Origin: Minisyncoccota bacterium
Lineage (GTDB): Bacteria > Patescibacteriota > Minisyncoccia > 2-02-FULL-40-12 > GWA2-44-9
Length of the DNA stretch: 64,000 nt
Assembly (NCBI GenBank): GCA_018062285.1
Contig: JAGOSO010000002.1
Coordinates: forward strand, 3,164 to 67,163
Direction of reading: 5' to 3'
Shown here: piece by piece, positions 1 through 64,000 of the stretch
Position numbering within the stretch: the stretch's first letter is position 1
How the letters are laid out: every line of letters begins with the position of its first letter
Notes under the pieces: generated by a model
Seen by the model: only the letters and a program-made list of their open reading frames with translations
What the model was told of the DNA's origin: nothing
Database searches by the model: none
Position numbers and translations under genes: made by a program

Positions 1-21
1 ACAATGATTATCGAGATCATT

Positions 22-1053
22 TTATTTCAAGCTATCCTGAAAGAGTTTTTTTATCTCGCTGAAATTGCCAACTTTTGGAAGTAGTATATATGCGCCATTT
101 TCCTTGGAATCAACCACTAGGTTTTCTGTAGAGATGACAGTCTTTTTTATTTGGTCCATCTTCAGCTGGTTTGCAAGACTAATAAATTCATTTATATTCC
201 AAACCCCGATGTCTGTCTTAACATGACTCCTTACTGTTGTTAGGACAGAGAAGCTCTTCAGTGGATCACCCAAGAAGTTCAACTTCATTAATTTGTCTTT
301 TATTGCGAAAATAATCTGTTGTTGGCGTCTCGAGCGGTCAAAATCACTAGAAGTGTAACGAGAGCGGGCATAATATAGGGCAGACTGACCATCAAGATGA
401 TTTAAACCGGCAGGTAAAGAAAAACTTGCTCCCCATTGCTGAGTTTCGGTAAATGGAGCCACGAGAGTAACATCAATTCCACCCAAAGAATCGACAATTT
501 CTTTAAAAGAAGAGAAATCAAAAACAACAACTTGATCTATGTAGGTGCCAGTTATTTGAGAGATTTTATCTTTTATAAACTGGAGGCTATTGGAGCTGTG
601 ACTTAAGCCGTATTCATATGCAGAGTTTAATTTGGCCTTTTCTCGGTCGTGTATAGTGACAAACAAATCTCTGGGGATAGATATTAAAGATGATTTTTTG
701 GTGGTTTTATCATAACTAAAAACTTGTATTGAGTCAGTCAGTAGTGGGCCTCCATCTGAGGCATTAGCATCATCTAGACCACGAATACCAAGAACCAAAA
801 CATCAATACGGTTAGGATCTTTGTCTGGCATTGCATAATCTGGGTCGGGTGTAGTCAGGGGCAATATCTGAGTTCCATCCCTAAAACTAAATGGATTATT
901 GATACTAAACTGGTGATCGCTTTTGATCAAATAAAACAACCCAATGACTATTAAAACAGCCAAAATAATATATTTTTTTTCTGGTAATTTGCCCAAGAAT
1001 TTTTTCTTGGAAGGTTGTGTGTTTTCGGGCGATAGAAATGTGACAGGTTCCAT
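22..1053 (-). CDS. LytR/CpsA/Psr (LCP) family cell-envelope protein with N-terminal TM anchor
   Basis: 343-aa ORF; N-terminal hydrophobic helix followed by an extracellular domain with the composition and length typical of LCP phosphotransferases; located next to glycosyltransferase genes. Confidence 0.6.
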   Translation of the reverse strand: MEPVTFLSPENTQPSKKKFLGKLPEKKYIILAVLIVIGLFYLIKSDHQFSINNPFSFRDGTQILPLTTPDPDYAMPDKDPNRIDVLVLGIRGLDDANASDGGPLLTDSIQVFSYDKTTKKSSLISIPRDLFVTIHDREKAKLNSAYEYGLSHSSNSLQFIKDKISQITGTYIDQVVVFDFSSFKEIVDSLGGIDVTLVAPFTETQQWGASFSLPAGLNHLDGQSALYYARSRYTSSDFDRSRRQQQIIFAIKDKLMKLNFLGDPLKSFSVLTTVRSHVKTDIGVWNINEFISLANQLKMDQIKKTVISTENLVVDSKENGAYILLPKVGNFSEIKKLFQDSLK

Positions 1054-2081
1054 TATGAAAAATATGAGTGAATTTGTTGTGGTGTTGTCTTGCAGCCACC
1101 CATGATTGCCTCTCTTTTGCGCAACATTCGAGGGAGCATACGAAGAATGGTCGCGACTTCTGTAAGTACTGTAGTTTCAAAAACCAAGAGATACAAAAAC
1201 ATCATCATCTCACGCGGGACTATATATAAGCAGTCCTTCAGAATATTTATTGTATAATCATTTTTTATGATTGTACAGCGAATATTCCGCCATTCCAGCC
1301 GTCTTTTATTAAGCGGAATAGTGCGACGAATTCTTATGAAATCAAATATTCCACTTCGTGTCCTCTTTGTTGTTTGCCTGTCATGCCAAGCAATGGATGC
1401 GGGGTTGTATAAATGCTTCCACCCAGCCATTCTTAGTCGCCAAGCAACATCTAAATCCTCTGCATACCAAAAGAGGTCATGGTCAGCTATCTCGCCTAAT
1501 ATTTTAATGCTATGCAAAGCCTCGATTCTAAAAAAAGGCGCTGCACCTTCTGTTCCAAATATTTCTTGAGGTATATCAAATTGCCCCAAATCTTCTTGGC
1601 CGTGACCAATGTTTACCACTTTTCTTGAGCGAAAAATTTTAAAGCCACATGTATCAATTTTGGTGCCAAGTTCCGGCAGCCCTGAATTTAAATAGAACTG
1701 CAAAACCTTGGCTTGAAGAGCTCCTGACTTATCGTCTTTCTCCATGATCTCAACTGAATTATGAACGAAGTTTTTATCCAAAATAACATCGACAGATAAA
1801 AACAAAATATATCTTCCGGTAGATTGTTTGAGCAACTCTTCTTGGCCACCCCACATTCCGTGATTATGAGAGCTTTTGGTTATCGATATTTTTAAATTAT
1901 TATTTTTTAATTTCCATTCTTCAGCAATTTTTATTGTTTGGTCACTTGAACCGTTGTCCAAGATATTTATTTCAAAAGAATCCTTGTCATAGGTTTGGCG
2001 AGCGACGGAATCCAAGCAATGATTAATATATTTCCCCCCGTTTAAGACCACGAGATTAATTGAAACAATTGGCTTAGGCAT
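1053..2081 (-). CDS. Family 2 glycosyltransferase
   Basis: N-terminus VSINLVVLNGGKYINHCLDSVARQT...ILDNGSSDQT matches the GT2 (GT-A fold) DxD-type signature; start overlaps the stop of the upstream LCP gene. Confidence 0.75.
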   Translation of the reverse strand: MPKPIVSINLVVLNGGKYINHCLDSVARQTYDKDSFEINILDNGSSDQTIKIAEEWKLKNNNLKISITKSSHNHGMWGGQEELLKQSTGRYILFLSVDVILDKNFVHNSVEIMEKDDKSGALQAKVLQFYLNSGLPELGTKIDTCGFKIFRSRKVVNIGHGQEDLGQFDIPQEIFGTEGAAPFFRIEALHSIKILGEIADHDLFWYAEDLDVAWRLRMAGWKHLYNPASIAWHDRQTTKRTRSGIFDFIRIRRTIPLNKRRLEWRNIRCTIIKNDYTINILKDCLYIVPREMMMFLYLLVFETTVLTEVATILRMLPRMLRKREAIMGGCKTTPQQIHSYFS

Positions 2082-3639
2082 GAATATGGGCCTGAGTAGA
2101 AGCTATTGCTAAAGTGGCCACACAGAGAAGTAGGGCTCTTTCATCGAATATCGCAACATCGGTCATTAGATAAACAAGCACCCACGGGAAGGTGATCAGG
2201 AGTGTTCCGAAATAGGCCCTAAATAATGGATCTTGTGTTTTTACGAAGCGGTTATAGATTTGCTTCAATACCAAGGCTATAAAAGCAAGAAATACCAACA
2301 AGGCTGGAATACCCATTTCAGAAGCAACATGCAGGTAGATATTATGGGCGGAAGAACCAGCCTTAGTAAGTTTTATATCCTGATTTAATACAACTGGAAA
2401 ATTTCCGATACCCACCCCTGTCACAGGGTTTGCTTTAATAGAAATTAAACTTTTTTCCCAAATTTCAATTCGCTGACCGTTAGATGTTTCTCCAAAATCG
2501 ATTATTGATCTGATCCGTTGACCAAACAATAAATAATCCCCTTTCGAAACAAGAAATTGCGGTGAAGAAAAGATTGGGTAAGCTATTGCAAAAAGCATAA
2601 AGAAAAACAACAAGTAAGATGAGATGTACTTGAAAGAATTAGAATATTCTATTCCCGCCCCCTTGAAACGCATATACACCAGAACCAGAATAGACCAAGC
2701 AATCATCGATATACCGCCAGCCCAAATACCGCGAGTTCCAGATAGAATCATCATTAAAAATATTAAGGGTATCCACAAAACGGCAACTTTACCCCTAGTG
2801 AAAAGCATAGTCTTTAGTTTGGAAGCCTTACCCATTGGTTTTATTAAAACCCAAGCAAAGATTGCAGGCAGACCCAATAACAAGAAGATTGGGAATGAGT
2901 GGGAGTCAGGGAATAAAGAAAATACTCTTAGCGACAGCTGATCACCAAAATAAGCAAACCAAGTATTCCCCACATGCACCGCAATGTATGACCACAAATT
3001 ACCAAATTCACGAGCTTGAATCCCCTCGCCCCAAATTCTCATAAATTGATAGATGTCTATGAAGTAAGTGGAGACCACCTGAGCAACACCAACAAGGGTC
3101 ACAATAATCACTGGCACAGAAATGTTCTTTATTAAACGCTTAACAAACTCTTTGCTTCGAGGTGGATAAGCAATCACGATTCCAATCATTGCCGCATTGA
3201 AGAAGTAAATTATTCTCTTTAAGCCCTCGGCTCTATCGGGAGCATGCCAAAGAGATAAAACCGCTAACCACATTAAAATTTTCAATAAAGTTGCCCAAGG
3301 ATGTTCTTTTATGACGGCCCATGGTTTCTTAAAAAATAAAATTAACATTGAGCCAATATAGTGAAAGGTTTCTTTTTGGAATAACCATTTACAGAATAAA
3401 ACTATGGCCAATATCCTCCATTGATTTAAGTTGTCGTAGTTAGTTGTTAGGGGTATCGCGATAAATAAGGGAATGGACCGAACAAAAAATATCAAACCGT
3501 CTTCAACGGAAGTAAGAATGAAATATAATACCAATACTCCGGTTTCATAAATAACTAATTCTCGGGGTAGCCTCCCTATCAATACTGCCCCTACAAATAA
3601 TAAATGAAAGATGAAGAGAGGGTTCAGTATTTTACGCAT
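2074..3639 (-). CDS. Polytopic membrane protein, O-antigen ligase/Wzy-like polymerase
   Basis: 521 aa with >10 predicted TM helices and a large periplasmic loop; sits in a glycosyltransferase operon. Confidence 0.5.
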   Translation of the reverse strand: MRKILNPLFIFHLLFVGAVLIGRLPRELVIYETGVLVLYFILTSVEDGLIFFVRSIPLFIAIPLTTNYDNLNQWRILAIVLFCKWLFQKETFHYIGSMLILFFKKPWAVIKEHPWATLLKILMWLAVLSLWHAPDRAEGLKRIIYFFNAAMIGIVIAYPPRSKEFVKRLIKNISVPVIIVTLVGVAQVVSTYFIDIYQFMRIWGEGIQAREFGNLWSYIAVHVGNTWFAYFGDQLSLRVFSLFPDSHSFPIFLLLGLPAIFAWVLIKPMGKASKLKTMLFTRGKVAVLWIPLIFLMMILSGTRGIWAGGISMIAWSILVLVYMRFKGAGIEYSNSFKYISSYLLFFFMLFAIAYPIFSSPQFLVSKGDYLLFGQRIRSIIDFGETSNGQRIEIWEKSLISIKANPVTGVGIGNFPVVLNQDIKLTKAGSSAHNIYLHVASEMGIPALLVFLAFIALVLKQIYNRFVKTQDPLFRAYFGTLLITFPWVLVYLMTDVAIFDERALLLCVATLAIASTQAHIHA

Positions 3640-5623
3640 AGTTGGTTATCGTTTTGATTAAATTAATAAATCTCTCGGTGTGTGCTGACCAGGTGTATTT
3701 ATTTGCAATCTGTGGTGCTAGCCCTTTAATTTTCTCACGGAGTGCAGTATTTGTCATTGCCTCTCTCATTGCAGTTGCGATAGCTTCCACTGAATGAAGT
3801 TTTTCTACAAATATTGCTGCTTCACCGAATAATTCATGACCTAAAGGATTGTCAGCAACAATTGGGATGCTTCCTTGGGCCAAAGCCTCAAGTGGAGGCA
3901 AACCAAAAGCCTCACGAGATGATACGTAGATCGTAGCCAAGGCGTGAGAGTAAAGCTTGAGAAGTTGTTCTTGTGGCACATGCTCGTACCAGATAACTTT
4001 TTCTGAGCCAAGGTTTTTATTAATATCTGACAACAAAGTCTTTATTCTCGGCGGATTATATTTGTCTGGGCCAACGGCAATAAATTTTAAATTTGGGAAA
4101 TCAGACGATAACTTTTCAAAAGCCATTAAAGATTCTTTCAAATGACGTCTTGGGAATGCCTGTCCGACAAAAAGTAAATAATCCCCATTATCATTATTTA
4201 GTTCTGATTTTGGGTTATCAATGGCCAGGTGATTCACAATGATTCTTTCAGGATCGATACCAAATAGTCTGTGGAGTTCCTTTTTTGATGTTTCTGATAT
4301 GGCCATTATCTTGCTCGCCCACCAAACAGCCCAGGTTGTGAAAATACGATAAGCAATGCGATGTTGAATCTTTTGCTGTTTAGATCTCATCTCATAATAG
4401 ATGTCTTCGGTAAGCATCACTATTGATTTGCCAAAGAATATCACTGGCAACATATAATTTGGGAAAAACATAAAATCCAATCTCTCAAACCACAGTGTCA
4501 CTGGCAAAAACAAGTAGTAATACAAGACAAAAGACTTATGCTTGAATGGTTGTTCAATAATTTTCTTGTGGAATATTGGATTATCCAAGAAAGGTAATTT
4601 TGGAATTTCTGACTTAAAATAAAGGTGGAATTCAAAATCGTTGGCCAATTCTGGACGCATACCTATGTTTTCCAAAGTTTTTAAAACAATCTTCCCCACA
4701 CCCCACATCTCTCCTTCGATTTGTTCACATTCGATGCCGATCTTCTTTTTAGTGTTGATATGGCCCATCTGTTCCATGTAAAAATCGACCACCCCGGACA
4801 AGATCGCTCTGGATAGTTTGGGATTATCGCGAGTTACTATTTTAAAAATCTGATGCAGTGCAATAAGCACACTCCAAGGAACCGCTAAAATCTGAGTTAT
4901 GAGTGACCCATTCTTAAAATTAAAATATAATGCGTTGCGGTAATGATAGCGGTGCAACAATGGCCCACCCAATTCTTTCTTTGTGGTTGTTGAGAGTTTG
5001 TGGTGAACAATTGGGGCTCTTAAATAGTGTGTATCGATTCCAGCCTGCTGGGCTCTGAACGAATAATCAATATCCTCAAAATAAAGAAAATATTTTTCAT
5101 CCATGAAACCAATTTGCTGGAAAGCTTCTTTTGATATAGCCATACCTGCTCCAATAACATAACGATCCGAGACAATCTCGTTTGGGTTGTAGACGTGAAA
5201 ATCTTTTCTACTTGGTGTCTTGAGCCATGAAATCCGACCGCTATATGCAATATCACCGCTTTCTTCTTGAATTGGTAGTCCTGCTAATCCTGTTTTACCA
5301 GAAAGACCTTCGATCAGCTTATTGGAAAAATCAGAATCAACTGCGGTGTCATTGTTAATAAGCACTACCCAGTCCGCGCTATTCTTAAAAGCCTGAACAA
5401 CGCCAGATTTATTACCTGCAGCAAATCCAAGATTGGCCTCATTCTCAATTAAAGAAACATGCTCAATCCCACTTAGGCCTTTACGCAAATATTCTCTATC
5501 TTTAGAGTTGTTATCAACGACAATTAAACTAAAGTTTTCATTTAGTTGGTTTCTTACTGATTCCACTAACCCAAGAGTAGGCTCTGCCCCGTTATAATTA
5601 AGAGTTATGAGGACGACTTTCAT
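3632..5623 (-). CDS. Bifunctional glycosyltransferase (N-terminal GT2 domain + C-terminal GT1/GT4 domain)
   Basis: N-terminus MKVVLITLNYNGAEPTLGLVESVRNQ...VVDNNSKD (GT2); C-terminus EAFGLPPLEALAQGSIPIV (GT1 EX7E-like motif region). Confidence 0.7.
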   Translation of the reverse strand: MKVVLITLNYNGAEPTLGLVESVRNQLNENFSLIVVDNNSKDREYLRKGLSGIEHVSLIENEANLGFAAGNKSGVVQAFKNSADWVVLINNDTAVDSDFSNKLIEGLSGKTGLAGLPIQEESGDIAYSGRISWLKTPSRKDFHVYNPNEIVSDRYVIGAGMAISKEAFQQIGFMDEKYFLYFEDIDYSFRAQQAGIDTHYLRAPIVHHKLSTTTKKELGGPLLHRYHYRNALYFNFKNGSLITQILAVPWSVLIALHQIFKIVTRDNPKLSRAILSGVVDFYMEQMGHINTKKKIGIECEQIEGEMWGVGKIVLKTLENIGMRPELANDFEFHLYFKSEIPKLPFLDNPIFHKKIIEQPFKHKSFVLYYYLFLPVTLWFERLDFMFFPNYMLPVIFFGKSIVMLTEDIYYEMRSKQQKIQHRIAYRIFTTWAVWWASKIMAISETSKKELHRLFGIDPERIIVNHLAIDNPKSELNNDNGDYLLFVGQAFPRRHLKESLMAFEKLSSDFPNLKFIAVGPDKYNPPRIKTLLSDINKNLGSEKVIWYEHVPQEQLLKLYSHALATIYVSSREAFGLPPLEALAQGSIPIVADNPLGHELFGEAAIFVEKLHSVEAIATAMREAMTNTALREKIKGLAPQIANKYTWSAHTERFINLIKTITNYA

Positions 5624-5647
5624 GCATAAATACTAGCAAAAATAAGC

Positions 5648-7372
5648 CTATTTTTCAATCATCATGCGGGCGAGACGGATATCGTCGTAGGAATACATCC
5701 CATCGAATTCTTCGTATACGGGAGTTAGCTTGTCTGTATCAAGTTCGGCAAAAATAGATTGAATTTTAGGAAGTGCCTTCTTTAATTCTGGGGTTACCAA
5801 ACGCAATAGTTCTTCTTGTTTAATGTCTCCGATTTTTATCAACTCTTCGACATGATCAAAGATTGTTCTCTCTTTTAGGCCCCGCGCTTCTGCAATTTCA
5901 GGAATAGTCTTACCTTCTTTCCATAAAGTTAATGTTGCAGTATGCGTATCTATTTTTTCTCCCAAAGATTGCTCGTTTGGTTTTTGGATTTCTTCATCGC
6001 TCAGAGCTTCTAGACTGCCATCACACTTTAAAATAAAATTAACCTGTCTTTTTTGAACTTCATCTTCCGGCATGTTGGCGAACTCCTCTTGCGAGGTTGC
6101 CGAAGCCAATTGAAATTCTTTTTCCTTGGTAATAACATCTGGGTGGACCTGAAAAGCGCGTTGGTTCCAGCCAATCAGATGAACACCGGCCAAGCGCCGT
6201 ACGCGCGACAGGGCAACATAACCCTGTCCGTACTCAAAGACGTCACTTAAATCCATTACAGCCTCATCCAAACTCATTCCTTGGCTCTTGTGGACGGTTA
6301 TGGCCCAAGCCAAACGCAATGGGAACTGAGTAATGGTGGCTTTGGAGACTCCGCCCTCACTAATGCCCCATTCCATAGGCTCAGCTGTGACTAACCTGCC
6401 ATGGCGAGTGCGAATCATCGGATAATTGTCATCTTCACGGAAACCTTCGACTGTCCCGAGCGTGCCATTAACAAATCCGCCGCGAGGATTATTTTTCGTA
6501 AACATGACCGACGCACCAATTTTAAGATTTAAAAATTCTGGAGATAGACAGCCCTTGATTAAAGTTGCCACGAGTGGCGATGGCCCATAAGTACGCATCG
6601 GGAATTCCATCACCTCACCTGGTAATTGCGATAGCATGTCATTATTAACTAAATCGACATCAACATTATGAGAAAAAAGTTTAGGCGCATCAGTTGGCAC
6701 CTTGTCATAGGTTGTGCGTCTTTTTTCCACGTGAGCCACGTGCTTCATGCTAAAAGTATTATTTCTGATAGCCGAAAGAACACCAAGATAATCTTTGTCG
6801 TCTTGACGGTGCTGTTCTGATAGATAGCAAATAATTGGCCTAGATCTTGTCCAAGCCGATGAGTCATAAGAAAATCTAGCTTCTGGCTCATCCAATAAAA
6901 CTATTTGGTCTGGGTCTTCTTCTGTTTTGCGTTTAATAATCGGCGGCAACTGGAAGAAGTCTCCAACAAGAATAACTTGTAAGCCACCGAATGGTTCGTA
7001 GCTTTGGCGAGCTTCGCGGCAAACGGCTTCAACCATATCTAATGTCTTTGGCGCCAGCATTGAAACCTCGTCGATTATCAAAACATTAGTTTCTCTAATT
7101 CTTTTTCCAATGTGTTTGGCGGAGGCGACTCTCCGAATATCTTGCATATCTAGACTGTGGTGAATACCAATACCACTCCAAGAATGGATAGTCATACCAC
7201 CAATGTGTGTAGCAGCGATCCCTGTCGAGGCGGTAATAGCTGGCTCAATGCCGTGTCCACGCAAATAGCGCACGTATTCATTAATCGTGTAACTTTTACC
7301 CGCGCCAGGTTCTCCTGTCAGGAAAACATTTGCTCCGGTCTTTAAAATTGTGAGTGCCTCGGCTTGGGTCAT
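5648..7372 (-). CDS. Pif1/RecD-like SF1 DNA helicase with C-terminal HTH-like domain
   Basis: Walker A LTGEPGAGKSYT, Walker B LIIDEVSM, and C-terminal helicase motifs of the AAA_30/UvrD_C_2 type. Confidence 0.7.
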   Translation of the reverse strand: MTQAEALTILKTGANVFLTGEPGAGKSYTINEYVRYLRGHGIEPAITASTGIAATHIGGMTIHSWSGIGIHHSLDMQDIRRVASAKHIGKRIRETNVLIIDEVSMLAPKTLDMVEAVCREARQSYEPFGGLQVILVGDFFQLPPIIKRKTEEDPDQIVLLDEPEARFSYDSSAWTRSRPIICYLSEQHRQDDKDYLGVLSAIRNNTFSMKHVAHVEKRRTTYDKVPTDAPKLFSHNVDVDLVNNDMLSQLPGEVMEFPMRTYGPSPLVATLIKGCLSPEFLNLKIGASVMFTKNNPRGGFVNGTLGTVEGFREDDNYPMIRTRHGRLVTAEPMEWGISEGGVSKATITQFPLRLAWAITVHKSQGMSLDEAVMDLSDVFEYGQGYVALSRVRRLAGVHLIGWNQRAFQVHPDVITKEKEFQLASATSQEEFANMPEDEVQKRQVNFILKCDGSLEALSDEEIQKPNEQSLGEKIDTHTATLTLWKEGKTIPEIAEARGLKERTIFDHVEELIKIGDIKQEELLRLVTPELKKALPKIQSIFAELDTDKLTPVYEEFDGMYSYDDIRLARMMIEK

Positions 7373-7398
7373 ACGTTCGAGTATACCACTTCCAGGCC

Positions 7399-7974
7399 CT
7401 ATCTCTTAAATAGTTCTTCGGTTAGTTCGGTAACACCGATCTTTTTGTTAACAGAATATGGAATGATTCGATGGTCGCCAACGGCTTTTTGGAGCTCCTG
7501 CATCTTCTTTATGTAGACAGCATTTTTAATCTTATCGACTTTGTTAGCAACAATGAGAATGTTTTTATTACGCTCCTTGAGGCCACGGAGAATTTCTTTG
7601 TCGTTATCGGTCACACCAACTTCAGCATCGATAACCAAGAGAACTAATTTTTGTTGATAGTGAGAGTTGAATAAATACCAAAAGATAATTTTTTTAAGTT
7701 TATCTCGACCTTCCTCATTTGCTTTGGCGTAACCGTAGCCAGGCAAATCAACCAAATAGAAAGACTTATTTATTAAAAATAAATTTACTTCTTGAGTGCG
7801 CCCAGGGAAAGAACTAGTTTTGGCTAACCCTTTTTGCTTGGTCAAAGAATTAATGAGACTAGACTTGCCGACATTTGAACGGCCAATCAAGGCAATCTGG
7901 GCTCGGCCATCATCTAAGGCCTCGTCATCTCCGACTACACTCTTTACGAATTTTGCTGAAGTTATTGTTGGCAT
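7399..7974 (-). CDS. engB: Ribosome biogenesis GTP-binding protein EngB/YihA
   Basis: G1 motif GRSNVGKSSLINSLT; G3 DLPGYG; size 191 aa. Confidence 0.85.
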   Translation of the reverse strand: MPTITSAKFVKSVVGDDEALDDGRAQIALIGRSNVGKSSLINSLTKQKGLAKTSSFPGRTQEVNLFLINKSFYLVDLPGYGYAKANEEGRDKLKKIIFWYLFNSHYQQKLVLLVIDAEVGVTDNDKEILRGLKERNKNILIVANKVDKIKNAVYIKKMQELQKAVGDHRIIPYSVNKKIGVTELTEELFKR

Positions 7975-7985
7975 TTGAATTTATA

Positions 7986-8015
7986 AGAAAATTTGGGGGT
8001 CCCGCCGAAGCGAAA
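7986..8015 (-). terminator. Rho-independent terminator of the GC-rich cassette gene
   Basis: ttgggggt...acccccaa stem followed on the minus strand by attttctt. Confidence 0.5.
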
Positions 8016-8081
8016 CCCCCAAAGAAGATGGTCGACCCAAAGGGTGACTTACTGAAATATTGGAACTATAACTTTACTGAC

Positions 8082-8393
8082 TTAGTCCTGATGGGCGTCG
8101 GTGCCTGCCATGCGAAGACAGTCAGTTTCGGAATGCTTGGTCGTGCAAGTGCACGACCCGACGAACTCACACTTACCCATACCGAAGGGGCATCGTTCTC
8201 CGCCCTGTTCGGCCAACTCGACCCTGGTGTAACTGACGTGCGGCCCTTTGTGTTTGGGAACATCCACACGAGGGGTGAAACTCCCAAGCGCATGAAACAT
8301 GGCGAAGATGTCGGGACGAATCCCCTTCTCCGCTTCCATGATCTTGAGTGCCTCACGCCTATCCAGCTCGCGTTTGACTTGCCGACTTGCCAT
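8082..8393 (-). CDS. Hypothetical Cys-rich protein (approx. 103 aa) in a GC-rich cassette
   Basis: ORF MASRQVKRELDRREALKIMEAEKGIRPDIF...CPFGMGKCEFVGSCTCTT; GGAGG 7 nt upstream of the ATG; strongly GC-biased codons unlike the neighbours; own promoter and terminator. Confidence 0.55.
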   Translation of the reverse strand: MASRQVKRELDRREALKIMEAEKGIRPDIFAMFHALGSFTPRVDVPKHKGPHVSYTRVELAEQGGERCPFGMGKCEFVGSCTCTTKHSETDCLRMAGTDAHQD

Positions 8394-8450
8394 ATGCTTG
8401 CCTCCGAAGCATCTTTGTAGCGTTATAAGGGGCTGGGAACCCTCATAATA

Positions 8451-8479
8451 ACTATACACTCAATTCATGTGAGTGTCAA
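8451..8479 (-). promoter_or_regulatory. Sigma70-like promoter (TTGACA-17-TATAGT) for the 8082-8393 gene
   Basis: Minus-strand reading tctTTGACActcacatgaattgagtgTATAGT located about 60 nt upstream of the start. Confidence 0.5.
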
Positions 8480-8500
8480 AGACAAAAGTGGAGATTTAAA

Positions 8501-9379
8501 CTAGGCAGAAACGTAAGGACGGAGTTCTTTTTTGTGAGCTCTAGAACATTTAGTGCAAGCAATTACTTTTGTGGATGGTCGAGTAGAATCATCATTATAA
8601 AAATCTTCAGATGGTTTACCACAATATGAACAATGACCAACAATTTCTCGGTCTGGAGTATCTACGACTTCGGTGACAATACGATTATCAAAAACAAACA
8701 GTGAACCTTTGAAATGTTTATTGGGATACTTCTCCATGTAGGTATGGATGCCGTCTTTCAATTGATACAAATTATTGAATCCTTTTCCTTTCAAATAGCA
8801 GGTGGCTTTTTCGCAACGAATTCCGCCCGTGCAAACGGTTACGATCTTTTTGTTTTTTAATTCTTTAAGCTCTGGAAGCTTAGATGGTAAATCTCTAAAG
8901 TTTTTAAGCTTAGGATCAATCGTTCTTTCAAAACGACCAGCTTCAACTTCAAAATCATTTCTTAAATCTAGGACGACAAAATCCTTGTCTGTTTTGTATA
9001 GTTTTTCCAATTCTGCCGGAGTCAAAGCCTTGGCTGTGTCTTTTTTAATATTTAACTTGCCTACGCCAAGCGTAACCACTTCGGGTCGGATTTTAACTTG
9101 GAGTTTAGAAAAGGCATTACCAATACCAGCACTCTTTTTGAAAAGAATATCTTTGAATCGTGGCTGAGCATGTAGGACCCGCATGTATTTTTTAATATCT
9201 TCAGTCTTACCTTCTAGGGTTGAATTAATACCTTCTTCGGCAATCAAAAACCGCCCCTTAAGATTCAGGGATTCGCAAAGCGCTTTCTGGTCTTTCTTTA
9301 GTTTTTCAGGGTTTTTAATGCTGATAAACTTATAGAACAGGATAATTGTATATGGAGGGATGGCCTTCTTCATGGGCAT
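8501..9379 (-). CDS. trhO: Rhodanese-domain tRNA uridine(34) hydroxylase TrhO (YceA/UPF0176)
   Basis: UPF0176 N-terminal domain plus rhodanese active-site loop CTGGIRCEKA and a C-terminal Cys cluster. Confidence 0.75.
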   Translation of the reverse strand: MPMKKAIPPYTIILFYKFISIKNPEKLKKDQKALCESLNLKGRFLIAEEGINSTLEGKTEDIKKYMRVLHAQPRFKDILFKKSAGIGNAFSKLQVKIRPEVVTLGVGKLNIKKDTAKALTPAELEKLYKTDKDFVVLDLRNDFEVEAGRFERTIDPKLKNFRDLPSKLPELKELKNKKIVTVCTGGIRCEKATCYLKGKGFNNLYQLKDGIHTYMEKYPNKHFKGSLFVFDNRIVTEVVDTPDREIVGHCSYCGKPSEDFYNDDSTRPSTKVIACTKCSRAHKKELRPYVSA

Positions 9380-9381
9380 TA

Positions 9382-9678
9382 TTATACTATCTCTAGAACC
9401 TTTTGGCGAGACTCTCGGCCTGATTTAATTTTAATTTTAGCCTGAGGCACCTTAAGATGTTCGGCAACAACCCTAATCACCGCATCATTGGCTTTGCCAT
9501 CAACGGCAGGTTCTTTGACCCAAACATAATAAAAATCCATCAATATTTTGGTGTTACGAGTATTCATGGCCGGTTCTCCGGCTCTTTCAATGAATTCTTT
9601 TTTGGCCGAGGCCTTAACTTTTACTAAAATTTTCATTTTATTTAACAAATAACAGTAATGGCAATATGCCACCGGCAA
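9382..9678 (-). CDS. DUF167/YggU family protein
   Basis: ILVKVKASAKKE...KANDAVIRVVAEHLKVPQAKIKIKSGRESRQKVLEI matches the YggU pattern. Confidence 0.7.
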   Translation of the reverse strand: MPVAYCHYCYLLNKMKILVKVKASAKKEFIERAGEPAMNTRNTKILMDFYYVWVKEPAVDGKANDAVIRVVAEHLKVPQAKIKIKSGRESRQKVLEIV

Positions 9679-10123
9679 TAATCAGCGAGACAGGAAATAT
9701 GAACTTAATAATTTGTTCAGCGACTGTCTTTGGTTCGTAAATCAAATTTATTAAACTATAAACAAAAAGCAAAACAACCATTAGCGCAAAATAAGTTAAC
9801 GAGGCAAGAGTTGAAACCGGTGCCACCATTATTCCTACCGCATTAATGAAAGCCATATTACCAAAAATGTTAGTAACATACCCAAGATGATTCCAGAGCC
9901 GCACTTCTTTTTTGTAACCCGTCTTGGCATAGGCCAAACAAGACATAAAAAGCATCGGTACAGCCAGAGTCAATTGAGTGGTAACAATCAAGCTGTATTT
10001 AGCTTGATCTAAAAAAATAATAGTTAGTACCAAAACAAGGCTAGCAAGCATCACTCCATTAATAGCGACTCTCATGGCTGCTTTATCTGCGTTTGGTTTA
10101 TATAATTCAGCGGATTCAATCAT
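9638..10123 (-). CDS. Hypothetical integral membrane protein (4-5 TM)
   Basis: Hydrophobic 161-aa ORF; no recognisable motif. Confidence 0.4.
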   Translation of the reverse strand: MIESAELYKPNADKAAMRVAINGVMLASLVLVLTIIFLDQAKYSLIVTTQLTLAVPMLFMSCLAYAKTGYKKEVRLWNHLGYVTNIFGNMAFINAVGIMVAPVSTLASLTYFALMVVLLFVYSLINLIYEPKTVAEQIIKFIFPVSLIIAGGILPLLLFVK

Positions 10124-10133
10124 GTTATTTAAT

Positions 10134-10436
10134 TTAAGCTTTGGGTTTATCTAATTTATGCAAGCCGATTGCTTTGACCCCGAAATAAACGACAAAAGCG
10201 ATTACCAAAAAATCTATCACGACACTTAATAAATCACCGTACATAATTTGGGCTGAGCCAATTCCAAACGATGCATTCTTTAAACCACTGGTCGAACCAA
10301 GGGCCACACTCAATAGCGGATTAACAATATCCACGACTATTGCCGCGACAACCTTCGACACCGCACCTCCAAGGATAAAACCTACAGCCAACCCTACGAC
10401 GCCCTGTTCTCTTATAAAATCAATGAATCCCCTCAT
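10134..10436 (-). CDS. mscL: Large-conductance mechanosensitive channel MscL
   Basis: MRGFIDFIREQGVVGLAVGFILGGAVSKVV... canonical MscL N-terminus and TM1. Confidence 0.85.
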   Translation of the reverse strand: MRGFIDFIREQGVVGLAVGFILGGAVSKVVAAIVVDIVNPLLSVALGSTSGLKNASFGIGSAQIMYGDLLSVVIDFLVIAFVVYFGVKAIGLHKLDKPKA

Positions 10437-10499
10437 AGAATTTAAGTTAGTTTATTAAGCCCAGTATATCATTATTTTAAAATATGAATAATTAAAAAA

Positions 10500-10533
10500 G
10501 GCTGGTGATCGTGCCTTAGCACGATCACCAGCC
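10500..10533 (-). terminator. Rho-independent terminator (perfect 15-bp stem) of paralog 1; identical copy at 10997-11030 for paralog 2
   Basis: ggctggtgatcgtgc-cttag-cacgatcaccagcc followed on the minus strand by a T-run. Confidence 0.7.
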
Positions 10534-10547
10534 GTGACGCCGAGCTG

Positions 10548-10886
10548 CTACATCATCCAGGCCATGAAGAAATCCATGTACGAAAGATTGTTCACCAGCA
10601 CAGTCAAGCCGTCACACTTGTCGGCAAATGAATTGCCCATGAAGTCGTTCATCAGCCAGGCAGCGTACCGCTCCTCGCGGTCAGCCCCGTAGTAGTGACA
10701 GTTGTGCCCGTCGATCACGACGTCCGTTCTTCCGATCGCCCAAATAAGGCGGATGAGCGTCCCGTCCTGATCAACGAAAGCAATCTCTCCATCCGTGGAC
10801 GCCGCCTGCAGGGAGGAGGTGGCGATTGGGGCGGCCATGACCAGGGCCACCATCAGAGCAAGAACCAACTTTCTCAAACGTTTCAT
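10548..10886 (-). CDS. Small secreted Cys-containing protein, tandem paralog 1 (signal peptide; C-terminus ...FFMAWMM)
   Basis: MKRLRKLVLALMVALVMAAPIATSSLQAAS signal peptide; GC-rich; GAGGG SD; the tool's longer ORF to 11027 runs into the upstream promoter, so the start is placed at MKRLRK. Confidence 0.6.
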   Translation of the reverse strand: MKRLRKLVLALMVALVMAAPIATSSLQAASTDGEIAFVDQDGTLIRLIWAIGRTDVVIDGHNCHYYGADREERYAAWLMNDFMGNSFADKCDGLTVLVNNLSYMDFFMAWMM

Positions 10887-10941
10887 TTGCTTTCCCTCAC
10901 GAAAATACTGGGCCCAACCGGTAGGACTCAGTAGTTTCAAT

Positions 10942-10970
10942 ATTATAGCCGATAGACCCGAAATGGTCAA
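10942..10970 (-). promoter_or_regulatory. Sigma70 consensus-like promoter TTGACC-17-TATAAT for paralog 1
   Basis: Minus-strand TTGACCatttcgggtctatcggcTATAAT about 55 nt upstream of the ATG. Confidence 0.6.
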
Positions 10971-11046
10971 TTGTGGATTATTTTTAAGTATTAAAAAAGG
11001 CTGGTGATCGTGCCTTAGCACGATCACCAGCCGTGACGCCGAGCTG

Positions 11047-11370
11047 CTACATCATCCACCACCAGAAGTTCATGGCCTCGAGGTTGTCGATCATCAGGTT
11101 GATGTCATCGCACTTGTCGGCGAAGTCATTGCCGCGCAAGTCGTTCACCAGCCAGGCAGCATACCGCCAGGCTCTTTCCGGGCCGTAGTACTGGCACTGG
11201 ACGCCGTCAATGATCACAGCCTTTGACTGCTTGTAGATGACAACCAGACGCCCCTGATCATCGACGAAAGAGACCTCGTCGCTGGAGGCGCGAACGGTCG
11301 TGGTGGTGACTGTGCCGGCCATGAAAAGGGCCACCATCAGAGCAAGAACCAGCTTTCTCAGACGTTTCAT
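11047..11370 (-). CDS. Small secreted Cys-containing protein, tandem paralog 2 (C-terminus ...NFWWWMM)
   Basis: About 45% identical to paralog 1 with the same signal peptide MKRLRKLVLALMVALFMAG and conserved DGxxCxYYG...YAAWLxND...FADKCD core. Confidence 0.6.
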   Translation of the reverse strand: MKRLRKLVLALMVALFMAGTVTTTTVRASSDEVSFVDDQGRLVVIYKQSKAVIIDGVQCQYYGPERAWRYAAWLVNDLRGNDFADKCDDINLMIDNLEAMNFWWWMM

Positions 11371-11425
11371 TTGCTTTCCCTCACGAAAATACTGGGCCCA
11401 ACCGGTAGGACTCAGTAGCTTGTTT

Positions 11426-11454
11426 ATTATAGACCATAGCTAGAAAATAGTCAA
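11426..11454 (-). promoter_or_regulatory. Sigma70 consensus-like promoter TTGACT-17-TATAAT for paralog 2
   Basis: Minus-strand TTGACTattttctagctatggtcTATAAT at the equivalent position of the duplicated unit. Confidence 0.6.
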
Positions 11455-11508
11455 TAGGGGCCAATAATACAAAAATTAAAGGCCCTATTCTTTACTATTT
11501 AAAATAAA

Positions 11509-11751
11509 TTACCGATGAGGGCAGCCGGCCCAGCAACATGGACGACGCATTCCGCCCTTCATTTTTGAGATCGCTTTTTCGATACGAATATTTCTTGTCT
11601 CGGCTTTCTTGCCCGAAATCACCCAGCAAATCCATTCATTCTTAGCTAAGGGCGTAATGCTATTCCACAATGCCTGCACTCTCTCAATCGAACCAATCGC
11701 CTCTTTCAAGTCGCTTGGTAGTTTATGCGGTGTTTGTGTTTGGCTCGGCAT
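11509..11751 (-). CDS. YdeI/OmpD-associated (OmdA) family protein
   Basis: LKEAIGSIERVQALWNSITPLAKNEWICWVISGKKAETRNIRIEKAISKM matches the YdeI/OmdA pattern. Confidence 0.6.
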   Translation of the reverse strand: MPSQTQTPHKLPSDLKEAIGSIERVQALWNSITPLAKNEWICWVISGKKAETRNIRIEKAISKMKGGMRRPCCWAGCPHR

Positions 11752-11861
11752 AGCTGTGGAATTATTTAAATAATCTTATCATTTTTTACAGTAATTAAAG
11801 AGCCCGTGACGAGCCGTGAATAAAATCACGGACTCTTTCACGGGCTACGCCTCCAGCGGGC

Positions 11862-12014
11862 TTACGACAACAGCTTGTCGCGGACGAAGTAGTAGTAATA
11901 CTTCCCGCTATAGTAAAAAACAGTGACGAGCGTCCACCGCTCCTTGCCCAGTTCGTTCAACTGTTCAACTGATGCGGTGGGGGCGGTTGTTTCCAAAACC
12001 ATGTACTCTTTCAT
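11862..12014 (-). CDS. DUF4177-like small protein (50 aa; below the ORF-track cutoff)
   Basis: Translated by hand: MKEYMVLETTAPTASVEQLNELGKERWTLVTVFYYSGKYYYYFVRDKLLS. This fits the DUF4177 M-x-YK/M-V...G-W-x-LV pattern. GC-rich; hairpin agcccgtga...tcacgggct downstream. Confidence 0.45.
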   Translation of the reverse strand: MKEYMVLETTAPTASVEQLNELGKERWTLVTVFYYSGKYYYYFVRDKLLS

Positions 12015-12200
12015 CTGTTCCTCCTAGGGCCAGATACGGCCTCTGGTGATCGAAACGTTTCCTCTCTCGAGCGTACTATAAATATAGCACATTTAGTGCC
12101 ATAAGTCAAGTTTGGAATTGAGAGATGAAAAGAGGTTTAAAAATCAGCCCCTTCATATTACTTTCCATAAGTTTTTTCAACGGCTCAAGGGGTTGAGCCG

Positions 12201-12488
12201 TTAGATTTTTTCGTAGAAGACGGCGTTGCCGGTGGTGCCGACTTGGCGAATCTTGCCCTGCTTTTCCAGTTCATCCAAATACCTCGTCACCGTCGCATCC
12301 GACACCCCCAAAGCCTGCTGAACTTCATTATTGGTCACCCTCCCCGCCCCAACCATCACCAAAATCTTCTCCAAATTCTTTTTCTTTTCCTCAACCTGCT
12401 TCTCCCCAAAACCAACCCCCGTACCATTCCTCTTCCCAACCATATACCCAATCACCGCCCCAACAACTAAATAGATTATGTTAGACAT
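12201..12488 (-). CDS. Membrane-anchored winged-helix (HTH) DNA-binding protein
   Basis: MSNIIYLVVGAVIGYMVGK TM helix then VTNNEVQQALGVSDATVTRYLDELEKQGKIRQVG wHTH; GC-rich; the ORF-track start at 12581 lacks support, so the start is placed at MSNII. Confidence 0.5.
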   Translation of the reverse strand: MSNIIYLVVGAVIGYMVGKRNGTGVGFGEKQVEEKKKNLEKILVMVGAGRVTNNEVQQALGVSDATVTRYLDELEKQGKIRQVGTTGNAVFYEKI

Positions 12489-12710
12489 GGATTTTATTAA
12501 AATAGTTATCAACAGTTGGCAGTTAATGCCAGTCTCGTACAATGTGTGTGAGCAGTCAGTGACAGAGACTGCTAAGTACATTCTGACAGAACAATCATAG
12601 ACAAACGTAGTGTTGCTAGCAAATGCTGGCGAGAGGATTCGACTTACGTTCGATCGGTTTTGTTGTACTTCAGTTTAACAAAGTACTGTCTGTAAGTACT
12701 TCACAAACCG

Positions 12711-12917
12711 ATGCCCTATTACACTCGTAATACTGGTAAAGCATGGACTCCACAAGAAGAAATGCTTATGAGACTTTATGCTCGGCAGAACATGCCGACC
12801 AGAGTCATTGGGATGAAGCTGGGCCGCACAGAAAGTGCAGTCTACGCGAAAGCTTCAGAATTGAATCTTTCACTTCATCCAATAAACCAGTCCCCGTACA
12901 ATAGACTTCAAAAGTAA
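12711..12917 (+). CDS. Small HTH/Myb-SANT-like putative DNA-binding protein
   Basis: WTPQEEMLMRLYARQNMPTRVIGMKLGRTESAVYAKASEL; divergent from the 12201-12488 gene; followed by a terminator. Confidence 0.4.
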   Translation: MPYYTRNTGKAWTPQEEMLMRLYARQNMPTRVIGMKLGRTESAVYAKASELNLSLHPINQSPYNRLQK

Positions 12918-12919
12918 GT

Positions 12920-12952
12920 CTCTCGAACTCCGCCCACCAGGCGGAGTTCTTG
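12920..12952 (+). terminator. Rho-independent terminator
   Basis: gaactccgcc-cacc-aggcggagttc followed by ttgtg. Confidence 0.5.
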
Positions 12953-13077
12953 TGTAAATAGATGTTATCATTTTAAAGGTTCTGATCCAGATGCTTGTCC
13001 ACACTTGTGGCCACCTATTGATTTACCGATTACATACACAATTATGACACCAATGACTAAGTAGGTTGTGTCGATAA

Positions 13078-14019
13078 TTAGATCTCTTCCTTAAATTTAA
13101 TGTATGCCTGTTGAATTATGTATAAACCATACTCAAGTTCTTTTTCGTTTGAAATTTCAATTGACGAAATATGTTGATTGTAGTGTTTCATACTGTTTTC
13201 GTTGTAAAAAACTTTATGTTCTGGATCTTTAAAATCTTTTGGCTGAGCTCGAGTAAAATCGATTTTGAGCTTACTTCCAAGCACGTGACAGTATAAGACA
13301 TTTTTTAAGTTGCCTGGCAGCTGGAAAGAAATATAAGATTTTGTCGGATGCGGCATCAGACTGGAGTCAAGGGCAGAAAGCCTGTCTTTCATCTGTTCAT
13401 ATAACTTTTTACCCATTCCCGACGGCCGACTCTTTAAGTAATCTTCTTCAGAGTAAGTTCTTACTTGTCTGGAAACCTTCCGCACTTCACTATCTGTAAT
13501 ACCCAAACTCTCTATGGACGCTTTGGCTCCAGTCTTCTTGATCTGAGAATATTCAATGAGATCTCCTTCGTATCGTGTGACTTCCCACAATTCAATAGGT
13601 AGGTCTCTAAAATTAATTGCTTCAAGTTGGTAGGGAGTAAAAGATCTAGTCAAAAAAATGACCTTCATTTGAGACCAGTCGAAGTCAGACTTCCCCCTCT
13701 TCTCTTGAAATTTTTTATTAAATTCTAAAACAAATTCCGCTTGGTTGTTAAGTATTAGCGATAGATAGGCAAAGCCTTGGTCAATCACACTAAAACTTCT
13801 TTCTCTTTTATATTCAATGACCACGAAAGTATTCAGACTGGGATCGTATGCCAAAGTATCTATGCGCAGACCATTGTGTTGGAATTCAGTCGCAATAAAT
13901 TCTAAGCCAAATATTTCTTTAATATTTTTTTCGGTCAACTCCTGCAAGTCCTTCTCTAGCCTAAAGGGCGCTTCTCTTATTAAACCGATTTTTTCTTGTT
14001 GTTTTTTAAATAAAGACAT
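13078..14019 (-). CDS. PD-(D/E)xK nuclease-fold protein (NucS/DUF91-like N-terminal domain + uncharacterised C-terminal domain)
   Basis: GLRIDTLAYDPSLNTFVVIEYKRER reproduces the D...(D/E)xK NucS/DUF91 core (IDxLAxDxxGxxVVIExKR); immediately downstream of hsdR. Confidence 0.5.
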   Translation of the reverse strand: MSLFKKQQEKIGLIREAPFRLEKDLQELTEKNIKEIFGLEFIATEFQHNGLRIDTLAYDPSLNTFVVIEYKRERSFSVIDQGFAYLSLILNNQAEFVLEFNKKFQEKRGKSDFDWSQMKVIFLTRSFTPYQLEAINFRDLPIELWEVTRYEGDLIEYSQIKKTGAKASIESLGITDSEVRKVSRQVRTYSEEDYLKSRPSGMGKKLYEQMKDRLSALDSSLMPHPTKSYISFQLPGNLKNVLYCHVLGSKLKIDFTRAQPKDFKDPEHKVFYNENSMKHYNQHISSIEISNEKELEYGLYIIQQAYIKFKEEI

Positions 14020-14021
14020 AA

Positions 14022-16355
14022 TTATTTATATAACAGTTTTTGGAAGCCAAAGAAAATTGATCGAATTTCAATAACTTCACCGAGCTCTTGTTCTGCATTA
14101 GCAATGGCATGATATTTCAAATTCAAGAGTATTGGTAATTTATCTTCGCCCAATTCTTCAACGCCTTTTTCCTGATACTTAGCCAAAGCAAATTCAATGA
14201 AATCTCTCTGCTTTTCATTTAAGCCGTCGAGGATGTTGTACTTATTGTTTTGAATTCTCTCAACTCGACTTATTGGTTGTAAAGCAAAAGCGATGTAGCC
14301 AAGTACATCGAATAAGTCACTGTTCTCCGCATTAACTATTTTCTGTATAGATTCAAGTTGTTCCTTGCCGTAACCCATCTCACCTAGTTTTTCAAGCAAA
14401 GCTTTTCTAGTTTGGGGGTTTGACCATATCTCTCTTAGTTGCTTTTCGTCTTTAAATAGATCTGGCAACGCTCCGTAAAGACTATTCAAAAATTCTTCGG
14501 TTGATATTGGCTTACCATCCGCACTCCAAAACGAGGTTGAGATCATGTGCTGTATTTCTCTCTCTTTGCCATCTCGAAGCTTTATTTTTAGTTTCTCTGC
14601 TGGGGGTGGTGGAAGTACTTCACAAACACAAGGTCTCTGACCGCATACTTCACAAATTCGAGGTTCAGTTGGTGGCTTAGTCTCATCTTCGGTTGTTTGA
14701 TCAATTGGTTCTCCGTCCCACTCGGGATCTAGGAAGTGGTGATACGCGTCCACGAAATCTATAATTGTGAAATATTCTTTCCCATCAAACAATCTAGTAC
14801 CACGACCAATAATCTGCTTAAACTCAATCATCGAATTTACAGGCCTCATTAATACAATATTTCTTACATTGCGAGCATCGACACCAGTAGAAAGTTTTTG
14901 TGAAGTGGTAAGGATAGTTGGGATAGACTTTTCGTTATCTTGGAACTGACGAAGATATTCTTCGCCTAAAAATCCGTCATTGGCGGTAACTCGCACACAA
15001 TAATTTGGATCTGAACTTTTCTTGTGCTTGTTTATAAAATCACGAACAAGAAGCGCGTGACCTTGTGTAGCGCAAAATACGATGGTTTTTTCATTCTGGT
15101 TTATTTCATTCAGAAATACTTTTACTCGATTTTCTTCTCGTTCACGAATGTGGATGTTCCCTCGAGCAAAATCATCTTCTTTGTAAATCTTTCCTTCCTC
15201 AACCTCTCCCTCAACCACAGTGTCATCCGAAGTATAAATATATTCATCCAGCGTCGTTTTAATACGCTTTACTTTGAATGGTGTAAGGAATCCATCGTTA
15301 ATTCCTTCTTTGAGTGAATAGATATATACCGGCTCGCCAAAATATTTATAGGTATCTACGTTATCAATTCTTTTTGGCGTTGCAGTAAGACCAAGCTGTA
15401 CCGCAGAAGAAAAATATTCCAGAATACCTCTCCAGTTTGATTCGTCGTTTGCCCCGCCCCTGTGACACTCGTCAATGATTATTAAATCAAAGTAATCTTT
15501 TGGATATTCACCAAAGTAAGGAGTTTCATCTGGGCCACTCATGAAAGTTTGGAAGATGGCAAAGAAGATACTTCCATTCATTGGAACGCCACCCTTCTTG
15601 CGAATATCATTGGGCGTAATGCGAACCAGTGCATCCTCAGGAAAAGCGCTGAAAGCATTAAACGCTTGATCGGCTAAGATATTTCTATCTGCCAAGAAAA
15701 GAATTCGAGGCTGTCTCTTACCATCTCGACTGATATTCCATCTGCTCTGGAATAGTTTCCATGCGATTTGAAAAGCTATGAATGTTTTGCCCGTACCAGT
15801 TGCTAATGTAAGCAATACTCGAGGCTTCTCTTCTGCGACAGCATCCATCACTCGGTTAACTGCTATTTCTTGATAGTAACGAGCTGATTTACTACCATTA
15901 ACATCTTCGAATGCAACATCTGAAAACTTGTTCTTCCACTCATTCTGTTCAGAATAAATTTTATTAAATAATTCCTCTGGGGTTGGGAAAGTAATAACCG
16001 GCCCTTCGATACCATTCTTCATGTCTATCTCATGGATTTCGTGTCCATTGGTTGAATAAGAAAAAGCCACCTGAAGCTTACCGGCGTACGTTTTTGCTTG
16101 TTGTACACCTTCAGTAGGTGCTAGGGACTCTTTCTTTGCCTCAATTACGGCAAGTTTTCTGTTTTTATATACCAAGACATAATCAGCAATTTCCGGCTTT
16201 TGAGGTACGCCGCCCATTTCAATCTTTCCTGGAGATATACGAAATTCTCGATGGACTTTGGACCCTTCAATAACACCCCAGCCAGATTCCTTGAGTTTTG
16301 GATCTATATATTCAGCTCTAGTTTCGGATTCATTCATGTACTTGACATTATACAA
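14022..16355 (-). CDS. hsdR: Type I restriction enzyme R subunit HsdR
   Basis: N-terminal nuclease region, SF2 helicase motifs LTLATGTGKTFIAFQ (motif I) and IIIDECHRG (DEAH); 777 aa. Confidence 0.85.
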   Translation of the reverse strand: MYNVKYMNESETRAEYIDPKLKESGWGVIEGSKVHREFRISPGKIEMGGVPQKPEIADYVLVYKNRKLAVIEAKKESLAPTEGVQQAKTYAGKLQVAFSYSTNGHEIHEIDMKNGIEGPVITFPTPEELFNKIYSEQNEWKNKFSDVAFEDVNGSKSARYYQEIAVNRVMDAVAEEKPRVLLTLATGTGKTFIAFQIAWKLFQSRWNISRDGKRQPRILFLADRNILADQAFNAFSAFPEDALVRITPNDIRKKGGVPMNGSIFFAIFQTFMSGPDETPYFGEYPKDYFDLIIIDECHRGGANDESNWRGILEYFSSAVQLGLTATPKRIDNVDTYKYFGEPVYIYSLKEGINDGFLTPFKVKRIKTTLDEYIYTSDDTVVEGEVEEGKIYKEDDFARGNIHIREREENRVKVFLNEINQNEKTIVFCATQGHALLVRDFINKHKKSSDPNYCVRVTANDGFLGEEYLRQFQDNEKSIPTILTTSQKLSTGVDARNVRNIVLMRPVNSMIEFKQIIGRGTRLFDGKEYFTIIDFVDAYHHFLDPEWDGEPIDQTTEDETKPPTEPRICEVCGQRPCVCEVLPPPPAEKLKIKLRDGKEREIQHMISTSFWSADGKPISTEEFLNSLYGALPDLFKDEKQLREIWSNPQTRKALLEKLGEMGYGKEQLESIQKIVNAENSDLFDVLGYIAFALQPISRVERIQNNKYNILDGLNEKQRDFIEFALAKYQEKGVEELGEDKLPILLNLKYHAIANAEQELGEVIEIRSIFFGFQKLLYK

Positions 16356-16357
16356 TA

Positions 16358-17500
16358 TTATAGTCCATTTGAAAAGGCTTTGTCGAGTATGGATTTCTTT
16401 AATTCATCAATACTCTCAAGCTTTTGTTTGTAGAGGGACTCTAATTCCTGAGTCTTTTCAGAAAGCTGATCGAGTTTTTTAACAATTATTTTTTGTTGGA
16501 CTAGTGGAGAAATTGGAATTTCAATACTTTCAATTTGAGTCTTATTTATAGAATTAAATACCGCACCGGAATTTCCAATCAACTGATCTTCGAACATTTT
16601 AAAAAAATAAAAAAGAAAATCCCTATCAATTTCATCACCAACCCTAATAGCAGCTAAACCACGCCCAATACAAATTTTTTCAGTAGCAAAGTTTGTTGGT
16701 CCCACAGGTGCCCTGACTGACATTAAAATGTCTCCTTTTTCAGCTTCCTTTGTAACTTGAGTAGTCCAAACTGTTGGTTTTTTTAAAAAAATATCTCCAA
16801 AATCTTTTTTACCTTGATAGAAAGGTAACCCTTGACCTAATTTATTATAAAATTTACCTTCAGGTGATTGTCCTGCGATTACTTTACAAGTTTGACCTAT
16901 TTTTTTAACTTCCCAACTCTTACCTAGATTACAAAAAACATTATTTAAATAGGACTCAAAAAGCTCTTTTGAATTTTGCAAATTATTTTCCGTATTTTCT
17001 TTTGCTATTTCTAGATTTTTAAAAGTCTCATCGAGAATTTTTACAATTCTTTTTTGTTCTTGTAGAGATTCTGGAAAAGAAATCTGTATTTGCTTAAGGT
17101 TGTCATTATAAAGTCGAGAAATTGTAGCACCTTTAGTAGAATTCCAATCACAAACCTCGTAAAAGTAGTATAGATAGTCGTTTAATACTTGTTTTTCATC
17201 ATTATCAATCCATACAATATTTGAATCTTGAAAATATGCTGGCTTACCATCATACCTGACCCGTCTTCCAATTGTTCCAGATGCAGAAATAAGGATATCC
17301 CCTTTTTTGGGGAACGAAAATTTATTATGAAACTCGTTATATATTTCTTCAGAAATAAAGGCATCTGGTTCCTTACCAAAAGTTCCAATTTTATAAAATG
17401 GAATATCTCCAATTTTTTTCGTCTGGTCTTTAAATATCCTTTTACACATTGATATCTTACCAATATCTCCGAGTTTTTTTGTTTGCCAGTTAGTTTTCAT
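16358..17500 (-). CDS. hsdS: Type I restriction-modification specificity subunit HsdS (two target-recognition domains)
   Basis: Duplicated TRD architecture with conserved central and C-terminal coiled-coil spacer (LESLYKQKLESIDELKKSIL). Confidence 0.8.
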   Translation of the reverse strand: MKTNWQTKKLGDIGKISMCKRIFKDQTKKIGDIPFYKIGTFGKEPDAFISEEIYNEFHNKFSFPKKGDILISASGTIGRRVRYDGKPAYFQDSNIVWIDNDEKQVLNDYLYYFYEVCDWNSTKGATISRLYNDNLKQIQISFPESLQEQKRIVKILDETFKNLEIAKENTENNLQNSKELFESYLNNVFCNLGKSWEVKKIGQTCKVIAGQSPEGKFYNKLGQGLPFYQGKKDFGDIFLKKPTVWTTQVTKEAEKGDILMSVRAPVGPTNFATEKICIGRGLAAIRVGDEIDRDFLFYFFKMFEDQLIGNSGAVFNSINKTQIESIEIPISPLVQQKIIVKKLDQLSEKTQELESLYKQKLESIDELKKSILDKAFSNGL

Positions 17501-17502
17501 AA

Positions 17503-18924
17503 TTACAGAAGTTCTAACATGTACTCAATTCCTTTCTTTAGTTCTGATTCATTAATTTTAGGTTTAGTTGAATTGTAATGATTGATACCATTTCTGATTT
17601 CAGTTATAAATGTTATCTCATCAGGATGACCTTTCCAGGCTCTGTCTTTTTTAATTTTTTTACTCTGTAAATTTGTAAACAAATAATTCTGATCAAATAG
17701 TTTCACAGAAGTTCTATTACTATCACCTGCATCTTCATCTATATATCTTTCATGTAATATTCCATATAGTTGATTAAAATAATCACTTGATGGTATTCCA
17801 AAAACTTCATAGTTAACTGAAGCATAGGTTGATATATTTTTATCAAACTTCTCTATACTTGTTTTATTTGTCTTATCGCTCTTAATCACTTTATAATTTC
17901 TAGATAAATCATTTTTATCTATCATATAGTTTGAGTGGGTAGCAAAAAGACAAATATTATTTTCACCTTGAGATATCTTAACTAGCTCAGACAAGAAATA
18001 TTCTTGGGCCTGCGGATGCAGATGTGTTTCTGGTTCATCCAATAATATCAATGAATCAGAAAGCTCTTTAGTCTCTCTTTGAGATGAAACATTCAACAAA
18101 AAAGATACGAACTGTTTAAATCCATCGCTCCTTTGAACTGTTGTTCTAGGTCTTCCATTTGGATCATTAACATGAAAATTAATTATGTCTCCTGATATAT
18201 CAAAAGTTATGGTAATTGGATGGTTTGGCCAGACTTGTTTTATTAACTCTGTCACCTTAACACCCAGATCAGTCCGTAGAACTTGTCTCTCTGTAGAGTC
18301 CGTAGATATTTCCTGAATTTTCGATTGAATTTTATCTTTTGTATCTAATCCTAGTAATGAAAAACAATTCTTTAAGGGGATAGAAACATTGTCAGGATCA
18401 GCAGAAAAAGCACTCAGACTTATTTCCTTATTTATCAAATATTTATCTTCGGATTTCCAGAAAATAGTGTAATGAGTTTTTTTATAAATATGATCCTTTA
18501 ACAAACTTTCAATATTATCTTTTTGATCAGATTTTATATAAGCGCAAGCAAGAGATATGTTTTTTGTAAGAGATGGGTACTCAAAATTTACATACAGGGT
18601 CACTGATTTTAATTCTTCGTTTGAAATCCCTGATTCTGGAAAGCTTTCTAGAATTATTTTTATAGATTCAGAGATTTCTTCATCTGATTGTTCGTAAACA
18701 AAAACAACTGTAATCGGATTAGGTTTATTATGAAAATCTCCTATTTCAGGTTTTATATTTGTATGATCATCTAACAACGCCAACGCCTTTAAAAAACTAC
18801 TCTTGCCAGCCTCATTAATACCAATCAATCCGTATGTAAAACTACCATCATCCTGTGGTTGTATTTCAAACGGCGCATCTTCAATGCTTCTATAATTTTT
18901 AATTCTAACTGATTTTAATTTCAT
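17503..18924 (-). CDS. ABC-type ATPase fused to a C-terminal HEPN-like domain (PrrC/RloC-like anticodon-nuclease architecture) embedded in the type I RM operon
   Basis: Walker A GLIGINEAGKSSFLKAL, Walker B/D-loop LILLDEPETHLHPQAQ, H-loop LFATHS; C-terminal EIRNGINHY fits the HEPN R-x4-H motif; position between hsdM and hsdS mirrors the E. coli prrC locus. Confidence 0.55.
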   Translation of the reverse strand: MKLKSVRIKNYRSIEDAPFEIQPQDDGSFTYGLIGINEAGKSSFLKALALLDDHTNIKPEIGDFHNKPNPITVVFVYEQSDEEISESIKIILESFPESGISNEELKSVTLYVNFEYPSLTKNISLACAYIKSDQKDNIESLLKDHIYKKTHYTIFWKSEDKYLINKEISLSAFSADPDNVSIPLKNCFSLLGLDTKDKIQSKIQEISTDSTERQVLRTDLGVKVTELIKQVWPNHPITITFDISGDIINFHVNDPNGRPRTTVQRSDGFKQFVSFLLNVSSQRETKELSDSLILLDEPETHLHPQAQEYFLSELVKISQGENNICLFATHSNYMIDKNDLSRNYKVIKSDKTNKTSIEKFDKNISTYASVNYEVFGIPSSDYFNQLYGILHERYIDEDAGDSNRTSVKLFDQNYLFTNLQSKKIKKDRAWKGHPDEITFITEIRNGINHYNSTKPKINESELKKGIEYMLELL

Positions 18925-18928
18925 AGTT

Positions 18929-20446
18929 TTAAATTAATTCACTTAATTCGCTCATGATTTTTATTACTTCTTTATCAAGTGAAGCAATTTCTTTAATAAT
19001 TTCTTTTGGAGACCTCACTGCGACCTTATCTAGCTTATTGGGATTTTTCACTGAAAGATCGTGTGTCTTCTGATCCACTTCAGATACATTTATAGTCCAA
19101 GAATTTTTTGAATCTACTCTTGTCTTGTAAAGTTCCACAAACTCAGACAAATCTTGCTCGCTGAGAGGATTAGTTTTACCAAGATTTCTATCAAGATTAA
19201 GGTGGTAATACCATATTTTCTTAGTTGGACTACCTTTTTTGAAAAATAGGATTACAGTTTTAACACCTGCTTGAAATACACCTCCCGGCAAATCAAGGAC
19301 TGTATGCAAGTCGCAACTATTTAAAAGTTCTTTTCGTAAATTGGCAGCCTTGTCTTCCGATAAAAAGGTGTTTTTTATAACAATGCCTGCGCGACCACCA
19401 GCTCTAAGCTTTTTAATAAAGTGTTGTAGGAACAGATAGGCTGTCTCTCCGCTTTTTATCGGAAAGTTTTGCTGTATTTCTTTTCGCTCACCACCACCAA
19501 ATGGTGGATTAGCTAATATCACATCAAATCTATCCTTCTCTTGTATGTCTGTAATGTTTTCTGACAGCGTGTTGGTGTGAATAATATTTGGCGCATCAAT
19601 ACCATGAAGAATCATGTTCATGACACCAATGATGTATGGAAGAGTTATTTTTTCTTTACCATAAAAAGTTTTTTCTTGTAGAACCTGCCAATCCTTTGAA
19701 GAAAGTTTCTCTCTTTTCTCCGTCATGTGATCATAAGCCTCTATAAGAAAGCCAGCTGATCCGCAGGCGCCATCGTATACAGTTTCCCCAATTTTAGGAT
19801 CTACTAATTCAACGATCGCACGAATAAGAGGGCGTGGAGTGTAATATTGCCCACCATCACGTCCGGCATTACCCATTTTTGCTATCTTACTCTCATAGAG
19901 GTGAGAAAGTTCATGCTTTTCTTCATTCGATTGAAAATGTAAGACATTTACAATATTAAGAATTTCTCTAAGGGCATAGCCACTTTTAATTTTATTCTTA
20001 AGCTCACTAAATATTTCACCGATTTTATACTCAATGGTGTTTGGATTCTCTGCACTAAATTTCCTGAGGTATGGAAAAAGTTTTTGATCAACAAAAGAAT
20101 TTAAATCTGCGCCAGTGAGTGCTTTGTTATAATCGATCTTCTCTTCTTTGTTCATGGGGCATGCCCAATTGCTCCATCTATAATCTGGTTCAAGTATGAA
20201 ATCATATTTTTTGCCAGCAAGTCTGGCTGCTTTTCCTTTCTCAATTTCTAAATCATCCAGATATTTTAAAAATATAATCCAGGAAGTTTGCTCTATATAA
20301 TCCATCGCGCCGCCAGCGTTATCGTTCTTAAGTATATTGTCTATATTTTTGAATGCCTGTTCGAACATAATACCCAAATCATGCTCTTTTTTAAGGTTTT
20401 TATCAATCCTTCGACTTTGCTCAGGACAAGTGGCCCAACGGCTCAA
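18929..20446 (-). CDS. hsdM: Type I RM N6-adenine DNA methyltransferase HsdM
   Basis: HsdM N-terminal domain (WIIFLKYLDD), SAM motif I DGACGSAGFL and catalytic NPPFGG; the annotated start is a TTG inside a palindrome, and an internal ATG (MFEQAF) is an alternative. Confidence 0.85.
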   Translation of the reverse strand: MSRWATCPEQSRRIDKNLKKEHDLGIMFEQAFKNIDNILKNDNAGGAMDYIEQTSWIIFLKYLDDLEIEKGKAARLAGKKYDFILEPDYRWSNWACPMNKEEKIDYNKALTGADLNSFVDQKLFPYLRKFSAENPNTIEYKIGEIFSELKNKIKSGYALREILNIVNVLHFQSNEEKHELSHLYESKIAKMGNAGRDGGQYYTPRPLIRAIVELVDPKIGETVYDGACGSAGFLIEAYDHMTEKREKLSSKDWQVLQEKTFYGKEKITLPYIIGVMNMILHGIDAPNIIHTNTLSENITDIQEKDRFDVILANPPFGGGERKEIQQNFPIKSGETAYLFLQHFIKKLRAGGRAGIVIKNTFLSEDKAANLRKELLNSCDLHTVLDLPGGVFQAGVKTVILFFKKGSPTKKIWYYHLNLDRNLGKTNPLSEQDLSEFVELYKTRVDSKNSWTINVSEVDQKTHDLSVKNPNKLDKVAVRSPKEIIKEIASLDKEVIKIMSELSELI

Positions 20447-20531
20447 CCGGTTGAGCCGTTGCCCAAACCAAGCTTAGCCTTTCTCTTTTTATCGCTTGAA
20501 AGACACTCTGTAATACCCAAAAGGAGCGAGG

Positions 20532-20625
20532 GCCAAGTCAAAACTGACTGTCGCAGGCCGGGCAGGCCGGAGTTCTAAGCGGAAAAGTCAGCAGACTTTT
20601 AACGCGGGTCAGTTTTGGCTTGGGC
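20532..20625. repeat. Structured repeat element copy R1 (outer stem + conserved core gcggaaaagtcagcagacttttaacgcgggtc)
   Basis: Outer stem gccaagtcaaaactgac/gtcagttttggcttgg encloses the conserved core; the second copy is at 25965-26040. Confidence 0.6.
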
Positions 20626-20634
20626 TGAGCGATG

Positions 20635-21015
20635 TCACTCATGTTTGAGCCGTTTGCGAAGCTCTCGGTAATCCGGAAACTGTTGAGCGACTAAATCCCA
20701 GAAGTTCTGGGAGTGGTTGAATTCTTTGAGGTGGCAGAGTTCGTGGACGATAATGTAATCGGCAAGACGTGGTTCCATTAGAGCCAAGCGATAACTAAAA
20801 TTAAGATTGCCACGACGGGAACAACTCCCCCAACGAGTCTTCTGATTACGGATAGCAACTTTATTGTATTTAAAATTATATAATTGATTAAAATATTCTA
20901 ATCTCTCATGGACTAGTTTGCGGGCCGATTCTTTGTGAGCCAAATATTCCTTGCGTGGTGGCCTCGGCCTTGAAACTCTAACCCTCCGCCACACTATTTT
21001 AAATCTGGTAAACAT
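20635..21015 (-). CDS. DUF45/YgjP-like (WLM/SprT-like) predicted zinc metallohydrolase
   Basis: HEXXH zinc motif IIVHELCHLKEFNH near the C-terminus; this family is frequently linked to type I RM loci. Confidence 0.65.
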   Translation of the reverse strand: MFTRFKIVWRRVRVSRPRPPRKEYLAHKESARKLVHERLEYFNQLYNFKYNKVAIRNQKTRWGSCSRRGNLNFSYRLALMEPRLADYIIVHELCHLKEFNHSQNFWDLVAQQFPDYRELRKRLKHE

Positions 21016-21085
21016 CAGGAAATTTTAACATAAAAAAAAGATCCCCTCCGGCACGCATTGCGCACCGAAGGGGTAAGGGAAGGAA

Positions 21086-21571
21086 CTAGCTGGCCGTTTC
21101 GGCTGACTCGGGCTGGTACTCGACCATGAGTCGCCGGCCGGGTCTGTCGTAGATGACATGGTTAAGTTCTACGACCTTCGGATTCTGCCCCAGATCGAAG
21201 CGGATGGAAATATCCGCCTCATCCCGCTTCACTTTGGCTTCCGTCATCATCTGACGGACGAGGGCCAACATCGGGCTGGAGATGCCGTCGTTGCGCCAGC
21301 AGGAATCGTGGTTGGACATGACCTCCCACGAGTCCAGATGATCGAAGCGAGCGTTAACCGCATCAGTGATGTTCCACCCGACCTTCGTGTAGTTCTGGGG
21401 CCGGTGGAACAGAAGATGGGCGATCTTCTGGTGGGAGCGGGCGGAGCTGCCCCGGCGAGAGACGCGAACGTCGAACGCCATGACCAACACCTTCTTCTCG
21501 CCACTCCCCCGCGGGAGCATTGCCTCAACGATTGTCGAGGCAACTTCCTCGAAATCCATGTTCAAAGCCAT
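21086..21571 (-). CDS. Hypothetical protein (GC-rich island gene 1 of 8)
   Basis: 161-aa ORF with AAGGAGG 8 nt upstream of the ATG; the overlapping opposite-strand ORFs are rejected as GC-driven artefacts. Confidence 0.5.
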   Translation of the reverse strand: MALNMDFEEVASTIVEAMLPRGSGEKKVLVMAFDVRVSRRGSSARSHQKIAHLLFHRPQNYTKVGWNITDAVNARFDHLDSWEVMSNHDSCWRNDGISSPMLALVRQMMTEAKVKRDEADISIRFDLGQNPKVVELNHVIYDRPGRRLMVEYQPESAETAS

Positions 21572-21700
21572 CTGCTGTGCCTCCTTAGGCGTTAAAAGAA
21601 CGTATATAAATTATACCATAGTTTATATTAAAAAGCAAGTGCTAGTTTTTGAGTAAAAAAGAGCCCCCTCGGCACGCAATGCGTACCGAAGGGGTAATGA

Positions 21701-22204
21701 TTAGAGATCGTGGATGACGATCGTGGGAGCGGGAGCATTGTCCCACTTCTGCTTGATTCGCTTGAGCTCTTCTTCAACGGCCAACCCGACGCCCTCATCG
21801 ACAGACCAGAGAACATCGTTGTTGATGTCGAACCAGAGATTGAAACGATTCTCGTACGGACTGGGGGTCTTGAGACCGAGCTTGAATTCAAGGGCCTCAC
21901 GGAAGAGAGGAGCTGACTTGAAACGCATGGTCTCGTCCACAGCGACACGCTGGATGAGTTCCTGATAGCCGGTGAAATTGAATCCCCGGCCAGCAATGAC
22001 TTCCACCTTGATCACGGCTTCGCCAAAAATGATTGTCGTCTCAATGCGCGTGATACCTTTGGCAAAGATCCGTTTGAGCGACGACGGTCGAGAGCCCAAT
22101 TCAAACTCGGCGGCTCCCATGTTGTCGTACTCAATCTTTCCCCTTTCCTTGCTGGGGTCAAAGGCGCAACGCTGAATATAACGCGGATAAGCTAACTCGG
22201 GCAT
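21701..22204 (-). CDS. Hypothetical protein, paralog family A copy 1
   Basis: MPELAYPRYIQRCAF...GRGFNF...ETMRFKSAPLF...EFKLGLKTP...NLWFDINNDVLW; AAGGAGA SD; about 50% identical to 22614-23075. Confidence 0.55.
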   Translation of the reverse strand: MPELAYPRYIQRCAFDPSKERGKIEYDNMGAAEFELGSRPSSLKRIFAKGITRIETTIIFGEAVIKVEVIAGRGFNFTGYQELIQRVAVDETMRFKSAPLFREALEFKLGLKTPSPYENRFNLWFDINNDVLWSVDEGVGLAVEEELKRIKQKWDNAPAPTIVIHDL

Positions 22205-22333
22205 GTTGCCTGTCTCCTTGTGGGAAAGAACTCCCGTATTATATACCAAAATTTACAGCAAAAGGCAATCAAAAATTTTGTACAAAAAATGCCCGCTCGC
22301 AAGGACCAGTGGGGTCGATGCGAGACGGGCGTG

Positions 22334-22576
22334 TTAGTGATTGCCAAAAAATAACATGGCAAGCACGACGAGGACGATGATCCCCACGGCAAGTGGGTAC
22401 CGGTTGGCGGTGCGATTAGCCGCACGGCCACTGGCCCGACCAACGTGTCGGACACCGTTCCCTGCCACTCGGCCGACTCCACGAGCGAATCGGTTGGCAG
22501 AATCGGGGCCTCCGAAAATCATCCGAAAGCCATAAATCACGATGGCGAGAACGAGCAGTGAACCAAGCAAGGGCAT
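22334..22576 (-). CDS. Small two-TM membrane protein
   Basis: MPLLGSLLVLAIVIYGF...YPLAVGIIVLVVLAMLFF; GGAGGT SD. Confidence 0.5.
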   Translation of the reverse strand: MPLLGSLLVLAIVIYGFRMIFGGPDSANRFARGVGRVAGNGVRHVGRASGRAANRTANRYPLAVGIIVLVVLAMLFFGNH

Positions 22577-22613
22577 AAGTACCTCCGGCGGGTTAGATTG
22601 TTAAGTTTCTGAA

Positions 22614-23075
22614 TCAGCTGATACCAGCTGTGGGGCGGGCCTGCCATCTCTCTCTGATGAGATTGAGCGAGGCAGACAGTCCAACGGCTTCGATGGTCCA
22701 GAGAACATCATTCTCGATGTCGAACCAAACGTTGACTCGAGGCTGATAAGCGGTGGGCCTCTTCAGCCCGAGCTTGAATTCAATCTCGTCTTTGAATCGA
22801 GGTGCGGCGGCGAACCGCATGGTGCTGTCGGTGGCAATTCGCTCGATGTGCCCCTGATAGCTGACGAGATCGAATCCGCGCGAACCAACCAGCTCGATAG
22901 GCACAACACTGCCGGTGTTGAAACGGATCCCCGTCTGGAATTGAACAATTCCTTTTTCGAAAATCCGCCTCAACGAATTCTGGGTGCCCCACTGGAAATC
23001 GGAGATGCCCATATCGTCGAACCTGAGTTTCCCATCTTTCAAAGTGCAACGCTGAATCAAACGCGGTCTCTTCAT
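22614..23075 (-). CDS. Hypothetical protein, paralog family A copy 2
   Basis: MKRPRLIQRCTL...GSRGFDL...STMRFAAAPRF...EFKLGLKRP...NVWFDIENDVLW aligns with copy 1. Confidence 0.55.
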   Translation of the reverse strand: MKRPRLIQRCTLKDGKLRFDDMGISDFQWGTQNSLRRIFEKGIVQFQTGIRFNTGSVVPIELVGSRGFDLVSYQGHIERIATDSTMRFAAAPRFKDEIEFKLGLKRPTAYQPRVNVWFDIENDVLWTIEAVGLSASLNLIRERWQARPTAGIS

Positions 23076-23106
23076 TACCAGTATCCTTATCTGGTCCTAG
23101 AAGATT

Positions 23107-23607
23107 CTAGAACGATGTTTTTTGTCGAACCTCTTCGAGCATTCGGTCAAATTCTTCTTCCGTCATCTGTTTCAGGTGTGCTGACAAGTCTTCTGTCCCC
23201 TCTGGCCATTCAAAGATGTTTCCCTCTCGACCAGCCAGTGAATCAAATTGGTTCTTCGTGAGGAAATTGCCGACGGAGAAAGCGTCCAGATTGAACACTG
23301 CTCCACGGGATATTAACCCAACTTCGATACCAAGAGACTCATTGATATACATCAGGCGAGGGTGAACATAAACCTTGTGCCGTGGAAGTTGGAGCCAGAT
23401 TTTCTTGAGGAGGTCGAGATCGGTCACGATGACCGGACAACCAATTTCCCAAAGAACATCATCCACCCCCAAGACTACTGGCCACACCTCATCTTCTGGC
23501 AAATCCGCAATGAGCATCATGAAGGAATACCCGATACGGTATCCAGACTGATCCCCCTTTAGTACTGCCCTGAGATTTCTTGGCTTGTCTACCCTTTCTG
23601 AATACAT
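23107..23607 (-). CDS. Hypothetical protein, paralog family B copy 1
   Basis: VDKPRNLRAVLKGDQSGYRIGYSFMMLIADLPED...; AAGGAG SD; shares its N-terminal pattern with 23725-24183. Confidence 0.5.
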   Translation of the reverse strand: MYSERVDKPRNLRAVLKGDQSGYRIGYSFMMLIADLPEDEVWPVVLGVDDVLWEIGCPVIVTDLDLLKKIWLQLPRHKVYVHPRLMYINESLGIEVGLISRGAVFNLDAFSVGNFLTKNQFDSLAGREGNIFEWPEGTEDLSAHLKQMTEEEFDRMLEEVRQKTSF

Positions 23608-23724
23608 CGAATAACTCCTTATCTATATTATAGCACGTTTTAAATAAAAATCAATAGAAATAAAAAAGCCGCCCACCAGAGGTGTCCGATGGGACAGCTC
23701 TTGAATGGACGGCGTATGGGTTGC

Positions 23725-24183
23725 TTAGGCCTGATACTTCTTGCTGGCCTCGGCAATCATCTTGAGAAAATTTATTTCAGACATCGGAGTGAGAAGAACC
23801 AGCGTCGGATGCCACATGAAAGGGCGACCCTGTTGGGAGATAAGGTGCGTGAAAAGTTCGGGTGTGAGGATTTCTTCAACTTGGCAGAATTCTGGCGAGT
23901 TGGAGACTGGGGCTTGGAGTCCCAGAAGTAGATTGACATAAGCCAATCTCTCAACAACTTTGCTTGGAGCTGGGGGCATCAGTTGCCACACTCGCTGGAT
24001 CACCTCAAATTCTGTGGCCCACACGACTGATCTTGTTCGCATGTAGACCGAGCGAAAATCTTGGTCCCCGCAATGATCGAACATCAAAGAGAAAACTTTC
24101 ATCAATCGGTAACCGCTTTGGACACCATCGATGATTTCTTGCAGATTCTTGGGTCGAGAAGACCCTCTGTCAACGACTTCCAT
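23725..24183 (-). CDS. Hypothetical protein, paralog family B copy 2
   Basis: VDRGSSRPKNLQEIIDGVQSGYRLMKVFSLMFDHCGD... same RxxPxNLxxxxxGxQSGYR...F..M..D core as copy 1. Confidence 0.5.
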   Translation of the reverse strand: MEVVDRGSSRPKNLQEIIDGVQSGYRLMKVFSLMFDHCGDQDFRSVYMRTRSVVWATEFEVIQRVWQLMPPAPSKVVERLAYVNLLLGLQAPVSNSPEFCQVEEILTPELFTHLISQQGRPFMWHPTLVLLTPMSEINFLKMIAEASKKYQA

Positions 24184-24198
24184 TATTCCTGCCCCCCT

Positions 24199-24729
24199 CT
24201 AGTTGATATGGGTCAACAAGCCGATGGCCTGAGACCAACCATAGATCTGTTCGGTCTTACCGAAGAAATGCTCGAACTCGGCCACCTCATGAATTTTGGG
24301 GTTAAACAAGAAGAGACGCATCCCCATACCAATGAGTGACCCCAACGCCTCGAGATGATCATCAATGTAGTGAGTCAACTCAAGGTCCCGACACAGAGCA
24401 GCCTTCTCGGCCCGCTCTCGACAGTAGTGAACACGGGCCGACGAATTCGGAATCCCTGTTTTCGCATACAGCTGGTGGTAATCCAGCCAGTGGTGGGTTT
24501 TGGTTCGGATGTCACCGTCGCGCTCTCGTGAGATCAGATGAACACGTCCGGCGAACGGCCCAGAGTTCAGATGACCCAAGACACCGAATACGCCGAAGGT
24601 CGGGAGGGCCTGAAGATAGTTCGGTCCTTTGAACAAGGCAGAGCCTTCGCCCCTAGCGTTGTCGATGACGACCCCACTGATATCCACGCCCAACACAGCC
24701 CTTCTTCCTGACAAATCTGCACCTGACAT
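24199..24729 (-). CDS. Putative HAD-superfamily 5'(3')-deoxyribonucleotidase-like protein
   Basis: N-terminal RRAVLGVDISGVVIDN resembles HAD motif I of the NT5C family (DMDGVLxDF); later K...W...H...IDDH region; AAGGAG SD. Confidence 0.35.
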   Translation of the reverse strand: MSGADLSGRRAVLGVDISGVVIDNARGEGSALFKGPNYLQALPTFGVFGVLGHLNSGPFAGRVHLISRERDGDIRTKTHHWLDYHQLYAKTGIPNSSARVHYCRERAEKAALCRDLELTHYIDDHLEALGSLIGMGMRLFLFNPKIHEVAEFEHFFGKTEQIYGWSQAIGLLTHIN

Positions 24730-24785
24730 ATGACTTCTCCTTGACCAATATTAAAACACAATTAAGACAATATTGCAAATAATAC

Positions 24786-25934
24786 CTAGGCTTCCACCAA
24801 TTCTTTAATTTCTTTTTCGAATCTATGAGCGCTAAAAAGTGAAGCTTGATTTTTTATTATTTCGGAATTGTAATTACTGTAGTTATTATTTAAACGGCGA
24901 ACCGCATCCGCCAAGGCTTCTGGTATTGGATCGTCAAAGAATTCACCAGTTTGGCCTTCTCGTAATGTTTCTGTCGCTCCCCCTTTGCGTAATGCCACAA
25001 CTGGTTTACCAAAAGACATGGCTTCAATTGGAGTCAGCCCAAAATCCTCTTCCTGAGGCATTATGAAAGCCCTACAGTGCGCGTAAGCTTCGGCCACAGC
25101 AGAATCATCCTGCTCTCCCAAAAAAGTTACCCTAGGGCCCGCCATGTGCTCAAGTCGCTTTCTATCTGGTCCATCACCAATAACAACCAATGGAAAATTT
25201 AACTTATTAAAAGCCTCAATTGCGATATCGATATTTTTATACGCATGAAGACGCGAAACGATCAAATAGTAATCCTGACTAGAGAATCGCGAACTTAGAC
25301 CACGAGGAGACGCGTCAAAATCCTGCTGGATTTTGCGCTCATTCTCAGCCCGTCGGCTTCCGATAGCTCCTCCTTGCTCTAAGCTCGCGATTCCTGGATA
25401 TATTACGACTGAATCTTTGCGATAATATTTTTTGATACGAGATTGGACAACTTGGGAGATGGCGACAAATTGGTCGACGCGATCTGCAGAAGCGCGATCC
25501 CAGAGACGCAAGAAATGTTGATACAAAATACCAAAGATTGATAACTCTTTCCCTTTGGCATATTCCGCGTGCCAGTCCCAAAGCATTCGAGTGGGGCTAT
25601 AGCAATAACAAATATGTTTGGTTGATGGTTTTAAAATTAAGCCCTTAGAAAAAACCGCCGAAGAAGATAATACTTTTTCAAATTCTGACAAATCAAAAGA
25701 CTCAACTGCGGTTGGCATTAACCACCCAAAGAGAACATATGTTTTTGAGATAAAAGGAATCTTCTGGAGGAAGCTCGCACGGATGTCGGCATCCGGCAAC
25801 CACCTATCCACAAACTTCTTATCATAAAAAAGAGTATAGATTGGAGCGTCTGGAAAAATTCTATGCAACTCAATCAAAACTCTCTCCGCTCCGCTTATAT
25901 TTTTTAACCAATCATGAACAATCGCTAATCGCAT
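24786..25934 (-). CDS. Family 1 (GT4-like) glycosyltransferase
   Basis: C-terminal EDFGLTPIEAMSFGKPVVALRKGGATETL (GT1 E-x7-E region); 382 aa. Confidence 0.75.
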   Translation of the reverse strand: MRLAIVHDWLKNISGAERVLIELHRIFPDAPIYTLFYDKKFVDRWLPDADIRASFLQKIPFISKTYVLFGWLMPTAVESFDLSEFEKVLSSSAVFSKGLILKPSTKHICYCYSPTRMLWDWHAEYAKGKELSIFGILYQHFLRLWDRASADRVDQFVAISQVVQSRIKKYYRKDSVVIYPGIASLEQGGAIGSRRAENERKIQQDFDASPRGLSSRFSSQDYYLIVSRLHAYKNIDIAIEAFNKLNFPLVVIGDGPDRKRLEHMAGPRVTFLGEQDDSAVAEAYAHCRAFIMPQEEDFGLTPIEAMSFGKPVVALRKGGATETLREGQTGEFFDDPIPEALADAVRRLNNNYSNYNSEIIKNQASLFSAHRFEKEIKELVEA

Positions 25935-25964
25935 ATTTATAGATAATTAGTTTTTAATTCTCGA

Positions 25965-26040
25965 GACCAAGCCGACCGTCGCAGGCGGGTAGCCGAGGGC
26001 AGAGCGGAAAAGTCAGCAGACTTTTAACGCGGGTCGGCGC
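25965..26040. repeat. Structured repeat element copy R2
   Basis: Outer stem gccgacc/ggtcggc (different sequence, pairing maintained) encloses gtcgcagg...gcggaaaagtcagcagacttttaacgcgggtc, which is identical to R1's core. Confidence 0.6.
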
Positions 26041-26099
26041 GTATTGAGGATTAAAAACTAGTCTCCTATTTTTATCATATTTATTGAGAGGGTTCATTA

Positions 26100-26128
26100 T
26101 TGACATAATTACAAAAATAGCGTAATAT
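26100..26128 (+). promoter_or_regulatory. Sigma70-like promoter TTGACA-17-TAATAT
   Basis: ttgacataattacaaaaatagcgtaatat about 25 nt upstream of the ATG at 26151, followed by a gggaga SD. Confidence 0.45.
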
Positions 26129-26150
26129 AATTAATTGGGAGATTGGATAT

Positions 26151-26384
26151 ATGGCAGAAGTTTTAGAACTAGTTTTTGCAATGATCGGTCTTGGAACAGT
26201 GCTCTGGTTGGCCTCGGCATTTTTTGTTGGGGTTGGCCAAGGGGCTCGATATCGTTTTCGTGATCGCATACGCGAGTTCCAGATTCGCTTTGAACGACCA
26301 ATCAGGTTTGCATTGCGCAGAGGACGGCGTATCATTTTACCAAGGCCTGAGGATACTTACCTTTACAAAAAGGAGAAGCGCTGA
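26151..26384 (+). CDS. Small membrane protein (one TM, basic C-terminus)
   Basis: MAEVLELVFAMIGLGTVLWLASAFFVGVG; GC-rich; its stop overlaps the start of the receiver gene (ATGA). Confidence 0.45.
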   Translation: MAEVLELVFAMIGLGTVLWLASAFFVGVGQGARYRFRDRIREFQIRFERPIRFALRRGRRIILPRPEDTYLYKKEKR

Positions 26385-26734
26385 TGAAGATGTTGGCTGT
26401 GGAAGATGATGTAGCAATTCGCCATCTCTTGCCGCGCATTCTCGAGCTCAATGGCTATGAAGTGACCATCGCTTCTAACGCCAAAGAGGCCCTCGAGAAA
26501 TTCAAGGAAGAGAAGTTCGACGTAGTCCTTACCGACTACCACATGCCGCCAGGAATGAACGGAATCAGTCTGGCTGAAGCCATCAAGACGATCAACCCCA
26601 AGACACCAGTCGTCCTGATGTCGGGCCACCCGCCCGACCAGAAGCCCCAGTGCGTCGACTTATTGCTCATGAAGCCCTTGCGCAAGCAAGAGCGAGCTCT
26701 CATCGACGAACTGGTCTCACGACAAAACCCGTAG
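26384..26734 (+). CDS. Stand-alone response-regulator receiver domain (CheY-like)
   Basis: MKMLAVEDDVAIRHLL...DVVLTDYHMPPGMNG...VVLMSGH: phospho-acceptor Asp, T/S and K positions of REC domains; no output domain; GC-rich. Confidence 0.7.
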   Translation: MKMLAVEDDVAIRHLLPRILELNGYEVTIASNAKEALEKFKEEKFDVVLTDYHMPPGMNGISLAEAIKTINPKTPVVLMSGHPPDQKPQCVDLLLMKPLRKQERALIDELVSRQNP

Positions 26735-26736
26735 AA

Positions 26737-26775
26737 CTGCCGTCCCACTGGGCCCGCAAGTTCTGCGGGTCCTTT
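26737..26775 (+). terminator. Rho-independent terminator
   Basis: gggcccgcaagttctgcgggtcc followed by ttttattta. Confidence 0.55.
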
Positions 26776-26789
26776 TATTTATAGAGATA

Positions 26790-27791
26790 CTACTTCTTGG
26801 CCATCACGTTCTTCTTGTAGGTGCCGAGGTTTTCTAAGACAATGCCTGTGCCCCGAGCCACACAGAATAATGGGTCATCGGCGATGCGAGCAGGTACACC
26901 GGTGATTTTTGTAATCAAAATATCAATGTGTTTAAGCAGTGCTCCACCACCCGAGATAACAATCCCCTTGTCCATAATATCTGAACAAAGTTCAGGCGGA
27001 GTTACTTCAAGAACGGTTTTAATAATTTGAATAATTTCACGAAGATGATCAGACAAAGCCTCGGTAATTTCGTTTGAGGTGACTTCAATCGTCTTGGGAT
27101 AGCCGGTTGTCAAATCACGACCCTTGATACTGATTTTTTCTTCGACAGTAGTTTTTGTAGCACTACCAATATTTATCTTTATGAGTTCGGCGGTTCGTTC
27201 ACCAATAGCAAGGCCGTGTTTCTTTTTAATGTAATCAACAATAGCTTGGTCCAATTTATTGCCACCAATACGCACTGATTGAGCACTAACAATCCCACCC
27301 AAAGAGATAACAGCTAATTCGGTGGTTCCTCCACCAATATTTAAAATCATATTGCCCGAAGCACTGTTAATCGGGATCTTGGCACCGATAGCAGCAAGGA
27401 CTGGTTCTTTAACCAAGTAGACCTCCTTGGCTCCCGCCCGCAATCCCGCCTCCATGACCGCCCGACGTTCGGTTGAAGTAATCCCAGCAGGAACAGAAAT
27501 CAAAACTTCAGGCTTAAAGAAGCGCCAAGCACCGCTCGCTTTTTTTATAAAATAACGAAGCATGGCACCAGTGACTCGATAGTCCGCAATGGCCCCATCA
27601 ACTAATGGCTTTGAAACAATAATACTTTCGGGGGCACGGCCAATCATTTCTTTTGCCTCAGCTCCGACGGCTAAAATTTTATTATCTAAGACAGAAATTG
27701 CCACGACAGATGGCTCATTAATAACAATCCCTTTTTGAGGAAGGAAGACAACGGTATTTGTAGTTCCAAGATCAATTCCAATACTTCTCAT
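26790..27791 (-). CDS. mreB: Rod-shape determining actin homolog MreB
   Basis: MRSIGIDLGTTNTVVF... phosphate-1 motif and overall 333-aa MreB pattern. Confidence 0.9.
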   Translation of the reverse strand: MRSIGIDLGTTNTVVFLPQKGIVINEPSVVAISVLDNKILAVGAEAKEMIGRAPESIIVSKPLVDGAIADYRVTGAMLRYFIKKASGAWRFFKPEVLISVPAGITSTERRAVMEAGLRAGAKEVYLVKEPVLAAIGAKIPINSASGNMILNIGGGTTELAVISLGGIVSAQSVRIGGNKLDQAIVDYIKKKHGLAIGERTAELIKINIGSATKTTVEEKISIKGRDLTTGYPKTIEVTSNEITEALSDHLREIIQIIKTVLEVTPPELCSDIMDKGIVISGGGALLKHIDILITKITGVPARIADDPLFCVARGTGIVLENLGTYKKNVMAKK

Positions 27792-27852
27792 AGATATAAT
27801 TTATAACTTGTTTTCGCTTGGAAGGCAATTGACTATGTGCTAGAATATCCGC

Positions 27853-28707
27853 ATGACTAGAACTACCCGAAGGGTGCTTTTTTACTGCTCAATCGCTCTA
27901 TTTATGGCTGTCAGCTATATTGCATTGGTTTATGCTCAGGGCTACCAATACAGCTTCAGCGAGCGCAAATTCGTCCGTAGTGGCGCGCTTTATGTTAAGG
28001 CCAACACTTCTGCTTCGGTTTATCTCGATGGGAAATTAAAAGACAACACATCACTAATTGGAAACTCTGTGAGTATTGGGAACTTAAAGCCCGCAACCTA
28101 TTCGATCAGCGTTGAAAAAAACGGCTGGTCTTCATGGCAGAAAAAAACTACTATTGTCGCTGGATTTGTTGAAGATTTTAATCATGTAATGCTCCTGCCT
28201 CAAACCGGCCAAGACAAAGAAAACGTTAAAAAAGAAATCCAAGATTTATTGTATCCTGTTGTTGCATCAGCATCAAAAACTCCTACCCCGACCCCAAGCC
28301 CTACCCCAAAAAATAAAACAAAAACAAAACCCACCCCATCGCCTACCCCAACACCACTTCCAACACCCGATATGACTAAACCATATTACATGGATAAGGG
28401 TTCTTTATACGTAAACGTTTCTGACGGTCCAGCCATCAGGCTGGCTGGTGATGTAAAAGCTGTTCCCTCAGAAGATGGTCAAAAATTAGCCTGGTTCACC
28501 GAGGGTCAACTTTGGGTCTATTGGTTCACCAACACCAACTACCAACCTGTTCATTATGCTGGTGATGTTGCTCTCGTTGCCCATTTTAATCATCCAATCA
28601 AAGCTATCCAGTGGTTCAGAGACAACGATCACATCGCCCTTGATGCTGGCGGTCTAAAAGTTATCGAGATAGATACTCGGCCAGGTTTAAATATTATCAA
28701 CTTCTAA
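27853..28707 (+). CDS. Secreted/membrane-anchored protein with PEGA-like beta domain and Pro/Thr-rich linker
   Basis: N-terminal TM; YVKANTSASVYLDGKLKDNTSLIGNSVSIGNLKPATYSISVEKNGWSSW resembles PEGA; PTPTPSPTPKNKTKTKPTPSPTPTPLPTP linker. Confidence 0.45.
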   Translation: MTRTTRRVLFYCSIALFMAVSYIALVYAQGYQYSFSERKFVRSGALYVKANTSASVYLDGKLKDNTSLIGNSVSIGNLKPATYSISVEKNGWSSWQKKTTIVAGFVEDFNHVMLLPQTGQDKENVKKEIQDLLYPVVASASKTPTPTPSPTPKNKTKTKPTPSPTPTPLPTPDMTKPYYMDKGSLYVNVSDGPAIRLAGDVKAVPSEDGQKLAWFTEGQLWVYWFTNTNYQPVHYAGDVALVAHFNHPIKAIQWFRDNDHIALDAGGLKVIEIDTRPGLNIINF

Positions 28708-28735
28708 ATTAAAAGGCCTCACATAAAGTGTGGCC

Positions 28736-28957
28736 TTAGGGCTTCTCACAAAACTTGCCAATTCGCGCGAAGCGGACTGGCGATTTTTCGATCATTGTTT
28801 TCAAATTACTAATGAGATCTTCTTCGTTTGGAATTTCGATTCTCTGGCCTTCTGTGTAAGCTGGTTCCATTTGGAACGGGTAGCCGAAATGATCCGCAGC
28901 ATGGATGGCGCTTGCCAAGTCATGAGCATCGATAAAAAAGTACTCCGTCTGTGACAT
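28736..28957 (-). CDS. Hypothetical small protein (73 aa), GC-rich
   Basis: MSQTEYFFIDAHDLASAIHAADHFGYPFQMEP...; protein-like composition, in contrast to the overlapping plus-strand ORF. Confidence 0.4.
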   Translation of the reverse strand: MSQTEYFFIDAHDLASAIHAADHFGYPFQMEPAYTEGQRIEIPNEEDLISNLKTMIEKSPVRFARIGKFCEKP

Positions 28958-29062
28958 CTGCGAACCTCCAAGAATTTAGTATATCTCAAAAATAATGCTG
29001 GTCAATTAAAAAAGACTTGGGCCACAATGGGCGCCCAAGTCTTGAGAAAAATCTTCCGCAAT

Positions 29063-29893
29063 TCAGATATGTGGAGTGCTACCACCCACAACCATGCCAC
29101 ACACCGGACACTTCTCTCCGACGTTGGCGCTGAGTCCGCAGTAATCGCAGGGTTTTTCCGGTTTTTTGGGAACAATGATCTCGTCCTTAAAACCGGTGTC
29201 GTCGACAATACCCCCACAATTCCCACACTCGCTCAACCACCTGGCGCTGTGGCCACAGTTCGGACATTCCATTAATTCATCAATGGGAACACCTGCCCCG
29301 AGAGCCCTTGGTTTGGGCTCATTAGCAAGGATGGGCCTTTCGACAGAATCGATCAATGAGCCCCAGTCAAACTTGACCCGAGTCGGCAGAATGAAAGTCC
29401 CAGAGATTTGAGACTCGACAATGTGCCTCATAAGACCAAAGGTCTCGTTATACCGGTCGACACCTTCTTTGATCTCGTACAAGAGACGGGCCCTCTGGTC
29501 ACGCAGGGCAAGAACCTCGGGTGTTTCAGTGGCCGAGACCTTCTCTTTGGGGATAGCCTTGAACTGGCCCATCAAACTCTCGATGGCGCCGACCATCTGA
29601 TCGTGCTTTTTGTCGACATTCTCCTGGGTGATGAACTCTCGCACGGTTCGACAGTACATCGACCGATCAGAGTCATTTGTGTGGGTCAGGTCCATACTCA
29701 GACCTGCAAAAAAACCAAGGAGAACAGCAGTGCTCAAAATTGCAAAATAACCTGGGCCCCAATGCATGCCGGCCATCTTCATGGCAAAGATCGCAACCAT
29801 TCCGAACGGTACTGCCGCCCATCTCATCATCACAAGAACTCCCGAATGCCTACTGTGTCTGGCCTTAAAAACCAGATAGGGCTCCCCGCCCAT
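29063..29893 (-). CDS. Membrane protein with C-terminal multi-CxxC zinc-ribbon region, GC-rich
   Basis: Two TM helices near the N-terminus; C-terminus CPNCGH...CGNCGG...CDYCG...CPVCG (four CxxC pairs); the true start may be an internal Met. Confidence 0.45.
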   Translation of the reverse strand: MGGEPYLVFKARHSRHSGVLVMMRWAAVPFGMVAIFAMKMAGMHWGPGYFAILSTAVLLGFFAGLSMDLTHTNDSDRSMYCRTVREFITQENVDKKHDQMVGAIESLMGQFKAIPKEKVSATETPEVLALRDQRARLLYEIKEGVDRYNETFGLMRHIVESQISGTFILPTRVKFDWGSLIDSVERPILANEPKPRALGAGVPIDELMECPNCGHSARWLSECGNCGGIVDDTGFKDEIIVPKKPEKPCDYCGLSANVGEKCPVCGMVVGGSTPHI

Positions 29894-29979
29894 ATAAGCT
29901 TTAATATAATAGCCTAAATATAGAAAAAGTCAATCAAAAAACAAACAGCCCACCGATACTGGTGGGCTGTTTGTACGTA

Positions 29980-30549
29980 TTAACGTTTGTTCCACTGAGG
30001 TGCTTTGCGAGCTTTCTTGAGACCGTACTTACGGCGTTCCTTGGCGCGTGAGTCGCGGGTGAGGAAACCAGATTTCTTGAGCTTCTTGCGGAAGTTTCCG
30101 TCAAAGAGTTCGAGAGCTCGGGAGATACCATGCTTGATGGCACCAGCCTGACCAGCGATACCACCACCATTTACTAAGACTGTAGCTTTGAAACGATTTA
30201 AAGATTTAAGTTTGCGGAGTGGAGATTCAACGATATGCTGCAAGTTTACATCACTGAAGTAATCGGTGTAGTTTTTGCCGTTTACAACAACGATAGCTTT
30301 TTCTTCGCCAGCAACGTCAGTTGATTTCTTGGTGAATAAACGGACACGAGCAATTGATTCTTTGCGTCGGCCGACAGTTTCATAATATTTCTCTGGACCC
30401 TTTTCATCGGTAACTTCGATGGTTGGGACATAATCATCAGAATCATCTTCTTCTACAATGCCCATGGATTGAGGCTTAACCAAAACTTCTTCTGGTTGAG
30501 CAATAACTGGGGCTTTCTTTTTAATTGTCTTGGTTGGCTTAATAGGCAT
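29980..30549 (-). CDS. rpsI: 30S ribosomal protein S9 with ~60-aa N-terminal extension
   Basis: C-terminal GGGIAGQAGAIKHGISRAL...SRAKERRKYGLKKARKAPQWNKR is canonical S9. Confidence 0.85.
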   Translation of the reverse strand: MPIKPTKTIKKKAPVIAQPEEVLVKPQSMGIVEEDDSDDYVPTIEVTDEKGPEKYYETVGRRKESIARVRLFTKKSTDVAGEEKAIVVVNGKNYTDYFSDVNLQHIVESPLRKLKSLNRFKATVLVNGGGIAGQAGAIKHGISRALELFDGNFRKKLKKSGFLTRDSRAKERRKYGLKKARKAPQWNKR

Positions 30550-30554
30550 ACTGA

Positions 30555-30896
30555 TTAGTTAAATTTAAGATTCAAAATGATTTTGTCGCGGGTTTTATTC
30601 TTTGGCAACATTCGATAAACGATATGGCGCAAAACCTCTTGTGGGTCTTTCTCCCATTCATCACCAAGATTACGAGCGCGAATACCACCGTGATAACCAG
30701 AATAGTGGAAATAGGTTTTCTGATCAAGCTTGTTGCCAGTGAATTTGGCAGCTTTCAAGTTTGAAATAACAACTTCTACATTGGCCATCTTTTCAGGGGC
30801 ATATGATGGAAGGTGTTTGCCACGCAAAGCATGAGCAACTTGGGTTGCGATTCGGCCTAATGCTTGGTTTGTGGCGTCGATTTGATAAATAGTCAT
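30555..30896 (-). CDS. rplM: 50S ribosomal protein L13 (short form)
   Basis: MTIYQIDATNQALGRIATQVAHALRGKH matches the L13 N-terminus; S9-L13 synteny. Confidence 0.8.
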   Translation of the reverse strand: MTIYQIDATNQALGRIATQVAHALRGKHLPSYAPEKMANVEVVISNLKAAKFTGNKLDQKTYFHYSGYHGGIRARNLGDEWEKDPQEVLRHIVYRMLPKNKTRDKIILNLKFN

Positions 30897-30903
30897 GGTC
30901 GTA

Positions 30904-31269
30904 TTATTTGGCGGTAGTTACAAAATCAGTGAATTCAATTAAAGCCATCTCAGCTCCATCGCTTGGGCGCTGGCCAAGTCTAATGATACGGGTGTAACCA
31001 CCTTTGCGGTCGGCATTGCTTGTAGCAATTTCGTTCATTAACTTCTTGGTAGCTTTTTCGCCAACATGACCGAGCAATTCACGGTGAGCATTCAAATTCT
31101 TTCTCTTGGCGAGGGTGATCAATTTTTCAACAACCTGAGACAAAGATTTTGCTTTGGCTTGAGTGGTTTTTATTTGACCATGATCAATCAAAGCTGTCGC
31201 CAACGATTTGTACATCGCTGTGCGGACTTTGCGGTCTCGGCCGAATTTTCGTTGATTACCTCGTTTCAT
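30904..31269 (-). CDS. rplQ: 50S ribosomal protein L17
   Basis: MKRGNQRKFGRDRKVRTAMYKSLATALIDHGQIKTT...; rpoA-rplQ synteny. Confidence 0.85.
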   Translation of the reverse strand: MKRGNQRKFGRDRKVRTAMYKSLATALIDHGQIKTTQAKAKSLSQVVEKLITLAKRKNLNAHRELLGHVGEKATKKLMNEIATSNADRKGGYTRIIRLGQRPSDGAEMALIEFTDFVTTAK

Positions 31270-31271
31270 GT

Positions 31272-32009
31272 TTATTTATCTGATTTAGTCTTTTTTGCTT
31301 TGGCTTCTTTCTTTTCAGAAACTTCAGGAACTTCTACTTCATTTACCACACGGAAGTGATTTAGTAAAATCTCGGAAGCCTGTTTCATTGCCAATTCTGG
31401 TTCCATCGATCCATCGGTTTCTACTTCCATAGTAACTTTATTGAAGTCGATTCTTTGACCAACACGAACATCTTCGATTTTGAAGTTTACCAAACGAACA
31501 GGAGAAAAGACAGCGTCGATGGCAATTACACCAATGGCGAGCTTGTCGTTCTTACGCTGTTCAACTGGAACATATCCAACACCCTTTTCAACGTCGATTT
31601 CCATAACAAAATCCATCTTCTTGTCAGTCAAAGTGGCAATGTGCTGGTCGGTGTTGATGACTTCAACATCAGAATTAGTTTTGATATCGGCTGCAGTAAC
31701 TTCTTTGTCGCCTTTAACTTCGAGAGTTAATTTAACAGGGCCATCAGTGTGTAATCGGAACTTAATCTTCTTAACGTTCATGATTATCTGAATGACATCT
31801 TCCTGAACACCATCGATACTTGAGAATTCATGATCAACACCTTTGATCTTGATAGCAGTGATAGCAGCACCTTCAAGAGATGACAACAAAACACGGCGAA
31901 GTGGGTTCGCAATGGTGGCTCCATAACCCGGCATAAGTGGGCTAATTTCAAAAGTGGCGCGACTGCCTTCTTTTGCTATTACTTTGATTTGTTCTGGTGT
32001 CTGTATCAT
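31272..32009 (-). CDS. rpoA: DNA-directed RNA polymerase alpha subunit, N-terminal domain only (245 aa, no alpha-CTD)
   Basis: RpoA NTD pattern (FEISPLMPGYGATIANPLRRVLLSSLEGAAITAIKIKGVDHEF); ends with a short Lys-rich tail (SEKKEAKAKKTKSDK); rplQ begins 3 nt downstream, so there is no room for a CTD. Confidence 0.8.
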   Translation of the reverse strand: MIQTPEQIKVIAKEGSRATFEISPLMPGYGATIANPLRRVLLSSLEGAAITAIKIKGVDHEFSSIDGVQEDVIQIIMNVKKIKFRLHTDGPVKLTLEVKGDKEVTAADIKTNSDVEVINTDQHIATLTDKKMDFVMEIDVEKGVGYVPVEQRKNDKLAIGVIAIDAVFSPVRLVNFKIEDVRVGQRIDFNKVTMEVETDGSMEPELAMKQASEILLNHFRVVNEVEVPEVSEKKEAKAKKTKSDK

Positions 32010-32059
32010 GTGTTTTTTGTGAAATGCGGGTTAATAATCCCCAACATGCCACATATTAA

Positions 32060-32695
32060 TTACCTACTGTAATACTCAATGATTGCTTGCAGGTCAGTTG
32101 CGCCAACGCCGCTCTCTTCAACTGTGACCATGCCCTTAACTTTGGCTGTCATTTTTTCTTTGTTTAATTCAATCCAGCTTGGTGCATCATGCTTAGGAAA
32201 CCAAGTTGGGACAAGATTCATGAAGTAGTTACTCTTCTTACTGCCTTCGCGGATAGAGATAACATCACCAATACGAACCTGATATGAAGGAATACTGACT
32301 TTTTTGTCATTAACCAAGATGTGGCCATGATTTACAACCTGACGAGCTTGGTCGCGAGATTGAGCAAAGCCCATACGATAAACCGTATTATCAAGACGAT
32401 GTTCAAGAGAGTTGATAATAGAAGCGTAAGAATCCTTATGGGAAGCTTCTGCGCCTTTTACGTAGCCCTTAAACTGCTTCTCGAGCATGCGATAAGTATT
32501 ACGAACCTTTTGCTTTGATTTTAATTGCTGACCGAACTCTGAAAGTTTGCGAGTTGGCTTATGGCCATGAATACCAGGAGCGTAAGGCTTCTTGGTGATA
32601 GCAGTTTTGCCGAGTTGAGAACGCAAACCCTTGATGCCGATTTTCTCGCCAATGCGTCGTTCAATTCGTTCTTTTGGTCCTGTATAGCGTGCCAT
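32060..32695 (-). CDS. rpsD: 30S ribosomal protein S4
   Basis: MARYTGPKERIERRIG... S4 N-terminus and S4 RNA-binding domain. Confidence 0.9.
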   Translation of the reverse strand: MARYTGPKERIERRIGEKIGIKGLRSQLGKTAITKKPYAPGIHGHKPTRKLSEFGQQLKSKQKVRNTYRMLEKQFKGYVKGAEASHKDSYASIINSLEHRLDNTVYRMGFAQSRDQARQVVNHGHILVNDKKVSIPSYQVRIGDVISIREGSKKSNYFMNLVPTWFPKHDAPSWIELNKEKMTAKVKGMVTVEESGVGATDLQAIIEYYSR

Positions 32696-32713
32696 ATTAG
32701 TTTATATAAATGA

Positions 32714-33157
32714 TTAGACTCGTCTTGGTTTAGGTCTGCGAACACCGTTGTGTGCGATTGGGGTAGCGTCCATGATTGAAAGAACGTTTAAACCAGTACT
32801 GGCCAAGCCACGGATAGCTGACTCACGGCCTGGGCCGACACCTTTGATAACGATTTTAATGTTTGCAAGATTGTATTTCTTGGTCTTTTCAAAGCAATCC
32901 TTAGCAACCATGTTGGCTGCATATGGAGTGGATTTCTTGCTTCCCTTGAATCCGAGTAAACCAGCAGATGAGAAACCAATTACTTGACCGACGTTATCAG
33001 CGATAGAAATAATGGTGTTGTTGTAGGAAACGTTAACTGTAGCGATACCATTGAGAACCTGCTTCTTGGCAGAACCTTTCTTGGTTGCGACAACAGCGGC
33101 CTCTTTTGGGGCTTCGATAACGTCTGCTTCCATTGTTACTACTTTAGTCTTTGCCAT
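32714..33157 (-). CDS. rpsK: 30S ribosomal protein S11
   Basis: Canonical S11 core (ATFNNTIVTITD-like NNTIISIADNVGQV; C-terminal DATPIAHNGVRRPKPRRV). Confidence 0.9.
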   Translation of the reverse strand: MAKTKVVTMEADVIEAPKEAAVVATKKGSAKKQVLNGIATVNVSYNNTIISIADNVGQVIGFSSAGLLGFKGSKKSTPYAANMVAKDCFEKTKKYNLANIKIVIKGVGPGRESAIRGLASTGLNVLSIMDATPIAHNGVRRPKPRRV

Positions 33158-33169
33158 GTTTAATTAAGT

Positions 33170-33556
33170 TTATGTCTTTTCACCACTTGCCTTGCGTCCT
33201 GAACCCATGGTCTTACGGACGTTACCGCGCAAAGTGCGTGAATTGGTCTTACTGCGGCCATGAATAGGCAAACGACGTGCGTGTCGATTACCGCGCCATG
33301 AACCGATTTCTTTCAAACGTTTAATGTTTTGGCTGACTTCTTTGCGAAGGTCGCCCTCTACTCTGTAGCTCTTTTCTAAAATCTTTGTAATCTTGTTGAG
33401 CTCATCAGCAGTTAAATCCTTAGCTCTCTTGTCTAAATCGATACCAGCAGAACGGAGAACCAAAACGCTAGTGGTATGGCCAACGCCATATACATACGCT
33501 AGAGCGAATTCGATTTTCTTGTTATCTGGAATGTTGATACCTAAGATACGTGGCAT
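33170..33556 (-). CDS. rpsM: 30S ribosomal protein S13
   Basis: MPRILGINIPDNKKIEFALAYVYGVG... Confidence 0.9.
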   Translation of the reverse strand: MPRILGINIPDNKKIEFALAYVYGVGHTTSVLVLRSAGIDLDKRAKDLTADELNKITKILEKSYRVEGDLRKEVSQNIKRLKEIGSWRGNRHARRLPIHGRSKTNSRTLRGNVRKTMGSGRKASGEKT

Positions 33557-33570
33557 ATATTATATAAATT

Positions 33571-33684
33571 CTAGCCTTGGCGTTGTTTATGTTTTGGATT
33601 CTTGCAGATGCAATACAACCGACCTTTGCGTCGGACTAATTTGCAACTATTGCACATAACTTTTACTGATGCTCGTACTTTCAT
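33571..33684 (-). CDS. rpmJ: 50S ribosomal protein L36 (37 aa; below the ORF-track cutoff)
   Basis: Translated by hand: [37 protein letters not shown], the canonical L36 C-x2-C...C-x-C zinc ribbon; located between infA and rpsM as in most bacteria. Confidence 0.85.
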
Positions 33685-33687
33685 AGT

Positions 33688-33927
33688 TTAGTATCTATAA
33701 ACAATCCTGCCTCGGGTTCCATCCGGAGATAGTTCCACTGCGACACGATCGCCGATCATGACCTTGATGTAATGGAGGCGCATTTTACCCGCAAGGTACA
33801 CAAGTACCTCTCGGCCGTCTTCCAGTTTAACCTTAAACTTGGTATCCGGTAATGCCTCTATAATCTGGGCATTTAATTTTTCTTTTGGGTCTGTGGTCAA
33901 ATGTGTTACTGAAAAAAAGACGTCCAC
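33688..33927 (-). CDS. infA: Translation initiation factor IF-1
   Basis: S1-like OB fold; ...[48 protein letters not shown]. Confidence 0.9.
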
Positions 33928-34023
33928 TAAACGTGGGCATCGGAGAAGCTCCTACGCCACTTAGTAATCGTGGTCAATTCAGTCCTTATATACTATCAAA
34001 TCCGAATAAGAGAGTCAATACCA

Positions 34024-35892
34024 CTAATAACTAAGCTCTACACGGACTTTATCTTGGCTCTTTGGGATAGAGCGGACCCAGAAAGGAGACAGGGAAACAT
34101 GGGCCGAAGAGATACCGCTTATAGAACTTAGGTAGGCTTTCATGTCAGCGTCATTTTTACCCAACAAGTCGCTAACTATCTTGTCTTTATCAACTTTGGA
34201 ATAACCTGGACCAGTAATATGGACAGTAAAAGATAAGCCATTTTTGGCATCATCCCACTTAGGGTTTTCGTAAACAATAGTAAGTTTTTCTGGCAAAACG
34301 GTCATATTTTTTTGGCTATCTATGTATTGAGCCACCAGAACTTGGATATCTGACTCTTTAAAACCAACAGTCTTAAGACTGCCAGTCAAGCTCAATTTAA
34401 AAGTGTTGGCCTTAGCGTCGACTTGGCTAGTGGAAGTAGCATCTCCGATGGCAATTTGGCTGTCATTCAATATCTTAAGGCCACTAATCTGAGAATTTAA
34501 ATCATCTTTAATATTGTTGGTGAGCTGGTCGGTTAAAGTTTTTTTGGCGGTGCTTAGGTCACTGTCAGTCACAACGGTTGATTGGCCACTAGTGCCACCT
34601 AGGAATTGAGTGGTTGATTGGCCATATATCTTTGCAAATTTGTTTGTGTCCCCTTTTTCTTTAAAAGCCGGGACGGTAAATAGACCAACGGCAACGTTGT
34701 ATTCAGAACCGGCTTTGTCGGCGATCACTTGAACATCTTTACTGCCGGGGATTAACTTACCTCCCACAGTCTTACTGGCGGGAACATTGATTGAAGTTAA
34801 GGTATGAAAAATGTGATGATCCGATGACTCAAAGCGGGTTGTAGCGATTAGTTGTTGGTCAGAAGTAAGTTCGTTGTAAACAGTAATTGTGCCACGAGCC
34901 TTTTGCGCCACATCAACATGTCCGGTGGCCGGAAAATCCTGAGAAAGAGATTTGGGGATATTGAATAGCTGTCCAGGAACGGCCAAATTAGCCAAGTTGA
35001 CGGCTGAGGTGCTATCAGAAGCAAAAACATTAATACTCACATCTAGGGTTTGGCTAGCCGGTTTGATTGTGACTTGAGCCTTGCCTGTAGTGACAAAGAC
35101 AACGATACCAAGAATAACCACAGCAACACAGGCCATGGCGACTAAGGCAACTCGATGAGTTGGTCGATTGGAACGTCTAGAGCCACTCGAAGCTTTAGGA
35201 ATAAAATTAGATAAAGTCTTACGAGAACGCTGAAACCAACTAGCCATAGCTAATTTGGGAGCAACTTCTTCTGAGGGTCGAGAACTCCAAACACTTCTAA
35301 TTTCTTGAAGAGCATGATGTTCGGTTGGCTCATAATCGAAAGCAACATCGACCGGAATAGCTTTTTCTTTTACGCCAGAGACCTTAACGCTATGTTGGTT
35401 TTTGACCTCAGGAACAAAAATATCATCAAGTCGGCGCTCATTTACTGGCTCTTCGAGACCAAAATCATCATCTTCGACCTCTTCTTCTTTTGCCATAGCA
35501 GTAGTAGAAATTGAATCAGAATCTATTGCAGGCTCAGCATAAAAACTTTCTATCTCGTTTACCACGTCAATTGATCCCGTATCATGCGGGGCAACCTTGC
35601 TACTATGAGAAACTTTTTTAGAAACCGGAGCCCTAGCAAGCAAAACGTCAAACTTGTATTTCTTGGCCATCTCATTTAATTCTGGGCTAGAACACAAAAA
35701 AGAGACCGACTTACCAAGAGTGCGACACTCATCTTTCAGAGAAGCAAAATGGTCTTCTTTTTTAAACGCCTTAGCGCTTTTGGGCAAAACAAATATTACT
35801 TCGTCGGCCGATGTAGCCTTAAAGAGATCCATAATCTCTTGAAACGAATCATCCTTGAGAACATTTATAATCTTCGTAGAAGACATGTCCAA
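34024..35892 (-). CDS. Hypothetical membrane protein (cytoplasmic N-domain, acidic linker, single TM, large extracytoplasmic Ser/Thr-rich domain)
   Basis: 622 aa; TM VALVAMACVAVVILGIVVFVTTG; no recognisable catalytic motif. Confidence 0.4.
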   Translation of the reverse strand: MDMSSTKIINVLKDDSFQEIMDLFKATSADEVIFVLPKSAKAFKKEDHFASLKDECRTLGKSVSFLCSSPELNEMAKKYKFDVLLARAPVSKKVSHSSKVAPHDTGSIDVVNEIESFYAEPAIDSDSISTTAMAKEEEVEDDDFGLEEPVNERRLDDIFVPEVKNQHSVKVSGVKEKAIPVDVAFDYEPTEHHALQEIRSVWSSRPSEEVAPKLAMASWFQRSRKTLSNFIPKASSGSRRSNRPTHRVALVAMACVAVVILGIVVFVTTGKAQVTIKPASQTLDVSINVFASDSTSAVNLANLAVPGQLFNIPKSLSQDFPATGHVDVAQKARGTITVYNELTSDQQLIATTRFESSDHHIFHTLTSINVPASKTVGGKLIPGSKDVQVIADKAGSEYNVAVGLFTVPAFKEKGDTNKFAKIYGQSTTQFLGGTSGQSTVVTDSDLSTAKKTLTDQLTNNIKDDLNSQISGLKILNDSQIAIGDATSTSQVDAKANTFKLSLTGSLKTVGFKESDIQVLVAQYIDSQKNMTVLPEKLTIVYENPKWDDAKNGLSFTVHITGPGYSKVDKDKIVSDLLGKNDADMKAYLSSISGISSAHVSLSPFWVRSIPKSQDKVRVELSY

Positions 35893-35908
35893 TTAATATA
35901 CCACAATC

Positions 35909-36871
35909 TTACTGAAAAGTGTATTCAACAGTTGATAGATAATCCACAAGTTCTTGAGATGTTTTTATGCCCATCAATTTATCACGGAAAGTTTTGGCTC
36001 CTTCAAAATCGTTGATGTAAATCTTTATGAATCTTTTCATGACATCGAAGTTTTTATCAGTGCCCCAAAGCTCTACAAAATTTTCAATATGCTTCTTCAA
36101 TAAAGCAATTCTTTCTTTAGCTGTTTTATCCTTATGATCCACCTCTCGATTAAAGAACCAAGGGTTATGGAAGATACCTCGACCAACCATAATACCGTCC
36201 ATGCCGGATTCCTTGGCTTTTTCTAGACCATCAGTGTAACTTGCCACATCCCCATTCCCTATTATAGGAATAGCCTTGGCATGGGCCATATCGGCAACCT
36301 GCTTGGCCAATTCCCAATGGGCTGGTTCTTTGGACATTTCCTTCATGGTTCGCAAATGCACCAGCAAAGCATCTGGTTCAGCGTCTATGACCTTTTGAAT
36401 CCAAGTTAAATCAATTTCATTAAAACCTAATCGAGTTTTTACAGATACGGGCATGTCACCAGCACCACGTTTTGTTTCTTTGATAATTTCCACTGCTAAC
36501 TCTGGGCGCTTACACAACGAAATCCCCGCTCCTTGTTTCATAATCTTTCTATCCGGACAGCCCATATTAATATCAATTCCATCAAAACCTAATTCTTTAA
36601 CCAATTTAGCAACTTCATAAAATTGAGCAGGATTTGAACCAAAGACCTGAGCCACAATTGGTCTTTCGTTTTCTTTAAATTTTAAATGGGGCAGAAGTTT
36701 GGGTCGGCCTTTTTCTGAACACAATCCTGCCACTGAAACAAATTCAGTATAAAAAACATCCGGCCGGCCGGCCTCAACAATAATCTGCCTAAACGCCAAA
36801 TCAGTCACATCAGCCATCGGTGCCAAAACAAAAAAAGGCTTCTTTAAATTTTTCCAGAAATTTTGACGCAT
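35909..36871 (-). CDS. dus: tRNA-dihydrouridine synthase (Dus family)
   Basis: FVLAPMADVTDLAFRQI..., TIM-barrel FMN-binding pattern, catalytic Cys in GCP context. Confidence 0.85.
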   Translation of the reverse strand: MRQNFWKNLKKPFFVLAPMADVTDLAFRQIIVEAGRPDVFYTEFVSVAGLCSEKGRPKLLPHLKFKENERPIVAQVFGSNPAQFYEVAKLVKELGFDGIDINMGCPDRKIMKQGAGISLCKRPELAVEIIKETKRGAGDMPVSVKTRLGFNEIDLTWIQKVIDAEPDALLVHLRTMKEMSKEPAHWELAKQVADMAHAKAIPIIGNGDVASYTDGLEKAKESGMDGIMVGRGIFHNPWFFNREVDHKDKTAKERIALLKKHIENFVELWGTDKNFDVMKRFIKIYINDFEGAKTFRDKLMGIKTSQELVDYLSTVEYTFQ

Positions 36872-36909
36872 TGCGAAATTTATATTATTGTAACCTCAGG
36901 AGACTTACC

Positions 36910-37239
36910 GTGTCAAAACCCGTTGAGTATCTAGGCACTCGCTTGAATAAATGGCTAGAAGCCCATGAAACAGTCTTATCAGGACTGGGCTGGGGAGCTG
37001 TATATCTCTGGGCCGGAATCTTCCTGTCCTTAATATTTGTTCGAATTTTCACTTATGGAACAAGGTTTGAAGATCCCACTTGGGCCTACCTTGTTTATAT
37101 CGGAATCACGCCGATCTTCGTCTATGCGGCATTCCTGATGTTGTGCATGATCGGTCTCATCGTCTGGGTGATCGACGAAGGTCTAACCGAGATGGTGGAA
37201 TCAATCCGTGGACTCTTCCACAAAAGCGCGGCTAACTAG
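36910..37239 (+). CDS. Hypothetical small membrane protein (GTG start after aggaga SD)
   Basis: Three TM helices; the longer ATG-initiated ORF from 36820 would overlap dus on the opposite strand, so the start is placed at the GTG. Confidence 0.35.
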   Translation: MSKPVEYLGTRLNKWLEAHETVLSGLGWGAVYLWAGIFLSLIFVRIFTYGTRFEDPTWAYLVYIGITPIFVYAAFLMLCMIGLIVWVIDEGLTEMVESIRGLFHKSAAN

Positions 37240-37252
37240 CCGCGCGTTTTAT

Positions 37253-38956
37253 TTATTCTACAACAGCCCTGATACGACGATTACCACCGGAGACACTTTC
37301 TTCTTTGGTGATGGTAATTTTACCGATAGCACCAGTGTGAGTGACGTGAGGGCCACCACAGAGCTCACGAGAGAAATAATTCCCTTCTATACCGATTGAG
37401 TAAACCTTAACGCGGGAACCGTATTTATGCTTGAAAGCACCAGAAGCACCAGATTCAAAAGCTTTATCGACGTCCATCTCCTCAAATGAAACTGGTAAAT
37501 CTTTGGCCACGACTTCGTTGGCAACATCTTGAGCCTGTTTTATTTCTTCTGGAGTTATCTTGCGTGGGAAGTTGAAGTCAAAACGTAAACGCTCAACGCT
37601 AATATCTGAACCAGCTTGTGGTAGTTTTTGGCCGAGAACTTTTTCTAATGCAGCAACAACTACGTGAGTAGCAGTATGTAAGCGAGTTTTCTTTTCAATT
37701 TCAGCAGAGTCAGCACCACTAATATCGCCAGAAACAATTCCGTGACCTCCAAACTTCTTTTCAGCACCAGCGCGAGAAATTTCTTTAGCTTTTTCTAATT
37801 CTTTTTCAAAACTTTCACGAGTTAAGTCTTTAGCCTTATCAGCACCGACTTCTTTAATGATTTCGTAGGGTAAACCAAAACTTTCATACAATTTAAAGGC
37901 GGACAGACCATCAAAATGTTCCACCTTTTCCATTTCCTTCAAACCATTACGGAAAGTCTTTTGGAATTTATCATTCTCTTTATTAAATTCAGAAACAATC
38001 AAATCCCTATTCAGGTTTGGATAGTAAGGAGAATAAGCCGAAACAAACTCTTCAAAAATCTTAACCAAAGTCTCTACGGAAATATTATTTAAATAAGCCT
38101 GTACAATGGCTCGACGCAACAATCGACGCAAAACATAGCCCTGTTCTTTGTTGGATGGGGTAATGCTGTCGCTCAACATAAAAGTTGAAGCTCGGAGATG
38201 GTCAGCAATGATGCGACGAGTCCTGTCGCTCGCTTCGATTGGAAGAAGGTTCATGGCTGGAGAGAATAAATCAGTACTGAAAATAGTTTCTTTGTCTTGA
38301 ACCACCATAGCCAAACGTTCCAAGCCCATGCCGGTATCAATCCCCTGTGTCTTTAATTTTTCTAGTTTACCTTCAGGGCTTTGGAAGTATTCATTAAAAA
38401 CAACATTCCAGACTTCTAGCCCATTAACATAAATCTCAGTGGTTGGACCACAAGGACCTTCGTTGCCGGTTGGTCCCCAGAAGTTATCAGCACGACCAAA
38501 TTTCTTAACAACAATATTTGAATCAATTGATTTCCAAATTTCTTCCGATTCAACATCGGCTGGAACATCGCCCTCACCAGCAAAAACAGAAACATAATCA
38601 ATTGTTAGGGCCATCTCTTTGGTTATGAATTCGTGGGCGTATTGAATCGCTTCTTTTTTCCAATAACCACCAAAACTAAAGTTGCCCAACATTTCAAAGA
38701 AAGTTAGATGAGATGCATCACCAACTTCATCAATATCAGAAGTACGAATACATTTCTGGATTGAAGTTGTGCTCAATGAACCAAAATCTTTCTGGGCGTC
38801 AGCGACACCAGTATAATACTGTTTAAACTGTTGCATTCCGGCAGTCGTAAACAACACTGACTGATCGGATGGTAACAACGACGAAGACGGCACGGCCTTG
38901 TGCCCCTTTGATTCAAAGTATTTAATAAATTTTTCTCGTATCTCTTGTTGTGTCAT
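37253..38956 (-). CDS. alaS: Alanine--tRNA ligase, compact form (catalytic + editing domains, no C-Ala domain)
   Basis: N-terminal class II motifs (FTTAGMQQFK), editing-domain HxxxH/CGGxH signatures (HTATHVV...CGGPHV); only 567 aa. Confidence 0.8.
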   Translation of the reverse strand: MTQQEIREKFIKYFESKGHKAVPSSSLLPSDQSVLFTTAGMQQFKQYYTGVADAQKDFGSLSTTSIQKCIRTSDIDEVGDASHLTFFEMLGNFSFGGYWKKEAIQYAHEFITKEMALTIDYVSVFAGEGDVPADVESEEIWKSIDSNIVVKKFGRADNFWGPTGNEGPCGPTTEIYVNGLEVWNVVFNEYFQSPEGKLEKLKTQGIDTGMGLERLAMVVQDKETIFSTDLFSPAMNLLPIEASDRTRRIIADHLRASTFMLSDSITPSNKEQGYVLRRLLRRAIVQAYLNNISVETLVKIFEEFVSAYSPYYPNLNRDLIVSEFNKENDKFQKTFRNGLKEMEKVEHFDGLSAFKLYESFGLPYEIIKEVGADKAKDLTRESFEKELEKAKEISRAGAEKKFGGHGIVSGDISGADSAEIEKKTRLHTATHVVVAALEKVLGQKLPQAGSDISVERLRFDFNFPRKITPEEIKQAQDVANEVVAKDLPVSFEEMDVDKAFESGASGAFKHKYGSRVKVYSIGIEGNYFSRELCGGPHVTHTGAIGKITITKEESVSGGNRRIRAVVE

Positions 38957-38962
38957 ATTTTA

Positions 38963-39010
38963 AAAATTGAGTTACTGACTTGTGTGTGTCACAAGTCAGT
39001 AACGATTCAG
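38963..39010 (-). terminator. Rho-independent terminator (13-bp perfect stem)
   Basis: gttactgacttgtg-tgtg-tcacaagtcagtaac followed on the minus strand by tcaatttttaaaat. Confidence 0.6.
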
Positions 39011-39021
39011 ATTGACGACTA

Positions 39022-39228
39022 TCAGTAATGGATTCTATCGTGCTCTTTGAGCATCTTTCGGAACCGAGATCGAGCAGATACCAAATCGCGGCGAAAGGTC
39101 TTGTCGCCTCTCTTGAGAGCACCCAACTGCTCTTTCATGTTGATGTGACCAATGGTGGCTCCGACTGAACGAATTGCGTGAATGATCAGATGCCGACTCG
39201 AATTACTCGTCAAAGCCTTTTTGGCCAT
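39022..39228 (-). CDS. Hypothetical small basic protein (68 aa), GC-rich
   Basis: AAGGAG SD; MAKKALTSNSSRHLIIHAIRSVGATIGHINMKEQ...; own terminator. Confidence 0.4.
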   Translation of the reverse strand: MAKKALTSNSSRHLIIHAIRSVGATIGHINMKEQLGALKRGDKTFRRDLVSARSRFRKMLKEHDRIHY

Positions 39229-39298
39229 GAGCTAACTCCTTACGTATATCCTAACAAAAACAAGCCTTTTCGGCAAAGAAAAATAGTCTAATTTTAAT

Positions 39299-39327
39299 TT
39301 GACAAATCGCCTCTTTTTTGCTATAAT
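39299..39327 (+). promoter_or_regulatory. Perfect sigma70 consensus promoter TTGACA-17-TATAAT
   Basis: ttgacaaatcgcctcttttttgctataat about 70 nt upstream of the 39399 start codon. Confidence 0.6.
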
Positions 39328-39398
39328 TATATGACAGGCTAACCGCCTGTTTTCTTTAACAAACCAACGCAACAAAACGCCCAAGAAAGGGGTGGCAA

Positions 39399-40865
39399 GT
39401 GAAGAAATCGATTACGTTTTACATCGTGACGGGGATTCTCCTCGCCGGTGCCGTGACTCACGCCATGTGGCGGAGCATGCGGAATACGGCCGGTGATCCC
39501 GACCCAACCCACTACATCTACATGTCGCCTGTTGAGCGAACCACCGAGTTCAACTCGCTCAACGACCAGCTCAAGACAACTAATGCAAACGCCGTCACGC
39601 CGGAAGAGTACTTCCGGACACTGATGAGGTTTGCACGTCTCAACGATGCGATGCGACGCGCTGAATTGGAAGGAACCAAATCCGACAAGCTCAGTACGGC
39701 ATCCGGACCCAAGGGCTACTCTGCTATGGGACTGAGCGATGATCGACAGTCACTACAGTTCCTCCAAAACGAATACGTCAACCATGCATATCGGGCGTTG
39801 ACGAACTCAGACGGAGGAAGGGTCGAAAAAGCTCGGAAAGACTCAGGCGTCGAACCCCAGATGTACTCTCACGCAATGCCGTTCGATCCATTCACGGGCA
39901 GATCGTGGGCCATCGTTTACTTCGCTGGTCTCTTTCTGGCTTTCGGCCATTTCCATATTCGCAACCAGAAGCTCGGCGGGAACATCCTCCTTGCATCTGA
40001 CCCGCGATTCTGGCTCTGGTTGAGTATTTGGATGTTTGGCCTGTTCCGCTACCCCACAGCAATCGATGTGAAATATCAGTTGCTTCGGGCAAAGCGATTC
40101 GCGACGTTCCTTCTCTCGACATGTCTTCCCCTTACCGCCGCCGCGTGCGCTGGTAAGCAAGTGAAGGTTCCAGGAGGGAAGCAGAACACCCCGCGAACGT
40201 TGCATGTCGACACTTCGACAACGACGTGGCCGGACTACGTCGGGATGAACGGTGCAGTGTTTCATCCCGCGACTGTTCAGCACTCAGTTGCTACGGCGTC
40301 GCTAGGCAAGGCCTACGTCGGGACGTTCTTGTCCGCACCTCTCGCCCAGCGCGATCTCACTCCGAACTTCGGAAATGAAGTCGATCTGTTCGGCGGGGTG
40401 AACGGCCAAACACGTGGCATCAGCTGGAACATCGATGTGAACTACGTCGGTGTCACACCTGTCGCCAAACACGCTGGAGATGCGTTCGTCGTCTCGTTGA
40501 CGGCCAAGCGCAACTTCAAAATCGGAGCCAACAGCACACTGACTCCGTCGATGACATTCCAACGTGCGATGCCGGTCAATGGACCGACACCCGGCGCTGG
40601 AAACTTCCTCCGAGGGAAAATCGGTTGGGGGCTGAATAAGTCATCGTGGTCACTCGGCGCCGACGCCGAGCTGGCTCACGATAGTGGCGCGTTCGGGTTC
40701 AACCCCGGATACTTCACGAGGCTCGGAGCCAACATCGGGCGCGCTTTCAACAAAAAGTTGCGTCTCGACCTGCCGATCAAGCTTGATCAACCTCTCTCCC
40801 ATTTCGGTGACGGTCGCAAGACTGAATTCCGAATGGGGCTCACGCTGAGTTACGCGATTCGATAG
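39399..40865 (+). CDS. Hypothetical GC-rich membrane protein (N-terminal TM, central hydrophobic segment with lipobox-like LTAAAC, C-terminal beta-rich Gly/Asn-rich domain)
   Basis: 488-aa ORF; C-terminal half has alternating hydrophobic/polar beta-strand-like pattern ending ...FRMGLTLSYAIR. Confidence 0.45.
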   Translation: MKKSITFYIVTGILLAGAVTHAMWRSMRNTAGDPDPTHYIYMSPVERTTEFNSLNDQLKTTNANAVTPEEYFRTLMRFARLNDAMRRAELEGTKSDKLSTASGPKGYSAMGLSDDRQSLQFLQNEYVNHAYRALTNSDGGRVEKARKDSGVEPQMYSHAMPFDPFTGRSWAIVYFAGLFLAFGHFHIRNQKLGGNILLASDPRFWLWLSIWMFGLFRYPTAIDVKYQLLRAKRFATFLLSTCLPLTAAACAGKQVKVPGGKQNTPRTLHVDTSTTTWPDYVGMNGAVFHPATVQHSVATASLGKAYVGTFLSAPLAQRDLTPNFGNEVDLFGGVNGQTRGISWNIDVNYVGVTPVAKHAGDAFVVSLTAKRNFKIGANSTLTPSMTFQRAMPVNGPTPGAGNFLRGKIGWGLNKSSWSLGADAELAHDSGAFGFNPGYFTRLGANIGRAFNKKLRLDLPIKLDQPLSHFGDGRKTEFRMGLTLSYAIR

Positions 40866-40875
40866 TCTCACTCAT

Positions 40876-40925
40876 CCGGCGCGGATGGGTGTGGACCTAT
40901 CCGCGCCGGACAACCTCCGGCGCTT
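40876..40925 (+). terminator. Hairpin terminator
   Basis: tccggcgcggat...atccgcgccgga inverted repeat directly after the 40865 stop. Confidence 0.5.
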
Positions 40926-41237
40926 TTTAATTTAAAAAATAAAGCGGGCTCAAGAGCCCGCTCGATGTGTCTTCCCGAAAACCGGGACTTCTTTTGCCGA
41001 GAGTTCACTAACCACTCTCCGATGTTGCTCAAGAAGAGCGATTCTGCGCTTCAGAAGAATAATTGCATCGTCACGCTCACGAAGCTGACGATTTTTTATT
41101 TGAATGATTCCTCTCATCTTCAGAAAAAATTTCAAAGAACGAAAACTTCCTTTTTCCAATATCGTCACCTCCATTTATTATTTATAAAAAAATAATCCCC
41201 ACACTACAAGAAAAATCTGTGCATAAGTCGCCCAAAA

Positions 41238-44200
41238 TTAGTTCATCATTTTGCGGAGAGCGCAGTATTCACATTTTTTATCGTCACAAAAAGTATTCCA
41301 GAACTTAAGACCAAGAATTTCGTCAGCCACAAACATAATTTGTTCGGTAAGTTGGGCAACCTCTTCATCGGTAATGACAAAAGCTTCTTTTTTGAATCTG
41401 CCTTTTTCATCGGGTTCAATAAAGTCAATCTCGCCAGATTCCATGGTAAATTTTTTACCATCATCAAACTTGCTCAATAATAATTTATAAAAAACGAGCT
41501 GGCGCTTTATGTTGCCTTCTGAACTCTTTGTTGTGCCCTCGATATCACCCCTAGTTTTTGGTTTAGATGTTTTATAGTCAACCACTCGAACACTCTTGCC
41601 ATCACTTAATTCTATTTTATCCAATTTGCCTGTAATGCGAACATCTTCTGACAAAACGATACCCTTAACATTAAACTCTGTGAGAACATTTGTGTTCCAG
41701 GAGTCTTTATATGTTTCATACCAACCACCTAAGGCCAACTTGCCTTTTTCAGTGCATTCGGCCAAATCGGCATCACTCAACGGTTCTTTTGCTAAATATT
41801 CTAGGAATTTTTCATAAAACCAAGAACTTGATGGCAATTTTGTTTTGGCTTGATCAAACAAATCTTTTAAAGCACCGTGTACAGCAGTACCGTACATTTG
41901 GTGCTTGGATTTTGCTTTTGGGATACGTAATAAGTTTGTATAGAAATAATTCCAAGGACAAGTCAGGTAGTTGTTTAGACCGGTAACAGACAAACCATAA
42001 GTCGTAAATATTCTTTTTATAAATTCTTTGTTTTTTATGTCAGGCTCTTTCTCGATTGGGGCAGTAAACATGAAGTCTTTCTGGCGAGACAGTTCTTTTT
42101 GGATTGTATCTGTATCTATCGCCTCAACCAGCTCGGGCTTAATCTCGGCTATAAATTGTGTTGGTAGTTGTTGTTGACCGCCACTATTTTCTGAAGCATA
42201 AGTAATGGCAACCTCTTTTCTGGCCCGGGTCAAAGAAACATAGAACAACCGACGCTCATCGTCTTCACTAGTCCCTTTTTCTGGAATATCTCCCGCTAAA
42301 GCAAAAACCCTATCGGGAAGTGAAATTAATTGTGGCCGACGTTTATTCCCCCAATGGCCATCGAAGGCATTAACAATATAAACACAATCAAATTCTTGGC
42401 CCTTAGAGCGATGGGCGGTCATTAAACGAACCTTGCCAATGGCACCGTGAGAAGAACGTTTGAGTAAAATATTATGAGTACGAAGAGTATCGAGATATTC
42501 TAAAAATCCGGCCAAAGAAAAATCTTTATGGCGCATCACCAGCGCCTGCAATTCACTGAACAAACTATTTACTCGATCAAGTTTTTCTCCGGCATCAACT
42601 TTATTTAAAATCGAAGCAAGGAAACCTGACTCACGAATAATAATCTCAAAACACTGTTCAGCGTTTTCGTTTTTAGCTATCGTTGCCCACTTGGACAGAT
42701 TTTCATAATATTCCGAAATCTTGTGTGGCTTTTCTAGATCTAAACCACTCAAATGTTCGACCGACTTAACAACCAAATACGGAGAGATTCTTTTTTCATT
42801 AGCATGAGCAATTACATTATAAATATCTAATGGATTAATCCCCAAAAAATCTATATGCAAAGATTCCAGCAAAAGATCAACTGAGCCAAAATTAACAGCT
42901 GCTTTGAAAAGCAATAAAAGCTTCCTAATATCAGAATCAGACATAATATCCTGATCAGATTCAATCACATAAGGGATTCCAATTTTTTCAAAAGCGCGGG
43001 CGATTTCACCTGCGTCCCTATTCTCTCTATACAAAACGGCTATTTCTTCAGCTGGCATACCTTCTTTGATGTGCTTTTGAATATCATGCGCTAAAAAGTA
43101 TAGCTCTTCGACAGGTTTTGAAAAAGCGCCTAAGCGAATCTTGTCTAAGCCTGTTTTTTTATTTTGAGATTTTAATTCTTTTGGACCAGCCAAAACACTG
43201 TGAGCGGCATCGAGAATAGATTGATGAGATCGATAGTTGTCTTCAAGCACAATCAACTTGGCATTGTGGTACAACTTCTGCATATGTAAAAAATTCTCTA
43301 AAGAAGCTCCTTGAAACCTAAAGATGGCTTGTTTTTCATCTCCCACCACAAACAAATTTGGGTCCGGATGGAAATTACACAACAACTCAATCAATTTATT
43401 TTGTGCATTGTTTGTATCCTGGTGCTCATCAACCAAAATATACTGATACTGTTCTTGAAGTTGCAACAACAAACTACCGTTCCCAGATAGTTCTTCGACA
43501 ACTTCCATAATCATGTCGCTAAAATCGTAATACTTTTTTTCAGCTAAAGTTTTTTGGTAATACCAATAAACTTCGGCCAATTCAATATTTTTACTAATTT
43601 GTTTCTGTAGTTTCTGGTAATCGCCCTTCATTTTACCCTTGTGGGCGCCTTTCTCATGATAAAGATCTTCGATATTAGCAAAAGCTTGTTCCTCGGCCAC
43701 CATTATTTTTCTGAACTTATCCGGAGAGATACCCTCACGCTTCAATTCATTAATTGAAGACATAATCGGCCTAATATAATAGAGGGGGTCACCGAAAGGT
43801 TTCAATTCGTGTAAAGAAAGTTCGCTTATGGCTTGTTCTATAATTTTTACCTGATCAACTTCGGTGATGCTTTCTGAGCCGATAATTTTAGAAAATGAAC
43901 TTGGGTTTTGCTTAATAACATCATTACAGAATCCATGGAAAGTACTGATCGAGACACGATAGGCCGGCGCACCAATCATGTCGGCCAAACGACGACGCAT
44001 TTCTGCAGCACCAGCCTCAGTGAAAGTCAGAGCCAAAATATTCTCCGGCTCAGCTTGAGTCTTTAATAAAATATTAGCAATCCGAAGAGTGAGAATTTTG
44101 GTCTTACCAGTGCCAGGCCCAGCCACAACCATGACTGGCCCCTCAATGGAATCCACCGCCTCTTTCTGGGCCTTGTTTAACTGTTTGTAGTGTTTCTCAA

Positions 44201-44264
44201 ATTCTGTCATTAAAACAATAATACCATTTTTAAAAATAAAGGCCGACTCTCGTCGGCCGGGCAC
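41238..44264 (-). CDS. UvrD/PcrA-family SF1 helicase fused to C-terminal RecB-like PD-(D/E)xK nuclease with Cys cluster (AddA-like)
   Basis: Motif I VMVVAGPGTGKTKIL, motif II VDEHQDTN; C-terminal nuclease-like region and Cys cluster (...TFCDDKKCEYCALRK). Confidence 0.7.
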   Translation of the reverse strand: MPGRRESAFIFKNGIIVLMTEFEKHYKQLNKAQKEAVDSIEGPVMVVAGPGTGKTKILTLRIANILLKTQAEPENILALTFTEAGAAEMRRRLADMIGAPAYRVSISTFHGFCNDVIKQNPSSFSKIIGSESITEVDQVKIIEQAISELSLHELKPFGDPLYYIRPIMSSINELKREGISPDKFRKIMVAEEQAFANIEDLYHEKGAHKGKMKGDYQKLQKQISKNIELAEVYWYYQKTLAEKKYYDFSDMIMEVVEELSGNGSLLLQLQEQYQYILVDEHQDTNNAQNKLIELLCNFHPDPNLFVVGDEKQAIFRFQGASLENFLHMQKLYHNAKLIVLEDNYRSHQSILDAAHSVLAGPKELKSQNKKTGLDKIRLGAFSKPVEELYFLAHDIQKHIKEGMPAEEIAVLYRENRDAGEIARAFEKIGIPYVIESDQDIMSDSDIRKLLLLFKAAVNFGSVDLLLESLHIDFLGINPLDIYNVIAHANEKRISPYLVVKSVEHLSGLDLEKPHKISEYYENLSKWATIAKNENAEQCFEIIIRESGFLASILNKVDAGEKLDRVNSLFSELQALVMRHKDFSLAGFLEYLDTLRTHNILLKRSSHGAIGKVRLMTAHRSKGQEFDCVYIVNAFDGHWGNKRRPQLISLPDRVFALAGDIPEKGTSEDDERRLFYVSLTRARKEVAITYASENSGGQQQLPTQFIAEIKPELVEAIDTDTIQKELSRQKDFMFTAPIEKEPDIKNKEFIKRIFTTYGLSVTGLNNYLTCPWNYFYTNLLRIPKAKSKHQMYGTAVHGALKDLFDQAKTKLPSSSWFYEKFLEYLAKEPLSDADLAECTEKGKLALGGWYETYKDSWNTNVLTEFNVKGIVLSEDVRITGKLDKIELSDGKSVRVVDYKTSKPKTRGDIEGTTKSSEGNIKRQLVFYKLLLSKFDDGKKFTMESGEIDFIEPDEKGRFKKEAFVITDEEVAQLTEQIMFVADEILGLKFWNTFCDDKKCEYCALRKMMN

Positions 44265-44272
44265 CTTGATGG

Positions 44273-44467
44273 CTAGCGCAGAAGAAGCACTTCAAGAACT
44301 TCCGGCTGTTTATCGCCGTAACCAGTGCCATCGCAATATTGGCACGGGATCCAAGCACCAACGACAGCCGGGTTCAACCTGAAGCCGTTGAAACATTGAG
44401 GACAAAAATTGCTGTAATGTTTCCAGCGATCCTTTTGGGTAACCACCGGAGCATCATTCTGATCCAT
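44273..44467 (-). CDS. Small zinc-ribbon protein (64 aa)
   Basis: CPQC...CQYC pairs; GAGGTG SD before the internal ATG (MDQNDAPV), which is preferred over the tool's upstream start. Confidence 0.4.
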   Translation of the reverse strand: MDQNDAPVVTQKDRWKHYSNFCPQCFNGFRLNPAVVGAWIPCQYCDGTGYGDKQPEVLEVLLLR

Positions 44468-44533
44468 AAGCACCTCACTATTGAAGATACAATTGATTAG
44501 CAATTACGTCAATAATCTGCTACAATCAATAAA

Positions 44534-45505
44534 ATGCTTATAGATGACATCACAATCAGGGTAATGGCCGGAGATGGCGGAGACGGTACTGTTTCTTTTA
44601 ATAAGAATATGATGTCTCTTGGACCAACTGGTGCCATGGGTGGCGTAGGTGGCCAAGTCTATGTTGAAGGGGTTGCTGACCTCGGTGCTTTGTTGCGCTT
44701 AAGACATAGCAAGGTTTTCAAAGCCGAAAACGGCAAGGTTGGTGGACGCCAATTTAATGATGGCCACGATGGAGCTGATTTGATCATTCAAGTTCCCGTT
44801 GGTACTGTTGTTCATAATTTAGACACAAAAACAGACACCGAAATTACCCAAATTGGAGAAAAGGTAATGATTGCTCGTGGTGGCCGTGGTGGTAAGGGCA
44901 ATTACCATTTCCGCTCCTCAGTAAACACTAGCCCTAAAGAATTCCAAAAAGGAGAACCAGGAGAAAAATACACCATTCGATTAGAGCTCAAACTTATCGC
45001 TGACGTTGGTTTGATTGGTTTACCTAACGCCGGCAAATCATCTCTATTAAATGAACTAACCCGAGCCAAGAGTAAGGTTGCCAACTATGCCTTCACAACA
45101 CTTGAACCTCACTTGGGTGTTTATTATGATTTAATTCTCGCCGACGTTCCTGGTATCATCGAAGGCGCTTCAACGGGAAAAGGTCTAGGGGTAAAATTCT
45201 TGCGCCACGTTGAACGCACTAATACCCTTTTCCATTTATTGTCAGCCGAATCTGTCGATCCTGTCGGAGATTATGAAGTAATTAGAGGAGAACTTGGGGC
45301 ATACAACCCAACACTACTAAAAAAGAAAGAATATTTATTCATATCAAAATCAGATATGTTGCCAGCACCGGAATTAAAGAAATTGGTGACCAAATTAAAA
45401 AAGAAAAACACAACGGTTACGCCACTGTCAATTCATGACGAAGACAGCCTGGAAAAAGTAAAGAAAATTCTAAACACTATCGCAGATAAGAAAACAGCCC
45501 GCTAG
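44534..45505 (+). CDS. obg: GTPase Obg/CgtA
   Basis: Obg fold N-terminus (Gly-rich GDGGDGTVSF...GGVGG), G domain GLPNAGKSSLL. Confidence 0.9.
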   Translation: MLIDDITIRVMAGDGGDGTVSFNKNMMSLGPTGAMGGVGGQVYVEGVADLGALLRLRHSKVFKAENGKVGGRQFNDGHDGADLIIQVPVGTVVHNLDTKTDTEITQIGEKVMIARGGRGGKGNYHFRSSVNTSPKEFQKGEPGEKYTIRLELKLIADVGLIGLPNAGKSSLLNELTRAKSKVANYAFTTLEPHLGVYYDLILADVPGIIEGASTGKGLGVKFLRHVERTNTLFHLLSAESVDPVGDYEVIRGELGAYNPTLLKKKEYLFISKSDMLPAPELKKLVTKLKKKNTTVTPLSIHDEDSLEKVKKILNTIADKKTAR

Positions 45506-45530
45506 GGGCTGTTTTCTTATCTTTAATTTT
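45506..45530 (+). terminator. Rho-independent terminator
   Basis: aaaacagcccgctaggggctgttttc. Confidence 0.6.
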
Positions 45531-45999
45531 TAGTACCATCTAGCTTATTAATAATTTTTAGTATCAAGTCATTTTGATTTTCCAAGTGCTGAAGAATAGT
45601 TTCAATCTCTTCTTCGGCCTGCACATTCACCTCGAAGTCTGCTTCCGCTCTTGTCTCGGCGTGCTTACCTTGTAAATTTTGACCTACCATAATCAATGGC
45701 AACAACATCAACTGAATCATGTTGGATATAAAAAGCCAAAGGACAAATGCTGGGTATGGATCAAATCGCATCTCCACAGGAGCAAGGAGATTCCACAAAA
45801 GCCAACCAATAGTCCAGGCTACCACAATCAAGAAAAAACCCATTGTGCCAATGGTTTTTGTGACAGAAAGAGCAATCTTCTCCAGCAAAGAAAGCTTTTC
45901 CTTATGTTCTATGTTTGGGTTACGTACCGGACGACGCTTCTCGCGAAGCTCGCTAACAGATAAAGGATTATGAATAGACATAACAAAACAATACCACAC
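45523..45999 (-). CDS. DUF1003-like membrane protein
   Basis: Two TM helices flanked by the conserved DUF1003 pattern (DP..F..L.....Q........Q); the start may be the internal MSIHNPL. Confidence 0.45.
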   Translation of the reverse strand: MWYCFVMSIHNPLSVSELREKRRPVRNPNIEHKEKLSLLEKIALSVTKTIGTMGFFLIVVAWTIGWLLWNLLAPVEMRFDPYPAFVLWLFISNMIQLMLLPLIMVGQNLQGKHAETRAEADFEVNVQAEEEIETILQHLENQNDLILKIINKLDGTKN

Positions 46000-46031
46000 C
46001 TTGGGCAGAATATATCCACACCCAAAATAAA

Positions 46032-46406
46032 CTAGCGAGAGCGATAAAACAAATAAATCAAAGAACCTGAGATATCCGCCACTAAATCCCGAAGAGTATC
46101 CGACAAATCACCACCATAAAAATATTTTAAGAATTTTGGAAGATAGACAGGAGAATAAACAGAAGACAGATGTTCAGCGATTTCCCAAGCTATTCCGACA
46201 GTAGACACAACCCCAATTATGGCCAGCCAAAAACCTAAACTTTTTTTAGAGGAATAATTTTTAGAAAATAATGGCTCAAATAACCATGCGACAGCAATCC
46301 CACCAATAACATGACACACCTTATCACTATAAGGTATATGTGTGGCCAATAGAGAAATGGCAATCAAGATAAACCCCAGAATCGCAAACTCGATTAGTCT
46401 TTTCAT
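46032..46406 (-). CDS. VanZ-like membrane protein
   Basis: Four TM helices and DKVCHV motif (DKxxHF of VanZ family). Confidence 0.5.
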   Translation of the reverse strand: MKRLIEFAILGFILIAISLLATHIPYSDKVCHVIGGIAVAWLFEPLFSKNYSSKKSLGFWLAIIGVVSTVGIAWEIAEHLSSVYSPVYLPKFLKYFYGGDLSDTLRDLVADISGSLIYLFYRSR

Positions 46407-47173
46407 TAAGTAATGGATCGATACCTATTTACTGCTAAGGGTACGAATACCACAATTATACCAACTATCCATAATAATGAGAACCAGATATTGTTGCCAA
46501 CTGGGAGCCCGAGGGTTAAAGCTCGGACAGTATTAACGGTATAAGTGATCGGGTTATGCTCAGCAAAAGCACGAATAGCAGAAGACATGCTTTCAACTGG
46601 AACGAAAATTGAACTACCAAAAGCTAATGGGAATACCCAAATAAAACCAGCAACCTGAGCAGTTTCTGGGGTTTTAACGGCTAAACCAATGGTTGCTGAC
46701 ACCCAAGAAAAGGCATAGCCAAACAAAAGGATTAAAGACAATGCGCCCATAAAATTAAAGATGCCGTGATCGATTCTAAAACCAACAAACAAACCAGCAA
46801 TGGTCATAAGAATAACAACAAATAAATTACGCAAAAGATCAGAGATTGTTCGTCCGGCCAACACGGCCAAACGAGACATCGGCAAAGAGCGGAAACGGTC
46901 AATCATGCCACGAGACAAATCATCAACCAAACCAATACCAGTCTGAGTAGCACCAAACAAAACTGTTTGGACCAAGATGCCTGGCAATAAATAGTTGATG
47001 TAGTTTTCTACACCAGTTTTAATTGCACCTCCAAAGACATAGGTAAACAATAACAACATCATCACAGGCTGTATTGTAGAAAAAACTAGGAGCTGAGGCA
47101 TGCGAGTGAACTTGACCAAGTTTCTTTTGGTCATAACTCGAACATCGGAAAATGTATTTGAGAAATTATTCAT
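46406..47173 (-). CDS. ABC-2 type transporter permease
   Basis: Six TM helices, ABC-2 family pattern; overlaps the ATPase gene. Confidence 0.75.
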   Translation of the reverse strand: MNNFSNTFSDVRVMTKRNLVKFTRMPQLLVFSTIQPVMMLLLFTYVFGGAIKTGVENYINYLLPGILVQTVLFGATQTGIGLVDDLSRGMIDRFRSLPMSRLAVLAGRTISDLLRNLFVVILMTIAGLFVGFRIDHGIFNFMGALSLILLFGYAFSWVSATIGLAVKTPETAQVAGFIWVFPLAFGSSIFVPVESMSSAIRAFAEHNPITYTVNTVRALTLGLPVGNNIWFSLLWIVGIIVVFVPLAVNRYRSIT

Positions 47174-47175
47174 AT

Positions 47176-48288
47176 TTATTCAGCACTGTGGCCGGTCAAA
47201 GCCATAAATACATCGTCCAAACTTGGACGACGCAAAACAATGTCGTTAATTTTTATATTAGCAGCATCTAATTCGCGGACAACATCAACCAGGACGGCTG
47301 CACCACCACTCACTGGCATTGTAATAATATCTGAATCTTCCTTTATGTGAGCTAATTCACTGCCAAACGGGGAAATTATAGAGACTGCTTCTTGAATCTT
47401 TTCTCGGTCTGAAACATGAAGTTCGACAACATCTCCCCCAACCTGACTTTTTAATTCATCGGCTGTCCCTTGAGCAATGATACGACCATGGTCAATCACC
47501 AAAATCTTGTCAGCCAATTGATCTGCTTCCTCTAAATACTGAGTAGTCAAAACGACTGTCGTGCCATCTTTTACCAATTCTCTAATAACATGCCACAAAG
47601 CAAAGCGGCCACGTGGGTCTAAACCAGTTGTGGGTTCATCCAAGAATAGGACTTTAGGATTTATAACTAAACTAGCCGCCAAATCCAACCTTCGGCGCAT
47701 GCCGCCTGAATATGTTTTAAGAATACGATCACCAGCATCATTCAAATCAAACTGAGTAAGAAGTTCAGCCGCACGGCGACGAGAATCAGCTACAGATAAA
47801 TGGTATAAGCGACCCACCATTTCTAAATTTTCTCGGCCTGTTAAATTGTCATCGACAGCCGCATACTGACCAGCCAAACCAATAACAGAGCGGAGCTTGT
47901 TGGCGTCACGTACAACATCAAAACCGGCAACACGAGCAGAACCACTTTCTGGCGTTAGTAATGTGGTCAGGATCCTAACAGTGGTTGTTTTGCCAGCGCC
48001 GTTTGGACCAAGAATAGCAGTCACACTCCCACGCTTAACATCAAAGCTAACATTATCTAATGCCCTAAAGGTCTTATTATATGTTTTAGAAAGGTTGCGA
48101 GCCGTAACAATATTTTCAGCTGAATCCAAAGAAGCTTCTGGTCGAGTTAGTTCCATGTGCTCCAAAAATATATTAGTAAGGTCGTTAACCTGCCAACCAG
48201 CCGCTGTCAGACTGTCGATTATTTGTTTATTCGACAATCCAAGATTCCGAGCATCTTCTACGTATGAAATTAAAGGGTGATTAGCCAT
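47176..48288 (-). CDS. ABC transporter ATP-binding protein (DrrA-like) with ~60-aa N-terminal extension
   Basis: Walker A GPNGAGKTT, signature YSGGMRRRL, Walker B LFLDEPTTGLD. Confidence 0.85.
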   Translation of the reverse strand: MANHPLISYVEDARNLGLSNKQIIDSLTAAGWQVNDLTNIFLEHMELTRPEASLDSAENIVTARNLSKTYNKTFRALDNVSFDVKRGSVTAILGPNGAGKTTTVRILTTLLTPESGSARVAGFDVVRDANKLRSVIGLAGQYAAVDDNLTGRENLEMVGRLYHLSVADSRRRAAELLTQFDLNDAGDRILKTYSGGMRRRLDLAASLVINPKVLFLDEPTTGLDPRGRFALWHVIRELVKDGTTVVLTTQYLEEADQLADKILVIDHGRIIAQGTADELKSQVGGDVVELHVSDREKIQEAVSIISPFGSELAHIKEDSDIITMPVSGGAAVLVDVVRELDAANIKINDIVLRRPSLDDVFMALTGHSAE

Positions 48289-48369
48289 GTTTATGTGTTA
48301 CTTAAGAGTCTATTAGTATACCAGAAACTGGCCTAAATATCAAGGCCAGTTTTAAATACCAAAAATAAG

Positions 48370-49119
48370 CTAGTCCTTACTTCCTTTTGTAGATTCCGTC
48401 GAGTCGCAACGAGACTTAATGTCTTCTAAGAGATGCTCGGACAAACGAAATTCTGCATCTTTTTGCTTAACTGTATTTAAAATATCTTTGCAAAATTTAC
48501 CACGCACATCCTTACTGTCTTCCAATCTTTGAACCCGACCAAGAACTCCTTCCACCTCATTTTGAAAATCTTTATTCAAACGATCAATTCGTTTTTGATT
48601 ACTGATCGATGTATCTATTTTGACATGGTCCGCATCTTTTATTTCATTTTTTATTGGAGTTTCCTCAGGTTTATTTTTAACGACTGAACTAGGAGTGGGC
48701 TGAATAGATTCTTGTGGTGTGTTTTTGTGTTGCAAATTTTCATTTTCCAACTCAACCACTTCTTGTAAGCGCCGAGTAGCAAAAACACGGTGAAGCTCCA
48801 CTTGCTTAACTGGCGAACTTGCTTTCAATCTCACCTGCTCACTAACACGCTTAAAATCATAAAGAGGATGGGCCACAGAAACATCACTAACATCAGCAAA
48901 AACCGACAAACCCGTAACCATGGACAACGCAACCACAGCAAAAACTGTCGCGTACTTCATTAAATGATAATGCTTAATTACGCTGGCACTGTTTCTCTGC
49001 TGAGACATTAATACAAACTTTTCTTTAGTTGAATTCAAAAATGTTTTGTCTGGCTGAACATAAGAACGCAAACTACGTTTGAGTTTCCATATAGCTAATT
49101 GTTCTTTAATAAAATTCAT
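48370..49119 (-). CDS. Putative anti-sigma factor (single-TM, downstream of and translationally coupled to ECF sigma)
   Basis: ATGA overlap with sigma gene; TM helix VFAVVALSMVTGLSVFA; no enzymatic motif. Confidence 0.45.
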   Translation of the reverse strand: MNFIKEQLAIWKLKRSLRSYVQPDKTFLNSTKEKFVLMSQQRNSASVIKHYHLMKYATVFAVVALSMVTGLSVFADVSDVSVAHPLYDFKRVSEQVRLKASSPVKQVELHRVFATRRLQEVVELENENLQHKNTPQESIQPTPSSVVKNKPEETPIKNEIKDADHVKIDTSISNQKRIDRLNKDFQNEVEGVLGRVQRLEDSKDVRGKFCKDILNTVKQKDAEFRLSEHLLEDIKSRCDSTESTKGSKD

Positions 49120-49652
49120 TATTTTAAATACGGGATAAGCCTCTTACGCAAACGATGAATAGCCACACGTAAAGAAGACTCTGACTTACCTGTCACCTTT
49201 GCCAAATCTGCATAAGACATATCGGCAACAAAATGGTGTTCAAATAATTCTTGCTCCTCTTGTGAAAACTTTTCAACGATCTCCATTATTTCTCGAATCT
49301 TAGCCGTTCCATCTGAACTAGCTTTGTCTTCGGCAATATTTCCCCCTTCTTCTGGTAAGTCGGCAAGATATGAAGGTTTCTTTAAGCGAAAATAATCTAT
49401 TGCTGAATTTCTGGCAATCTGCCAAATCCATGCAGTAAAGTTTCCGGTTCCTCTATTGAATTGTTCGATACTTTTAACAACTTTTAAAAAAACTTCTTGA
49501 GTTAAATCTTGAGCAACTTCTTTGTGCCGAACCCTAGCCATAAAAAAAGCATAAATCGGTTTAGAAAAATGGTCAAATATTTTCCCCGCAGAAGCAGAAT
49601 CTCCTTTTTGGAGGGCCTCGGCTTCTTTGTTAAAAGAGTCTTTGGGCACCAT
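49119..49652 (-). CDS. ECF-type RNA polymerase sigma-70 factor
   Basis: Region 2 (DLTQEVFLKVVKSIEQF...AWIWQIARN) and region 4 HTH (DLAKVTGKSESSLRVAIHRLRKRL). Confidence 0.85.
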   Translation of the reverse strand: MVPKDSFNKEAEALQKGDSASAGKIFDHFSKPIYAFFMARVRHKEVAQDLTQEVFLKVVKSIEQFNRGTGNFTAWIWQIARNSAIDYFRLKKPSYLADLPEEGGNIAEDKASSDGTAKIREIMEIVEKFSQEEQELFEHHFVADMSYADLAKVTGKSESSLRVAIHRLRKRLIPYLK

Positions 49653-49811
49653 AGTATATACGTTTGGATGTGACCTATTGTTTCTCGCCTTCTAGCTTCT
49701 AGAATACCATGTTTTGCTTGATTTTTCAACACAAATACTCTCTGGCCCGGTTCCTGTTATCTCTAAAATACAAAATGCCCGCTCTTTCGATGGGGCATTT
49801 TGTATTTAATG

Positions 49812-49884
49812 GGGGGATAACGGGAATCGAACCCGTGACCGCGCTGCCACAGAGCGCTGTGATAACCGCTTCACCATATCCCCC
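49812..49884 (-). tRNA. tRNA-His (GTG) with genomically encoded G-1
   Basis: Hand-folded cloverleaf: acceptor ggggata/tatcccc with extra 5' G, D-stem gtga/tcac, anticodon loop cTGTGgc, T-arm acggg-ttcgatt-cccgt, discriminator C. Confidence 0.8.
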
Positions 49885-50006
49885 AATATTAACTACGGAC
49901 TTAATACGTCCTTCTATTATATCGTATTTTATTGCATAAATCCAGGGGTAAAGTTATCCATGCTTTACGTTTTGGCTTTTTTAACGTAGAATTCAATAGC
50001 TACGAT

Positions 50007-50081
50007 GCTCTCGTAGCTTAATGGATAAAGCAGGACTCTTCTAAGGTCTTGATGGGGGTTCGATTCCCTCCGGGAGCACCA
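50007..50081 (+). tRNA. tRNA-Arg (TCT), CCA encoded
   Basis: Acceptor gctctcg/cgggagc, D-arm gctt-aatggata-aagc, anticodon loop cttcTaa, T-loop ttcgatt, 3' acca. Confidence 0.8.
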
Positions 50082-50101
50082 GAGAGGCAATAGAGCAATA
50101 T

Positions 50102-50172
50102 CGGGCCGTTGTGTAACGGTAGCACGCATGATTTGGGATCATGTAGTCCGGGTTCAAATCCCGGCGGCCCGA
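50102..50172 (+). tRNA. tRNA-Pro (TGG)
   Basis: Acceptor cgggccg/cggcccg, anticodon stem catga/tcatg with loop ttTGGga, T-arm ccggg-ttcaaat-cccgg. Confidence 0.8.
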
Positions 50173-50180
50173 CAAGTTAG

Positions 50181-50214
50181 ATCTGAACGGCTCAAGTGGT
50201 TGAGCCGTTCAGAT
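50181..50214. repeat. Palindromic element copy 3 (atctGAACGGCTCAA-gtgg-TTGAGCCGTTCagat) between tRNA-Pro and tRNA-Gly
   Basis: 15-bp perfect inverted repeat; core shared with copies at 12179-12202 and 20437-20460. Confidence 0.7.
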
Positions 50215-50218
50215 TAAG

Positions 50219-50292
50219 GCGGGATTCGTATATCGGTAATACATGAGTTTTCCAAACTCAAGAGACGGGTTCGACTCCCGTATCCCGCTCCA
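50219..50292 (+). tRNA. tRNA-Gly (TCC), CCA encoded
   Basis: Acceptor gcgggat/atcccgc, anticodon stem tgagt/actca with loop ttTCCaa, T-arm acggg-ttcgact-cccgt, followed by terminator aaaaaacagg...ctgtttttt. Confidence 0.8.
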
Positions 50293-50402
50293 AAGAAAAA
50301 ACAGGCCATTAGTGTCTGTTTTTTCTTTGGAGCCAAAAGTAAGGATAATGCCACTGCTACGTCATATGTATTAGGCCCTCCATAAAATACAGGCCAACCA
50401 CC

Positions 50403-50900
50403 ATGAACCGTAACATTTTAATAGCCTCATCCATTGTCCTAATGTTTGGTTTTGCAGCGATATTAACCCTAAGCAACAAGGCACCCAACGACACTTCAAT
50501 CAGTGTTACTCCAACCCAAACACCAGCCCCCATAAAACGTATTGAGATCACATTAGGGCAACAAACATTATCCTATTATTCTGACGACACTTTGGTTAAT
50601 ACGATAAAAATTTCATCTGGTCTTCCAAGAACACCGACCCCAATCGGAACCTTTACTGTGCTGGACAAGATCCCAACAAAAGATTACATAGGCAAAAACT
50701 TGGATGGCACATGGTACGACCTCAAAAACACACAATGGAATTTAAGATTTTCTAATCTTGGGTATTACATTCACGGCGCATATTGGCATAACAATTTTGG
50801 CCACCCGATGAGTCATGGCTGTATTAATGTCTCCTATGCCGACATGCCTCAATTGTATGAATTTGCCGACCTTGGTACACTTATTGTCATAAAACAATAA
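50403..50900 (+). CDS. L,D-transpeptidase (YkuD domain) with signal peptide
   Basis: Catalytic HGCINVSY motif (His...Cys of YkuD); N-terminal signal/TM. Confidence 0.8.
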   Translation: MNRNILIASSIVLMFGFAAILTLSNKAPNDTSISVTPTQTPAPIKRIEITLGQQTLSYYSDDTLVNTIKISSGLPRTPTPIGTFTVLDKIPTKDYIGKNLDGTWYDLKNTQWNLRFSNLGYYIHGAYWHNNFGHPMSHGCINVSYADMPQLYEFADLGTLIVIKQ

Positions 50901-50913
50901 GCTGGTCTGCAAA

Positions 50914-51168
50914 ATGCCAACCAAGAAAAACAGATTCAACTTCGTTTCCGATGAGGTCAAACAAAAGCACATCCAAAATATAATTGGTTTCTTTAAATCT
51001 GAAAGAGATGAAGAAATTGGTGTTATTGCCGCCGAACAAATCCTAGACTTCTTTATTGAAAATATAGGTGAAGACATCTACCGCAAAGCCATCAAAGATT
51101 CTCAAAAAATTATCAAAGAAAAATTAGAAGATATGGGAATAGAAATCGAAAGCTTATCCATCAAATAA
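50914..51168 (+). CDS. DUF2164-like small protein
   Basis: 84 aa; ...GVIAAEQILDFFIENIGEDIYRKAI...; followed by terminator acagcccgatatcgggctgt. Confidence 0.4.
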   Translation: MPTKKNRFNFVSDEVKQKHIQNIIGFFKSERDEEIGVIAAEQILDFFIENIGEDIYRKAIKDSQKIIKEKLEDMGIEIESLSIK

Positions 51169-51203
51169 ATACAGCCCGATATCGGGCTGTATTTATTTGA
51201 TAT

Positions 51204-51809
51204 TTATTCTTTATCAGCAAACACCACGAGTCTCTTTGAATAGCTTTCAGAAACCTTATCCCAAACACCTTCGCAAGTTATAAGATTCAAATGGGCCTTA
51301 CCGTCATTAGAAACAAAAACGGACGAAGCATCGGCTTCTGGTTCAAAATGCTTAATTTCTTTTACTACAAAGCTAATGATTCCCCCATCATAATTTTCTA
51401 CCGAAATCTTATCTCCTATCTTTAATTTATTAAGATTATCGAATACCGAACTTCCTCCTTTTTTAAGTAAGCCATAATGCCCATCAATAACAGCACTACC
51501 TATTTCTCCTGGACGCTTACCCAAAGAGAACCAGCCGACATTCCCCACAACCACCGGAACCCCCATAGCGCCCGCGGCTGTTAAACCAACGTTCTCAACA
51601 AGAGAATCTACGCCAATAATTGGAATTCTCAATCTTAAAGGCAAGCTTCCCTTGCCTTGATTTGGCAAATTTAAAAAATTTTTAGCAAGTGGCTCTGCGC
51701 TATTTTTAAACAACAAACTTGGTGCAGAAAAAATTAAAATTAGGCCAACCAATAAACCAAAGCTAAATAATAGCAGGGCCTTATTTAGCTTTGGTTTATT
51801 AAGCTTCAT
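51204..51809 (-). CDS. Sortase family transpeptidase
   Basis: N-terminal TM, catalytic His in VIDGHYG and Cys in LNLITCEG (TLxTC motif). Confidence 0.75.
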   Translation of the reverse strand: MKLNKPKLNKALLLFSFGLLVGLILIFSAPSLLFKNSAEPLAKNFLNLPNQGKGSLPLRLRIPIIGVDSLVENVGLTAAGAMGVPVVVGNVGWFSLGKRPGEIGSAVIDGHYGLLKKGGSSVFDNLNKLKIGDKISVENYDGGIISFVVKEIKHFEPEADASSVFVSNDGKAHLNLITCEGVWDKVSESYSKRLVVFADKE

Positions 51810-51812
51810 TTT

Positions 51813-51965
51813 TTAGCGCAAGATCTTTTCGCCTTTGATAACCCTAAGGAGAATCACAACAACAGCAAACACAAGAAGAACATGGATAAGAGCACCAGCG
51901 ACAGGGAAAATTATAAAACCGAAAAACCATAGAACCAAAAGAATAATGGCAATATTTAATAACAT
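51813..51965 (-). CDS. lmo0937-like small membrane protein (50 aa; below the ORF-track cutoff)
   Basis: Translated by hand: MLLNIAIILLVLWFFGFIIFPVAGALIHVLLVFAVVVILLRVIKGEKILR, the characteristic two-helix family pattern. Confidence 0.5.
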   Translation of the reverse strand: MLLNIAIILLVLWFFGFIIFPVAGALIHVLLVFAVVVILLRVIKGEKILR

Positions 51966-51977
51966 ATAGTTTGTGAT

Positions 51978-52979
51978 TTAGTTAGTTTGTAGCTTTTTAA
52001 ATACGATACTCGAGACCACAAACAATGAGAGTAGCCCAAAGATTAAAGCCGTGACAGAAGAACCACTGGAGGTTGGTCCCACTCCTGCGTTAGGAAGCTG
52101 CGGAATTGGCGTCACAGAAGGGGTTGGAGTACTAGGAGGTAATAATGCTGGCGTTGGGGTACTAGTCGGGAAAGGGGTTGAGTTTGGTGTCGGAGTTAAA
52201 GTTGCAACTGGTGTGGGTGTGAGACTTGGGATTGGGGTAGGAGTTGGTGTCGATGTTGGGATTGGGGTAGGAGTTGAAAGAATGCAAGAAGGTTTAGTTA
52301 TTGGACTAGTATCCAATGTGACCGCACCATTACGGGCAAAGACTCTACCATTCACAGAGGCGCCAGTCGTAGCCGTTATGGAGGTTAGAGCGACGAGGTT
52401 ACCAACGAAATTAGAATTTGTGCCTAAGGTCGCTGATGAAGCGACCTGCCAAAAAACATTACAAGCTTGAGCGCCATTAATCAAATTGATTCTACTCCCG
52501 CTCGACGTGGTCAAAGAAGAACCCACCTGAAAAATAAAGACAGCGTTCGGATTTCCTTGTCCATCAAGAGTCAAGGTGCCAGTGAGGCCTAAAGAAGAGT
52601 TTGAATTATAAACACCTGGCACCAAAGTTAAGCCACCCAAATCACCAGAAACTGTTGAGGTTGATGCTTGAGACGCAAGAGAATTATAAGCCGTAACAAT
52701 ATCTGTCATTGCCTGAGCCGCAGTAGCATCCGTTATGTGTTGAGTACCATTAACGATACCAGGCGGAAAACCCGTAACCGACGTACCTGGACTCAACCCC
52801 AGATCCCCATTCACTGTAGTTGAACCGGTATTTGTAATTGTAGACCCTCCAAGAACAGCAAAACTATCAGCGACACCCAAGCTAACTGTCGTGGCTGCAC
52901 CAGCCGTGAGGGATCCAAGTAAGCCTAGGCTAATAAGTGCTACAACCAATGCTAGTCCGACCTTTTTATGTTTCAACAT
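51978..52979 (-). CDS. Secreted DUF3494 (ice-binding-like) surface protein with Pro/Thr-rich stalk and LPNAG sortase-sorting signal
   Basis: Signal peptide; DUF3494 pattern ([14 protein letters not shown]...[11 protein letters not shown]...[14 protein letters not shown]); PTPxP repeats; C-terminal LPNAG + hydrophobic helix + KK. Confidence 0.7.
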
Positions 52980-53145
52980 ATATTTGTTAATTTTTTAAAC
53001 TCTTTAATTTAGTATGGCCCTAATCAAAGATAATGATATAGACTTGTCCACTGATACCTAAAACGTTTGAGACCGCAAAATATTACAGGGCGGGGGTATT
53101 GGCTTTATTCATTTTTTCTTTTTGATAGTTTGGTATACTGCGGAT

Positions 53146-54279
53146 ATGGAACCATTAGCCTCACAAATCAGACCCAAAGAACTGGCCGAATTTGTGGGCC
53201 AGCAACATTTAGTTGGGCCAGACAAGCCACTCTCAGTCGCCATCAGTAAGAAGCATTTATTTTCGTTCATTCTTTGGGGACCGCCTGGGGTTGGCAAAAC
53301 GACACTGGGCCGAATCTATGCCAATGCATTAAAGGCCGACTACCATGAACTCTCAGCTGTCTCTGCCGGCAAAGAAGACATTCGTAAAATAGTTGATGCA
53401 CCAGAAGGATTATTTGGGCCTAAAATTTTATTTCTAGACGAAATTCATCGTTTCAATAAAGCTCAGCAAGACTTCCTGCTCCCTTTTGTTGAATCAGGAA
53501 AATTAACCCTAATTGGCGCGACAACTGAAAATCCAAGTTTTGAAGTCATCCCCGCCCTTCTCTCTCGATGCCGAGTCTTTGTTTTAGAAGAATTAAACGA
53601 GGGCGACATGGCCACCATATTCAAACGTACGGGCCTCAAGATCCCCAAGGACGCATCGGATTGGCTAATCTCTATGGCTGGTGGTGATGCCCGCCAAGCC
53701 ATCACCATGCTCGAAAACACAAAACAACTTTATGATGGTATTACTTTAGAAAACCTAAAAAGCACCCTGCAATCAAAAACTTTACGTTATGACAAAAAAG
53801 GTGAGGAACATTACAACACCATAAGCGCTTTTATTAAAAGCATGCGAGCCAGTCAGCCAGATGCTGCACTCTACTATCTCGCACGAATGGTTGAATCTGG
53901 CGAAGACCCAAAGTTCATCGCCAGACGTATGGTTATTTTTGCTAGTGAAGATATTGGATTAAAGGACCCTAATGCTCTTGTTGTCGCCAATGCTGTTTTC
54001 CAAGCCGTTGATACCATAGGCATGCCGGAAGCTGGAATTAATCTTGGCCATGGTGTTGCCTATCTAAGCCTCGCCCCCAAAGATCGTTCAGCTCATGATG
54101 CATACAAAGAAGCTCTTGTCGATGCCAAACAATTAGGCAACTTGCCCATCCCGATGATTATACGTAATGCTCCAACCAAATTAATGAAAGATTTAGGTTA
54201 CGGCCAAGATTATGAAATATATACCAGCAAAGACCTTCTCCCAGAAAAATTAAAAGACAAGAAATACCTAAAAAAATAA
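53146..54279 (+). CDS. rarA: Replication-associated recombination protein A (RarA/MgsA AAA+ ATPase)
   Basis: Walker A GPPGVGKTT, Walker B LFLDEIHRFNK, sensor/arginine finger region, MgsA C-terminal domain; the tool start at 53122 is a TTG, so the first ATG is used. Confidence 0.85.
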   Translation: MEPLASQIRPKELAEFVGQQHLVGPDKPLSVAISKKHLFSFILWGPPGVGKTTLGRIYANALKADYHELSAVSAGKEDIRKIVDAPEGLFGPKILFLDEIHRFNKAQQDFLLPFVESGKLTLIGATTENPSFEVIPALLSRCRVFVLEELNEGDMATIFKRTGLKIPKDASDWLISMAGGDARQAITMLENTKQLYDGITLENLKSTLQSKTLRYDKKGEEHYNTISAFIKSMRASQPDAALYYLARMVESGEDPKFIARRMVIFASEDIGLKDPNALVVANAVFQAVDTIGMPEAGINLGHGVAYLSLAPKDRSAHDAYKEALVDAKQLGNLPIPMIIRNAPTKLMKDLGYGQDYEIYTSKDLLPEKLKDKKYLKK

Positions 54280-54287
54280 ACAGCCGA

Positions 54288-54707
54288 TTACTCGGCTGCC
54301 AAAAGAATACATTGGGTTATACAATCTGCCCACACCCGAACGTCAGCTTCAGCCAGTCCCAACTCTTCGATACACTGAGAAATTTCTTCTCGTGAGATGG
54401 TCACCTTCCAGCTCATGTTTGGGCCACTGCAAGTAACCAACATATCACGCGCAGCAAAAAGCATTAAGTGATACACGACAGGCATGACCCCATAGAGAGG
54501 GTTGAAATCAAGATCTTCCCCAAACCATTCTGGAAAAGAAACCCGTTTTGATGTGTCATAAAGAGCACAATCAAACAGTGGAGATCCTACACACCTTGCA
54601 ACAAGATGCTCTGGCATAAAAGACAGGAGCACAACCAAAAGCTTGTAACACTTTGGATTCACGGGAACCTCCAGAGCCCAATTGTACATGAGATCGTAAA
54701 AAATCAA
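54288..54707 (-). CDS. Hypothetical protein (139 aa)
   Basis: ORF only; no motif recognised. Confidence 0.3.
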   Translation of the reverse strand: MIFYDLMYNWALEVPVNPKCYKLLVVLLSFMPEHLVARCVGSPLFDCALYDTSKRVSFPEWFGEDLDFNPLYGVMPVVYHLMLFAARDMLVTCSGPNMSWKVTISREEISQCIEELGLAEADVRVWADCITQCILLAAE

Positions 54708-54772
54708 AGCCCCACCAATATGGTGGGGCTTTGATTTTTGAATTACTCGGATCCGAGATTCAAAACTGAAGA

Positions 54773-55057
54773 CTACATGATAGCTTCTTTCAAAAGCTTA
54801 CCAGGAGTGAAGCGAGGCTTCTTAGAGGCTTTGATGTGGATCGTTTCGCCAGTGCGAGGATTGCGTCCTTCGCGAGCTTTGCGATCGGCGACCTTAAAGA
54901 TACCAAAACCAGTAATGTTGACCTTATCTCCTTTGCGCATAACCTTGGTGACTTCTTCTACGAAGGCATCAATCCATGCGATACCATCTTTCTTGGAAAC
55001 ACCCATGCGTTCAGCCAAGATCTGTGCTAACTGACTCTTTTTTACAGCATTTGCCAT
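54773..55057 (-). CDS. hup: DNA-binding protein HU
   Basis: MANAVKKSQLAQILAERMGVSKKDG...GFGIFKV..R.AREGRNPRTGE canonical HU/IHF fold signature. Confidence 0.9.
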   Translation of the reverse strand: MANAVKKSQLAQILAERMGVSKKDGIAWIDAFVEEVTKVMRKGDKVNITGFGIFKVADRKAREGRNPRTGETIHIKASKKPRFTPGKLLKEAIM

Positions 55058-55290
55058 AGTATTTGTTTGATAATTTAATTGGTTATTATAGCAACAATCG
55101 ACCTTATTATTGCTTAGTCCTCACACCTATTTGATAGGTTGTGATGGATTTTCCTTGGTTTTTAAACCTAACTTCTTAATTCTCTAGGTTTTCCGCCAAA
55201 ATTGCAATAGGGGTGTTGATAATCAAGGTTTTTCGCTAGTTTGACAAAAACTTATTTTAATATTATTATAATTGCACAAGGAGAGACGAG

Positions 55291-55509
55291 ATGCCTAGAA
55301 AGACCCAGAGCAAAAGAGACAGGCTGTTCATTCAAGCAAGGAAACTCCGTGTAGCAAGAAGGTTCGACGTCAAGATACGGAAACACAAGAAAGTTGTCTT
55401 CGGAGGTGGCAATCGTTTTGTAGCAGAATGGGTAATGACCTATGATGCCACACCACTCAGAGACATTCGAAGAATGATCAAGCGGGCTGGCCAGAAGCCC
55501 TGCTGTTAG
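55291..55509 (+). CDS. Hypothetical small basic protein (72 aa)
   Basis: AAGGAGAG SD; upstream TTGACA-like -35 and AT-rich -10; pI clearly basic (R/K-rich). Confidence 0.4.
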   Translation: MPRKTQSKRDRLFIQARKLRVARRFDVKIRKHKKVVFGGGNRFVAEWVMTYDATPLRDIRRMIKRAGQKPCC

Positions 55510-55559
55510 CAATCGCCCATTCTCCGCACCATGGCCTGCCTCTCCGGCGGGCCGTTTTA

Positions 55560-55800
55560 ATTACAGAAACTCCTTGATAAGTAAAAGTTCACCATACGAA
55601 ACAAGATGCGAGCGAAGCCTAAACCCAATTCGAGACAATCGAGATGTTGCAGGAGTCAGCTAATATAATTAATGGCCAGCAGGCCAATTAGCTGACGAAC
55701 CTGCAATGCGAGCTTAGCTGAGACAAAACAAGGAGCTCGGAGAGTCCTTGTTTTGTCGGAGGCGTGTCGAGAATGGTTTGAGGCGAAGCGATTCTAGAGA
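55560..55800. other. ORF-free structured intergenic region between convergent genes (candidate small RNA and/or stacked terminators)
   Basis: Nested hairpins ttgcagg-[gtcagctaat...ggccagcaggcc...attagctgac]-cctgcaa and gacaaaacaagga...tccttgttttgtc; no ORF over 60 aa on either strand. Confidence 0.3.
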
Positions 55801-55812
55801 TGGTGACTAGGT

Positions 55813-57333
55813 TTAACGAGCGTACTCTAAGGCTCTCGTCTCCCGAATAACATTAACTCTAATTTCGCCAGGGTATTTCATTTCTTCTTCAATTTTCTTG
55901 GCAACGTCTTTGGCAAGCTTGATGGCACCTAAGTCATCGATACGAGTTGGGGTGACAAAAATACGTAATTCGCGACCGGCTTGGATAGCATAGGATTTTT
56001 CGACACCTTCAAAACTCTTAGCAATTCTTTCAAGTTCTTCTAAGCGCTTCAAATAGACCTCAACGGTATCTTTACGAGCACCTGGGCGAGCGCCAGAGAT
56101 GGCGTCAGCGGCCTGAACGATACGAGCTTCTAAGATTGAATATGGATATTCATCGTGGTGAGCTTCCATGGCCTGAATAACACGTGGATCAACATTAAAT
56201 TTCTGGAGAACCTTACGACCAATTTCAACGTGAGTACCCTGAACTTCATGGTCTAGAGCCTTACCGATGTCATGGAACAAAGCACCTCTCTTGGCCAACA
56301 TGACGTCAGCACCAAGTTCAGAAGCCAACATGCCAGCAATATGAGTCATCTCAACAGAGTGACGCAAAATATTTTGACCAAAACTAGTACGGAAAGCCAA
56401 GCGACCTAATAATAGAGTTAGTTTAGGATCAAAAGGACCAACGCCAGTTTCAAATAAAGCAGCCTCCCCTTCTTCTTTCATCTTGGCGTTCATCTCATCG
56501 TTAGCTTTTTGAACTTCTTCTTCAATCTTAGCAGGATGAATACGGCCATCAGCGATTAAGCGTTCAATGGCGATACGGGCAATCTGGCGACGAACTGGGT
56601 CAAAACCAGAAATAATCAAAGCTTCTGGGGTGTCATCGATAATGACATCAACGCCAGTTAATCTTTCGATAGCTTTAATGTTGCGTCCTTCTTTACCAAT
56701 AATCTTGCCTTTGACTTCATCGGAAGGAAGATTGACCACAGTCGTCATTGTGTCAGAGATATGGGAACCGGCATAACGCTGAACGGCTAGGGTTACAATT
56801 TCTTTGGCTTTCTTTTCTAATTCCTCTTTATTATCCGTATCAAGTTTGTGCATCTTACGATAAAGTTCATCCTTAGAATCTTCTTCAATCTTAGTAATTA
56901 ATTCGGTTTTTGCTGCCTCACGACCCAAACCGGCGACTCTTTCAAGTTCAATGATTTGTTTGGCATGAGTAGCTTCAACTTGAGACTTCAAAGCAACCAC
57001 TTCTGTGGCCTTTAACTTAAGTTGTTCTTTTTCCGATTCAATTTCTTTAGACTTTTGTTCCAACTCAGTCTCCTTGCGAGTCAATAAGCTTTCAATACGC
57101 GAAAGCTGAGCCGACCGCTCTTTTTCTTCTTTCTTGGATTCTTCTAGGGTCTTTAAGGCAGTATTCTTGGCTTCAAGGACTAAGTCTTGAGCCTGAGACT
57201 TGGCGTCAGTAAGTATTTGCTGAGCCTTAGATTCGGCATTAGAAGCCTTTTGGGAGGCCAAAAACTGTCGTGCAAAGTATCCTATCAGTAAGCCTAAAGA
57301 TGCCGCGATAAGTGCGGGCAAAATGATTGTCAT
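55813..57333 (-). CDS. rny: Ribonuclease Y
   Basis: N-terminal TM, coiled-coil, KH domain (GKIIGKEGRNIKAIE) and HD domain (HDIGK...HH). Confidence 0.9.
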   Translation of the reverse strand: MTIILPALIAASLGLLIGYFARQFLASQKASNAESKAQQILTDAKSQAQDLVLEAKNTALKTLEESKKEEKERSAQLSRIESLLTRKETELEQKSKEIESEKEQLKLKATEVVALKSQVEATHAKQIIELERVAGLGREAAKTELITKIEEDSKDELYRKMHKLDTDNKEELEKKAKEIVTLAVQRYAGSHISDTMTTVVNLPSDEVKGKIIGKEGRNIKAIERLTGVDVIIDDTPEALIISGFDPVRRQIARIAIERLIADGRIHPAKIEEEVQKANDEMNAKMKEEGEAALFETGVGPFDPKLTLLLGRLAFRTSFGQNILRHSVEMTHIAGMLASELGADVMLAKRGALFHDIGKALDHEVQGTHVEIGRKVLQKFNVDPRVIQAMEAHHDEYPYSILEARIVQAADAISGARPGARKDTVEVYLKRLEELERIAKSFEGVEKSYAIQAGRELRIFVTPTRIDDLGAIKLAKDVAKKIEEEMKYPGEIRVNVIRETRALEYAR

Positions 57334-57436
57334 TTGTTATTGGTAAAGTTAGAAAAACCATATTGGTACTTCTAGCTAATATTAAAGGAAATTTAACCCT
57401 ACTATACAGAAAAGGGCATCTTTAGGCAAACTCGAT

Positions 57437-57487
57437 GTCAACATAAATAAAAAGCTCCGGACAAGACCGAAGTCGGGTCAAACCCGG
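57437..57487 (-). terminator. Rho-independent terminator of the GC-rich two-gene islet
   Basis: gctccgg...ccggagc stem followed on the minus strand by tttttattt. Confidence 0.6.
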
Positions 57488-57513
57488 AGCTTCTAGTCTT
57501 GCACGGAGCGGCG

Positions 57514-57795
57514 TCAGCCGATCATGCCCCTCATGAGGTCGATAAGGCGATCGGCGCCAGATTGTTCATTGGAATGATCGCCCTGTTTTCCTTCGTCAGG
57601 AGCGGTCGCCATGGCATCAATAATGCTCAATGCTTCATGGCTAACTCCTTCTGGCAAATCAATGAGACAACTGCCATCACATGAGGTAACGACAAACTCG
57701 CCTTTGTTTCCAGTGGCGTGAATGTGCCAGTAAACACCTTTGGCCTTCGCGCACCAGACACCAACGCTTACCAACCGTCCTTTCAAACCAGACAT
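57514..57795 (-). CDS. Hypothetical protein (93 aa), GC-rich
   Basis: ATG start with AAAGGTG SD; MSGLKGRLVSVGVWCAKAKGVYWHIHATGNKGEFVVTSCDGSC... Confidence 0.4.
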   Translation of the reverse strand: MSGLKGRLVSVGVWCAKAKGVYWHIHATGNKGEFVVTSCDGSCLIDLPEGVSHEALSIIDAMATAPDEGKQGDHSNEQSGADRLIDLMRGMIG

Positions 57796-57811
57796 GACTA
57801 GACACCTTTCC

Positions 57812-58519
57812 TTAGGCCAAAGTTTCTGCTTTCAGACCACCCTTAGAGGACTGAAATTCTTCTTGGGCAGCAAGATCACGCTTCTTTGCGATCTCTTTGC
57901 AAACCCTCTTGCGCAAGGCTTCGATTTGCTCCCTTGAGCCCGACCGGCCACTGCCGGCAAACTCTTTGCAAAAACGAGACCAGTTTGATTCTACTTCTGC
58001 CGTCAGGTGCTTCATGGGCATATTGCAAAGAGCCTCGCCCCACAATTCCAAACCAACGAGATCAAGCACGTCACCATGATCTCTCATGGCCGAAGACAAG
58101 AAAGTCTCAAAGGCCATACTGGAACGCATATTGCTCAAGTCGGCACTGTTTGAAGTGGAAAGATTGGCCGCAATAGTGATCACGGACTTAGTCTGCAAAT
58201 TCGATGGCATGGAATAACGCACGCCGGTAGAAATCTTATTGGCAGACTCAAGGAGGGATGCAATCTCGGATTTCGCCTGGTCCATGAAATGCCGAGCATC
58301 CCAATCCAAAGCGAACACAAGCTGGACGTAATCACTACCTGTCCCCAACTGGTTGATCGCCATAACAAAGCGATCTCGGACAACATCAATCCTGTCTGCC
58401 GTAGAAAGAAACCAAGGCACCAAAATAAGTGCGGGCGCACCTTGGCCAGTCGTAACGGTGTAATCATGGGAGTGCTGAATTACCAAACGCTCCCGGGTAC
58501 CCTCTTCGTGTCTTCTCAT
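57812..58519 (-). CDS. Hypothetical protein (approx. 235 aa), GC-rich
   Basis: GGGAG SD before ATG (MRRHEEGTRERLVIQHSHDY...); the tool start at 58603 is a TTG with no SD. Confidence 0.4.
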   Translation of the reverse strand: MRRHEEGTRERLVIQHSHDYTVTTGQGAPALILVPWFLSTADRIDVVRDRFVMAINQLGTGSDYVQLVFALDWDARHFMDQAKSEIASLLESANKISTGVRYSMPSNLQTKSVITIAANLSTSNSADLSNMRSSMAFETFLSSAMRDHGDVLDLVGLELWGEALCNMPMKHLTAEVESNWSRFCKEFAGSGRSGSREQIEALRKRVCKEIAKKRDLAAQEEFQSSKGGLKAETLA

Positions 58520-58658
58520 TACTAACTCCCGACATCCACGCTCCAAGGCGCATCGTCTTAGGCCCCTATGGCCCAAAACTAGGATTTGCATATTATACAA
58601 CAAAAAGACTTTTCAGCAAAGGTTGGGTTGAGAGAGTTCAATCTGATATACTAATCAC

Positions 58659-60194
58659 ATGAGACCAATCGTACTTACAATTTTGGATGGATGGGGTTAT
58701 TCAAAAAATACTGGTGGCAATGCCATTACTAACGCCGGCACAGTAGCCCTAAATGAAATTCTGCAAAACTATCCATCAATGCTTCTTCAAGCATCGGGGC
58801 CAGCAGTTGGTATGACTTACGGTGAATCCGGCAACAGTGAAGTTGGTCACATGACTCTCGGCGCGGGTCGGGTAATCTTCCAGTACTTAACACGCATCAA
58901 CAAGGCCATTAAAAACGAAGAATTTTTCACTAACCCAGTCTTAATGGAGGCGGCAACTCACTCTAAGACCAATAACTCAACTTTTCACATCGTCGGCCTT
59001 TTAACTTCTGGTGCGGTGCATGCTCATTTGGATCATCTTGTTGCTCTGGTTAAATTTGCAAAAGACAACAACCTTCAATATAAAATACACTTGTTCACTG
59101 ACGGTCGTGATTCTGGCTTGAGAGAAGCTTCGGATACCCTACAAAAACTTTCTAACTCAATTGGTGGATTAGAAAACCTGGCTACAGTTATTGGTAGAGA
59201 TTTCTCCATGGACCGGAACAACAACTGGAACAAAACTGAAACAACTTACAACTTATTGACTCAAGGCGCTGGATTAAAAACTGAAAATATTTTTAAAGAA
59301 CTAGATGGGTGTTATGCAAAAGAATTACACGACGGAGATATTCCTGCTATCGTTGTAAACGAAGGGTTAATTAAGCCAAGCGACTCAATCATCTTCTTTA
59401 ATTTCCGTGAAGACTCAATGCGTCAAATTGTGGAATGTTTTACAGAAACACCTTTTGATAAATTTCAAAGGACATTACCAGAAAATCTTTATGTTGCAGG
59501 AATGACACGATACACTGAATCCCCGATCCTACACACCGTCTTCCCGCCACCAACAATTAATTATTGTTTGTCTGATGTTCTTAGTATAAACAAGAAGAAG
59601 CATCTCCATATCGCTGAAACAGAAAAATATGCCCATGTCACCTTCTTCTTTAACGGTCTAAGAAATGCTCCTTTTGAAGGAGAGACTGATTTTTTTATCC
59701 CATCCTTAGAAAACCCAATCGAACATCCAGGAATGCGCGCCATGGATATTGCCCAGAAAGTTTGCGAAGAGTTGGATGGCGGAGTTTATGATTTTTATGT
59801 AATTAACATCGCTAATGGTGACATTCTCGCCCATCTCGGCAACCTTGAGGCAGCCACCCAAGGTGTCAGGGCCGCCGACCAAGCAATCGGCATGATAAAA
59901 AATAAAGTTCTAGAAAAAGATGGGATCATGATAATCACAGCAGACCATGGCAATGTTGAATCTATGATATACAGAGGAACTGGATCTCAAGAAACTAAAC
60001 ATAACGATAGCCCAATACCATTTCATCTTATTGCCAAAGAATACCAAGGTGCCAGGACTCAAGACCAACTCACCAAATCCCTGGGACAGGCATCCGGACT
60101 ACTATCAGACGTTGCTCCAACCGTTCTTGATTTAATGCAAATTGAAAAGCCCGCCGAAATGACGGGCCAAAGCTTGTTGTCAGACCTCCTCTGA
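58659..60194 (+). CDS. gpmI: 2,3-bisphosphoglycerate-independent phosphoglycerate mutase
   Basis: MRPIVLTILDGWG... metal-binding Ser/Asp/His pattern of iPGM, 511 aa. Confidence 0.9.
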   Translation: MRPIVLTILDGWGYSKNTGGNAITNAGTVALNEILQNYPSMLLQASGPAVGMTYGESGNSEVGHMTLGAGRVIFQYLTRINKAIKNEEFFTNPVLMEAATHSKTNNSTFHIVGLLTSGAVHAHLDHLVALVKFAKDNNLQYKIHLFTDGRDSGLREASDTLQKLSNSIGGLENLATVIGRDFSMDRNNNWNKTETTYNLLTQGAGLKTENIFKELDGCYAKELHDGDIPAIVVNEGLIKPSDSIIFFNFREDSMRQIVECFTETPFDKFQRTLPENLYVAGMTRYTESPILHTVFPPPTINYCLSDVLSINKKKHLHIAETEKYAHVTFFFNGLRNAPFEGETDFFIPSLENPIEHPGMRAMDIAQKVCEELDGGVYDFYVINIANGDILAHLGNLEAATQGVRAADQAIGMIKNKVLEKDGIMIITADHGNVESMIYRGTGSQETKHNDSPIPFHLIAKEYQGARTQDQLTKSLGQASGLLSDVAPTVLDLMQIEKPAEMTGQSLLSDLL

Positions 60195-60554
60195 CGACTC
60201 TAGGAGGCGGGATATTTCACGACAAGCAACCTCCCAGAGCTTGCCACACTTAGAATCAAGCGTTAGGACCCTGCTTGGGGAAGACTCTAGACACCAAACA
60301 GAAATTGCATCTAACGCATATTCAAAATGCAGTAATGGCCAGTTCATCTGACGACCAATGGCACACTTTTCAGACAAAATTATCCGCAAAGTGGCAACCG
60401 GCGTAAACTGATCAACTAGACCAATACGAACAAGTTCTTCTAGCGTAACAAAAAGAGCTGTGACTCGGAGATTGTGCTCAACTTCTCCTTTTAAGGAACA
60501 CACAAATTCGAAAGTGCCGACATCTCTGGACCGCACACCACGGACCTGATCCAT
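60180..60554 (-). CDS. Hypothetical protein (124 aa)
   Basis: ORF only. Confidence 0.3.
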   Translation of the reverse strand: MDQVRGVRSRDVGTFEFVCSLKGEVEHNLRVTALFVTLEELVRIGLVDQFTPVATLRIILSEKCAIGRQMNWPLLHFEYALDAISVWCLESSPSRVLTLDSKCGKLWEVACREISRLLESSEEV

Positions 60555-60578
60555 TCAACACCGCCTAAATTTAAATTA

Positions 60579-61613
60579 TCACAGAATAATTCCTCCGCCA
60601 ATTAGTTGTCCACTTTTATAAAAAACGGCAGACTGACCAGACGTCACAGCTCTTTCTGGATTTATGAATTTAAGATTACCATTTTTATCTAAAACGGCTT
60701 TAGCTGATTTTGTTCGATAACGAACTTTCACATCCAGAGAAAGTGGTAAATTTTGTTTTTGAATCCAATTAAATTCACCAACTTTAGCCTCAGAGATGTT
60801 GGCTTCCGCATTATCTCCAACATAAATAATGTTTTTCTTAACGTCCTTACCGATGACATAATAAGGCCCACCGCCGTCTCTGATGTTTAAGCCATGGCGC
60901 TGACCAATCGTGTAATAATACACGCCATCATGTCCACCAATTTCTTTACCGTCCTTAATTATTTTCCCAGACTTAGGCTTAATATAAGTCAAAAGGAAAT
61001 CCTTCATGTCTAAGGGGCCGATAAAGCAAACTCCCTGACTATCTTTTTTAGTAGCATTGGGTAATTTAAACTTCTTGGCCAATTTTCGAACCTCTGGTTT
61101 CTCGAGGTCTCCGACAGGAAACAAGGAATGCTTAATTTGATCAGAGGTTAAGGTCCAAAGGAAATAACTTTGGTCTTTATTTTTATCTTTACCTTGAAAT
61201 AATTTGTCTCCCTTTTTAATTATGTAGTGGCCAGTGGCAATAAAATCTGCACCATCCTTGAGAGCCTTTTTTAAAAAAATCCCAAACTTAATTTCTTTAT
61301 TACACATAACATCCGGATTTGGAGTTCGACCGGCTTTGTATTCCCGAATCATGTAATCTGTTACTGACTTCTTGTATTCTTTAGAAAAATCCCAAGTCAA
61401 CAAAGGAATACCAAGAACATTGGCCGAACGCATAGCGTCCTCTCGGTCCTGTTTCCAAAGACAAAAATCTTCATCATCAAAGGGTTGCCATGGTTTCATA
61501 AAAACACCGACAACATTAAAACCTTGCTCTTTGAGCAAGGCAGCAGAAACGGAACTATCCACTCCGCCAGACATTCCCACGTATACAGTTTTTTGTTTAT
61601 TAGATCCGGCCAT
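60579..61613 (-). CDS. mnmA: tRNA-specific 2-thiouridylase MnmA
   Basis: PP-loop VYVGMSGGVDSSVSAALL, catalytic Cys regions, 344 aa. Confidence 0.9.
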   Translation of the reverse strand: MAGSNKQKTVYVGMSGGVDSSVSAALLKEQGFNVVGVFMKPWQPFDDEDFCLWKQDREDAMRSANVLGIPLLTWDFSKEYKKSVTDYMIREYKAGRTPNPDVMCNKEIKFGIFLKKALKDGADFIATGHYIIKKGDKLFQGKDKNKDQSYFLWTLTSDQIKHSLFPVGDLEKPEVRKLAKKFKLPNATKKDSQGVCFIGPLDMKDFLLTYIKPKSGKIIKDGKEIGGHDGVYYYTIGQRHGLNIRDGGGPYYVIGKDVKKNIIYVGDNAEANISEAKVGEFNWIQKQNLPLSLDVKVRYRTKSAKAVLDKNGNLKFINPERAVTSGQSAVFYKSGQLIGGGIIL

Positions 61614-61699
61614 TTATATTCTATATTATGCCAGAAAATCAGTGTTTTATCAAATAGAGAGCCCCGCCAATGGCGGGGACTCGATGTGTATGTGCCTGC

Positions 61700-62065
61700 T
61701 CAGGGTTTCCCGGATTTGTTTCGGAAAAAATTTCTACCACGAACCTGAACTGACATTCTTTCTTTGTGGCCCCTCTTGAATCCGAAGTCTCGAGAAGAGA
61801 AACGCTTGGTCGCTTCGACCTTCTCATCTCGGTTGAAGGTTTTTAGGTCGATGACCAGTGGCGGCTCACGCCGTTCGGGCTGAACCTGAAAAATCAGTCC
61901 AGTATCGGCATCTGCGGGGAAAGCCTTTTCCAGCGCTCGGAAGAGTGCGCGATGATCTGGGCGGTCAGCCCCCATAATCACGAACACCTTCTTTATACCC
62001 ACTTCTTCTTCGCTCAAATGAGTCTCCTGAATCTTAATTATATCACAATTAAACGCTTGAGTCAA
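61700..62065 (-). CDS. Hypothetical protein with basic C-terminal tail (121 aa)
   Basis: ORF only; overlaps the upstream gene by 17 nt; hairpin gagccccgcc-aatg-gcggggactc downstream. Confidence 0.3.
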   Translation of the reverse strand: MTQAFNCDIIKIQETHLSEEEVGIKKVFVIMGADRPDHRALFRALEKAFPADADTGLIFQVQPERREPPLVIDLKTFNRDEKVEATKRFSSRDFGFKRGHKERMSVQVRGRNFFRNKSGKP

Positions 62066-63374
62066 CCACTTGAGATGGGCGCTGACCCTGAAGCCAACGG
62101 AGCTTTGTTATATAACCCAAGGTCTCTGAAGCAAGGCCACCCTTTTTGGAACTAAGAGCATTAACCCAATCCTCTATGCTGGCTGCGATCGATGCAGTGA
62201 GACTCTTGGTAGCACGAGAGGGCGAACCATTATAGGAAGCAGCTAGGTATTCTTCTAGCCTTGGGTCATTCAAAACTTTTTGACCATGCGACCGAATCAA
62301 TCCTTTTAGATTTTCATCGTAAAGCAAAATAGCGGCTTTCATTGAATTCAAATGATCCGCCGCTCCTGCTTTAAAATCTTTAATAAGTTTTGCCGGGGGA
62401 TAATTCCTAACAATTGCAGCATATGTTTTGGGGGTAAATTGCAACCAACCGCAAGCACTCGAACTATTACAGGTAACACTGAATGCCTGATCTTGGTTAG
62501 AACCTATAATGACTTGGGCTCTCTCCACGGTGTTTTGCGGGTCGATTTCAAATTCAGTAAGGTCGGTCTGCTCAAGCAAAGGGATTCGACCAAAAAAATC
62601 GTGGTGAGTACCCCAAACATCAGAAACTAAAGTGTTTGGTATTGTGTTTGATTTAACTCCAGAGGCTCTAAGCTCATTAAAAGCTGTTGCAATAACACTA
62701 TTCGTGTAATCCGCCCCCGACTTAACAAGATCAGATGAATGAAGGTCTGGACTATAAGGAACATACAGCTGATATTTAATCGAACGTTGAGTCATGTAAA
62801 CTGTTTTCCCTTTTTGTTTTTGTGCAACCTTAGTATCTGTTTCATTCGGATAGACATTGGCAATCACAACACTATGGGCAGGCAAGTTGATTTTATAGGC
62901 AGTATTCCAGCCATTCCAAACTATCCCATTTGGTCGCTGAAGAATATCAATATTCCACCCAGAAGGTGGGATTAGTTCAATTCCGCGCTTGATTATTGTT
63001 ACAACTTGAATATTGCCTGAAACTGTATCCAGGACAGCTAGGGCGATTTGTTTTTCAGGTTCTTTGAAATTCTTTTTTGTTGGGGCCAGTTTATTATTGA
63101 CCAACATATATCTTGTTTCGCTGTAAGCTATGGGGTTATCTCCCACCTCGAGAATCACGTCTTTAAGTAGCCCTTTGGCTTCTTTTATTTTTTCACTCAT
63201 TACCCAAGGCACCGGAGTCGGAGAAGTAGACGGAATAATAATTTCTACTTGTTTTTTTGAAAATATGTTTTTAATTGAAGGTATAATTTGGGCGTGCACC
63301 TGAGTCAAACTAAAAGAAACCACAAAGACAACTCCCGCAGTAGTAACTAAAAATTTTAATTTATTTATTTTCAT
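62049..63374 (-). CDS. Secreted protein with SLT-like lytic transglycosylase region
   Basis: Signal peptide; ...CNSSSACGWLQFTPKTY... resembles the SLT-domain GLMQ(F/I)xPxT motif. Confidence 0.45.
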   Translation of the reverse strand: MKINKLKFLVTTAGVVFVVSFSLTQVHAQIIPSIKNIFSKKQVEIIIPSTSPTPVPWVMSEKIKEAKGLLKDVILEVGDNPIAYSETRYMLVNNKLAPTKKNFKEPEKQIALAVLDTVSGNIQVVTIIKRGIELIPPSGWNIDILQRPNGIVWNGWNTAYKINLPAHSVVIANVYPNETDTKVAQKQKGKTVYMTQRSIKYQLYVPYSPDLHSSDLVKSGADYTNSVIATAFNELRASGVKSNTIPNTLVSDVWGTHHDFFGRIPLLEQTDLTEFEIDPQNTVERAQVIIGSNQDQAFSVTCNSSSACGWLQFTPKTYAAIVRNYPPAKLIKDFKAGAADHLNSMKAAILLYDENLKGLIRSHGQKVLNDPRLEEYLAASYNGSPSRATKSLTASIAASIEDWVNALSSKKGGLASETLGYITKLRWLQGQRPSQVVDSSV

Positions 63375-63377
63375 TTT

Positions 63378-63920
63378 TTACAAACTTTGCTGAATTTGGG
63401 CGGCTAGATTTTGTACTGCGTTGGCATAATTTATACAAGCCTTATTTGTGCTTGTTGCACTACCACAATAGTACCTTTTTGATGCAGCAATTTCTCCGGC
63501 ACGATCCTTGCTGCTGGCTCCATCCTTTGCAAACTTTGTTGCGGCGGCAGTAAAAGCATCTTGAATGTTCCATGGATTAGCTGGATTATGGCCTGTTATT
63601 TGAGAAACCTTGTCTTTGTAACCCATCCAAGTTGAAGCAATAAACTGAGCTGGTCCCATTGCGCCACCCCAACCATATGGCTGTCCGCCGGAATATGTTT
63701 TTGGCCAACAAGAAACGCGAGTTGTGGATGGATTCAACCCCAACGAAGAAGTTATGGCAAGAAAAGGCTTAATGTCTCTCGTGGGGTTCATATTCCTTTT
63801 GGTTGGGGCCCCCGTGTCAATGTGTACGCCGTCGCCATTATCAAAATTTGTAACATAACATTTACCAACGTTCCCGCCACCAGGATTTAGAACAGCCGAC
63901 TCATGATCCATCTCTGCCAA
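63378..63920 (-). CDS. Lysozyme-like/lytic transglycosylase family protein (possibly 5'-partial; frame may continue to the window end)
   Basis: GGAMGPAQFIASTW motif (GxMQFxPSTW of MltB-like transglycosylases). Confidence 0.45.
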   Translation of the reverse strand: MAEMDHESAVLNPGGGNVGKCYVTNFDNGDGVHIDTGAPTKRNMNPTRDIKPFLAITSSLGLNPSTTRVSCWPKTYSGGQPYGWGGAMGPAQFIASTWMGYKDKVSQITGHNPANPWNIQDAFTAAATKFAKDGASSKDRAGEIAASKRYYCGSATSTNKACINYANAVQNLAAQIQQSL

Positions 63921-64000
63921 AAGAAAAGCGGGCCTGATACCTGTCGCTATCGCCGCAAGGTTCCCGTACTTTATTGCGTCTTCTACCGTGACCCCATTTT

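Follow-up and report, generated by a model that had tools for sequence, protein, structure and literature searches.

GC-rich accessory gene islets in the AT-rich chromosome of a Candidatus Yanofskybacteria, and where they may have come from

The window (the whole 64-kb stretch of DNA analysed here, GC 42.1%, from a Candidatus Yanofskybacteria (Parcubacteria) MAG) raises the question of how small GC-rich islets came to stand in an AT-rich chromosome. A sequence-only reading had listed eleven GC-rich stretches and attributed them to repeated acquisition from a high-GC donor, such as an actinobacterial host.

Islets and backbone of the window

The GC content of 300-nt windows scatters with an SD of 0.060 (binomial expectation 0.0285), and the eleven claimed stretches have a pooled GC of 51.5%, against 40.2% for the remainder. 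The mosaic structure is confirmed at the gene level: backbone genes (n = 45) show a GC3 of 0.360 ± 0.046 (maximum 0.433), islet genes (n = about 18) range from 0.50 to 0.79 (z = 3.0–9.2 against the backbone), and none of the conserved genes in the window is GC-rich. Nine of the eleven stretches hold up, seven of them robustly (8082–8393, 10548–11370, 11862–12488, 21086–24729, 26384–26734, 29063–29893 and 39399–40865) and two more moderately (39022–39228 and 57514–58519). The 26151–26384 portion of the claimed stretch 26151–26734 has a GC3 of just 0.41, and two stretches are weak (g016 and g079 below). Three stretches outside the original list have a GC3 of about 0.50 each (g013, g056 and g081 below). 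Rejected as islets were three other GC-rich patches: the tRNA cluster at 49811–50292, the region around 52000–52400, which codes for a Thr/Pro-rich linker, and that around 6050–6500, a portion of a PIF1 helicase gene. The features are as follows.

7992–8479, minus strand: islet 1, g006 (8082–8393/8459), small Cys-rich protein; GC 0.567, GC3 0.61–0.64; promoter 8479–8451 (11/12), terminator 8023–7992 (14-bp hairpin)
9679–24785, no strand: variable region of 15 kb, from gene order in L003/L004 and tblastn presence/absence
10500–11454, minus strand: islet 2, g011 (10548–10886, GC3 0.65) and g012 (11047–11370, GC3 0.79), tandem paralogues, small secreted proteins, with separate promoters (11/12) and terminators (15-bp hairpins)
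11509–11751, minus strand: g013, OmdA/YdeI family (Pfam PF13376, E 1.8e-15); GC3 0.51, z 3.1
11862–12581, minus strand: islet 3, g014 (50 aa, GC3 0.71) and g015 (transmembrane segment and winged-helix HTH, matching HTH_24, E 8e-8; GC3 0.61)
12711–12917, plus strand: g016, claimed islet, compositionally undistinguished; GC 0.44, GC3 0.42, z 1.3
13078–21015, minus strand: defence cluster of PDC-S18 (g017; PADLOC, E 5e-94), hsdR, hsdS, AAA_15/AAA_21 ATPase, hsdM and YgjP-like protein, also with Pfam matches
20578–20610, no strand: 33-nt perfect direct repeat, copy 1
21043–24729, minus strand: islet 4 (main block), a set of seven small genes sharing one orientation (g023–g029) with paralogue pairs g024/g026 and g027/g028 and repeated terminators; GC 0.517, GC3 0.52–0.78
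26003–26035, no strand: 33-nt perfect direct repeat, copy 2, upstream of GT g030
26151–26772, plus strand: islet 5, 77-aa membrane ORF (GC3 0.41), g033 (26384–26734, single-domain response-regulator receiver, PF00072, E 1e-20; GC3 0.70), then terminator
28736–29933, minus strand: islet 6, 73-aa ORF (28736–28957) and g037 (29063–29893), membrane protein with C-terminal zinc ribbons; GC3 0.60; promoter 29933–29906 (10/12)
39022–39228, minus strand: g051, 68-aa basic protein; GC3 0.55
39299–40923, plus strand: islet 7, g053 (39399–40865, 488 aa) with perfect extended promoter (39299–39327, 12/12 with TG) and terminator (40903–40923); GC 0.561, GC3 0.66
44273–44503, minus strand: g056, small Cys-containing ORF; GC3 0.51, z 3.1
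57514–58603, minus strand: islet 8, g076 (57514–57795, GC3 0.50) and g077 (57812–58519/58603, GC3 0.53), upstream of the RNase Y gene
60180–60554, minus strand: g079, claimed partial islet, weak signal; GC3 0.416, z 1.2
61700–62065, minus strand: g081, 121-aa ORF flanked by the MnmA gene and g082, no Pfam match; GC3 0.50, z 3.0

The GC-rich stretches consist of authentic accessory genes that code for proteins in the chromosome of a Candidatus Yanofskybacteria (Parcubacteria, CPR); that their ORFs are real genes follows from the coding pattern GC3>GC1>GC2 and from a dN/dS of 0.19–0.44 among islet paralogues and orthologues. As had been proposed, almost all encode uncharacterised proteins: apart from the OmdA/YdeI, winged-helix HTH and receiver-domain proteins, no matches were found in Pfam, NCBIfam, PHROG (0/10 islet proteins) or PADLOC (0/9 scanned). 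Promoters and terminators of their own were likewise borne out, at the pattern level, for several islets (g053, g006, g011 and g012), and islet edges match the positions of these elements. The surroundings, including the R-M genes, are AT-rich as described, but "uniformly" is inexact, as hsdS and the inserted ATPase gene (16358–18924) form an AT-rich outlier (GC 0.30, GC3 0.21).

Codon usage, distribution and shared slots

Composition and codon usage of the islets are foreign to the host. CTG is used at 0.21 in islets vs 0.02 in ribosomal-protein genes, CGG at 0.18 vs 0, GGG at 0.24 vs 0 and CCC at 0.37 vs 0, and K/(K+R) is 0.43 vs 0.65. Islet codon usage correlates with that of GC-rich sister lineages (r 0.52–0.65), whereas there is no correlation with the core genes of the window itself (r -0.03); GC3 in sister Yanofskybacteria goes up to 0.6–0.76, and the islet GC3 implies a source genome of roughly 46–56% GC.

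The claim of acquisition stands in so far as many islets look like insertions, absent at the syntenic sites of relatives; its high-GC donor is unsupported. GT(g030)-x-g008 are adjacent in the closest GTDB relatives (L003, L004), lacking between them the 15-kb region, a patchwork whose segments are GC-rich, AT-rich or backbone-like and which includes the type I R-M system. The seven-gene block is absent in 80/80 MreB-anchored loci, as are g017–g021 in 80/80 related loci, where g022 has one match only (45%), g011–g015 are missing from the syntenic sites and no g011/g012 homologue was found. Downstream of rpsI, g037 is absent in 56/56 loci carrying S9. L092, L093 and L095 lack g076/g077, and L093 also lacks g079 (PGM and MnmA genes abutting) and g081 (MnmA and g082 adjacent). 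A weak positional homologue of g006 occurs in L003 (E 1e-4).

Five families (g053, g051, g077, g033 and g024-like) recur at their slot in other lineages, are GC-rich there again, and are far more diverged than their neighbours, with synonymous divergence between lineages above 1. Positional orthologues of g033 are found in L004 (36% identity, GC3 0.44 against 0.33) and L005 (44% identity), and that of g051 in L083 (42% identity, GC3 0.54 against a backbone of 0.33). The sole relative of g077 among 1.84 billion representatives, P0031, lies upstream of RNase Y in L118 (GC3 0.555 against 0.296) and is 35% identical to it (RNase Y 81%). For g053, whose product is helical at the N-terminus, contains a lipobox-like motif internally and has 12 beta strands predicted at the C-terminus (AF2 model of low confidence), a search of 5.8 billion proteins gave just four homologue clusters, all in Yanofskybacteria contigs and in the same slot. 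These orthologues adjoin AlaRS in five lineages, with a UvrD-like gene as the opposite neighbour in L083, L084 and L087, and their GC3 (0.66, 0.71, 0.75, 0.58 and 0.57) exceeds the backbone in 5/5 lineages, even in GC-rich L084 (0.75 against 0.55). The dN/dS of g053 is 0.19.

The flanks of g053 show discordant relationships, which places a recombination breakpoint at or near this gene: between the window and L083, AlaRS is 90–98% identical throughout and Obg 96% over the first 200 residues, and the UvrD-like gene only about 70%, although L083 and L087 share 84–93% over most of it (77% in the last 100-residue window). Judged from these identities, whole-gene replacement does occur at this backbone neighbour.

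Members of the g024/g026 family turned up solely in phage contigs (22 from IMG/VR for g024) and in metagenome contigs that are CPR-like (nine homologues for g024), and the g024 fold matches nothing but phage proteins. In GC-rich CPR contigs the family sits at local GC3 (L089, 0.71 vs about 0.60–0.66; L119, 0.60 vs 0.58); in L091 it stands out as an islet (0.80 vs 0.38), and in L120 it is nearly ameliorated (0.45 vs 0.35–0.41). A g024-like gene in L144 (0.64) adjoins YgjP, g023 missing between them. Both g023 and g029 have distant plasmid homologues.

Explanations for the islets

Our best explanation, to which we give an even chance, is that the islets are moron-like cassettes from a flexible gene pool of CPR bacteria and phages, turning over at fixed slots. 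Each islet would form a small unit of transcription, for the most part self-contained, in which a hairpin terminator closes a run of one to seven short genes behind a sigma-70-type promoter, and would occupy a space separating conserved AT-rich operons. The pool would be common to Parcubacteria and their mobile elements (phages, plasmid-like replicons), and its composition (roughly 46–56% GC equivalent) would fit GC-richer members of the clade, not Actinobacteria. Cassettes may be gained, lost, tandemly duplicated and swapped for divergent homologues at a few inter-operon slots, probably via recombination in conserved flanks; the busiest slot would be the 15-kb variable region with its type I R-M/PDC-S18 defence cluster. 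Turnover would be fast enough for cassettes to retain the composition of the pool and not drift towards host values. What we infer from these patterns is which way genes were transferred, how they are replaced and how fast, and surface, regulatory or phage-interaction accessory roles for the products are a guess.

This cassette exchange is suggested by the foreign codon usage, closer to GC-rich sister lineages than to the own core, by the patchy distribution (the block, g011–g015, g037, g079, g081, g076/g077 and g023), and by the g024 family with its local composition in GC-rich contigs, its islet in L091 and its phage fold and contigs. The plasmid relatives of g023 and g029, gene-scale replacement at the UvrD-like gene and the bounding of units by promoters and terminators point the same way, as do the tandem duplications and the homogenised ends of g011 and g012 (55% amino-acid identity, dN/dS 0.44, with a 69-nt stretch of 100% identity spanning the 3' end and terminator). 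Accessory dGC3 drops with rising backbone GC3 (r -0.39), and most homologues lie on very short contigs, typical of strain-variable loci. Counted against it are the failure to find an integrase or transposase, an attachment site next to a tRNA gene or a target duplication that is clean, the 0/10 PHROG matches, and the lack of a near-identical cassette in any donor genome in homologue searches covering some islets. Recombination across flanks so diverged should be rare. The excess of g053 over the backbone in all five lineages, L084 included, is something other than simple regression towards the mean of a pool, and its tree, ((window,L083),(L084,L087)), with a dS of 1.86, is compatible with plain vertical descent.

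The main rival, possible but in our view rather unlikely, is that the islet genes are vertically inherited, fast-evolving old residents whose GC is kept high against AT pressure by a gene-specific process, which could be GC-biased gene conversion (gBGC) at hot spots of recombination or selection favouring GC-rich coding sequence with rare codons. The breakpoint at or near g053 fits this, and in bacterial genes that recombine, gBGC has been reported to lift GC whatever the codon optimality (PMC4450053). All lineages examined show GC enrichment in their positional orthologues (g051 0.55, 0.54; g077 0.53, 0.56; g033 0.70, 0.44, 0.56; g024-like in L144, 0.64), and g053 exceeds even the GC-rich backbone of L084. 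Flank dS between the window and L083 is 1.0–2.7 and four-fold-site identity 0.42–0.59 (saturation about 0.33); under F81-type relaxation about half of the excess would have been lost per lineage since that split, so that a single earlier acquisition would need an ancestral GC3 of about 0.96–1.09. To our knowledge, however, the gBGC effects described in bacteria are much smaller than a GC3 excess of 0.2–0.4. Fast evolution in other genes does not go with high GC, as in g062 (39% identical to its L083 orthologue, GC3 0.32), relatives simply lack most islets, the g024 family matches its surroundings in GC-rich genomes and has almost completed amelioration in L120, and amino-acid composition is also shifted, as a foreign origin would predict.

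Repeated gain from a high-GC non-CPR donor, for example the actinobacterial host of an epibiotic CPR cell, is very unlikely. It would account for the high GC of the islets, their foreign codon usage and their frequent absence from relatives; host-associated Saccharibacteria are known to have gained a functional gene system (PMC8764695), and g029 weakly matches an Arthrobacter phage phosphatase (26% identity, E 8e-4). Yet homologues were found only in CPR-like contigs, phage contigs and plasmids, and every recovered context was CPR-like or viral. Searches of 5.8 billion and 1.84 billion proteins with the g053, g024/g026 and g077 families gave no homologue in Actinobacteria or another high-GC phylum. 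The closest homologues of at least four or five families lie only in related low-GC CPR genomes and are GC-rich there too, the pattern that the sequence-only reading had itself named as refuting its proposal. The orthologues in the same slots of other Yanofskybacteria also speak against an origin outside CPR. Actinobacterial GC3 is typically about 0.85 or more, far above the 0.50–0.79 of the islets. For the families searched, such a donor is already largely refuted.

An assembly or binning chimera, in which GC-rich fragments of co-occurring organisms were joined into an AT-rich contig, might be suspected from the MAG source, the short contigs that tend to carry homologues and the Logan contig (L001) that confirms islet 4 and stops at the 33-nt repeat (copies flanking g022, the islet 4 block and GT g030, with an imperfect continuation of about 45 nt), but is scarcely credible, as Logan contigs from a different assembler match 20585–25339 and 32099–49847 at 100%, backbone-islet-backbone junctions included, promoters and terminators coincide with islet boundaries, the window holds no GC-rich conserved genes, and other samples and assemblies, obtained independently, again show a GC-rich gene in an AT-rich backbone (L083, L087, L091, L118, L143 and L144).

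Comparison with known systems

Acquired islets of atypical base composition are reportedly the subject of the classical amelioration framework of Lawrence and Ochman. The islets described here resemble these in their gene-scale deviation of GC and codon usage, their patchy occurrence in relatives, their mostly hypothetical proteins and their clustering in a variable region beside defence genes. Accessory genes are usually AT-richer than their host, whereas these are GC-richer; integrase, tRNA and attachment-site hallmarks were not found in the window, and, unlike in simple amelioration, several positional orthologues are still GC-rich across lineages at dS > 1.

Phage "morons", said to have been described by Juhala, Hendrix and colleagues as autonomous promoter-gene-terminator cassettes in lambdoid phages, likewise consist of one or few genes between their own sigma-70-type promoter and intrinsic terminator, placed between conserved genes and unlike their neighbours in composition, and the g024/g026 family has phage relatives. 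The islet flanks, however, are housekeeping operons of a bacterial chromosome and not prophage genes, and neither PHROG matches nor phage structural genes were found in the window.

An excess of +0.2 to +0.4 GC3 in a few small genes goes beyond the cases of gBGC known to us. GC3 raised apart from codon optimality, together with evident recombination, is shared with the genes described for this process (Lassalle et al. 2015, PMC4450053).

The arginine deiminase system gained laterally by mammal-associated Saccharibacteria is a similar case of a reduced CPR genome acquiring accessory genes (PMC8764695), although the islet genes carry no assigned function, no homologue of theirs was found in a candidate host phylum, and their apparent pool is CPR and phage. 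Finally, the 0/9 scanned proteins in PADLOC families and the other islets, which stand singly between housekeeping operons, differ from defence islands and hot spots; like these, the largest islets flank a type I R-M/PDC-S18 cluster, all in the 15-kb segment that the closest relatives lack.

Composition and coding content of the islets

The window as a whole has a GC content of 42.1%; the eleven GC-rich stretches singled out by the sequence-only reading reach 51.5% when pooled, against 40.2% for the remainder. GC variation between 300-nt windows is 0.060, twofold the binomial expectation of 0.0285. The backbone genes (n = 45) have a GC3 of 0.360 ± 0.046 with a maximum of 0.433, compared to 0.50–0.79 for the islet genes (n = 18; z 3–9). 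The compositional mosaic described in that reading therefore stands, and most of the eleven stretches are distinct, with the exception of 12711–12917 and 60180–60554 (GC3 about 0.42). Moderately GC-rich stretches at 11509–11751, 44273–44503, and 61700–62065 were absent from its list, and some GC-rich patches have ordinary causes (tRNAs, a Thr/Pro-rich linker, part of a helicase gene). Structured RNA genes were rejected as a source of such patches, as only four tRNAs pass the Rfam or ARAGORN thresholds; tRNA genes are confined to 49.8–50.3 kb, and permissive RNA scans of 20.4–26.4 kb and 54.6–55.9 kb gave chance or terminator matches only.

The islet genes are real genes, given their coding signature (GC3 > GC1 > GC2) and dN/dS values of 0.19–0.44 for paralogue or orthologue pairs. 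A seemingly conserved plus-strand ORF of 98 aa (54738–55034, the longest in 54738–55057) was discarded as spurious, being antisense to the gene for an HU/IHF-type DNA-binding protein (54773–55057, minus strand; 86% nucleotide identity to the metagenome locus L092). Two Logan contigs of run SRR11088367, produced by a different assembler, match window positions 20585–25339 and 32099–49847 at 100%, indicating that the backbone-islet junctions are not an artefact of one assembly. The near-identical contig copies available for polarizing substitutions are identical or differ by one base in 9.3 kb.

The codons CTG, CGG, GGG, CCC, and ACG are nearly unused by ribosomal-protein genes and reach 0.18–0.37 in islet genes; islet RSCU shows no correlation with that of the window's own core (r = −0.03). 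The encoded proteins contain fewer Lys, Ile, and Asn residues and more Arg, Gly, Cys, and Trp. Base composition and codon usage are thus atypical for the host core, as in acquired genomic islets.

Three of the approximately 20 islet proteins have Pfam matches (an OmdA/YdeI protein, a winged-helix HTH protein, and a receiver domain), and apart from these the description of the islets as encoding almost only uncharacterized proteins holds. Islet proteins gave no NCBIfam match above threshold, no PHROGs match among the ten scanned and no PADLOC match among the nine scanned, and a prophage or defence identity was therefore rejected. Pattern scans identified a terminator and a promoter of perfect consensus (TTGACA-17-TGnTATAAT) for g053 (488 aa), promoters matching at 11 of 12 positions with hairpins of 14–15 bp for g006, g011, and g012 (range across the four cassettes, 8–15 bp), and strong terminators 3′ of g023, g024, g028, and g033. 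At the pattern level, g006, g011, g012, and g053 each combine their own promoter with an intrinsic terminator, as morons do, and the predicted signals bear out the proposal that several islets are self-contained.

Three pairs of paralogues are present (g011/g012, g024/g026, and g027/g028). The tandem duplicates g011 and g012 (10491–11460) agree at every position over the 69 nt that make up the 3′ end and terminator and at 86% of positions in a 159-nt 5′ portion, with divergence in between (55% amino-acid identity, dN/dS 0.44). This pattern suggests gene conversion of the ends or diversification of a putative mature domain. The g053 protein (39399–40865) and its orthologues have in common an internal motif resembling a lipobox (LPLTAAAC), which follows helices at the N terminus. 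Twelve beta strands are predicted in its C-terminal half in a low-confidence model, and one orthologue has a faint Gcw_chp match; a barrel-like surface protein, as predicted, would be odd for a presumed monoderm CPR cell.

Variable region and comparison with relatives

The MreB-anchored relatives from GTDB genomes are almost all Candidatus Yanofskybacteria or Parcubacteria. In the closest of these, L003 and L004 (MreB 95 and 93% identical), the backbone gene GT g030 lies approximately 0.5–0.8 kb from g008, which identifies window positions 9.7–24.8 kb as a 15-kb variable region. It contains an MscL gene, islets g011–g015, PDC-S18, a type I R-M operon with an AAA ATPase gene inserted in it, a YgjP-like gene, and a block of seven co-oriented genes (g023–g029; 21043–24729, minus strand). 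The features in and around this region are as follows.

Defence cluster and repeats
13078–20446: defence cluster of PDC-S18, type I hsdR/S/M, and an AAA_15/21 ATPase
13078–14019: g017, PADLOC candidate defence family PDC-S18 (E 5e-94), directly downstream of hsdR
16358–18924: hsdS and AAA_15/AAA_21 ATPase gene within the type I R-M operon (GC 0.30, GC3 0.21)
20578–20610 and 26003–26035: perfect 33-nt direct repeat, one copy upstream of hsdM, the other upstream of GT g030
12178–12202, 20436–20460, and 50185–50209: three copies of the palindromic hairpin AACGGCTCAA-N4-TTGAGCCGTT, at an islet boundary, at the hsdM start, and between tRNA-Pro and tRNA-Gly

The cluster has the makeup of a defence island; PADLOC matched none of the nine GC-rich islet proteins scanned. 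The hsdS-ATPase segment of the cluster is the strongest outlier on the AT-rich side and so deviates in the other direction from the islets, suggesting that it was acquired separately. The 33-nt repeat continues imperfectly for about 45 nt, and its copies enclose g022, the seven-gene block, and GT g030. The Logan contig L001, which covers part of the window, terminates exactly at the first copy, and Rfam gave no match in 20400–26400, which includes both. This is the only candidate for a flanking repeat, and it takes in a backbone gene as well. Domain scans found no integrase or transposase domains, and no attachment site next to a tRNA gene was found; integron-like cassettes were rejected, as no integrase was found and most spacers in the block (16–130 bp) were judged too short for attC.

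Across 80 MreB-anchored loci the backbone order GT g030, MreB, g035, S9-L13-L17-RpoA-S4-S11-S13-IF1, g046 is kept, and none of these loci has a counterpart of g023–g029, g036, g037, g051, or g053. In L092 and L093, two metagenome loci anchored on PGM, the order RNase Y-PGM-MnmA is kept, with L093 running on through g082–g083; g076/g077 are missing from both, and g079 and g081 from L093. The 21–24.7 kb block, g011–g015, g037, g079, and g081 are absent at the syntenic site in relatives, while g076/g077 are absent in L092, L093, and L095 and present in L118, and positional orthologues exist for g053, g051, and g033.

Composition differs markedly between these relatives. Backbone GC3 is about 0.57–0.63 in L003, about 0.33 in L004, and up to 0.76 in others, which shows that a GC-rich source exists inside the clade. 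MreB (26790–27791) is 95% identical in protein to that of L003, yet its GC3 is 0.38 compared to 0.63. Genome-wide GC3 spans 0.22 to 0.76 among related loci, a spread suggesting that composition shifts fast in this clade; the difference in genome-wide GC3 of 0.25 between relatives with 95% identical MreB is a by-product of wider relevance. AT-rich relatives also have GC-rich orphan genes of their own (L087, 9286–11937; L091, 787–1911), and of 68 loci surveyed, about twenty have at least one such ORF. In L087, two of these (GC3 0.70 and 0.65) flank the g053 orthologue.

Homologues and implied source of the islet genes

Among 5.8 billion proteins, g053 has four clusters of homologues. Its orthologue is flanked by the AlaRS and UvrD-like genes in L083, L084–L086, and L087–L088 and adjoins AlaRS in the short contig L143; it is GC-rich in all of them (GC3 0.71 vs. 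0.33, 0.75 vs. 0.55, and 0.58 vs. 0.30 for the backbone, and 0.57 with a flank of 0.39 GC). The g051 orthologue in L083 is 42% identical, with a GC3 of 0.54. For g077, a single real relative was found among 1.84 billion representatives, immediately upstream of the RNase Y gene in L118 (35% identity vs. 81% for RNase Y; GC3 0.555 vs. 0.296), and g033 has positional orthologues in L004 and L005. The g024/g026 family has nine outside homologues. One adjoins the YgjP orthologue in L144 (51–55% identical, vs. 91% for YgjP; GC3 0.64), one makes another islet in L091 (0.80 vs. 0.38), those in the GC-rich CPR-like contigs L089 and L119 match local composition, and that in L120 is nearly ameliorated.

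Some islet families have relatives in phages or on plasmids. The confident AF2 model of g024 (pLDDT 86) has no PDB match and matches three phage proteins, and relatives of g024/g026 are encoded on 22 IMG/VR contigs; g023 and g029 have distant relatives on Variovorax and Leptospira plasmids. Scans of viral contigs were negative for the g053, g027/g028, g011/g012, and g029 families, as were plasmid and phage tblastn searches for g037, g053, g027, and g077.

The sequence-only reading had proposed repeated acquisition from a high-GC donor, for example Actinobacteria. Acquisition appears partly right; the actinobacterial donor is unsupported. Searches with g053, g024/g026, and g077 returned no actinobacterial homologue, only CPR-context or metagenome proteins, and the absence of any homologue from a high-GC phylum refers to the searches with these families. 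The sole match linked to an actinobacterium is that of g029 to an Arthrobacter phage phosphatase, and it is weak (26% identity, E 8e-4). The closest islet homologues share 27–58% identity and come from CPR-like or viral contigs, with no near-identical donor among the islet homologue searches. The g053, g051, g077, g033, and g024-like families, rather than being absent from related CPR genomes, occupy the same slots in other Yanofskybacteria, and several islets have GC-rich homologues in related low-GC CPR genomes, a result which that reading had itself named as counting against its donor. Finally, the pooled GC1/GC2/GC3 of the islets (55.0/40.5/62.5) implies a source of roughly 46–56% genomic GC, estimated by Muto-Osawa-type and Lawrence-Ochman regressions, which does not fit an actinobacterial host.

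Proposed turnover or retention at fixed slots

The reading we favour, with about an even chance of being correct, is that the islets are moron-like cassettes from a flexible gene pool of CPR bacteria and their phages, and that these cassettes would turn over at fixed chromosomal slots. When the window is compared with L083, its closest relative, dS of the flanking genes is 1.0–2.7 and four-fold-site identity is 0.42–0.59 (saturation about 0.33); deeper relatives are saturated. Under F81-type relaxation, each lineage would have lost about half of its compositional excess since the split, so if g053 had been acquired only once, before that split, its ancestral GC3 would have to have been about 0.96–1.09. 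This requirement argues for repeated cassette replacement or for some force holding GC high.

Identity along the neighbouring genes bears on replacement. For the UvrD-like gene, L083 and L087 share 87% identity (84–93% along most of the gene, dropping to 77% in the final segment compared), but the window and L083 share only about 70%, and the window and all the others about 72%, whereas AlaRS of the window and L083 is 93% identical (90–98%) and Obg 96% over the first 200 residues. In 37253–45505, compared with L083, L084, and L087, the backbone genes give conflicting relationships, with Dus of the window as an outlier, which argues that whole-gene replacement among Yanofskybacteria lineages reaches core genes too. 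Judged from these identities, gene-scale replacement does occur at the g053 spot.

The main rival, which we consider possible though rather unlikely, is that high GC is maintained in islet genes in situ. In its specific form, that g053, g051, g077, g033, and the g024-like genes are fast-evolving, clade-restricted genes kept at a GC3 of 0.55–0.8 in fixed slots for longer than synonymous turnover takes, it appears doubtful. Orthologues that stay GC-rich across lineages are the anomaly that our findings leave, as some do so even though their synonymous sites have turned over. The elevated GC3 is independent of codon optimality, as biased gene conversion at a hot spot would have it, since islets are rich in codons that ribosomal-protein genes shun; that the latter avoid exactly the preferred codons of the islets rejects translational selection as the cause. 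Possible signs of recombination are the discordant history of the adjoining UvrD-like gene and the homogenized ends of g011/g012. If retention in place were true, it would require a process that raises GC in particular genes, for instance strong biased gene conversion tied to recombination, or selection favouring GC-rich messages with rare codons; compositional islands would not be scars of HGT, and detecting HGT by composition would be misleading for CPR genomes. More generally, persistence that is not due to repeated replacement would challenge the amelioration logic of such calls and be unusually strong evidence that local forces can favour GC in bacteria.

To our knowledge, very little has been established about the hosts of Parcubacteria or about their gene flow, and our literature search found no description of this GC-rich islet pattern in CPR genomes. 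A host signature in the islets would have named the Parcubacteria host, and the islets carry none. Under the favoured reading of turnover, they point to a private gene pool common to CPR bacteria and their phages, which would enter as cassettes with predicted transcription of their own at a small number of slots within a highly conserved backbone. In their predicted promoters and terminators several islets resemble phage morons; unlike morons, which lie inside a prophage between phage genes, they are flanked here by ribosomal-protein, AlaRS, MreB, and RNase Y genes.

What the first reader, a model, noticed from the sequence alone, without database searches (positions are those of the whole stretch)
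10494..11460. Tandemly duplicated cassette encoding small secreted Cys-containing proteins ending in WWMM, each with a consensus promoter and perfect terminator
Two ~490-bp units each carry TTGAC(C/T)-17-TATAAT, a conserved 5'UTR with a GAGGG SD, a Sec signal peptide, an ~80-aa mature GC-rich protein with two conserved Cys (DGxxCxYYG...FADKCD) and a Trp/Met-rich C-terminus (FFMAWMM / NFWWWMM). A 15-bp perfect-stem terminator follows each gene. The coding parts have diverged (~45% identity) while the regulatory parts are nearly identical, which suggests diversifying selection. This is typical of bacteriocin-like, effector or adhesion peptides.
Basis: seen in the sequence. Interest (0 to 1): 0.6.

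Follow-up and report, generated by a model that had tools for sequence, protein, structure and literature searches.

The report
Duplicated orphan secreted-protein gene cassette
Two neighbouring self-contained genes in an uncultured Pacebacteria genome each encode a small acidic secreted protein with no detectable relatives anywhere; the pair is real and varies between strains, but its function is unknown and it shows no bacteriocin features or sign of positive selection.

Summary
On the minus strand, two ~490-bp units (10491-10976 and 10990-11460) each carry TTGAC(C/T)-17-TATAAT, a GAGGG ribosome-binding site, a Sec-type signal peptide, a 79-84-aa mature protein with two conserved Cys and a Trp/Met/Phe-rich end (…WMM), and a 15-bp perfect-stem terminator.

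The 5'UTR (51 nt) and the 3' flank (69 nt) are identical between the units. The mature proteins are 49% identical.

The proteins are orphans. Apart from each other, nothing real turned up in Pfam, NCBIfam, PHROGs, PADLOC, PDB sequences, about 15 billion proteins, or the viral, plasmid, genome and metagenome DNA scans.

The genes have a G+C at third codon positions (GC3) of 0.75-0.79, against 0.30-0.40 for the backbone. They lie in a strain-variable block next to mscL. A second strain (~96% identical) has only the B unit, joined directly to mscL.

dN/dS is about 0.37, so diversifying selection is not supported. The identical flanks fit gene conversion or recombination better. The mature proteins are acidic (pI 4.2), match no bacteriocin profile and have no adjacent gene recognisable as bacteriocin immunity or export, so the bacteriocin reading is weak.

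Best reading: autonomous, moron-like expression units for an accessory secreted protein that probably binds a membrane or another hydrophobic surface. The function is inferred, not shown. Interest is modest.

The parts
10491..10976 (-). Unit A: a complete transcription unit, from the -35 hexamer to the terminator T-tract
   Evidence: Direct repeats D1 and D2 and the unit alignment.
10965..10970 (-). Promoter A, -35 hexamer TTGACC
   Evidence: 11 of 12 matches, 17-nt spacer.
10942..10947 (-). Promoter A, -10 hexamer TATAAT
10887..10934 (-). 5'UTR of A. It is identical in B, has a small 5' stem-loop, and carries the GAGGG ribosome-binding site at 10894-10898.
   Evidence: Identity. The fold gives -16.1 kcal/mol with z -1.1, which is not significant on its own.
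10548..10886 (-). CDS A: 112 aa (P0001, locus tag KBC81_01095). The signal peptide is codons 1-28 (10803-10886). The mature protein is 84 aa with C63 and C91 and ends in FFMAWMM.
10500..10533 (-). Terminator A: 15-bp perfect stem, 4-nt loop, T6 tail at 10494-10499
10990..11460 (-). Unit B: a complete transcription unit
11449..11454 (-). Promoter B, -35 hexamer TTGACT
11426..11431 (-). Promoter B, -10 hexamer TATAAT
11371..11418 (-). 5'UTR of B, with the GAGGG ribosome-binding site at 11378-11382
   Evidence: coordinates read.
11047..11370 (-). CDS B: 107 aa (P0002, locus tag KBC81_01100). The signal peptide is codons 1-28. The mature protein is 79 aa with two Cys and ends in NFWWWMM.
   Evidence: An orthologue in strain contig L002 has an identical mature sequence.
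10999..11032 (-). Terminator B, identical to terminator A
10491..10559 (.). The 69-nt 3' block that is 100% identical to 10990-11058. It covers the last 4 codons (WMM plus stop), a spacer, the terminator and the T-tract. It is the likely site of the recombination that removes or adds unit A.
   Evidence: The B-to-mscL junction in L002 lies exactly at the end of this block.
10134..10436 (-). mscL, the downstream neighbour (context only, not part of the cassette)
   Evidence: Pfam PF01741 at 5e-19.
11509..11751 (-). The upstream neighbour, an 80-aa protein of the OmdA/YdeI family (context only)
   Evidence: Pfam PF13376 at 1.8e-15.

Best explanation
These are two autonomous, moron-like expression units in a strain-variable part of a Candidatus Pacebacteria chromosome. 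They are paralogues of an orphan gene family.

How each unit most likely works:
1. Each is transcribed on its own from a near-consensus sigma-70 type promoter and ends at a strong intrinsic terminator.
2. The mRNA has a strong ribosome-binding site.
3. The product is exported by Sec and cut by signal peptidase I after Ala28.
4. This releases a ~9.5 kDa acidic protein (pI 4.2), predicted to have four or five beta-strands followed by two helices. The two invariant Cys probably form a disulfide.
5. The last ~11 residues (Phe/Trp/Met-rich, ending WMM) are the segment with the highest membrane-interface propensity in both proteins. I infer that the protein acts outside the cell while stuck to a membrane or other hydrophobic surface. 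That surface could be its own envelope, or that of a host or partner cell given the episymbiotic lifestyle known for cultured Patescibacteria.

How the pair evolves: the two copies are old paralogues (dS > 1) under purifying selection. Their mRNA ends (5'UTR plus the start of the signal peptide, and the last codons plus the terminator) are kept identical by gene conversion. Recombination between these identical flanks changes the copy number between strains (B-A-mscL here, B-mscL in another strain).

Shown: the anatomy, the orphan status, the atypical composition, the strain polymorphism and the purifying selection. Inferred: expression, secretion, the disulfide, surface binding and any biological role.
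For: Anatomy and statistics.

Orphan status:
- Only P0001 and P0002 were found among 5.8 billion protein clusters.
- An exhaustive HMMER search of 1.84 billion representatives found nothing real. Its only other hits were a Sel1-repeat protein and a coiled-coil repeat protein, whose scores are inflated by repeats.
- Nothing was found in Pfam, NCBIfam, PHROGs or PADLOC, in PDB sequences, in viral, genome or metagenome scans, or in plasmids and phages.

Composition: GC3 is 0.75-0.79, against 0.30-0.40 for backbone genes.

Variable location:
- The related MAG L001 lacks the whole mscL-to-restriction-modification block.
- L005 has restriction-modification genes, then an HTH gene, then mscL, with no cassettes.

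Strain polymorphism:
- L002 (sample ERR12084920, ~96% identical) carries B at 97.5% identity joined directly to the mscL flank.
- The k=31 (from memory) Logan contigs of the source sample (L003, L004) are 100% identical to the window. They break exactly inside the shared terminator and 5'UTR, as expected if two units share those flanks.

Selection: omega is ~0.37, and mature B is unchanged between strains apart from 3 synonymous changes.

Conversion:
- There are 0 differences in 108 non-coding flank positions, while synonymous sites differ at 61%.
- At codons 6-9, the window's A and B agree with each other against L002-B. At three other sites L002-B agrees with window A.

Protein properties: pI 4.2, and the C-terminal 11-mer has the best Wimley-White interfacial score in both proteins. 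Both AlphaFold runs give the same secondary structure.

Moron definition (own promoter and terminator, GC content unlike the neighbouring genes): PMC3594210.
Against: - No expression, secretion or localisation data exist.
- The signal peptide was judged by eye only.
- Both structure models are poor (pLDDT 50-51), so the fold and the disulfide are unverified.
- The WMM ending lies inside the homogenised 3' block, so its conservation may reflect conversion rather than function.
- The unit is not in a recognisable prophage, so 'moron' is an analogy only.
- GC-richness is not proof of recent transfer. A syntenic small gene (8082-8393) is GC-rich in both this genome and L001.
- The tandem order rests on one MAG contig. 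I could not check reads. The unique promoter-A sequence directly after a terminator copy argues for the tandem order.
Confidence: 0.5

Rival explanations
1. Sec-dependent bacteriocin-like antagonistic proteins. The secreted peptides would kill or inhibit competitors, with the Trp-rich tail inserting into target membranes and the two alleles broadening the spectrum.
For: - The proteins are small and secreted, contain Cys and have a hydrophobic Trp-rich C-terminus.
- The locus is strain-variable.
- The upstream neighbour belongs to the Pfam family named 'Bacteriocin-protection, YdeI or OmpD-associated'.
Against: - There is no match to any Pfam or NCBIfam profile. From memory, those libraries include lactococcin 972 and class II bacteriocin families.
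- The mature proteins are strongly acidic (pI 4.2, net charge -6 to -8), whereas class II bacteriocins are typically cationic (my own knowledge).
- There is no YGNGV box.
- No recognisable immunity protein or dedicated transporter is adjacent. Each gene is monocistronic, between its own promoter and terminator.
- OmdA is a widespread small cytoplasmic domain, not a cognate immunity family (my own knowledge).
- There is no positive selection.
Confidence: 0.12
2. An extracytoplasmic metal-binding protein, for example for Cu(I). The conserved Met104/Met111/Met112, Trp110 and the two Cys would form a thioether/thiolate site, working like small Met/Trp periplasmic copper chaperones.
For: - There is a conserved Met/Trp cluster at the C-terminus and two invariant Cys.
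- The secreted protein is acidic.
- The only recurring, non-significant fold match was the Streptomyces tyrosinase copper 'caddie' MelC1 (TM 0.44, E>1).
Against: - The fold match is not significant and the model is poor.
- The His residues near Cys63 in A are absent from B.
- There are no copper-related genes nearby.
- The WMM codons sit in the homogenised flank.
Confidence: 0.05
3. A precursor of a secreted signalling peptide. After export, the hydrophobic Trp-rich C-terminal peptide would be cut off and act as a pheromone, as with Phr or ComS/XIP-type peptides.
For: - The C-terminus is Trp-rich, as in some streptococcal double-Trp XIP peptides (my own knowledge).
- There is a weak NCBIfam match of the signal peptide to Phr_nterm (E 0.08, below cut-off).
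Against: - The match covers only the signal peptide and is below threshold.
- The ~70-residue region between the signal peptide and the tail is under purifying selection and has conserved motifs, which is not expected of a disposable pro-region.
- No Rap/Rgg/PlcR-type receptor gene is adjacent.
- ComS/SHP precursors are much shorter and lack Sec signals (my own knowledge).
Confidence: 0.04
4. An assembly artefact or a non-functional insert. The GC-rich segment would be a chimeric join, or A and B would be population alleles wrongly laid in tandem.
For: - The short-k Logan assembly of the same sample breaks at both shared flanks.
- Composition differs sharply from the flanks.
Against: - Independent contigs from two samples join cassette sequence to AT-rich host flanks. 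L002 runs from B through mscL to the rhodanese gene. L004 runs from omdA through promoter B into the 5'UTR.
- Promoter A is a unique sequence that directly follows a copy of the terminator. That junction exists only if the units are tandem.
- The ORFs are intact and under purifying selection.
Confidence: 0.04

Closest known systems
Phage 'morons' (independent accessory transcription units in prophages; PMC3594210)
   Same: Each unit is a single gene bracketed by its own promoter and factor-independent terminator. Its GC content is unlike that of the surrounding genes, and it is present in some strains and absent in others.
   Different: It is not inside a recognisable prophage. The neighbours are mscL, omdA, an HTH gene and a type I restriction-modification system, with no phage structural or integrase genes nearby and no viral matches. 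The units are tandemly duplicated, with homogenised flanks.
Sec-dependent class II bacteriocins (e.g. enterocin P, lactococcin 972)
   Same: A small protein exported by a Sec signal peptide. Some have an N-terminal disulfide-stabilised beta region and a hydrophobic or Trp-containing C-terminal part (my own knowledge).
   Different: There is no profile match, the proteins are acidic rather than cationic, there is no pediocin box, no immunity or transporter gene is adjacent, and the mature length (79-84 aa) is larger than most.
Tandem paralogue families with concerted evolution of their ends (conserved flanks, divergent core)
   Same: Non-coding flanks are identical while synonymous sites of the core are near saturation. 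Allele sharing is patchy, and copy number changes through the repeats.
   Different: Only two or three alleles are known. Both copies have full promoters, so these are not silent donor cassettes as in antigenic-variation systems. No positive selection was detected.
Integron gene cassettes
   Same: Short (~0.5 kb) single-gene units in tandem, in the same orientation, each ending in an inverted repeat.
   Different: Each unit has its own strong promoter. The inverted repeat is a perfect 15-bp hairpin plus a T-tract, which is a terminator. It is not an imperfect attC with R/L boxes and a GTTRRRY core (read). No integrase gene was seen among the annotated neighbours.

Membership tests
Lactococcin 972 / class II bacteriocin families | Significant match to the family profile (Pfam or NCBIfam) | tested here: not met
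   There were no Pfam families at the reporting limit E<=10 (HMMER's filters drop most matches above about 0.1) for either protein. NCBIfam gave only sub-threshold matches to the signal peptide.
Lactococcin 972 / class II bacteriocin families | Cationic mature peptide | tested here: not met
   pI is 4.23 for both proteins. D+E is 13 against K+R of 5 or 7.
Lactococcin 972 / class II bacteriocin families | Linked immunity and/or dedicated export genes | tested here: not met
   Each gene is monocistronic. The neighbours are mscL and an OmdA-domain protein. An unannotated 161-aa membrane protein lies two genes away but is conserved with mscL, not with the cassettes.
Phage moron | Own promoter and own terminator | tested here: met
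   Consensus-level promoter (11 of 12) and a 15-bp-stem terminator for each unit. These are sequence predictions only, with no transcript data.
Phage moron | GC content different from the surrounding genes | tested here: met
   GC is 0.55-0.56 and GC3 0.75-0.79, against GC ~0.38 and GC3 0.30-0.40.
Phage moron | Located within a phage or prophage genome | tested here: not met
   No phage structural, lysis or integrase genes are nearby. There were no viral-contig or phage-database matches.
Sec/SPase I secreted proteins | Tripartite signal peptide with small residues at -3 and -1; no lipobox, no twin-arginine motif | tested here: inconclusive
   By inspection: MKRLRK, then a 13-15-residue hydrophobic core, then LQA|A or VRA|S at the same column, with no Cys and no RR. 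SignalP is not available and cleavage has not been shown.
Integron gene cassette | attC recombination site and a linked IntI integrase; cassettes usually promoterless | tested here: not met
   The hairpin is perfect and is followed by a T-tract, and no GTTRRRY core was seen. Each unit has its own promoter. No integrase was found among the annotated neighbours. The rest of the contig was not examined.
Sel1 repeat proteins (the only non-self HMMER hit) | Match to the Sel1 profile; alpha-alpha repeat | tested here: not met
   The Pfam Sel1 profile does not hit A or B. The similarity to P0003 is one repeat long (38% over 56 aa) and is counted several times over the hit's 10 Sel1 repeats (6 matched stretches). 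The matching region is predicted to be beta-strand.
C-terminal sorting signals (LPXTG, PEP-CTERM and similar) | Motif followed by a transmembrane helix and a basic tail | tested here: not met
   The C-terminus is an 8-11-residue aromatic/Met stretch ending in WMM, with no motif, no transmembrane-length segment and no basic tail. The NCBIfam LPXTG-family hit is sub-threshold and confined to the signal peptide.

The most novel reading that the evidence does not exclude
A and B may be founding members of a new family of secreted, surface- or membrane-targeting effectors used by Pacebacteria at the interface with a host or competitor cell. The invariant mRNA ends would serve as recombination handles that let strains gain, lose or swap alleles of the mature domain.
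Probability: 0.15. Interest if true: 0.6.

Novelty: new variant of a known kind. Interest (0 to 1): 0.3.

Why it matters
If the proteins are expressed and secreted, they would be a tractable, very small candidate for a surface or interaction factor in the Candidate Phyla Radiation (CPR), a group whose cell-cell interaction molecules are almost entirely unknown. The locus is also a clean natural example of conserved 'expression handles' around a divergent core, with copy number differing between strains. As it stands, it is one more lineage-restricted hypothetical protein family. It neither overturns nor opens a major question.

Tried and rejected
- Homology searches all found nothing real. These were Pfam, NCBIfam, PHROGs and PADLOC, a PDB sequence profile, the word-indexed search of 5.8 billion clusters, the exhaustive HMMER search of 1.84 billion representatives, tblastn-style scans of viral, metagenome and genome collections, and tblastn against plasmids and phages.
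- Exact DNA scans for the terminator and the 5'UTR in viral, genome and metagenome collections gave 0 hits. I therefore found no other cargo between the same flanks.
- The two non-self HMMER hits (P0003, Sel1 repeats; P0004, coiled coil) were rejected as repeat-inflated.
- Two AlphaFold runs gave pLDDT 50 and 51. A Foldseek search of the PDB with the poor model gave nothing below E 0.8. I did not use the other fold libraries because the model is unreliable.
- An Rfam search over the cassettes at a permissive threshold gave only chance hits driven by the terminator hairpin. The 5'UTR fold is not significant (z -1.1).
- Exact-sequence look-ups of P0001 and P0002 in the contig index found nothing.
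- Literature searches for the sample accession and for small secreted CPR proteins found nothing relevant.
- I first read the high GC3 as proof of recent horizontal transfer. I softened this after finding a syntenically conserved GC-rich small gene shared with a related MAG.
- Integron-cassette, sortase/CTERM-sorting, Tat and lipoprotein readings were rejected on sequence features.
Full report
**1. What is there**

The finding is real and lies on the minus strand.
- Gene A is 10548-10886, 112 aa.
- Gene B is 11047-11370, 107 aa.
- Each gene is preceded by a near-consensus promoter: TTGACC-17-TATAAT at 10970-10942 and TTGACT-17-TATAAT at 11454-11426, both 11 of 12.
- Each has a GAGGG ribosome-binding site 7 nt before the ATG.
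- Each is followed by a hairpin with a 15-bp perfect stem, a 4-nt loop and a T6 tail (10500-10533 and 10999-11032).
- The hairpin pattern and the 51-nt 5'UTR+ATG each occur exactly twice in the 64-kb window and never in 100 shuffles.

The two units align end to end, from the -35 hexamer to the terminator T-tract, so the duplicated unit is exactly one transcription unit. The proteins are 53% identical over the full length and 49% in the mature part. Only B ends in WWMM; the shared ending is WMM.

**2. They are protein-coding genes under purifying selection**

All length differences between A and B are whole codons. Synonymous sites differ more than non-synonymous ones. In the mature part pS is 0.61 and pN 0.35, which gives dS 1.26, dN 0.47 and omega ~0.37. 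By region, omega is 0.25-0.73 in the mature protein, and the bootstrap pN/pS is 0.58 (0.41-0.85).

A second strain confirms this. Logan contig L002 (sample ERR12084920) is ~96% identical to the window overall. It carries an orthologue of B at 97.5% nucleotide identity. Its mature protein is identical to window B, with 3 synonymous changes, and its signal peptide has 3 amino-acid changes.

dS is near saturation, so an old episode of positive selection cannot be excluded.

**3. The identical ends**

The 5'UTR (51 nt) and the 57 nt after the stop codon show 0 differences, while synonymous sites of the same genes differ at 61%. The promoter spacers and the sequence upstream of -35 have diverged.

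Selection on every nucleotide, including the hairpin loop and the spacer, is implausible. Gene conversion or recombination limited to the still-similar ends is the simpler account. Patchy allele sharing fits this:
- At codons 6-9 the window's A and B agree with each other (AAG YTG GTT CTT), while the orthologous L002-B differs at 4-5 positions.
- At three other sites L002-B carries the window-A state.

The number of informative sites is small.

**4. Strain polymorphism and context**

In L002, B is joined directly to the mscL upstream region. The junction lies exactly at the end of the 69-nt shared block. One strain is therefore omdA-B-A-mscL and the other is …B-mscL. That is the expected result of recombination between the identical 3' blocks, or of gaining A through them.

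Logan contigs of sample SRR11088367 (L003, L004) are 100% identical to the window. They stop inside the shared terminator and inside the shared 5'UTR. This is what a de Bruijn assembly with k=31 (the k value is from memory) does when two units share those flanks. L002 runs through both flanks without a break.

The tandem order in the MAG is supported by the unique promoter-A sequence that directly follows a terminator copy. I could not check reads.

In related genomes:
- MAG L001 (rhodanese 84% identical) has YgjP, a 65-aa gene, DUF167 and rhodanese adjacent to one another. It lacks the whole 10.1-20.6 kb block of the window: mscL, the cassettes, omdA, the HTH gene and a type I restriction-modification system.
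- In L005, restriction-modification genes, an HTH gene and mscL are adjacent, with no cassettes.
- In L007-L009, mscL sits next to a serine recombinase and restriction-modification genes.

The cassettes therefore lie in a variable hotspot. There are no phage genes around them.

**5. Orphan status**

Apart from each other, the proteins have no detectable relatives.
- Profile libraries: nothing in Pfam, NCBIfam, PHROGs or PADLOC, and nothing among PDB sequences.
- Protein databases: only the two proteins themselves among 5.8 billion clusters. In an exhaustive HMMER scan of 1.84 billion representatives, the only other hits were a Sel1-repeat protein and a coiled-coil protein. Those scores come from many repeats each matching weakly. 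Pfam's Sel1 profile does not hit A or B, and the matching region is predicted to be beta-strand.
- DNA collections: nothing in the translated or exact DNA scans of viral, genome and metagenome collections, or in plasmids and phages.

**6. Composition**

GC3 is 0.75 for A and 0.79 for B, against 0.30-0.40 for backbone genes. This fits foreign origin, but it is not proof. Several other small hypothetical genes in this window are also GC-rich. One of them, 8082-8393(-), is conserved at the syntenic position in L001 at 43% identity and is GC-rich there too. In this lineage, GC-richness seems to be a trait of small, fast-evolving accessory genes.

**7. The proteins**

By inspection, each has a standard Sec signal: MKRLRK, a 13-15-residue hydrophobic core, and LQA|A or VRA|S at the same column. 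There is no lipobox Cys and no twin arginine.

The mature proteins are 9.3-9.6 kDa and acidic (pI 4.2; 13 acidic against 5-7 basic residues). They are rich in Trp, Met, Phe and Tyr. The last 11 residues are the best membrane-interface segment of each protein on the Wimley-White scale.

Two AlphaFold runs were of low confidence (pLDDT 50 and 51). They agree on four or five beta-strands followed by two helices, with the second helix running to the C-terminus. Foldseek found nothing significant. The two invariant Cys (C63 and C91 in A) could form a disulfide; this is an inference.

**8. Interpretation**

Architecturally, each unit matches the definition of a phage moron: its own promoter, its own terminator, and a GC content unlike the neighbouring genes (PMC3594210). 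It is not in a prophage, so this describes how the unit works and is not a claim of membership.

Functionally, I commit to an accessory, strongly expressed, Sec-exported small protein that acts outside the cell and associates with a membrane or hydrophobic surface through its aromatic/Met tail. Confidence in the whole package is 0.5. It is high for the genetics and low for the role.

The rivals are weaker:
- The bacteriocin reading (0.12) is weakened by the acidity, the lack of any profile match, and the absence of immunity or export genes. The neighbouring OmdA domain, named 'bacteriocin-protection' in Pfam, is a widespread small domain and not a cognate immunity protein (my own knowledge).
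- Metal binding through Met, Trp and Cys (0.05) is possible but unsupported.
- A pheromone precursor (0.04) is also possible but unsupported.
- An assembly artefact (0.04) is unlikely, given independent contigs from two samples.

**9. Verdict**

This is a well-formed, strain-variable tandem pair of orphan secreted-protein genes with homogenised expression signals. It is a new variant of a familiar kind of accessory element and is of modest interest (0.3).

Noticed in passing
window 21016-24785: A second GC-rich island (GC3 0.51-0.78) is inserted between YgjP-like (20635-21015) and a GT4 glycosyltransferase (24786-25934), two genes that are adjacent in the related MAG L001. It holds six ORFs with no Pfam or PHROG hits. 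By eye, these include two tandem paralogue pairs (21701-22249 / 22614-23075 and 23107-23607 / 23725-24183). A 43-nt terminator module with a 14-bp stem recurs after two non-homologous genes (21034-21076 and 21655-21697, 88% identical). The style matches the finding.
   Followed up: partly
window 8082-8393 (-): A GC-rich small Cys-rich protein gene (~103 aa from MASRQVKRE…, no Pfam hit) lies between the GTPase and rhodanese genes. It is 43% identical to the syntenic 95-aa gene of L001 and nearly invariant between strains (1 difference in ~410 nt, against ~4% genome-wide). Gene callers on the Logan contigs called the opposite strand. The minus-strand RNA fold has z -2.2, and there is no Rfam hit.
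   Followed up: partly
window 14022-20446 (-): A type I restriction-modification operon (HsdM, HsdS, HsdR) has an AAA_15/AAA_21 ATPase (17503-18924, GC3 0.22) inserted between hsdM and hsdS, followed by a 313-aa protein with no Pfam hit (13078-14019). The whole block is absent from the related MAG L001.
   Followed up: no
L005, L007-L009 (relatives), window 10134-10436: In several related Paceibacteria genomes, mscL lies at the edge of restriction-modification or serine-recombinase islands. This suggests the mscL flank is a recurrent insertion hotspot.
   Followed up: partly
window 39399-40865 (+): A GC-rich (GC3 0.66) 488-aa ORF has no Pfam hit. It has an N-terminal hydrophobic segment, and by eye its C-terminal half looks beta-strand-rich, reminiscent of a beta-barrel. 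That would be odd for a CPR bacterium.
   Followed up: no
window 29063-29893 (-): A GC-rich 276-aa ORF with no Pfam hit has hydrophobic segments near the N-terminus and three CxxC pairs near the C-terminus (zinc-ribbon-like).
   Followed up: no
window 11862-12014 (-) and 12201-12581 (-): The genes just upstream of omdA are also GC3-rich (0.72 and 0.61). One is a 50-aa ORF with its own promoter-like and terminator-like sites. The other is a protein with a C-terminal winged-helix HTH domain preceded by a hydrophobic stretch that I read as a possible membrane anchor, similar to the gene beside mscL in L005.
   Followed up: partly
window 49812-50289: A cluster of four tRNA genes, one on the minus strand and three on the plus strand.
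   Followed up: no

Follow-up and report, generated by a model that had tools for sequence, protein, structure and literature searches.

A probable family of mobile palindromic repeats with a conserved three-way-junction tip in Parcubacteria-type bacteria

Known dispersed palindromes and the present family

The Rickettsia palindromic elements (RPEs) are dispersed palindromes of ~100-150 bp in a small, host-dependent genome, where they also occur in frame within unrelated protein-coding genes and are translated (PMC10969869). The family described here, members of which lie in a 64,000-nt stretch of DNA from a Minisyncoccota bacterium (the window), is likewise palindromic and is found both between genes and in frame within a coding gene, namely in the linker of a GT1-family glycosyltransferase (GT1) in four genomes. 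It is found in Parcubacteria-type CPR bacteria (Paceibacterota / Yanofskybacteria), which are likewise host-dependent and have small genomes but belong to a different phylum, and the likeness is one of description, not of sequence comparison. Unlike in RPEs, the conserved part is a covarying three-way junction at the tip of the hairpin, with copy-specific stems; most copies are intergenic and lie at stop codons, GT1 being the only host gene seen with intragenic copies; and open reading frames are not enriched in the element sequence (0.33, against 0.29 in shuffles). The best reading is of a mobile palindromic family comparable to the RPE and SPRITE elements.

Also known are dispersed repeats in which the unit, a hairpin with a U-tract, resembles an intrinsic terminator (PMC10969869). 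A copy inserted right after the lepA stop codon in L165 has this form, consisting of a hairpin, then TCGTCGC, then TTTTGTTTTTTG. In line with a terminator-like appearance, the ordinary terminators of the host genome are long perfect hairpins. However, only about one third of the copies show a clear A- or T-run (of 65 copies, 22 have an A-run on the 5' side and 13 a T-run on the 3' side), the hairpin, with its conserved branched tip, greatly exceeds the length that a terminator requires, and termination is a prediction.

Correia elements of Neisseria and ERIC elements are intergenic palindromes that form long mRNA hairpins, which in Correia elements are cut by RNase III and in ERIC elements change 3'-end fate (PMC10969869). 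Similarly, stems of 25-35 bp lie beside genes in the present family, including on both sides of a putative RNase III gene (L119, L155). Conserved terminal inverted repeats are a feature of both Correia and ERIC elements, and a TA duplication and IHF sites are further features of Correia elements. In the present family, in contrast, it is the terminal arms that vary; they do not form conserved terminal inverted repeats, a point that also separates the family from classical MITEs.

REP/REPIN sequences with RAYT transposases, and the hairpin ends of IS200/IS605, are short palindromes outside genes, and they are recognised in folded, single-stranded form. The family shares with REP/REPIN its multiple copies, their homogenisation within a genome and its orientation rules, but REP stems are conserved and REP tips are not, and no GTAG-type motif was found in the family. 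In integron cassettes, the attC bottom strand is the better-folding strand, is antisense, and belongs to a site just after the stop codon. The present element is similar in that structure is conserved over stem sequence, it follows directly on the stop of a co-oriented gene, and its better-folding strand is the antisense one. However, attC sites conserve the base of the stem (R and L boxes) and vary at the tip, the reverse of what is found here, and no R''/R' boxes, integron integrase or cassette arrays were seen at the family loci.

Structure of the element

The first-pass annotation had described an ~80-nt element in two copies, R1 and R2, with an identical 32-nt core. The window has exactly two occurrences of this core, GCGGAAAAGTCAGCAGACTTTTAACGCGGGTC (Table 1), with no further match at ≤3 mismatches and 0.00 expected from 100 shuffles. 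The motif GTCGCAGG is found upstream in both, and the outer stems and 7-bp hairpin (AAAAGTC-AGCA-GACTTTT) of the earlier description are present. Both copies lie where they had been placed but are longer than was thought, R1 ending in a GAGCGA collar on either side and R2 having imperfect arms that extend it to 25939-26069. R1 and R2 fold into the same three-way junction (P1-P3) atop a copy-specific stem, at -50.9 kcal/mol (z = -5.35) and -40.0 kcal/mol (z = -3.77), respectively. P2 is an extra small hairpin beyond the earlier description (GGCC-GGGCA-GGCC in R1, GGC-GGGTA-GCC in R2). A third, diverged copy lies inside the GT1 ORF, in frame and in the sense orientation, in the linker joining the two Rossmann-like domains of the protein. 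Its translation contains GIASLEQGGAIGSRRAENERKIQQDFDASPRGLSSRF and its P3 carries the compensatory changes AAAATCC/GGATTTT. R1 and R2 are therefore not the sole copies in the window, contrary to the initial count of two.

Table 1. Copies of the element and adjacent genes in the window
Feature	Coordinates	Strand	Basis or detail
R1, whole element	20524-20632	+	Sequence, fold, inverted repeat I20; order: collar, arm GGGCCAAG, model match, arm CTTGGGCT, collar
R1, GAGCGA collars	20524-20529; 20627-20632		
R1, model match	20538-20618	+	81 nt; cmsearch 88.7 and 69.6 bits
R1, three-way-junction core	20546-20610	+	Inner P1 GACT/GGTC
R1, P2	20556-20568		
R1, P3	20579-20605		Loop AGCA 20590-20593
R1, stretch identical to R2	20579-20610	+	GCGGAAAAGTCAGCAGACTTTTAACGCGGGTC
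R2, whole hairpin	25939-26069	+	Fold, inverted repeat I2
R2, arms	25939-25967; 26041-26069		Imperfect, 29 nt, AT-rich
R2, model match	25966-26043	+	78 nt; cmsearch 98.6 and 81.5 bits
R2, three-way-junction core	25974-26035	+	Inner P1 GACC/GGTC
R2, P2	25984-25994		
R2, P3	26004-26030		
R2, stretch identical to R1	26004-26035	+	GCGGAAAAGTCAGCAGACTTTTAACGCGGGTC
Third copy, whole	25284-25393	-	Inverted repeat I8
Third copy, arms	25284-25302; 25375-25393		19 nt
Third copy, model match	25299-25377	-	cmsearch 38.9 bits, then 71.3 bits, E = 1.4e-17
GT1-family glycosyltransferase gene	24786-25934	-	Pfam at residues 103-182 and 219-362; homologue alignment
YgjP-like metallopeptidase ORF, N-terminally truncated	20635-21015	-	PF01863 profile positions 108-206 of 207 only; stop codon 20635-20637
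hsdM	18929-20446	-	Pfam; P0241 100% identical over 479 aa; start in public annotation 20368 (479 aa)

Two more copies, each on a different stem, were found in a Yanofskybacteria MAG. A pattern scan of metagenomes gave 73 loci, and cmsearch gave 64 matches with a first model and 75 with a second, in Parcubacteria-type CPR contigs; most of these loci come from short-read metagenome assemblies, which may be chimeric at repeats. The element has no match in Rfam 15, in keeping with the earlier remark that it could not be matched to riboswitch, ribozyme or tRNA consensus sequences.

Copies are hairpins of 92-142 nt whose tip is a conserved three-way junction of ~62 nt. The tip comprises, in order, P1, the junction N-U-C-G-S-A, P2, the junction GAG..GA, and P3, with the consensus GCG-N-AAAANNN-AGCA-NNNUUUU-N'-A-CGC. 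P2 accepts insertions, of ~45 nt in L099 and L101. The base is a long copy-specific stem, which often carries an AGCGA/GAGCGA collar and an A-tract on one side or a T-tract on the other. Among 56 distinct family members, 89.8% of cells were paired (71.9% in shuffles), the covariation score was 0.417 (0.134 in shuffles, and ≤0.10 when partners were slid), and changes on both sides were present at 21 of 26 pairs. Since covariation backs each of P1, P2 and P3, the element is a selected single-strand structure and not a chance repeat, as had been proposed from R1 and R2.

Placement and turnover of copies

The usual landing place of the unit is directly 3' of stop codons. Copies typically adjoin a stop codon, not a start, and the 3'-side ORF ends a median of 18 nt from the model match. 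This ORF is convergent in 40 of 56 cases (p = 0.002), whereas the 5'-side neighbour shows no orientation bias. R1 is placed in this way, its 3' collar lying 2 nt from the stop codon of the YgjP-like ORF. No gene is consistently nearby: neighbours are diverse, 70 of 106 neighbouring ORFs being singletons. LepA is named among them, and from their sequences we take others to be NusB, RNase III, S16, Def, Fmt, RNase Y, IleS and RecG.

This bears on the suggestion that R1 and R2 are cis-regulatory leaders of hsdM and GT1, which is rejected on the unrelated neighbours and the stop-codon placement. R1 lies 85-160 nt upstream of hsdM, to which its modelled strand is antisense, and the element is missing upstream of three close homologues of hsdM (85-88% identical). 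R2 lies ~32 nt upstream of the GT1 start, in a divergent spacer with GT1 (-) on one side and a 77-aa ORF (+) on the other, and the copy upstream of GT1 has the opposite orientation in a relative.

The unit, including arms, collar and U-tract, comes and goes at given sites. At lepA in L165 it forms a clean insertion of 131 nt with no -10 box of its own, while in L170 and L171 (LepA 88% and 85% identical) the site is empty, holds no palindrome, and has two convergent stop codons 2 nt apart. Upstream of GT1, the window has an antisense copy and L167 a sense one; in L168 and L169 the site is empty. The unit is also able to sit in frame within a gene in either orientation. Intact copies in the GT1 linker, sense in the window, L175 and L176 and antisense in L177, score 71-85 bits and are translated; closer GT1 homologues have no linker insert.

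Cores are homogenised within a genome and arms turn over fast. One metagenome holds ~10 copies with a near-identical core and arms that all differ, and the Ga0196965 contigs hold five near-identical copies. In L119 and L164, where the RNase III proteins are 96.9% identical, the cores are identical and the arms unrelated. Cores at orthologous sites differ between genomes, though they are identical within a genome. A target-site duplication (TA or TAG) was seen at one site only, itself ambiguous, and no linkage of a copy to a transposase, integrase or reverse transcriptase was found.

Alternative readings and a proposed role for the tip

We consider it likely that R1, R2 and the GT1 copy belong to a large interspersed family of mobile palindromic repeats with a terminator-like hairpin. 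It would follow from this membership that R1 and R2 are two ordinary members, by chance 5.4 kb apart.

Alternatively, the copies may be genes for non-coding RNAs, or RNA motifs acting in cis (such as a three-way junction that binds protein or is catalytic), retained because of a cellular function, multi-copy like tRNAs and inherited vertically at conserved intergenic sites, with mobility secondary. Three covarying helices, conserved junction and loop nucleotides and the long P2 insertions are typical of functional RNAs, and some copies are kept at orthologous sites, namely at NusB / RNase III / S16 in L119, L155, L120 and L164 and in a TATAAT-element-efp arrangement in L111 and L125. The modelled strand also folds better in 55 of 59 copies, which are not independent because the conserved core common to all contributes to each fold. 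It has purine-rich loops and more G-U pairs (81 against 49 in the arms, p = 0.06; 48 G-U against 17 A-C in the core). However, the modelled strand is mostly antisense to the adjacent gene, so that the mRNA carries the opposite strand, and the evidence on strand is therefore conflicting: folding and G-U pairs favour the modelled strand and gene orientation the other. At most sites it is antisense to the flanking operon and has no room for its own promoter, and the lepA insertion lacks a -10 box. Since copies placed in either orientation inside a coding sequence are translated, relatives differ in whether a site is filled, cores follow the genome and not the site, and no gene is constant nearby, an RNA gene family seems an unlikely explanation.

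A folded single-stranded DNA site for a tyrosine recombinase or HUH enzyme, of the kind represented by integron attC, CTX attP, IS200/IS605 and REP-like sequences, would account for a conserved structure on a variable stem, tolerated G-T pairs, insertion polymorphism, and placement directly 3' of stops with the better-folding strand antisense. We think it quite improbable, as we do its more detailed form, in which recognition takes place during replication, the tip is a protein-binding module and the orientation bias reflects the replication strand. Such a pure strand effect should bias both sides, but only the 3'-side neighbour is biased. Furthermore, RYYYAAC/GTTRRRY boxes are absent, the gene lists obtained around the loci showed neither an integrase nor a HUH gene, and the neighbours are housekeeping genes, not cassette arrays.

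GT1 is a core gene, since the same MreB and response-regulator neighbourhood is kept in relatives. The proposal that R1 and R2 bracket an island as att-like repeats left by site-specific integration of a 5.4-kb segment is favoured by their direct orientation, their 32 identical bases, and the higher GC (0.47-0.54) of the 21-25 kb region with its ORFs lacking Pfam or PADLOC matches, but it is exceedingly improbable and already contradicted on present evidence: this syntenic gene and a third copy lie inside the segment, the block of high-GC unassigned ORFs ends at the truncated YgjP-like gene near 21016-21043 and not at R1, no Pfam integrase domain is present in the ORFs of ≥120 aa that the repeats enclose, L167 has the element upstream of GT1 yet a different downstream region, and ~75 other copies have no relation to islands.

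Within the preferred reading of mobile palindromic repeats, the hairpin and U-tract, once inserted, would be predicted to act as an intrinsic, often bidirectional terminator for the adjacent gene, and the inserted hairpin may also provide it with a double-stranded RNA processing or stability site. The tip would be kept in both sequence and pairing as a module recognised on the folded single strand by a trans-acting partner, candidates being an RNA-binding factor of the host or the machinery responsible for copying or exchange of the element. The conserved tip is probably what a propagation or binding factor recognises. Since its junction nucleotides are conserved across sub-types and its P2 length is variable, as in a functional RNA, the tip may have a cellular role apart from mobility.

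A family of hairpins with a conserved junction at the tip

R1 and R2 lie where the first-pass annotation had placed them and answer to its description. The 32-mer common to both, GCGGAAAAGTCAGCAGACTTTTAACGCGGGTC, occurs exactly twice in the window, with no further match there at up to 3 mismatches and none in shuffled sequence. Folding bore out that both are structured and gave one and the same three-way junction. Its enclosing stem, P1, has four inner pairs common to the two copies (GACY/GGTC) and an outer portion that differs; the small hairpin P2 reads GGCC-GGGCA-GGCC in R1 and GGC-GGGTA-GCC in R2; and P3 is GCG-G-AAAAGTC-AGCA-GACTTTT-AA-CGC in both. The plus strand folded at -50.9 kcal/mol (z = -5.35) for R1 and at -40.0 kcal/mol (z = -3.77) for R2, and the minus strand of each folded more weakly.

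A search with covariance models, which had been put forward as a check on the element, revealed further copies in the window and in related contigs, so that we are dealing with a family and not a pair. Two extra copies, with near-identical cores and a different long stem in each, came from one Candidatus Yanofskybacteria MAG when one genome per species was scanned with a pattern. The first model, built from these two copies together with R1 and R2, found a third copy in the window, on the minus strand inside GT1, the GT1-family glycosyltransferase gene between R1 and R2. Among 73 metagenome loci retrieved with a degenerate pattern fitting both variants it gave 64 matches, from which a second model was built, and this found 75 in CPR loci totalling 612 kb, several contigs having 2-4 copies each. 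Under the second model the window copies scored 81.5, 71.3 and 69.6 bits and everything else in the window 14 bits or less. The homologues of the flanking proteins are named Yanofskybacteria or Paceibacterota. Viral contigs held no copy by a specific pattern, and the 88 matches that a loose gapped pattern gave in them were all due to chance in GC-rich coding DNA. Exact-protein look-ups with the window's GT1 and P0136 found no record.

Rfam 15, against which the first-pass annotation had proposed to run both copies, returned chance-level matches only for R1 and R2 (13 and 9 bits, at E <= 10). Over the whole window at gathering thresholds it returned four tRNAs and nothing else, and for eight further loci (E <= 1) there was no match on the elements. 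Hammerhead core motifs were absent by eye. No description of the element was found in the literature searched on CPR repeats, MITEs and structured RNAs.

Covariation was measured over 26 pairs in 56 distinct sequences, in an alignment that was itself fitted to the model: 89.8% of cells were paired, against 71.9% in shuffles and 33-48% when the partners were slid, and the covariation score was 0.417, against 0.134 and 0.10 or less, respectively, with two-sided changes in 21 of the 26 pairs. The AAAA/TTTT and AGCA columns are invariant because the retrieval pattern fixed them. All three stems were independently recovered by RNAalifold, together with a covarying pair N:N' that extends P3, and P2 tolerates insertions of ~45 nt in some members. 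The structure of the element is under selection. A kink-turn formed by J1/2, P2 and J2/3 was also considered. It suits the CGGAGG sub-types (CUC-UCG-GA-GGC / GCC-GA-GAG) and not the GTCGCAGG type of the window, and was dropped because the latter has C where the key G should be.

Coordinates of the element copies and of other features in the window and at two loci from other CPR contigs
Feature	Position	Strand	Description
R1	20532-20625	+	copy of the element
Collar of R1	20524-20529 and 20627-20632		5' and 3' parts
R2	25965-26040	+	copy of the element
Third copy	25299-25377	minus	copy of the element, inside GT1
Type I RM operon	16358-20446	minus	AAA_15/AAA_21 ATPase between hsdM and hsdS
Edge of the high-GC ORF block	~21016-21043		at a truncated YgjP-like gene
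ORF run	21086-24729	minus	GC 0.47-0.54; between GT1 and the truncated YgjP-like gene
First paralogue pair of the run	21701-22249 with 22614-23075	minus
Second paralogue pair of the run	23107-23607 with 23725-24183	minus
Terminator-like hairpins	21043-21073 and 21664-21694	minus	near-identical, GC-rich; CCCCTTCGGTRCGCAWTGCGTGCCGRRGGGG then T-run
Long-armed hairpin	57287-57432		18-nt arms (89% complementary) around 110 nt
Repeated short hairpin	10500-10533 and 10999-11032		same perfect 15-bp hairpin (GGCTGGTGATCGTGC, 4-nt loop), two copies 499 nt apart
Hairpin upstream of GT1 in L168	L168:2828-2975		~150 nt, branched tip; also in L169
Half copy in L176	L176:2146-2190		3' half of an older copy (...TCTTTTGACGCGCTTCGCCGTGGG, read as SFDALRRGL)

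Placement at gene ends, arms and strand

The copies are nearly always intergenic. The ORF on the 3' side was convergent in 40 of 56 cases (p = 0.002), its end lying a median of 18 nt from the model match, and the 5'-side neighbour had no orientation bias (24 vs 15). Each hairpin is 92-142 nt long, and the arms beyond the modelled part of 77-78 nt are specific to each copy. A collar (5' AGCGA, 3' GAGCGA) is found 7-9 nt outside the modelled part in 15 of 59 copies, R1 among them. This AGCGA...GAGCGA direct repeat seems to belong to the element, and in the copies that bear it a stop codon comes right after the collar (GAGCGA-YTA).

The neighbouring ORFs are varied (70 of 106 are singletons), and no gene family among these 106 was consistently linked to the element. 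Reading the genes from sequence, we take the order to be NusB-element-RNase III-element-S16 in L119 and L155 (L-numbers are loci from other CPR contigs) and Def-element-Fmt in L091, with RNase Y, IleS and RecG presumably encoded by other neighbours; a LepA neighbour is annotated as elongation factor 4. Between a TATAAT box and a gene which we take to be efp, L111 and L125 have the element in sense orientation.

The first-pass annotation had offered a cis-regulatory or leader RNA of hsdM and GT1 as one reading of R1 and R2. This reading fails because the contexts of the element are dispersed, because its placement follows the stop-codon rule, because its orientation at the GT1 site is reversed in L167, and because three close hsdM homologues are without any copy. 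In a search for an empty R1 site, the close hsdM homologues of relatives turned out to lie in RM operons in contexts other than that of the window, and gave no site to compare. The ATPase of the window's own type I RM operon matches the Old, AriA and GajA models of PADLOC; L172 has the identical hsdM-ATPase-hsdS order, and in L172 and L174 a close hsdM homologue directly follows a gene that is presumably a tRNA.

An intrinsic (Rho-independent) terminator would need a stable hairpin that runs straight into a U-tract where a gene ends. Every copy has the hairpin, and most adjoin a stop codon. A T-run follows the hairpin on its 3' side in 13 of 65 copies; in 22 of 65 an A-run precedes it on the 5' side, which on the opposite strand is a U-tract. 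R1 has UUUU only, R2 has no U-tract beside a gene end, and the copy inserted after lepA has a clear U-tract. A simple terminator scanner cannot call loops as large as those of the element.

The modelled strand, i.e. that of the covariance model, folded better in 55 of 59 copies and the reverse strand in 4, comparisons that are not independent since the conserved core common to all contributes to each. In the arms there were 81 G-U pairs on the modelled strand and 49 on the reverse (symmetric test, p = 0.06), and in the core 48 G-U pairs stood against 17 A-C pairs, which the reverse strand would read as G-U; on these counts the preference for the modelled strand is only about 2:1. An arm count of 91:12 (about 8:1) for G-U:A-C overstated this bias, because the counting method detects the two kinds of pair unequally, and it is withdrawn. 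Relative to the adjoining gene, the modelled strand is in most cases the antisense one. Adaptation of the element for reading in many frames was rejected, there being no enrichment of open frames (0.33 vs 0.29 in shuffles).

Filled and empty sites and the separate histories of cores and arms

The site after lepA holds the element in L165 and is empty in L170 and L171 (LepA identity 88% and 85%, respectively). The flanks of the latter two align cleanly with those of L165, with 131 nt missing; in the empty sites the convergent stop codons are 2 nt apart and there is no palindrome of any kind. Read in the lepA sense, the L165 insert comprises arm, core, arm and then TCGTCGC-TTTTGTTTTTTGTCTGAC, and it follows from this comparison that arms, collar and U-tract come in with the element. 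TA (or TAG) stands on both sides of the 131-nt insertion, which is the sole filled/empty pair available for a check on target duplication. The locus-specific arms and the many long hairpins of the window had made it attractive to suppose that a terminator hairpin was there first and took up the core in its loop; this model was rejected because the empty lepA sites are palindrome-free and the intragenic GT1 copies bring their own arms.

Other repeats and hairpins were seen alongside the element. A second repeat, of which the window has none, lies in frame in housekeeping proteins, in L165 (LepA), L108 (IleS, twice) and L163 (RecG). It consists of heptamers in tandem, (ATTACGA)n then (AATCCGC)n, between which pairing is possible via G-U pairs, and it is translated as ...ITNYELRI...NPQSAIRN.... 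LepA homologues vary in length between 556 and 662 aa, a spread that suggests frequent insertions of this kind. In the window itself, the long-armed hairpin at the 5' end of, and upstream of, a 506-aa minus-strand ORF has a predicted fold of -47.7 kcal/mol (z = -4.7) and may be another structured insert; a perfect short hairpin also occurs twice.

Upstream of GT1 the element is antisense in the window (R2), sense in L167 and absent from L168 and L169. In its place the latter two have a different hairpin, which folded at -68.4 kcal/mol (z = -5.8) in L168 and gave no match to the covariance model, and L167 retains the left arm of this type of hairpin (CGCCTCATTGCC) as a relic. Several families of hairpins with such tips seem to coexist in these genomes.

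GT1 is the only host gene in which intragenic copies of the element were seen. Its inter-domain linker is hypervariable among homologues, and it holds intact copies scoring 71-85 bits, in sense orientation in the window, L175 and L176 and in antisense orientation in L177, all with different core sub-types and arms. They are read through, giving ERKIQQDFDA-type peptides in the sense orientation and RQKSADFCAPSRLPASERS in the antisense. The extra peptide in GT1 amounts to some 36 residues. Closer GT1 homologues have no linker insert. In L176 half of an older copy lies directly downstream of the intact one, and the inserts of other GT1 homologues end in the same ...FDAxRRGL... peptide. Judged from these sequences, the linker may have taken repeated hits, or replacement, at one site.

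Cores and arms also differ in how they are shared between copies. About ten copies from one metagenome have a near-identical 62-nt core and unrelated arms, and the Ga0196965 contigs have five near-identical copies. L119 and L164 encode RNase III proteins with 96.9% identity, and at the same site their cores are identical and their arms unrelated, whereas between L119 and L120 the arms are related and the core sub-types different. Arms and core therefore have separate histories. In two of the Ga0196965 contigs (L124 and L132) the left flank and the element are common and the right flanks unrelated; either recombination has taken place at the repeat or short reads were joined into a chimera across its 130 nt.

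The other reading offered at first, in which R1 and R2 are att-like repeats bounding a 5.4-kb insertion, did not hold up. It fails because GT1, lying between them, keeps its MreB / response-regulator neighbourhood in relatives, because the high-GC ORF block stops at a truncated YgjP-like gene and not at R1, and because a Pfam scan of window ORFs gave no integrase domain; in addition, the third copy falls within the R1-R2 segment. The region that varies among relatives is downstream of GT1, and in the relatives it holds defence-type genes. The ORF run found there in the window contains two paralogue pairs, and its ORFs had no Pfam or PADLOC match. Two terminator-like hairpins in this block differ in style from the AT-rich long hairpins elsewhere in the window.

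Relation to known elements and proposed working

What the evidence shows is a structured repeat that is dispersed, polymorphic for insertion, placed at stop codons, now and then inserted in frame into coding sequence, and homogenised in its core within genomes. By analogy, its behaviour appears closest to that of the Rickettsia palindromic elements, which make in-frame insertions, and of the terminator-like SPRITE repeats (PMC10969869). As with the former, there are many dispersed palindromic copies of ~100-150 bp (3 in the window, 75 in CPR loci) and an in-frame, translated insertion in a protein-coding gene (GT1 only); the Rickettsia elements have a host phylum other than that of the present element, and the likeness is set by behaviour. 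The element may also be likened to the Correia and ERIC elements for their RNA-level side effects (PMC10969869), of a kind that it would be expected to share.

Presence/absence polymorphism at the 3' end of lepA, upstream of GT1 and in the GT1 linker is a MITE-like trait. MITEs have conserved terminal inverted repeats, whereas here the outer arms differ wholly between copies with identical cores; since such repeats are absent the element is not a classical MITE, and no parent insertion sequence was found for it. Nor is it an integron attC site, because its conservation sits at the tip and not at the base: the boxes R''/L'' and L'/R' (RYYYAAC ... GTTRRRY) are absent, the base of the hairpin is copy-specific or AGCGA/GAGCGA, and unlike attC sites, which form cassette arrays next to an integrase, the element has housekeeping neighbours, with no integrase in the gene lists of the loci or the scanned window ORFs.

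Once inserted, a long hairpin with a U-tract would be expected to terminate transcription, and the hairpin would provide double-stranded RNA for processing. The conserved junction is probably a recognition module for a trans-acting partner on the folded single strand. It is conceivable, if on balance unlikely, that the conserved three-way-junction tip works as the active part of a mobile element of a novel kind, one that spreads as a structured single strand (of RNA or of DNA) and amounts to a 'portable terminator'. At each move a new arm pair could then form, for example by snap-back copying of one arm, by core exchange between hairpins or by inversion through the element's own arms, and the move would call for a CPR-specific enzyme or for catalytic help from the junction itself. 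A portable terminator of this kind would jointly explain why near-identical strains have identical cores with arms that are unrelated and yet pair perfectly, why both orientations occur at one site and why the tip covaries deeply.

A large part of bacterial diversity belongs to the CPR/Patescibacteria, whose genomes are of ~1 Mb; to our knowledge almost no repeats or non-coding RNA families of their own have been described. Streamlined as they are, these genomes put up with, and perhaps make use of, a structured repeat that supplies modules of hairpin and U-tract at gene ends, that is written into a conserved glycosyltransferase as an extra peptide in either orientation, and that evolves as an unusual mosaic of a frozen tip and fast-changing yet always complementary arms. 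For annotators, the covariance model serves as a marker of the element, and its matches point to places where assemblies of CPR MAGs are likely to break. The conserved junction offers a well-defined bait in the search for its protein partner; this might mobilise the element or bind RNA, and in either case it would be new to the biology of the CPR.
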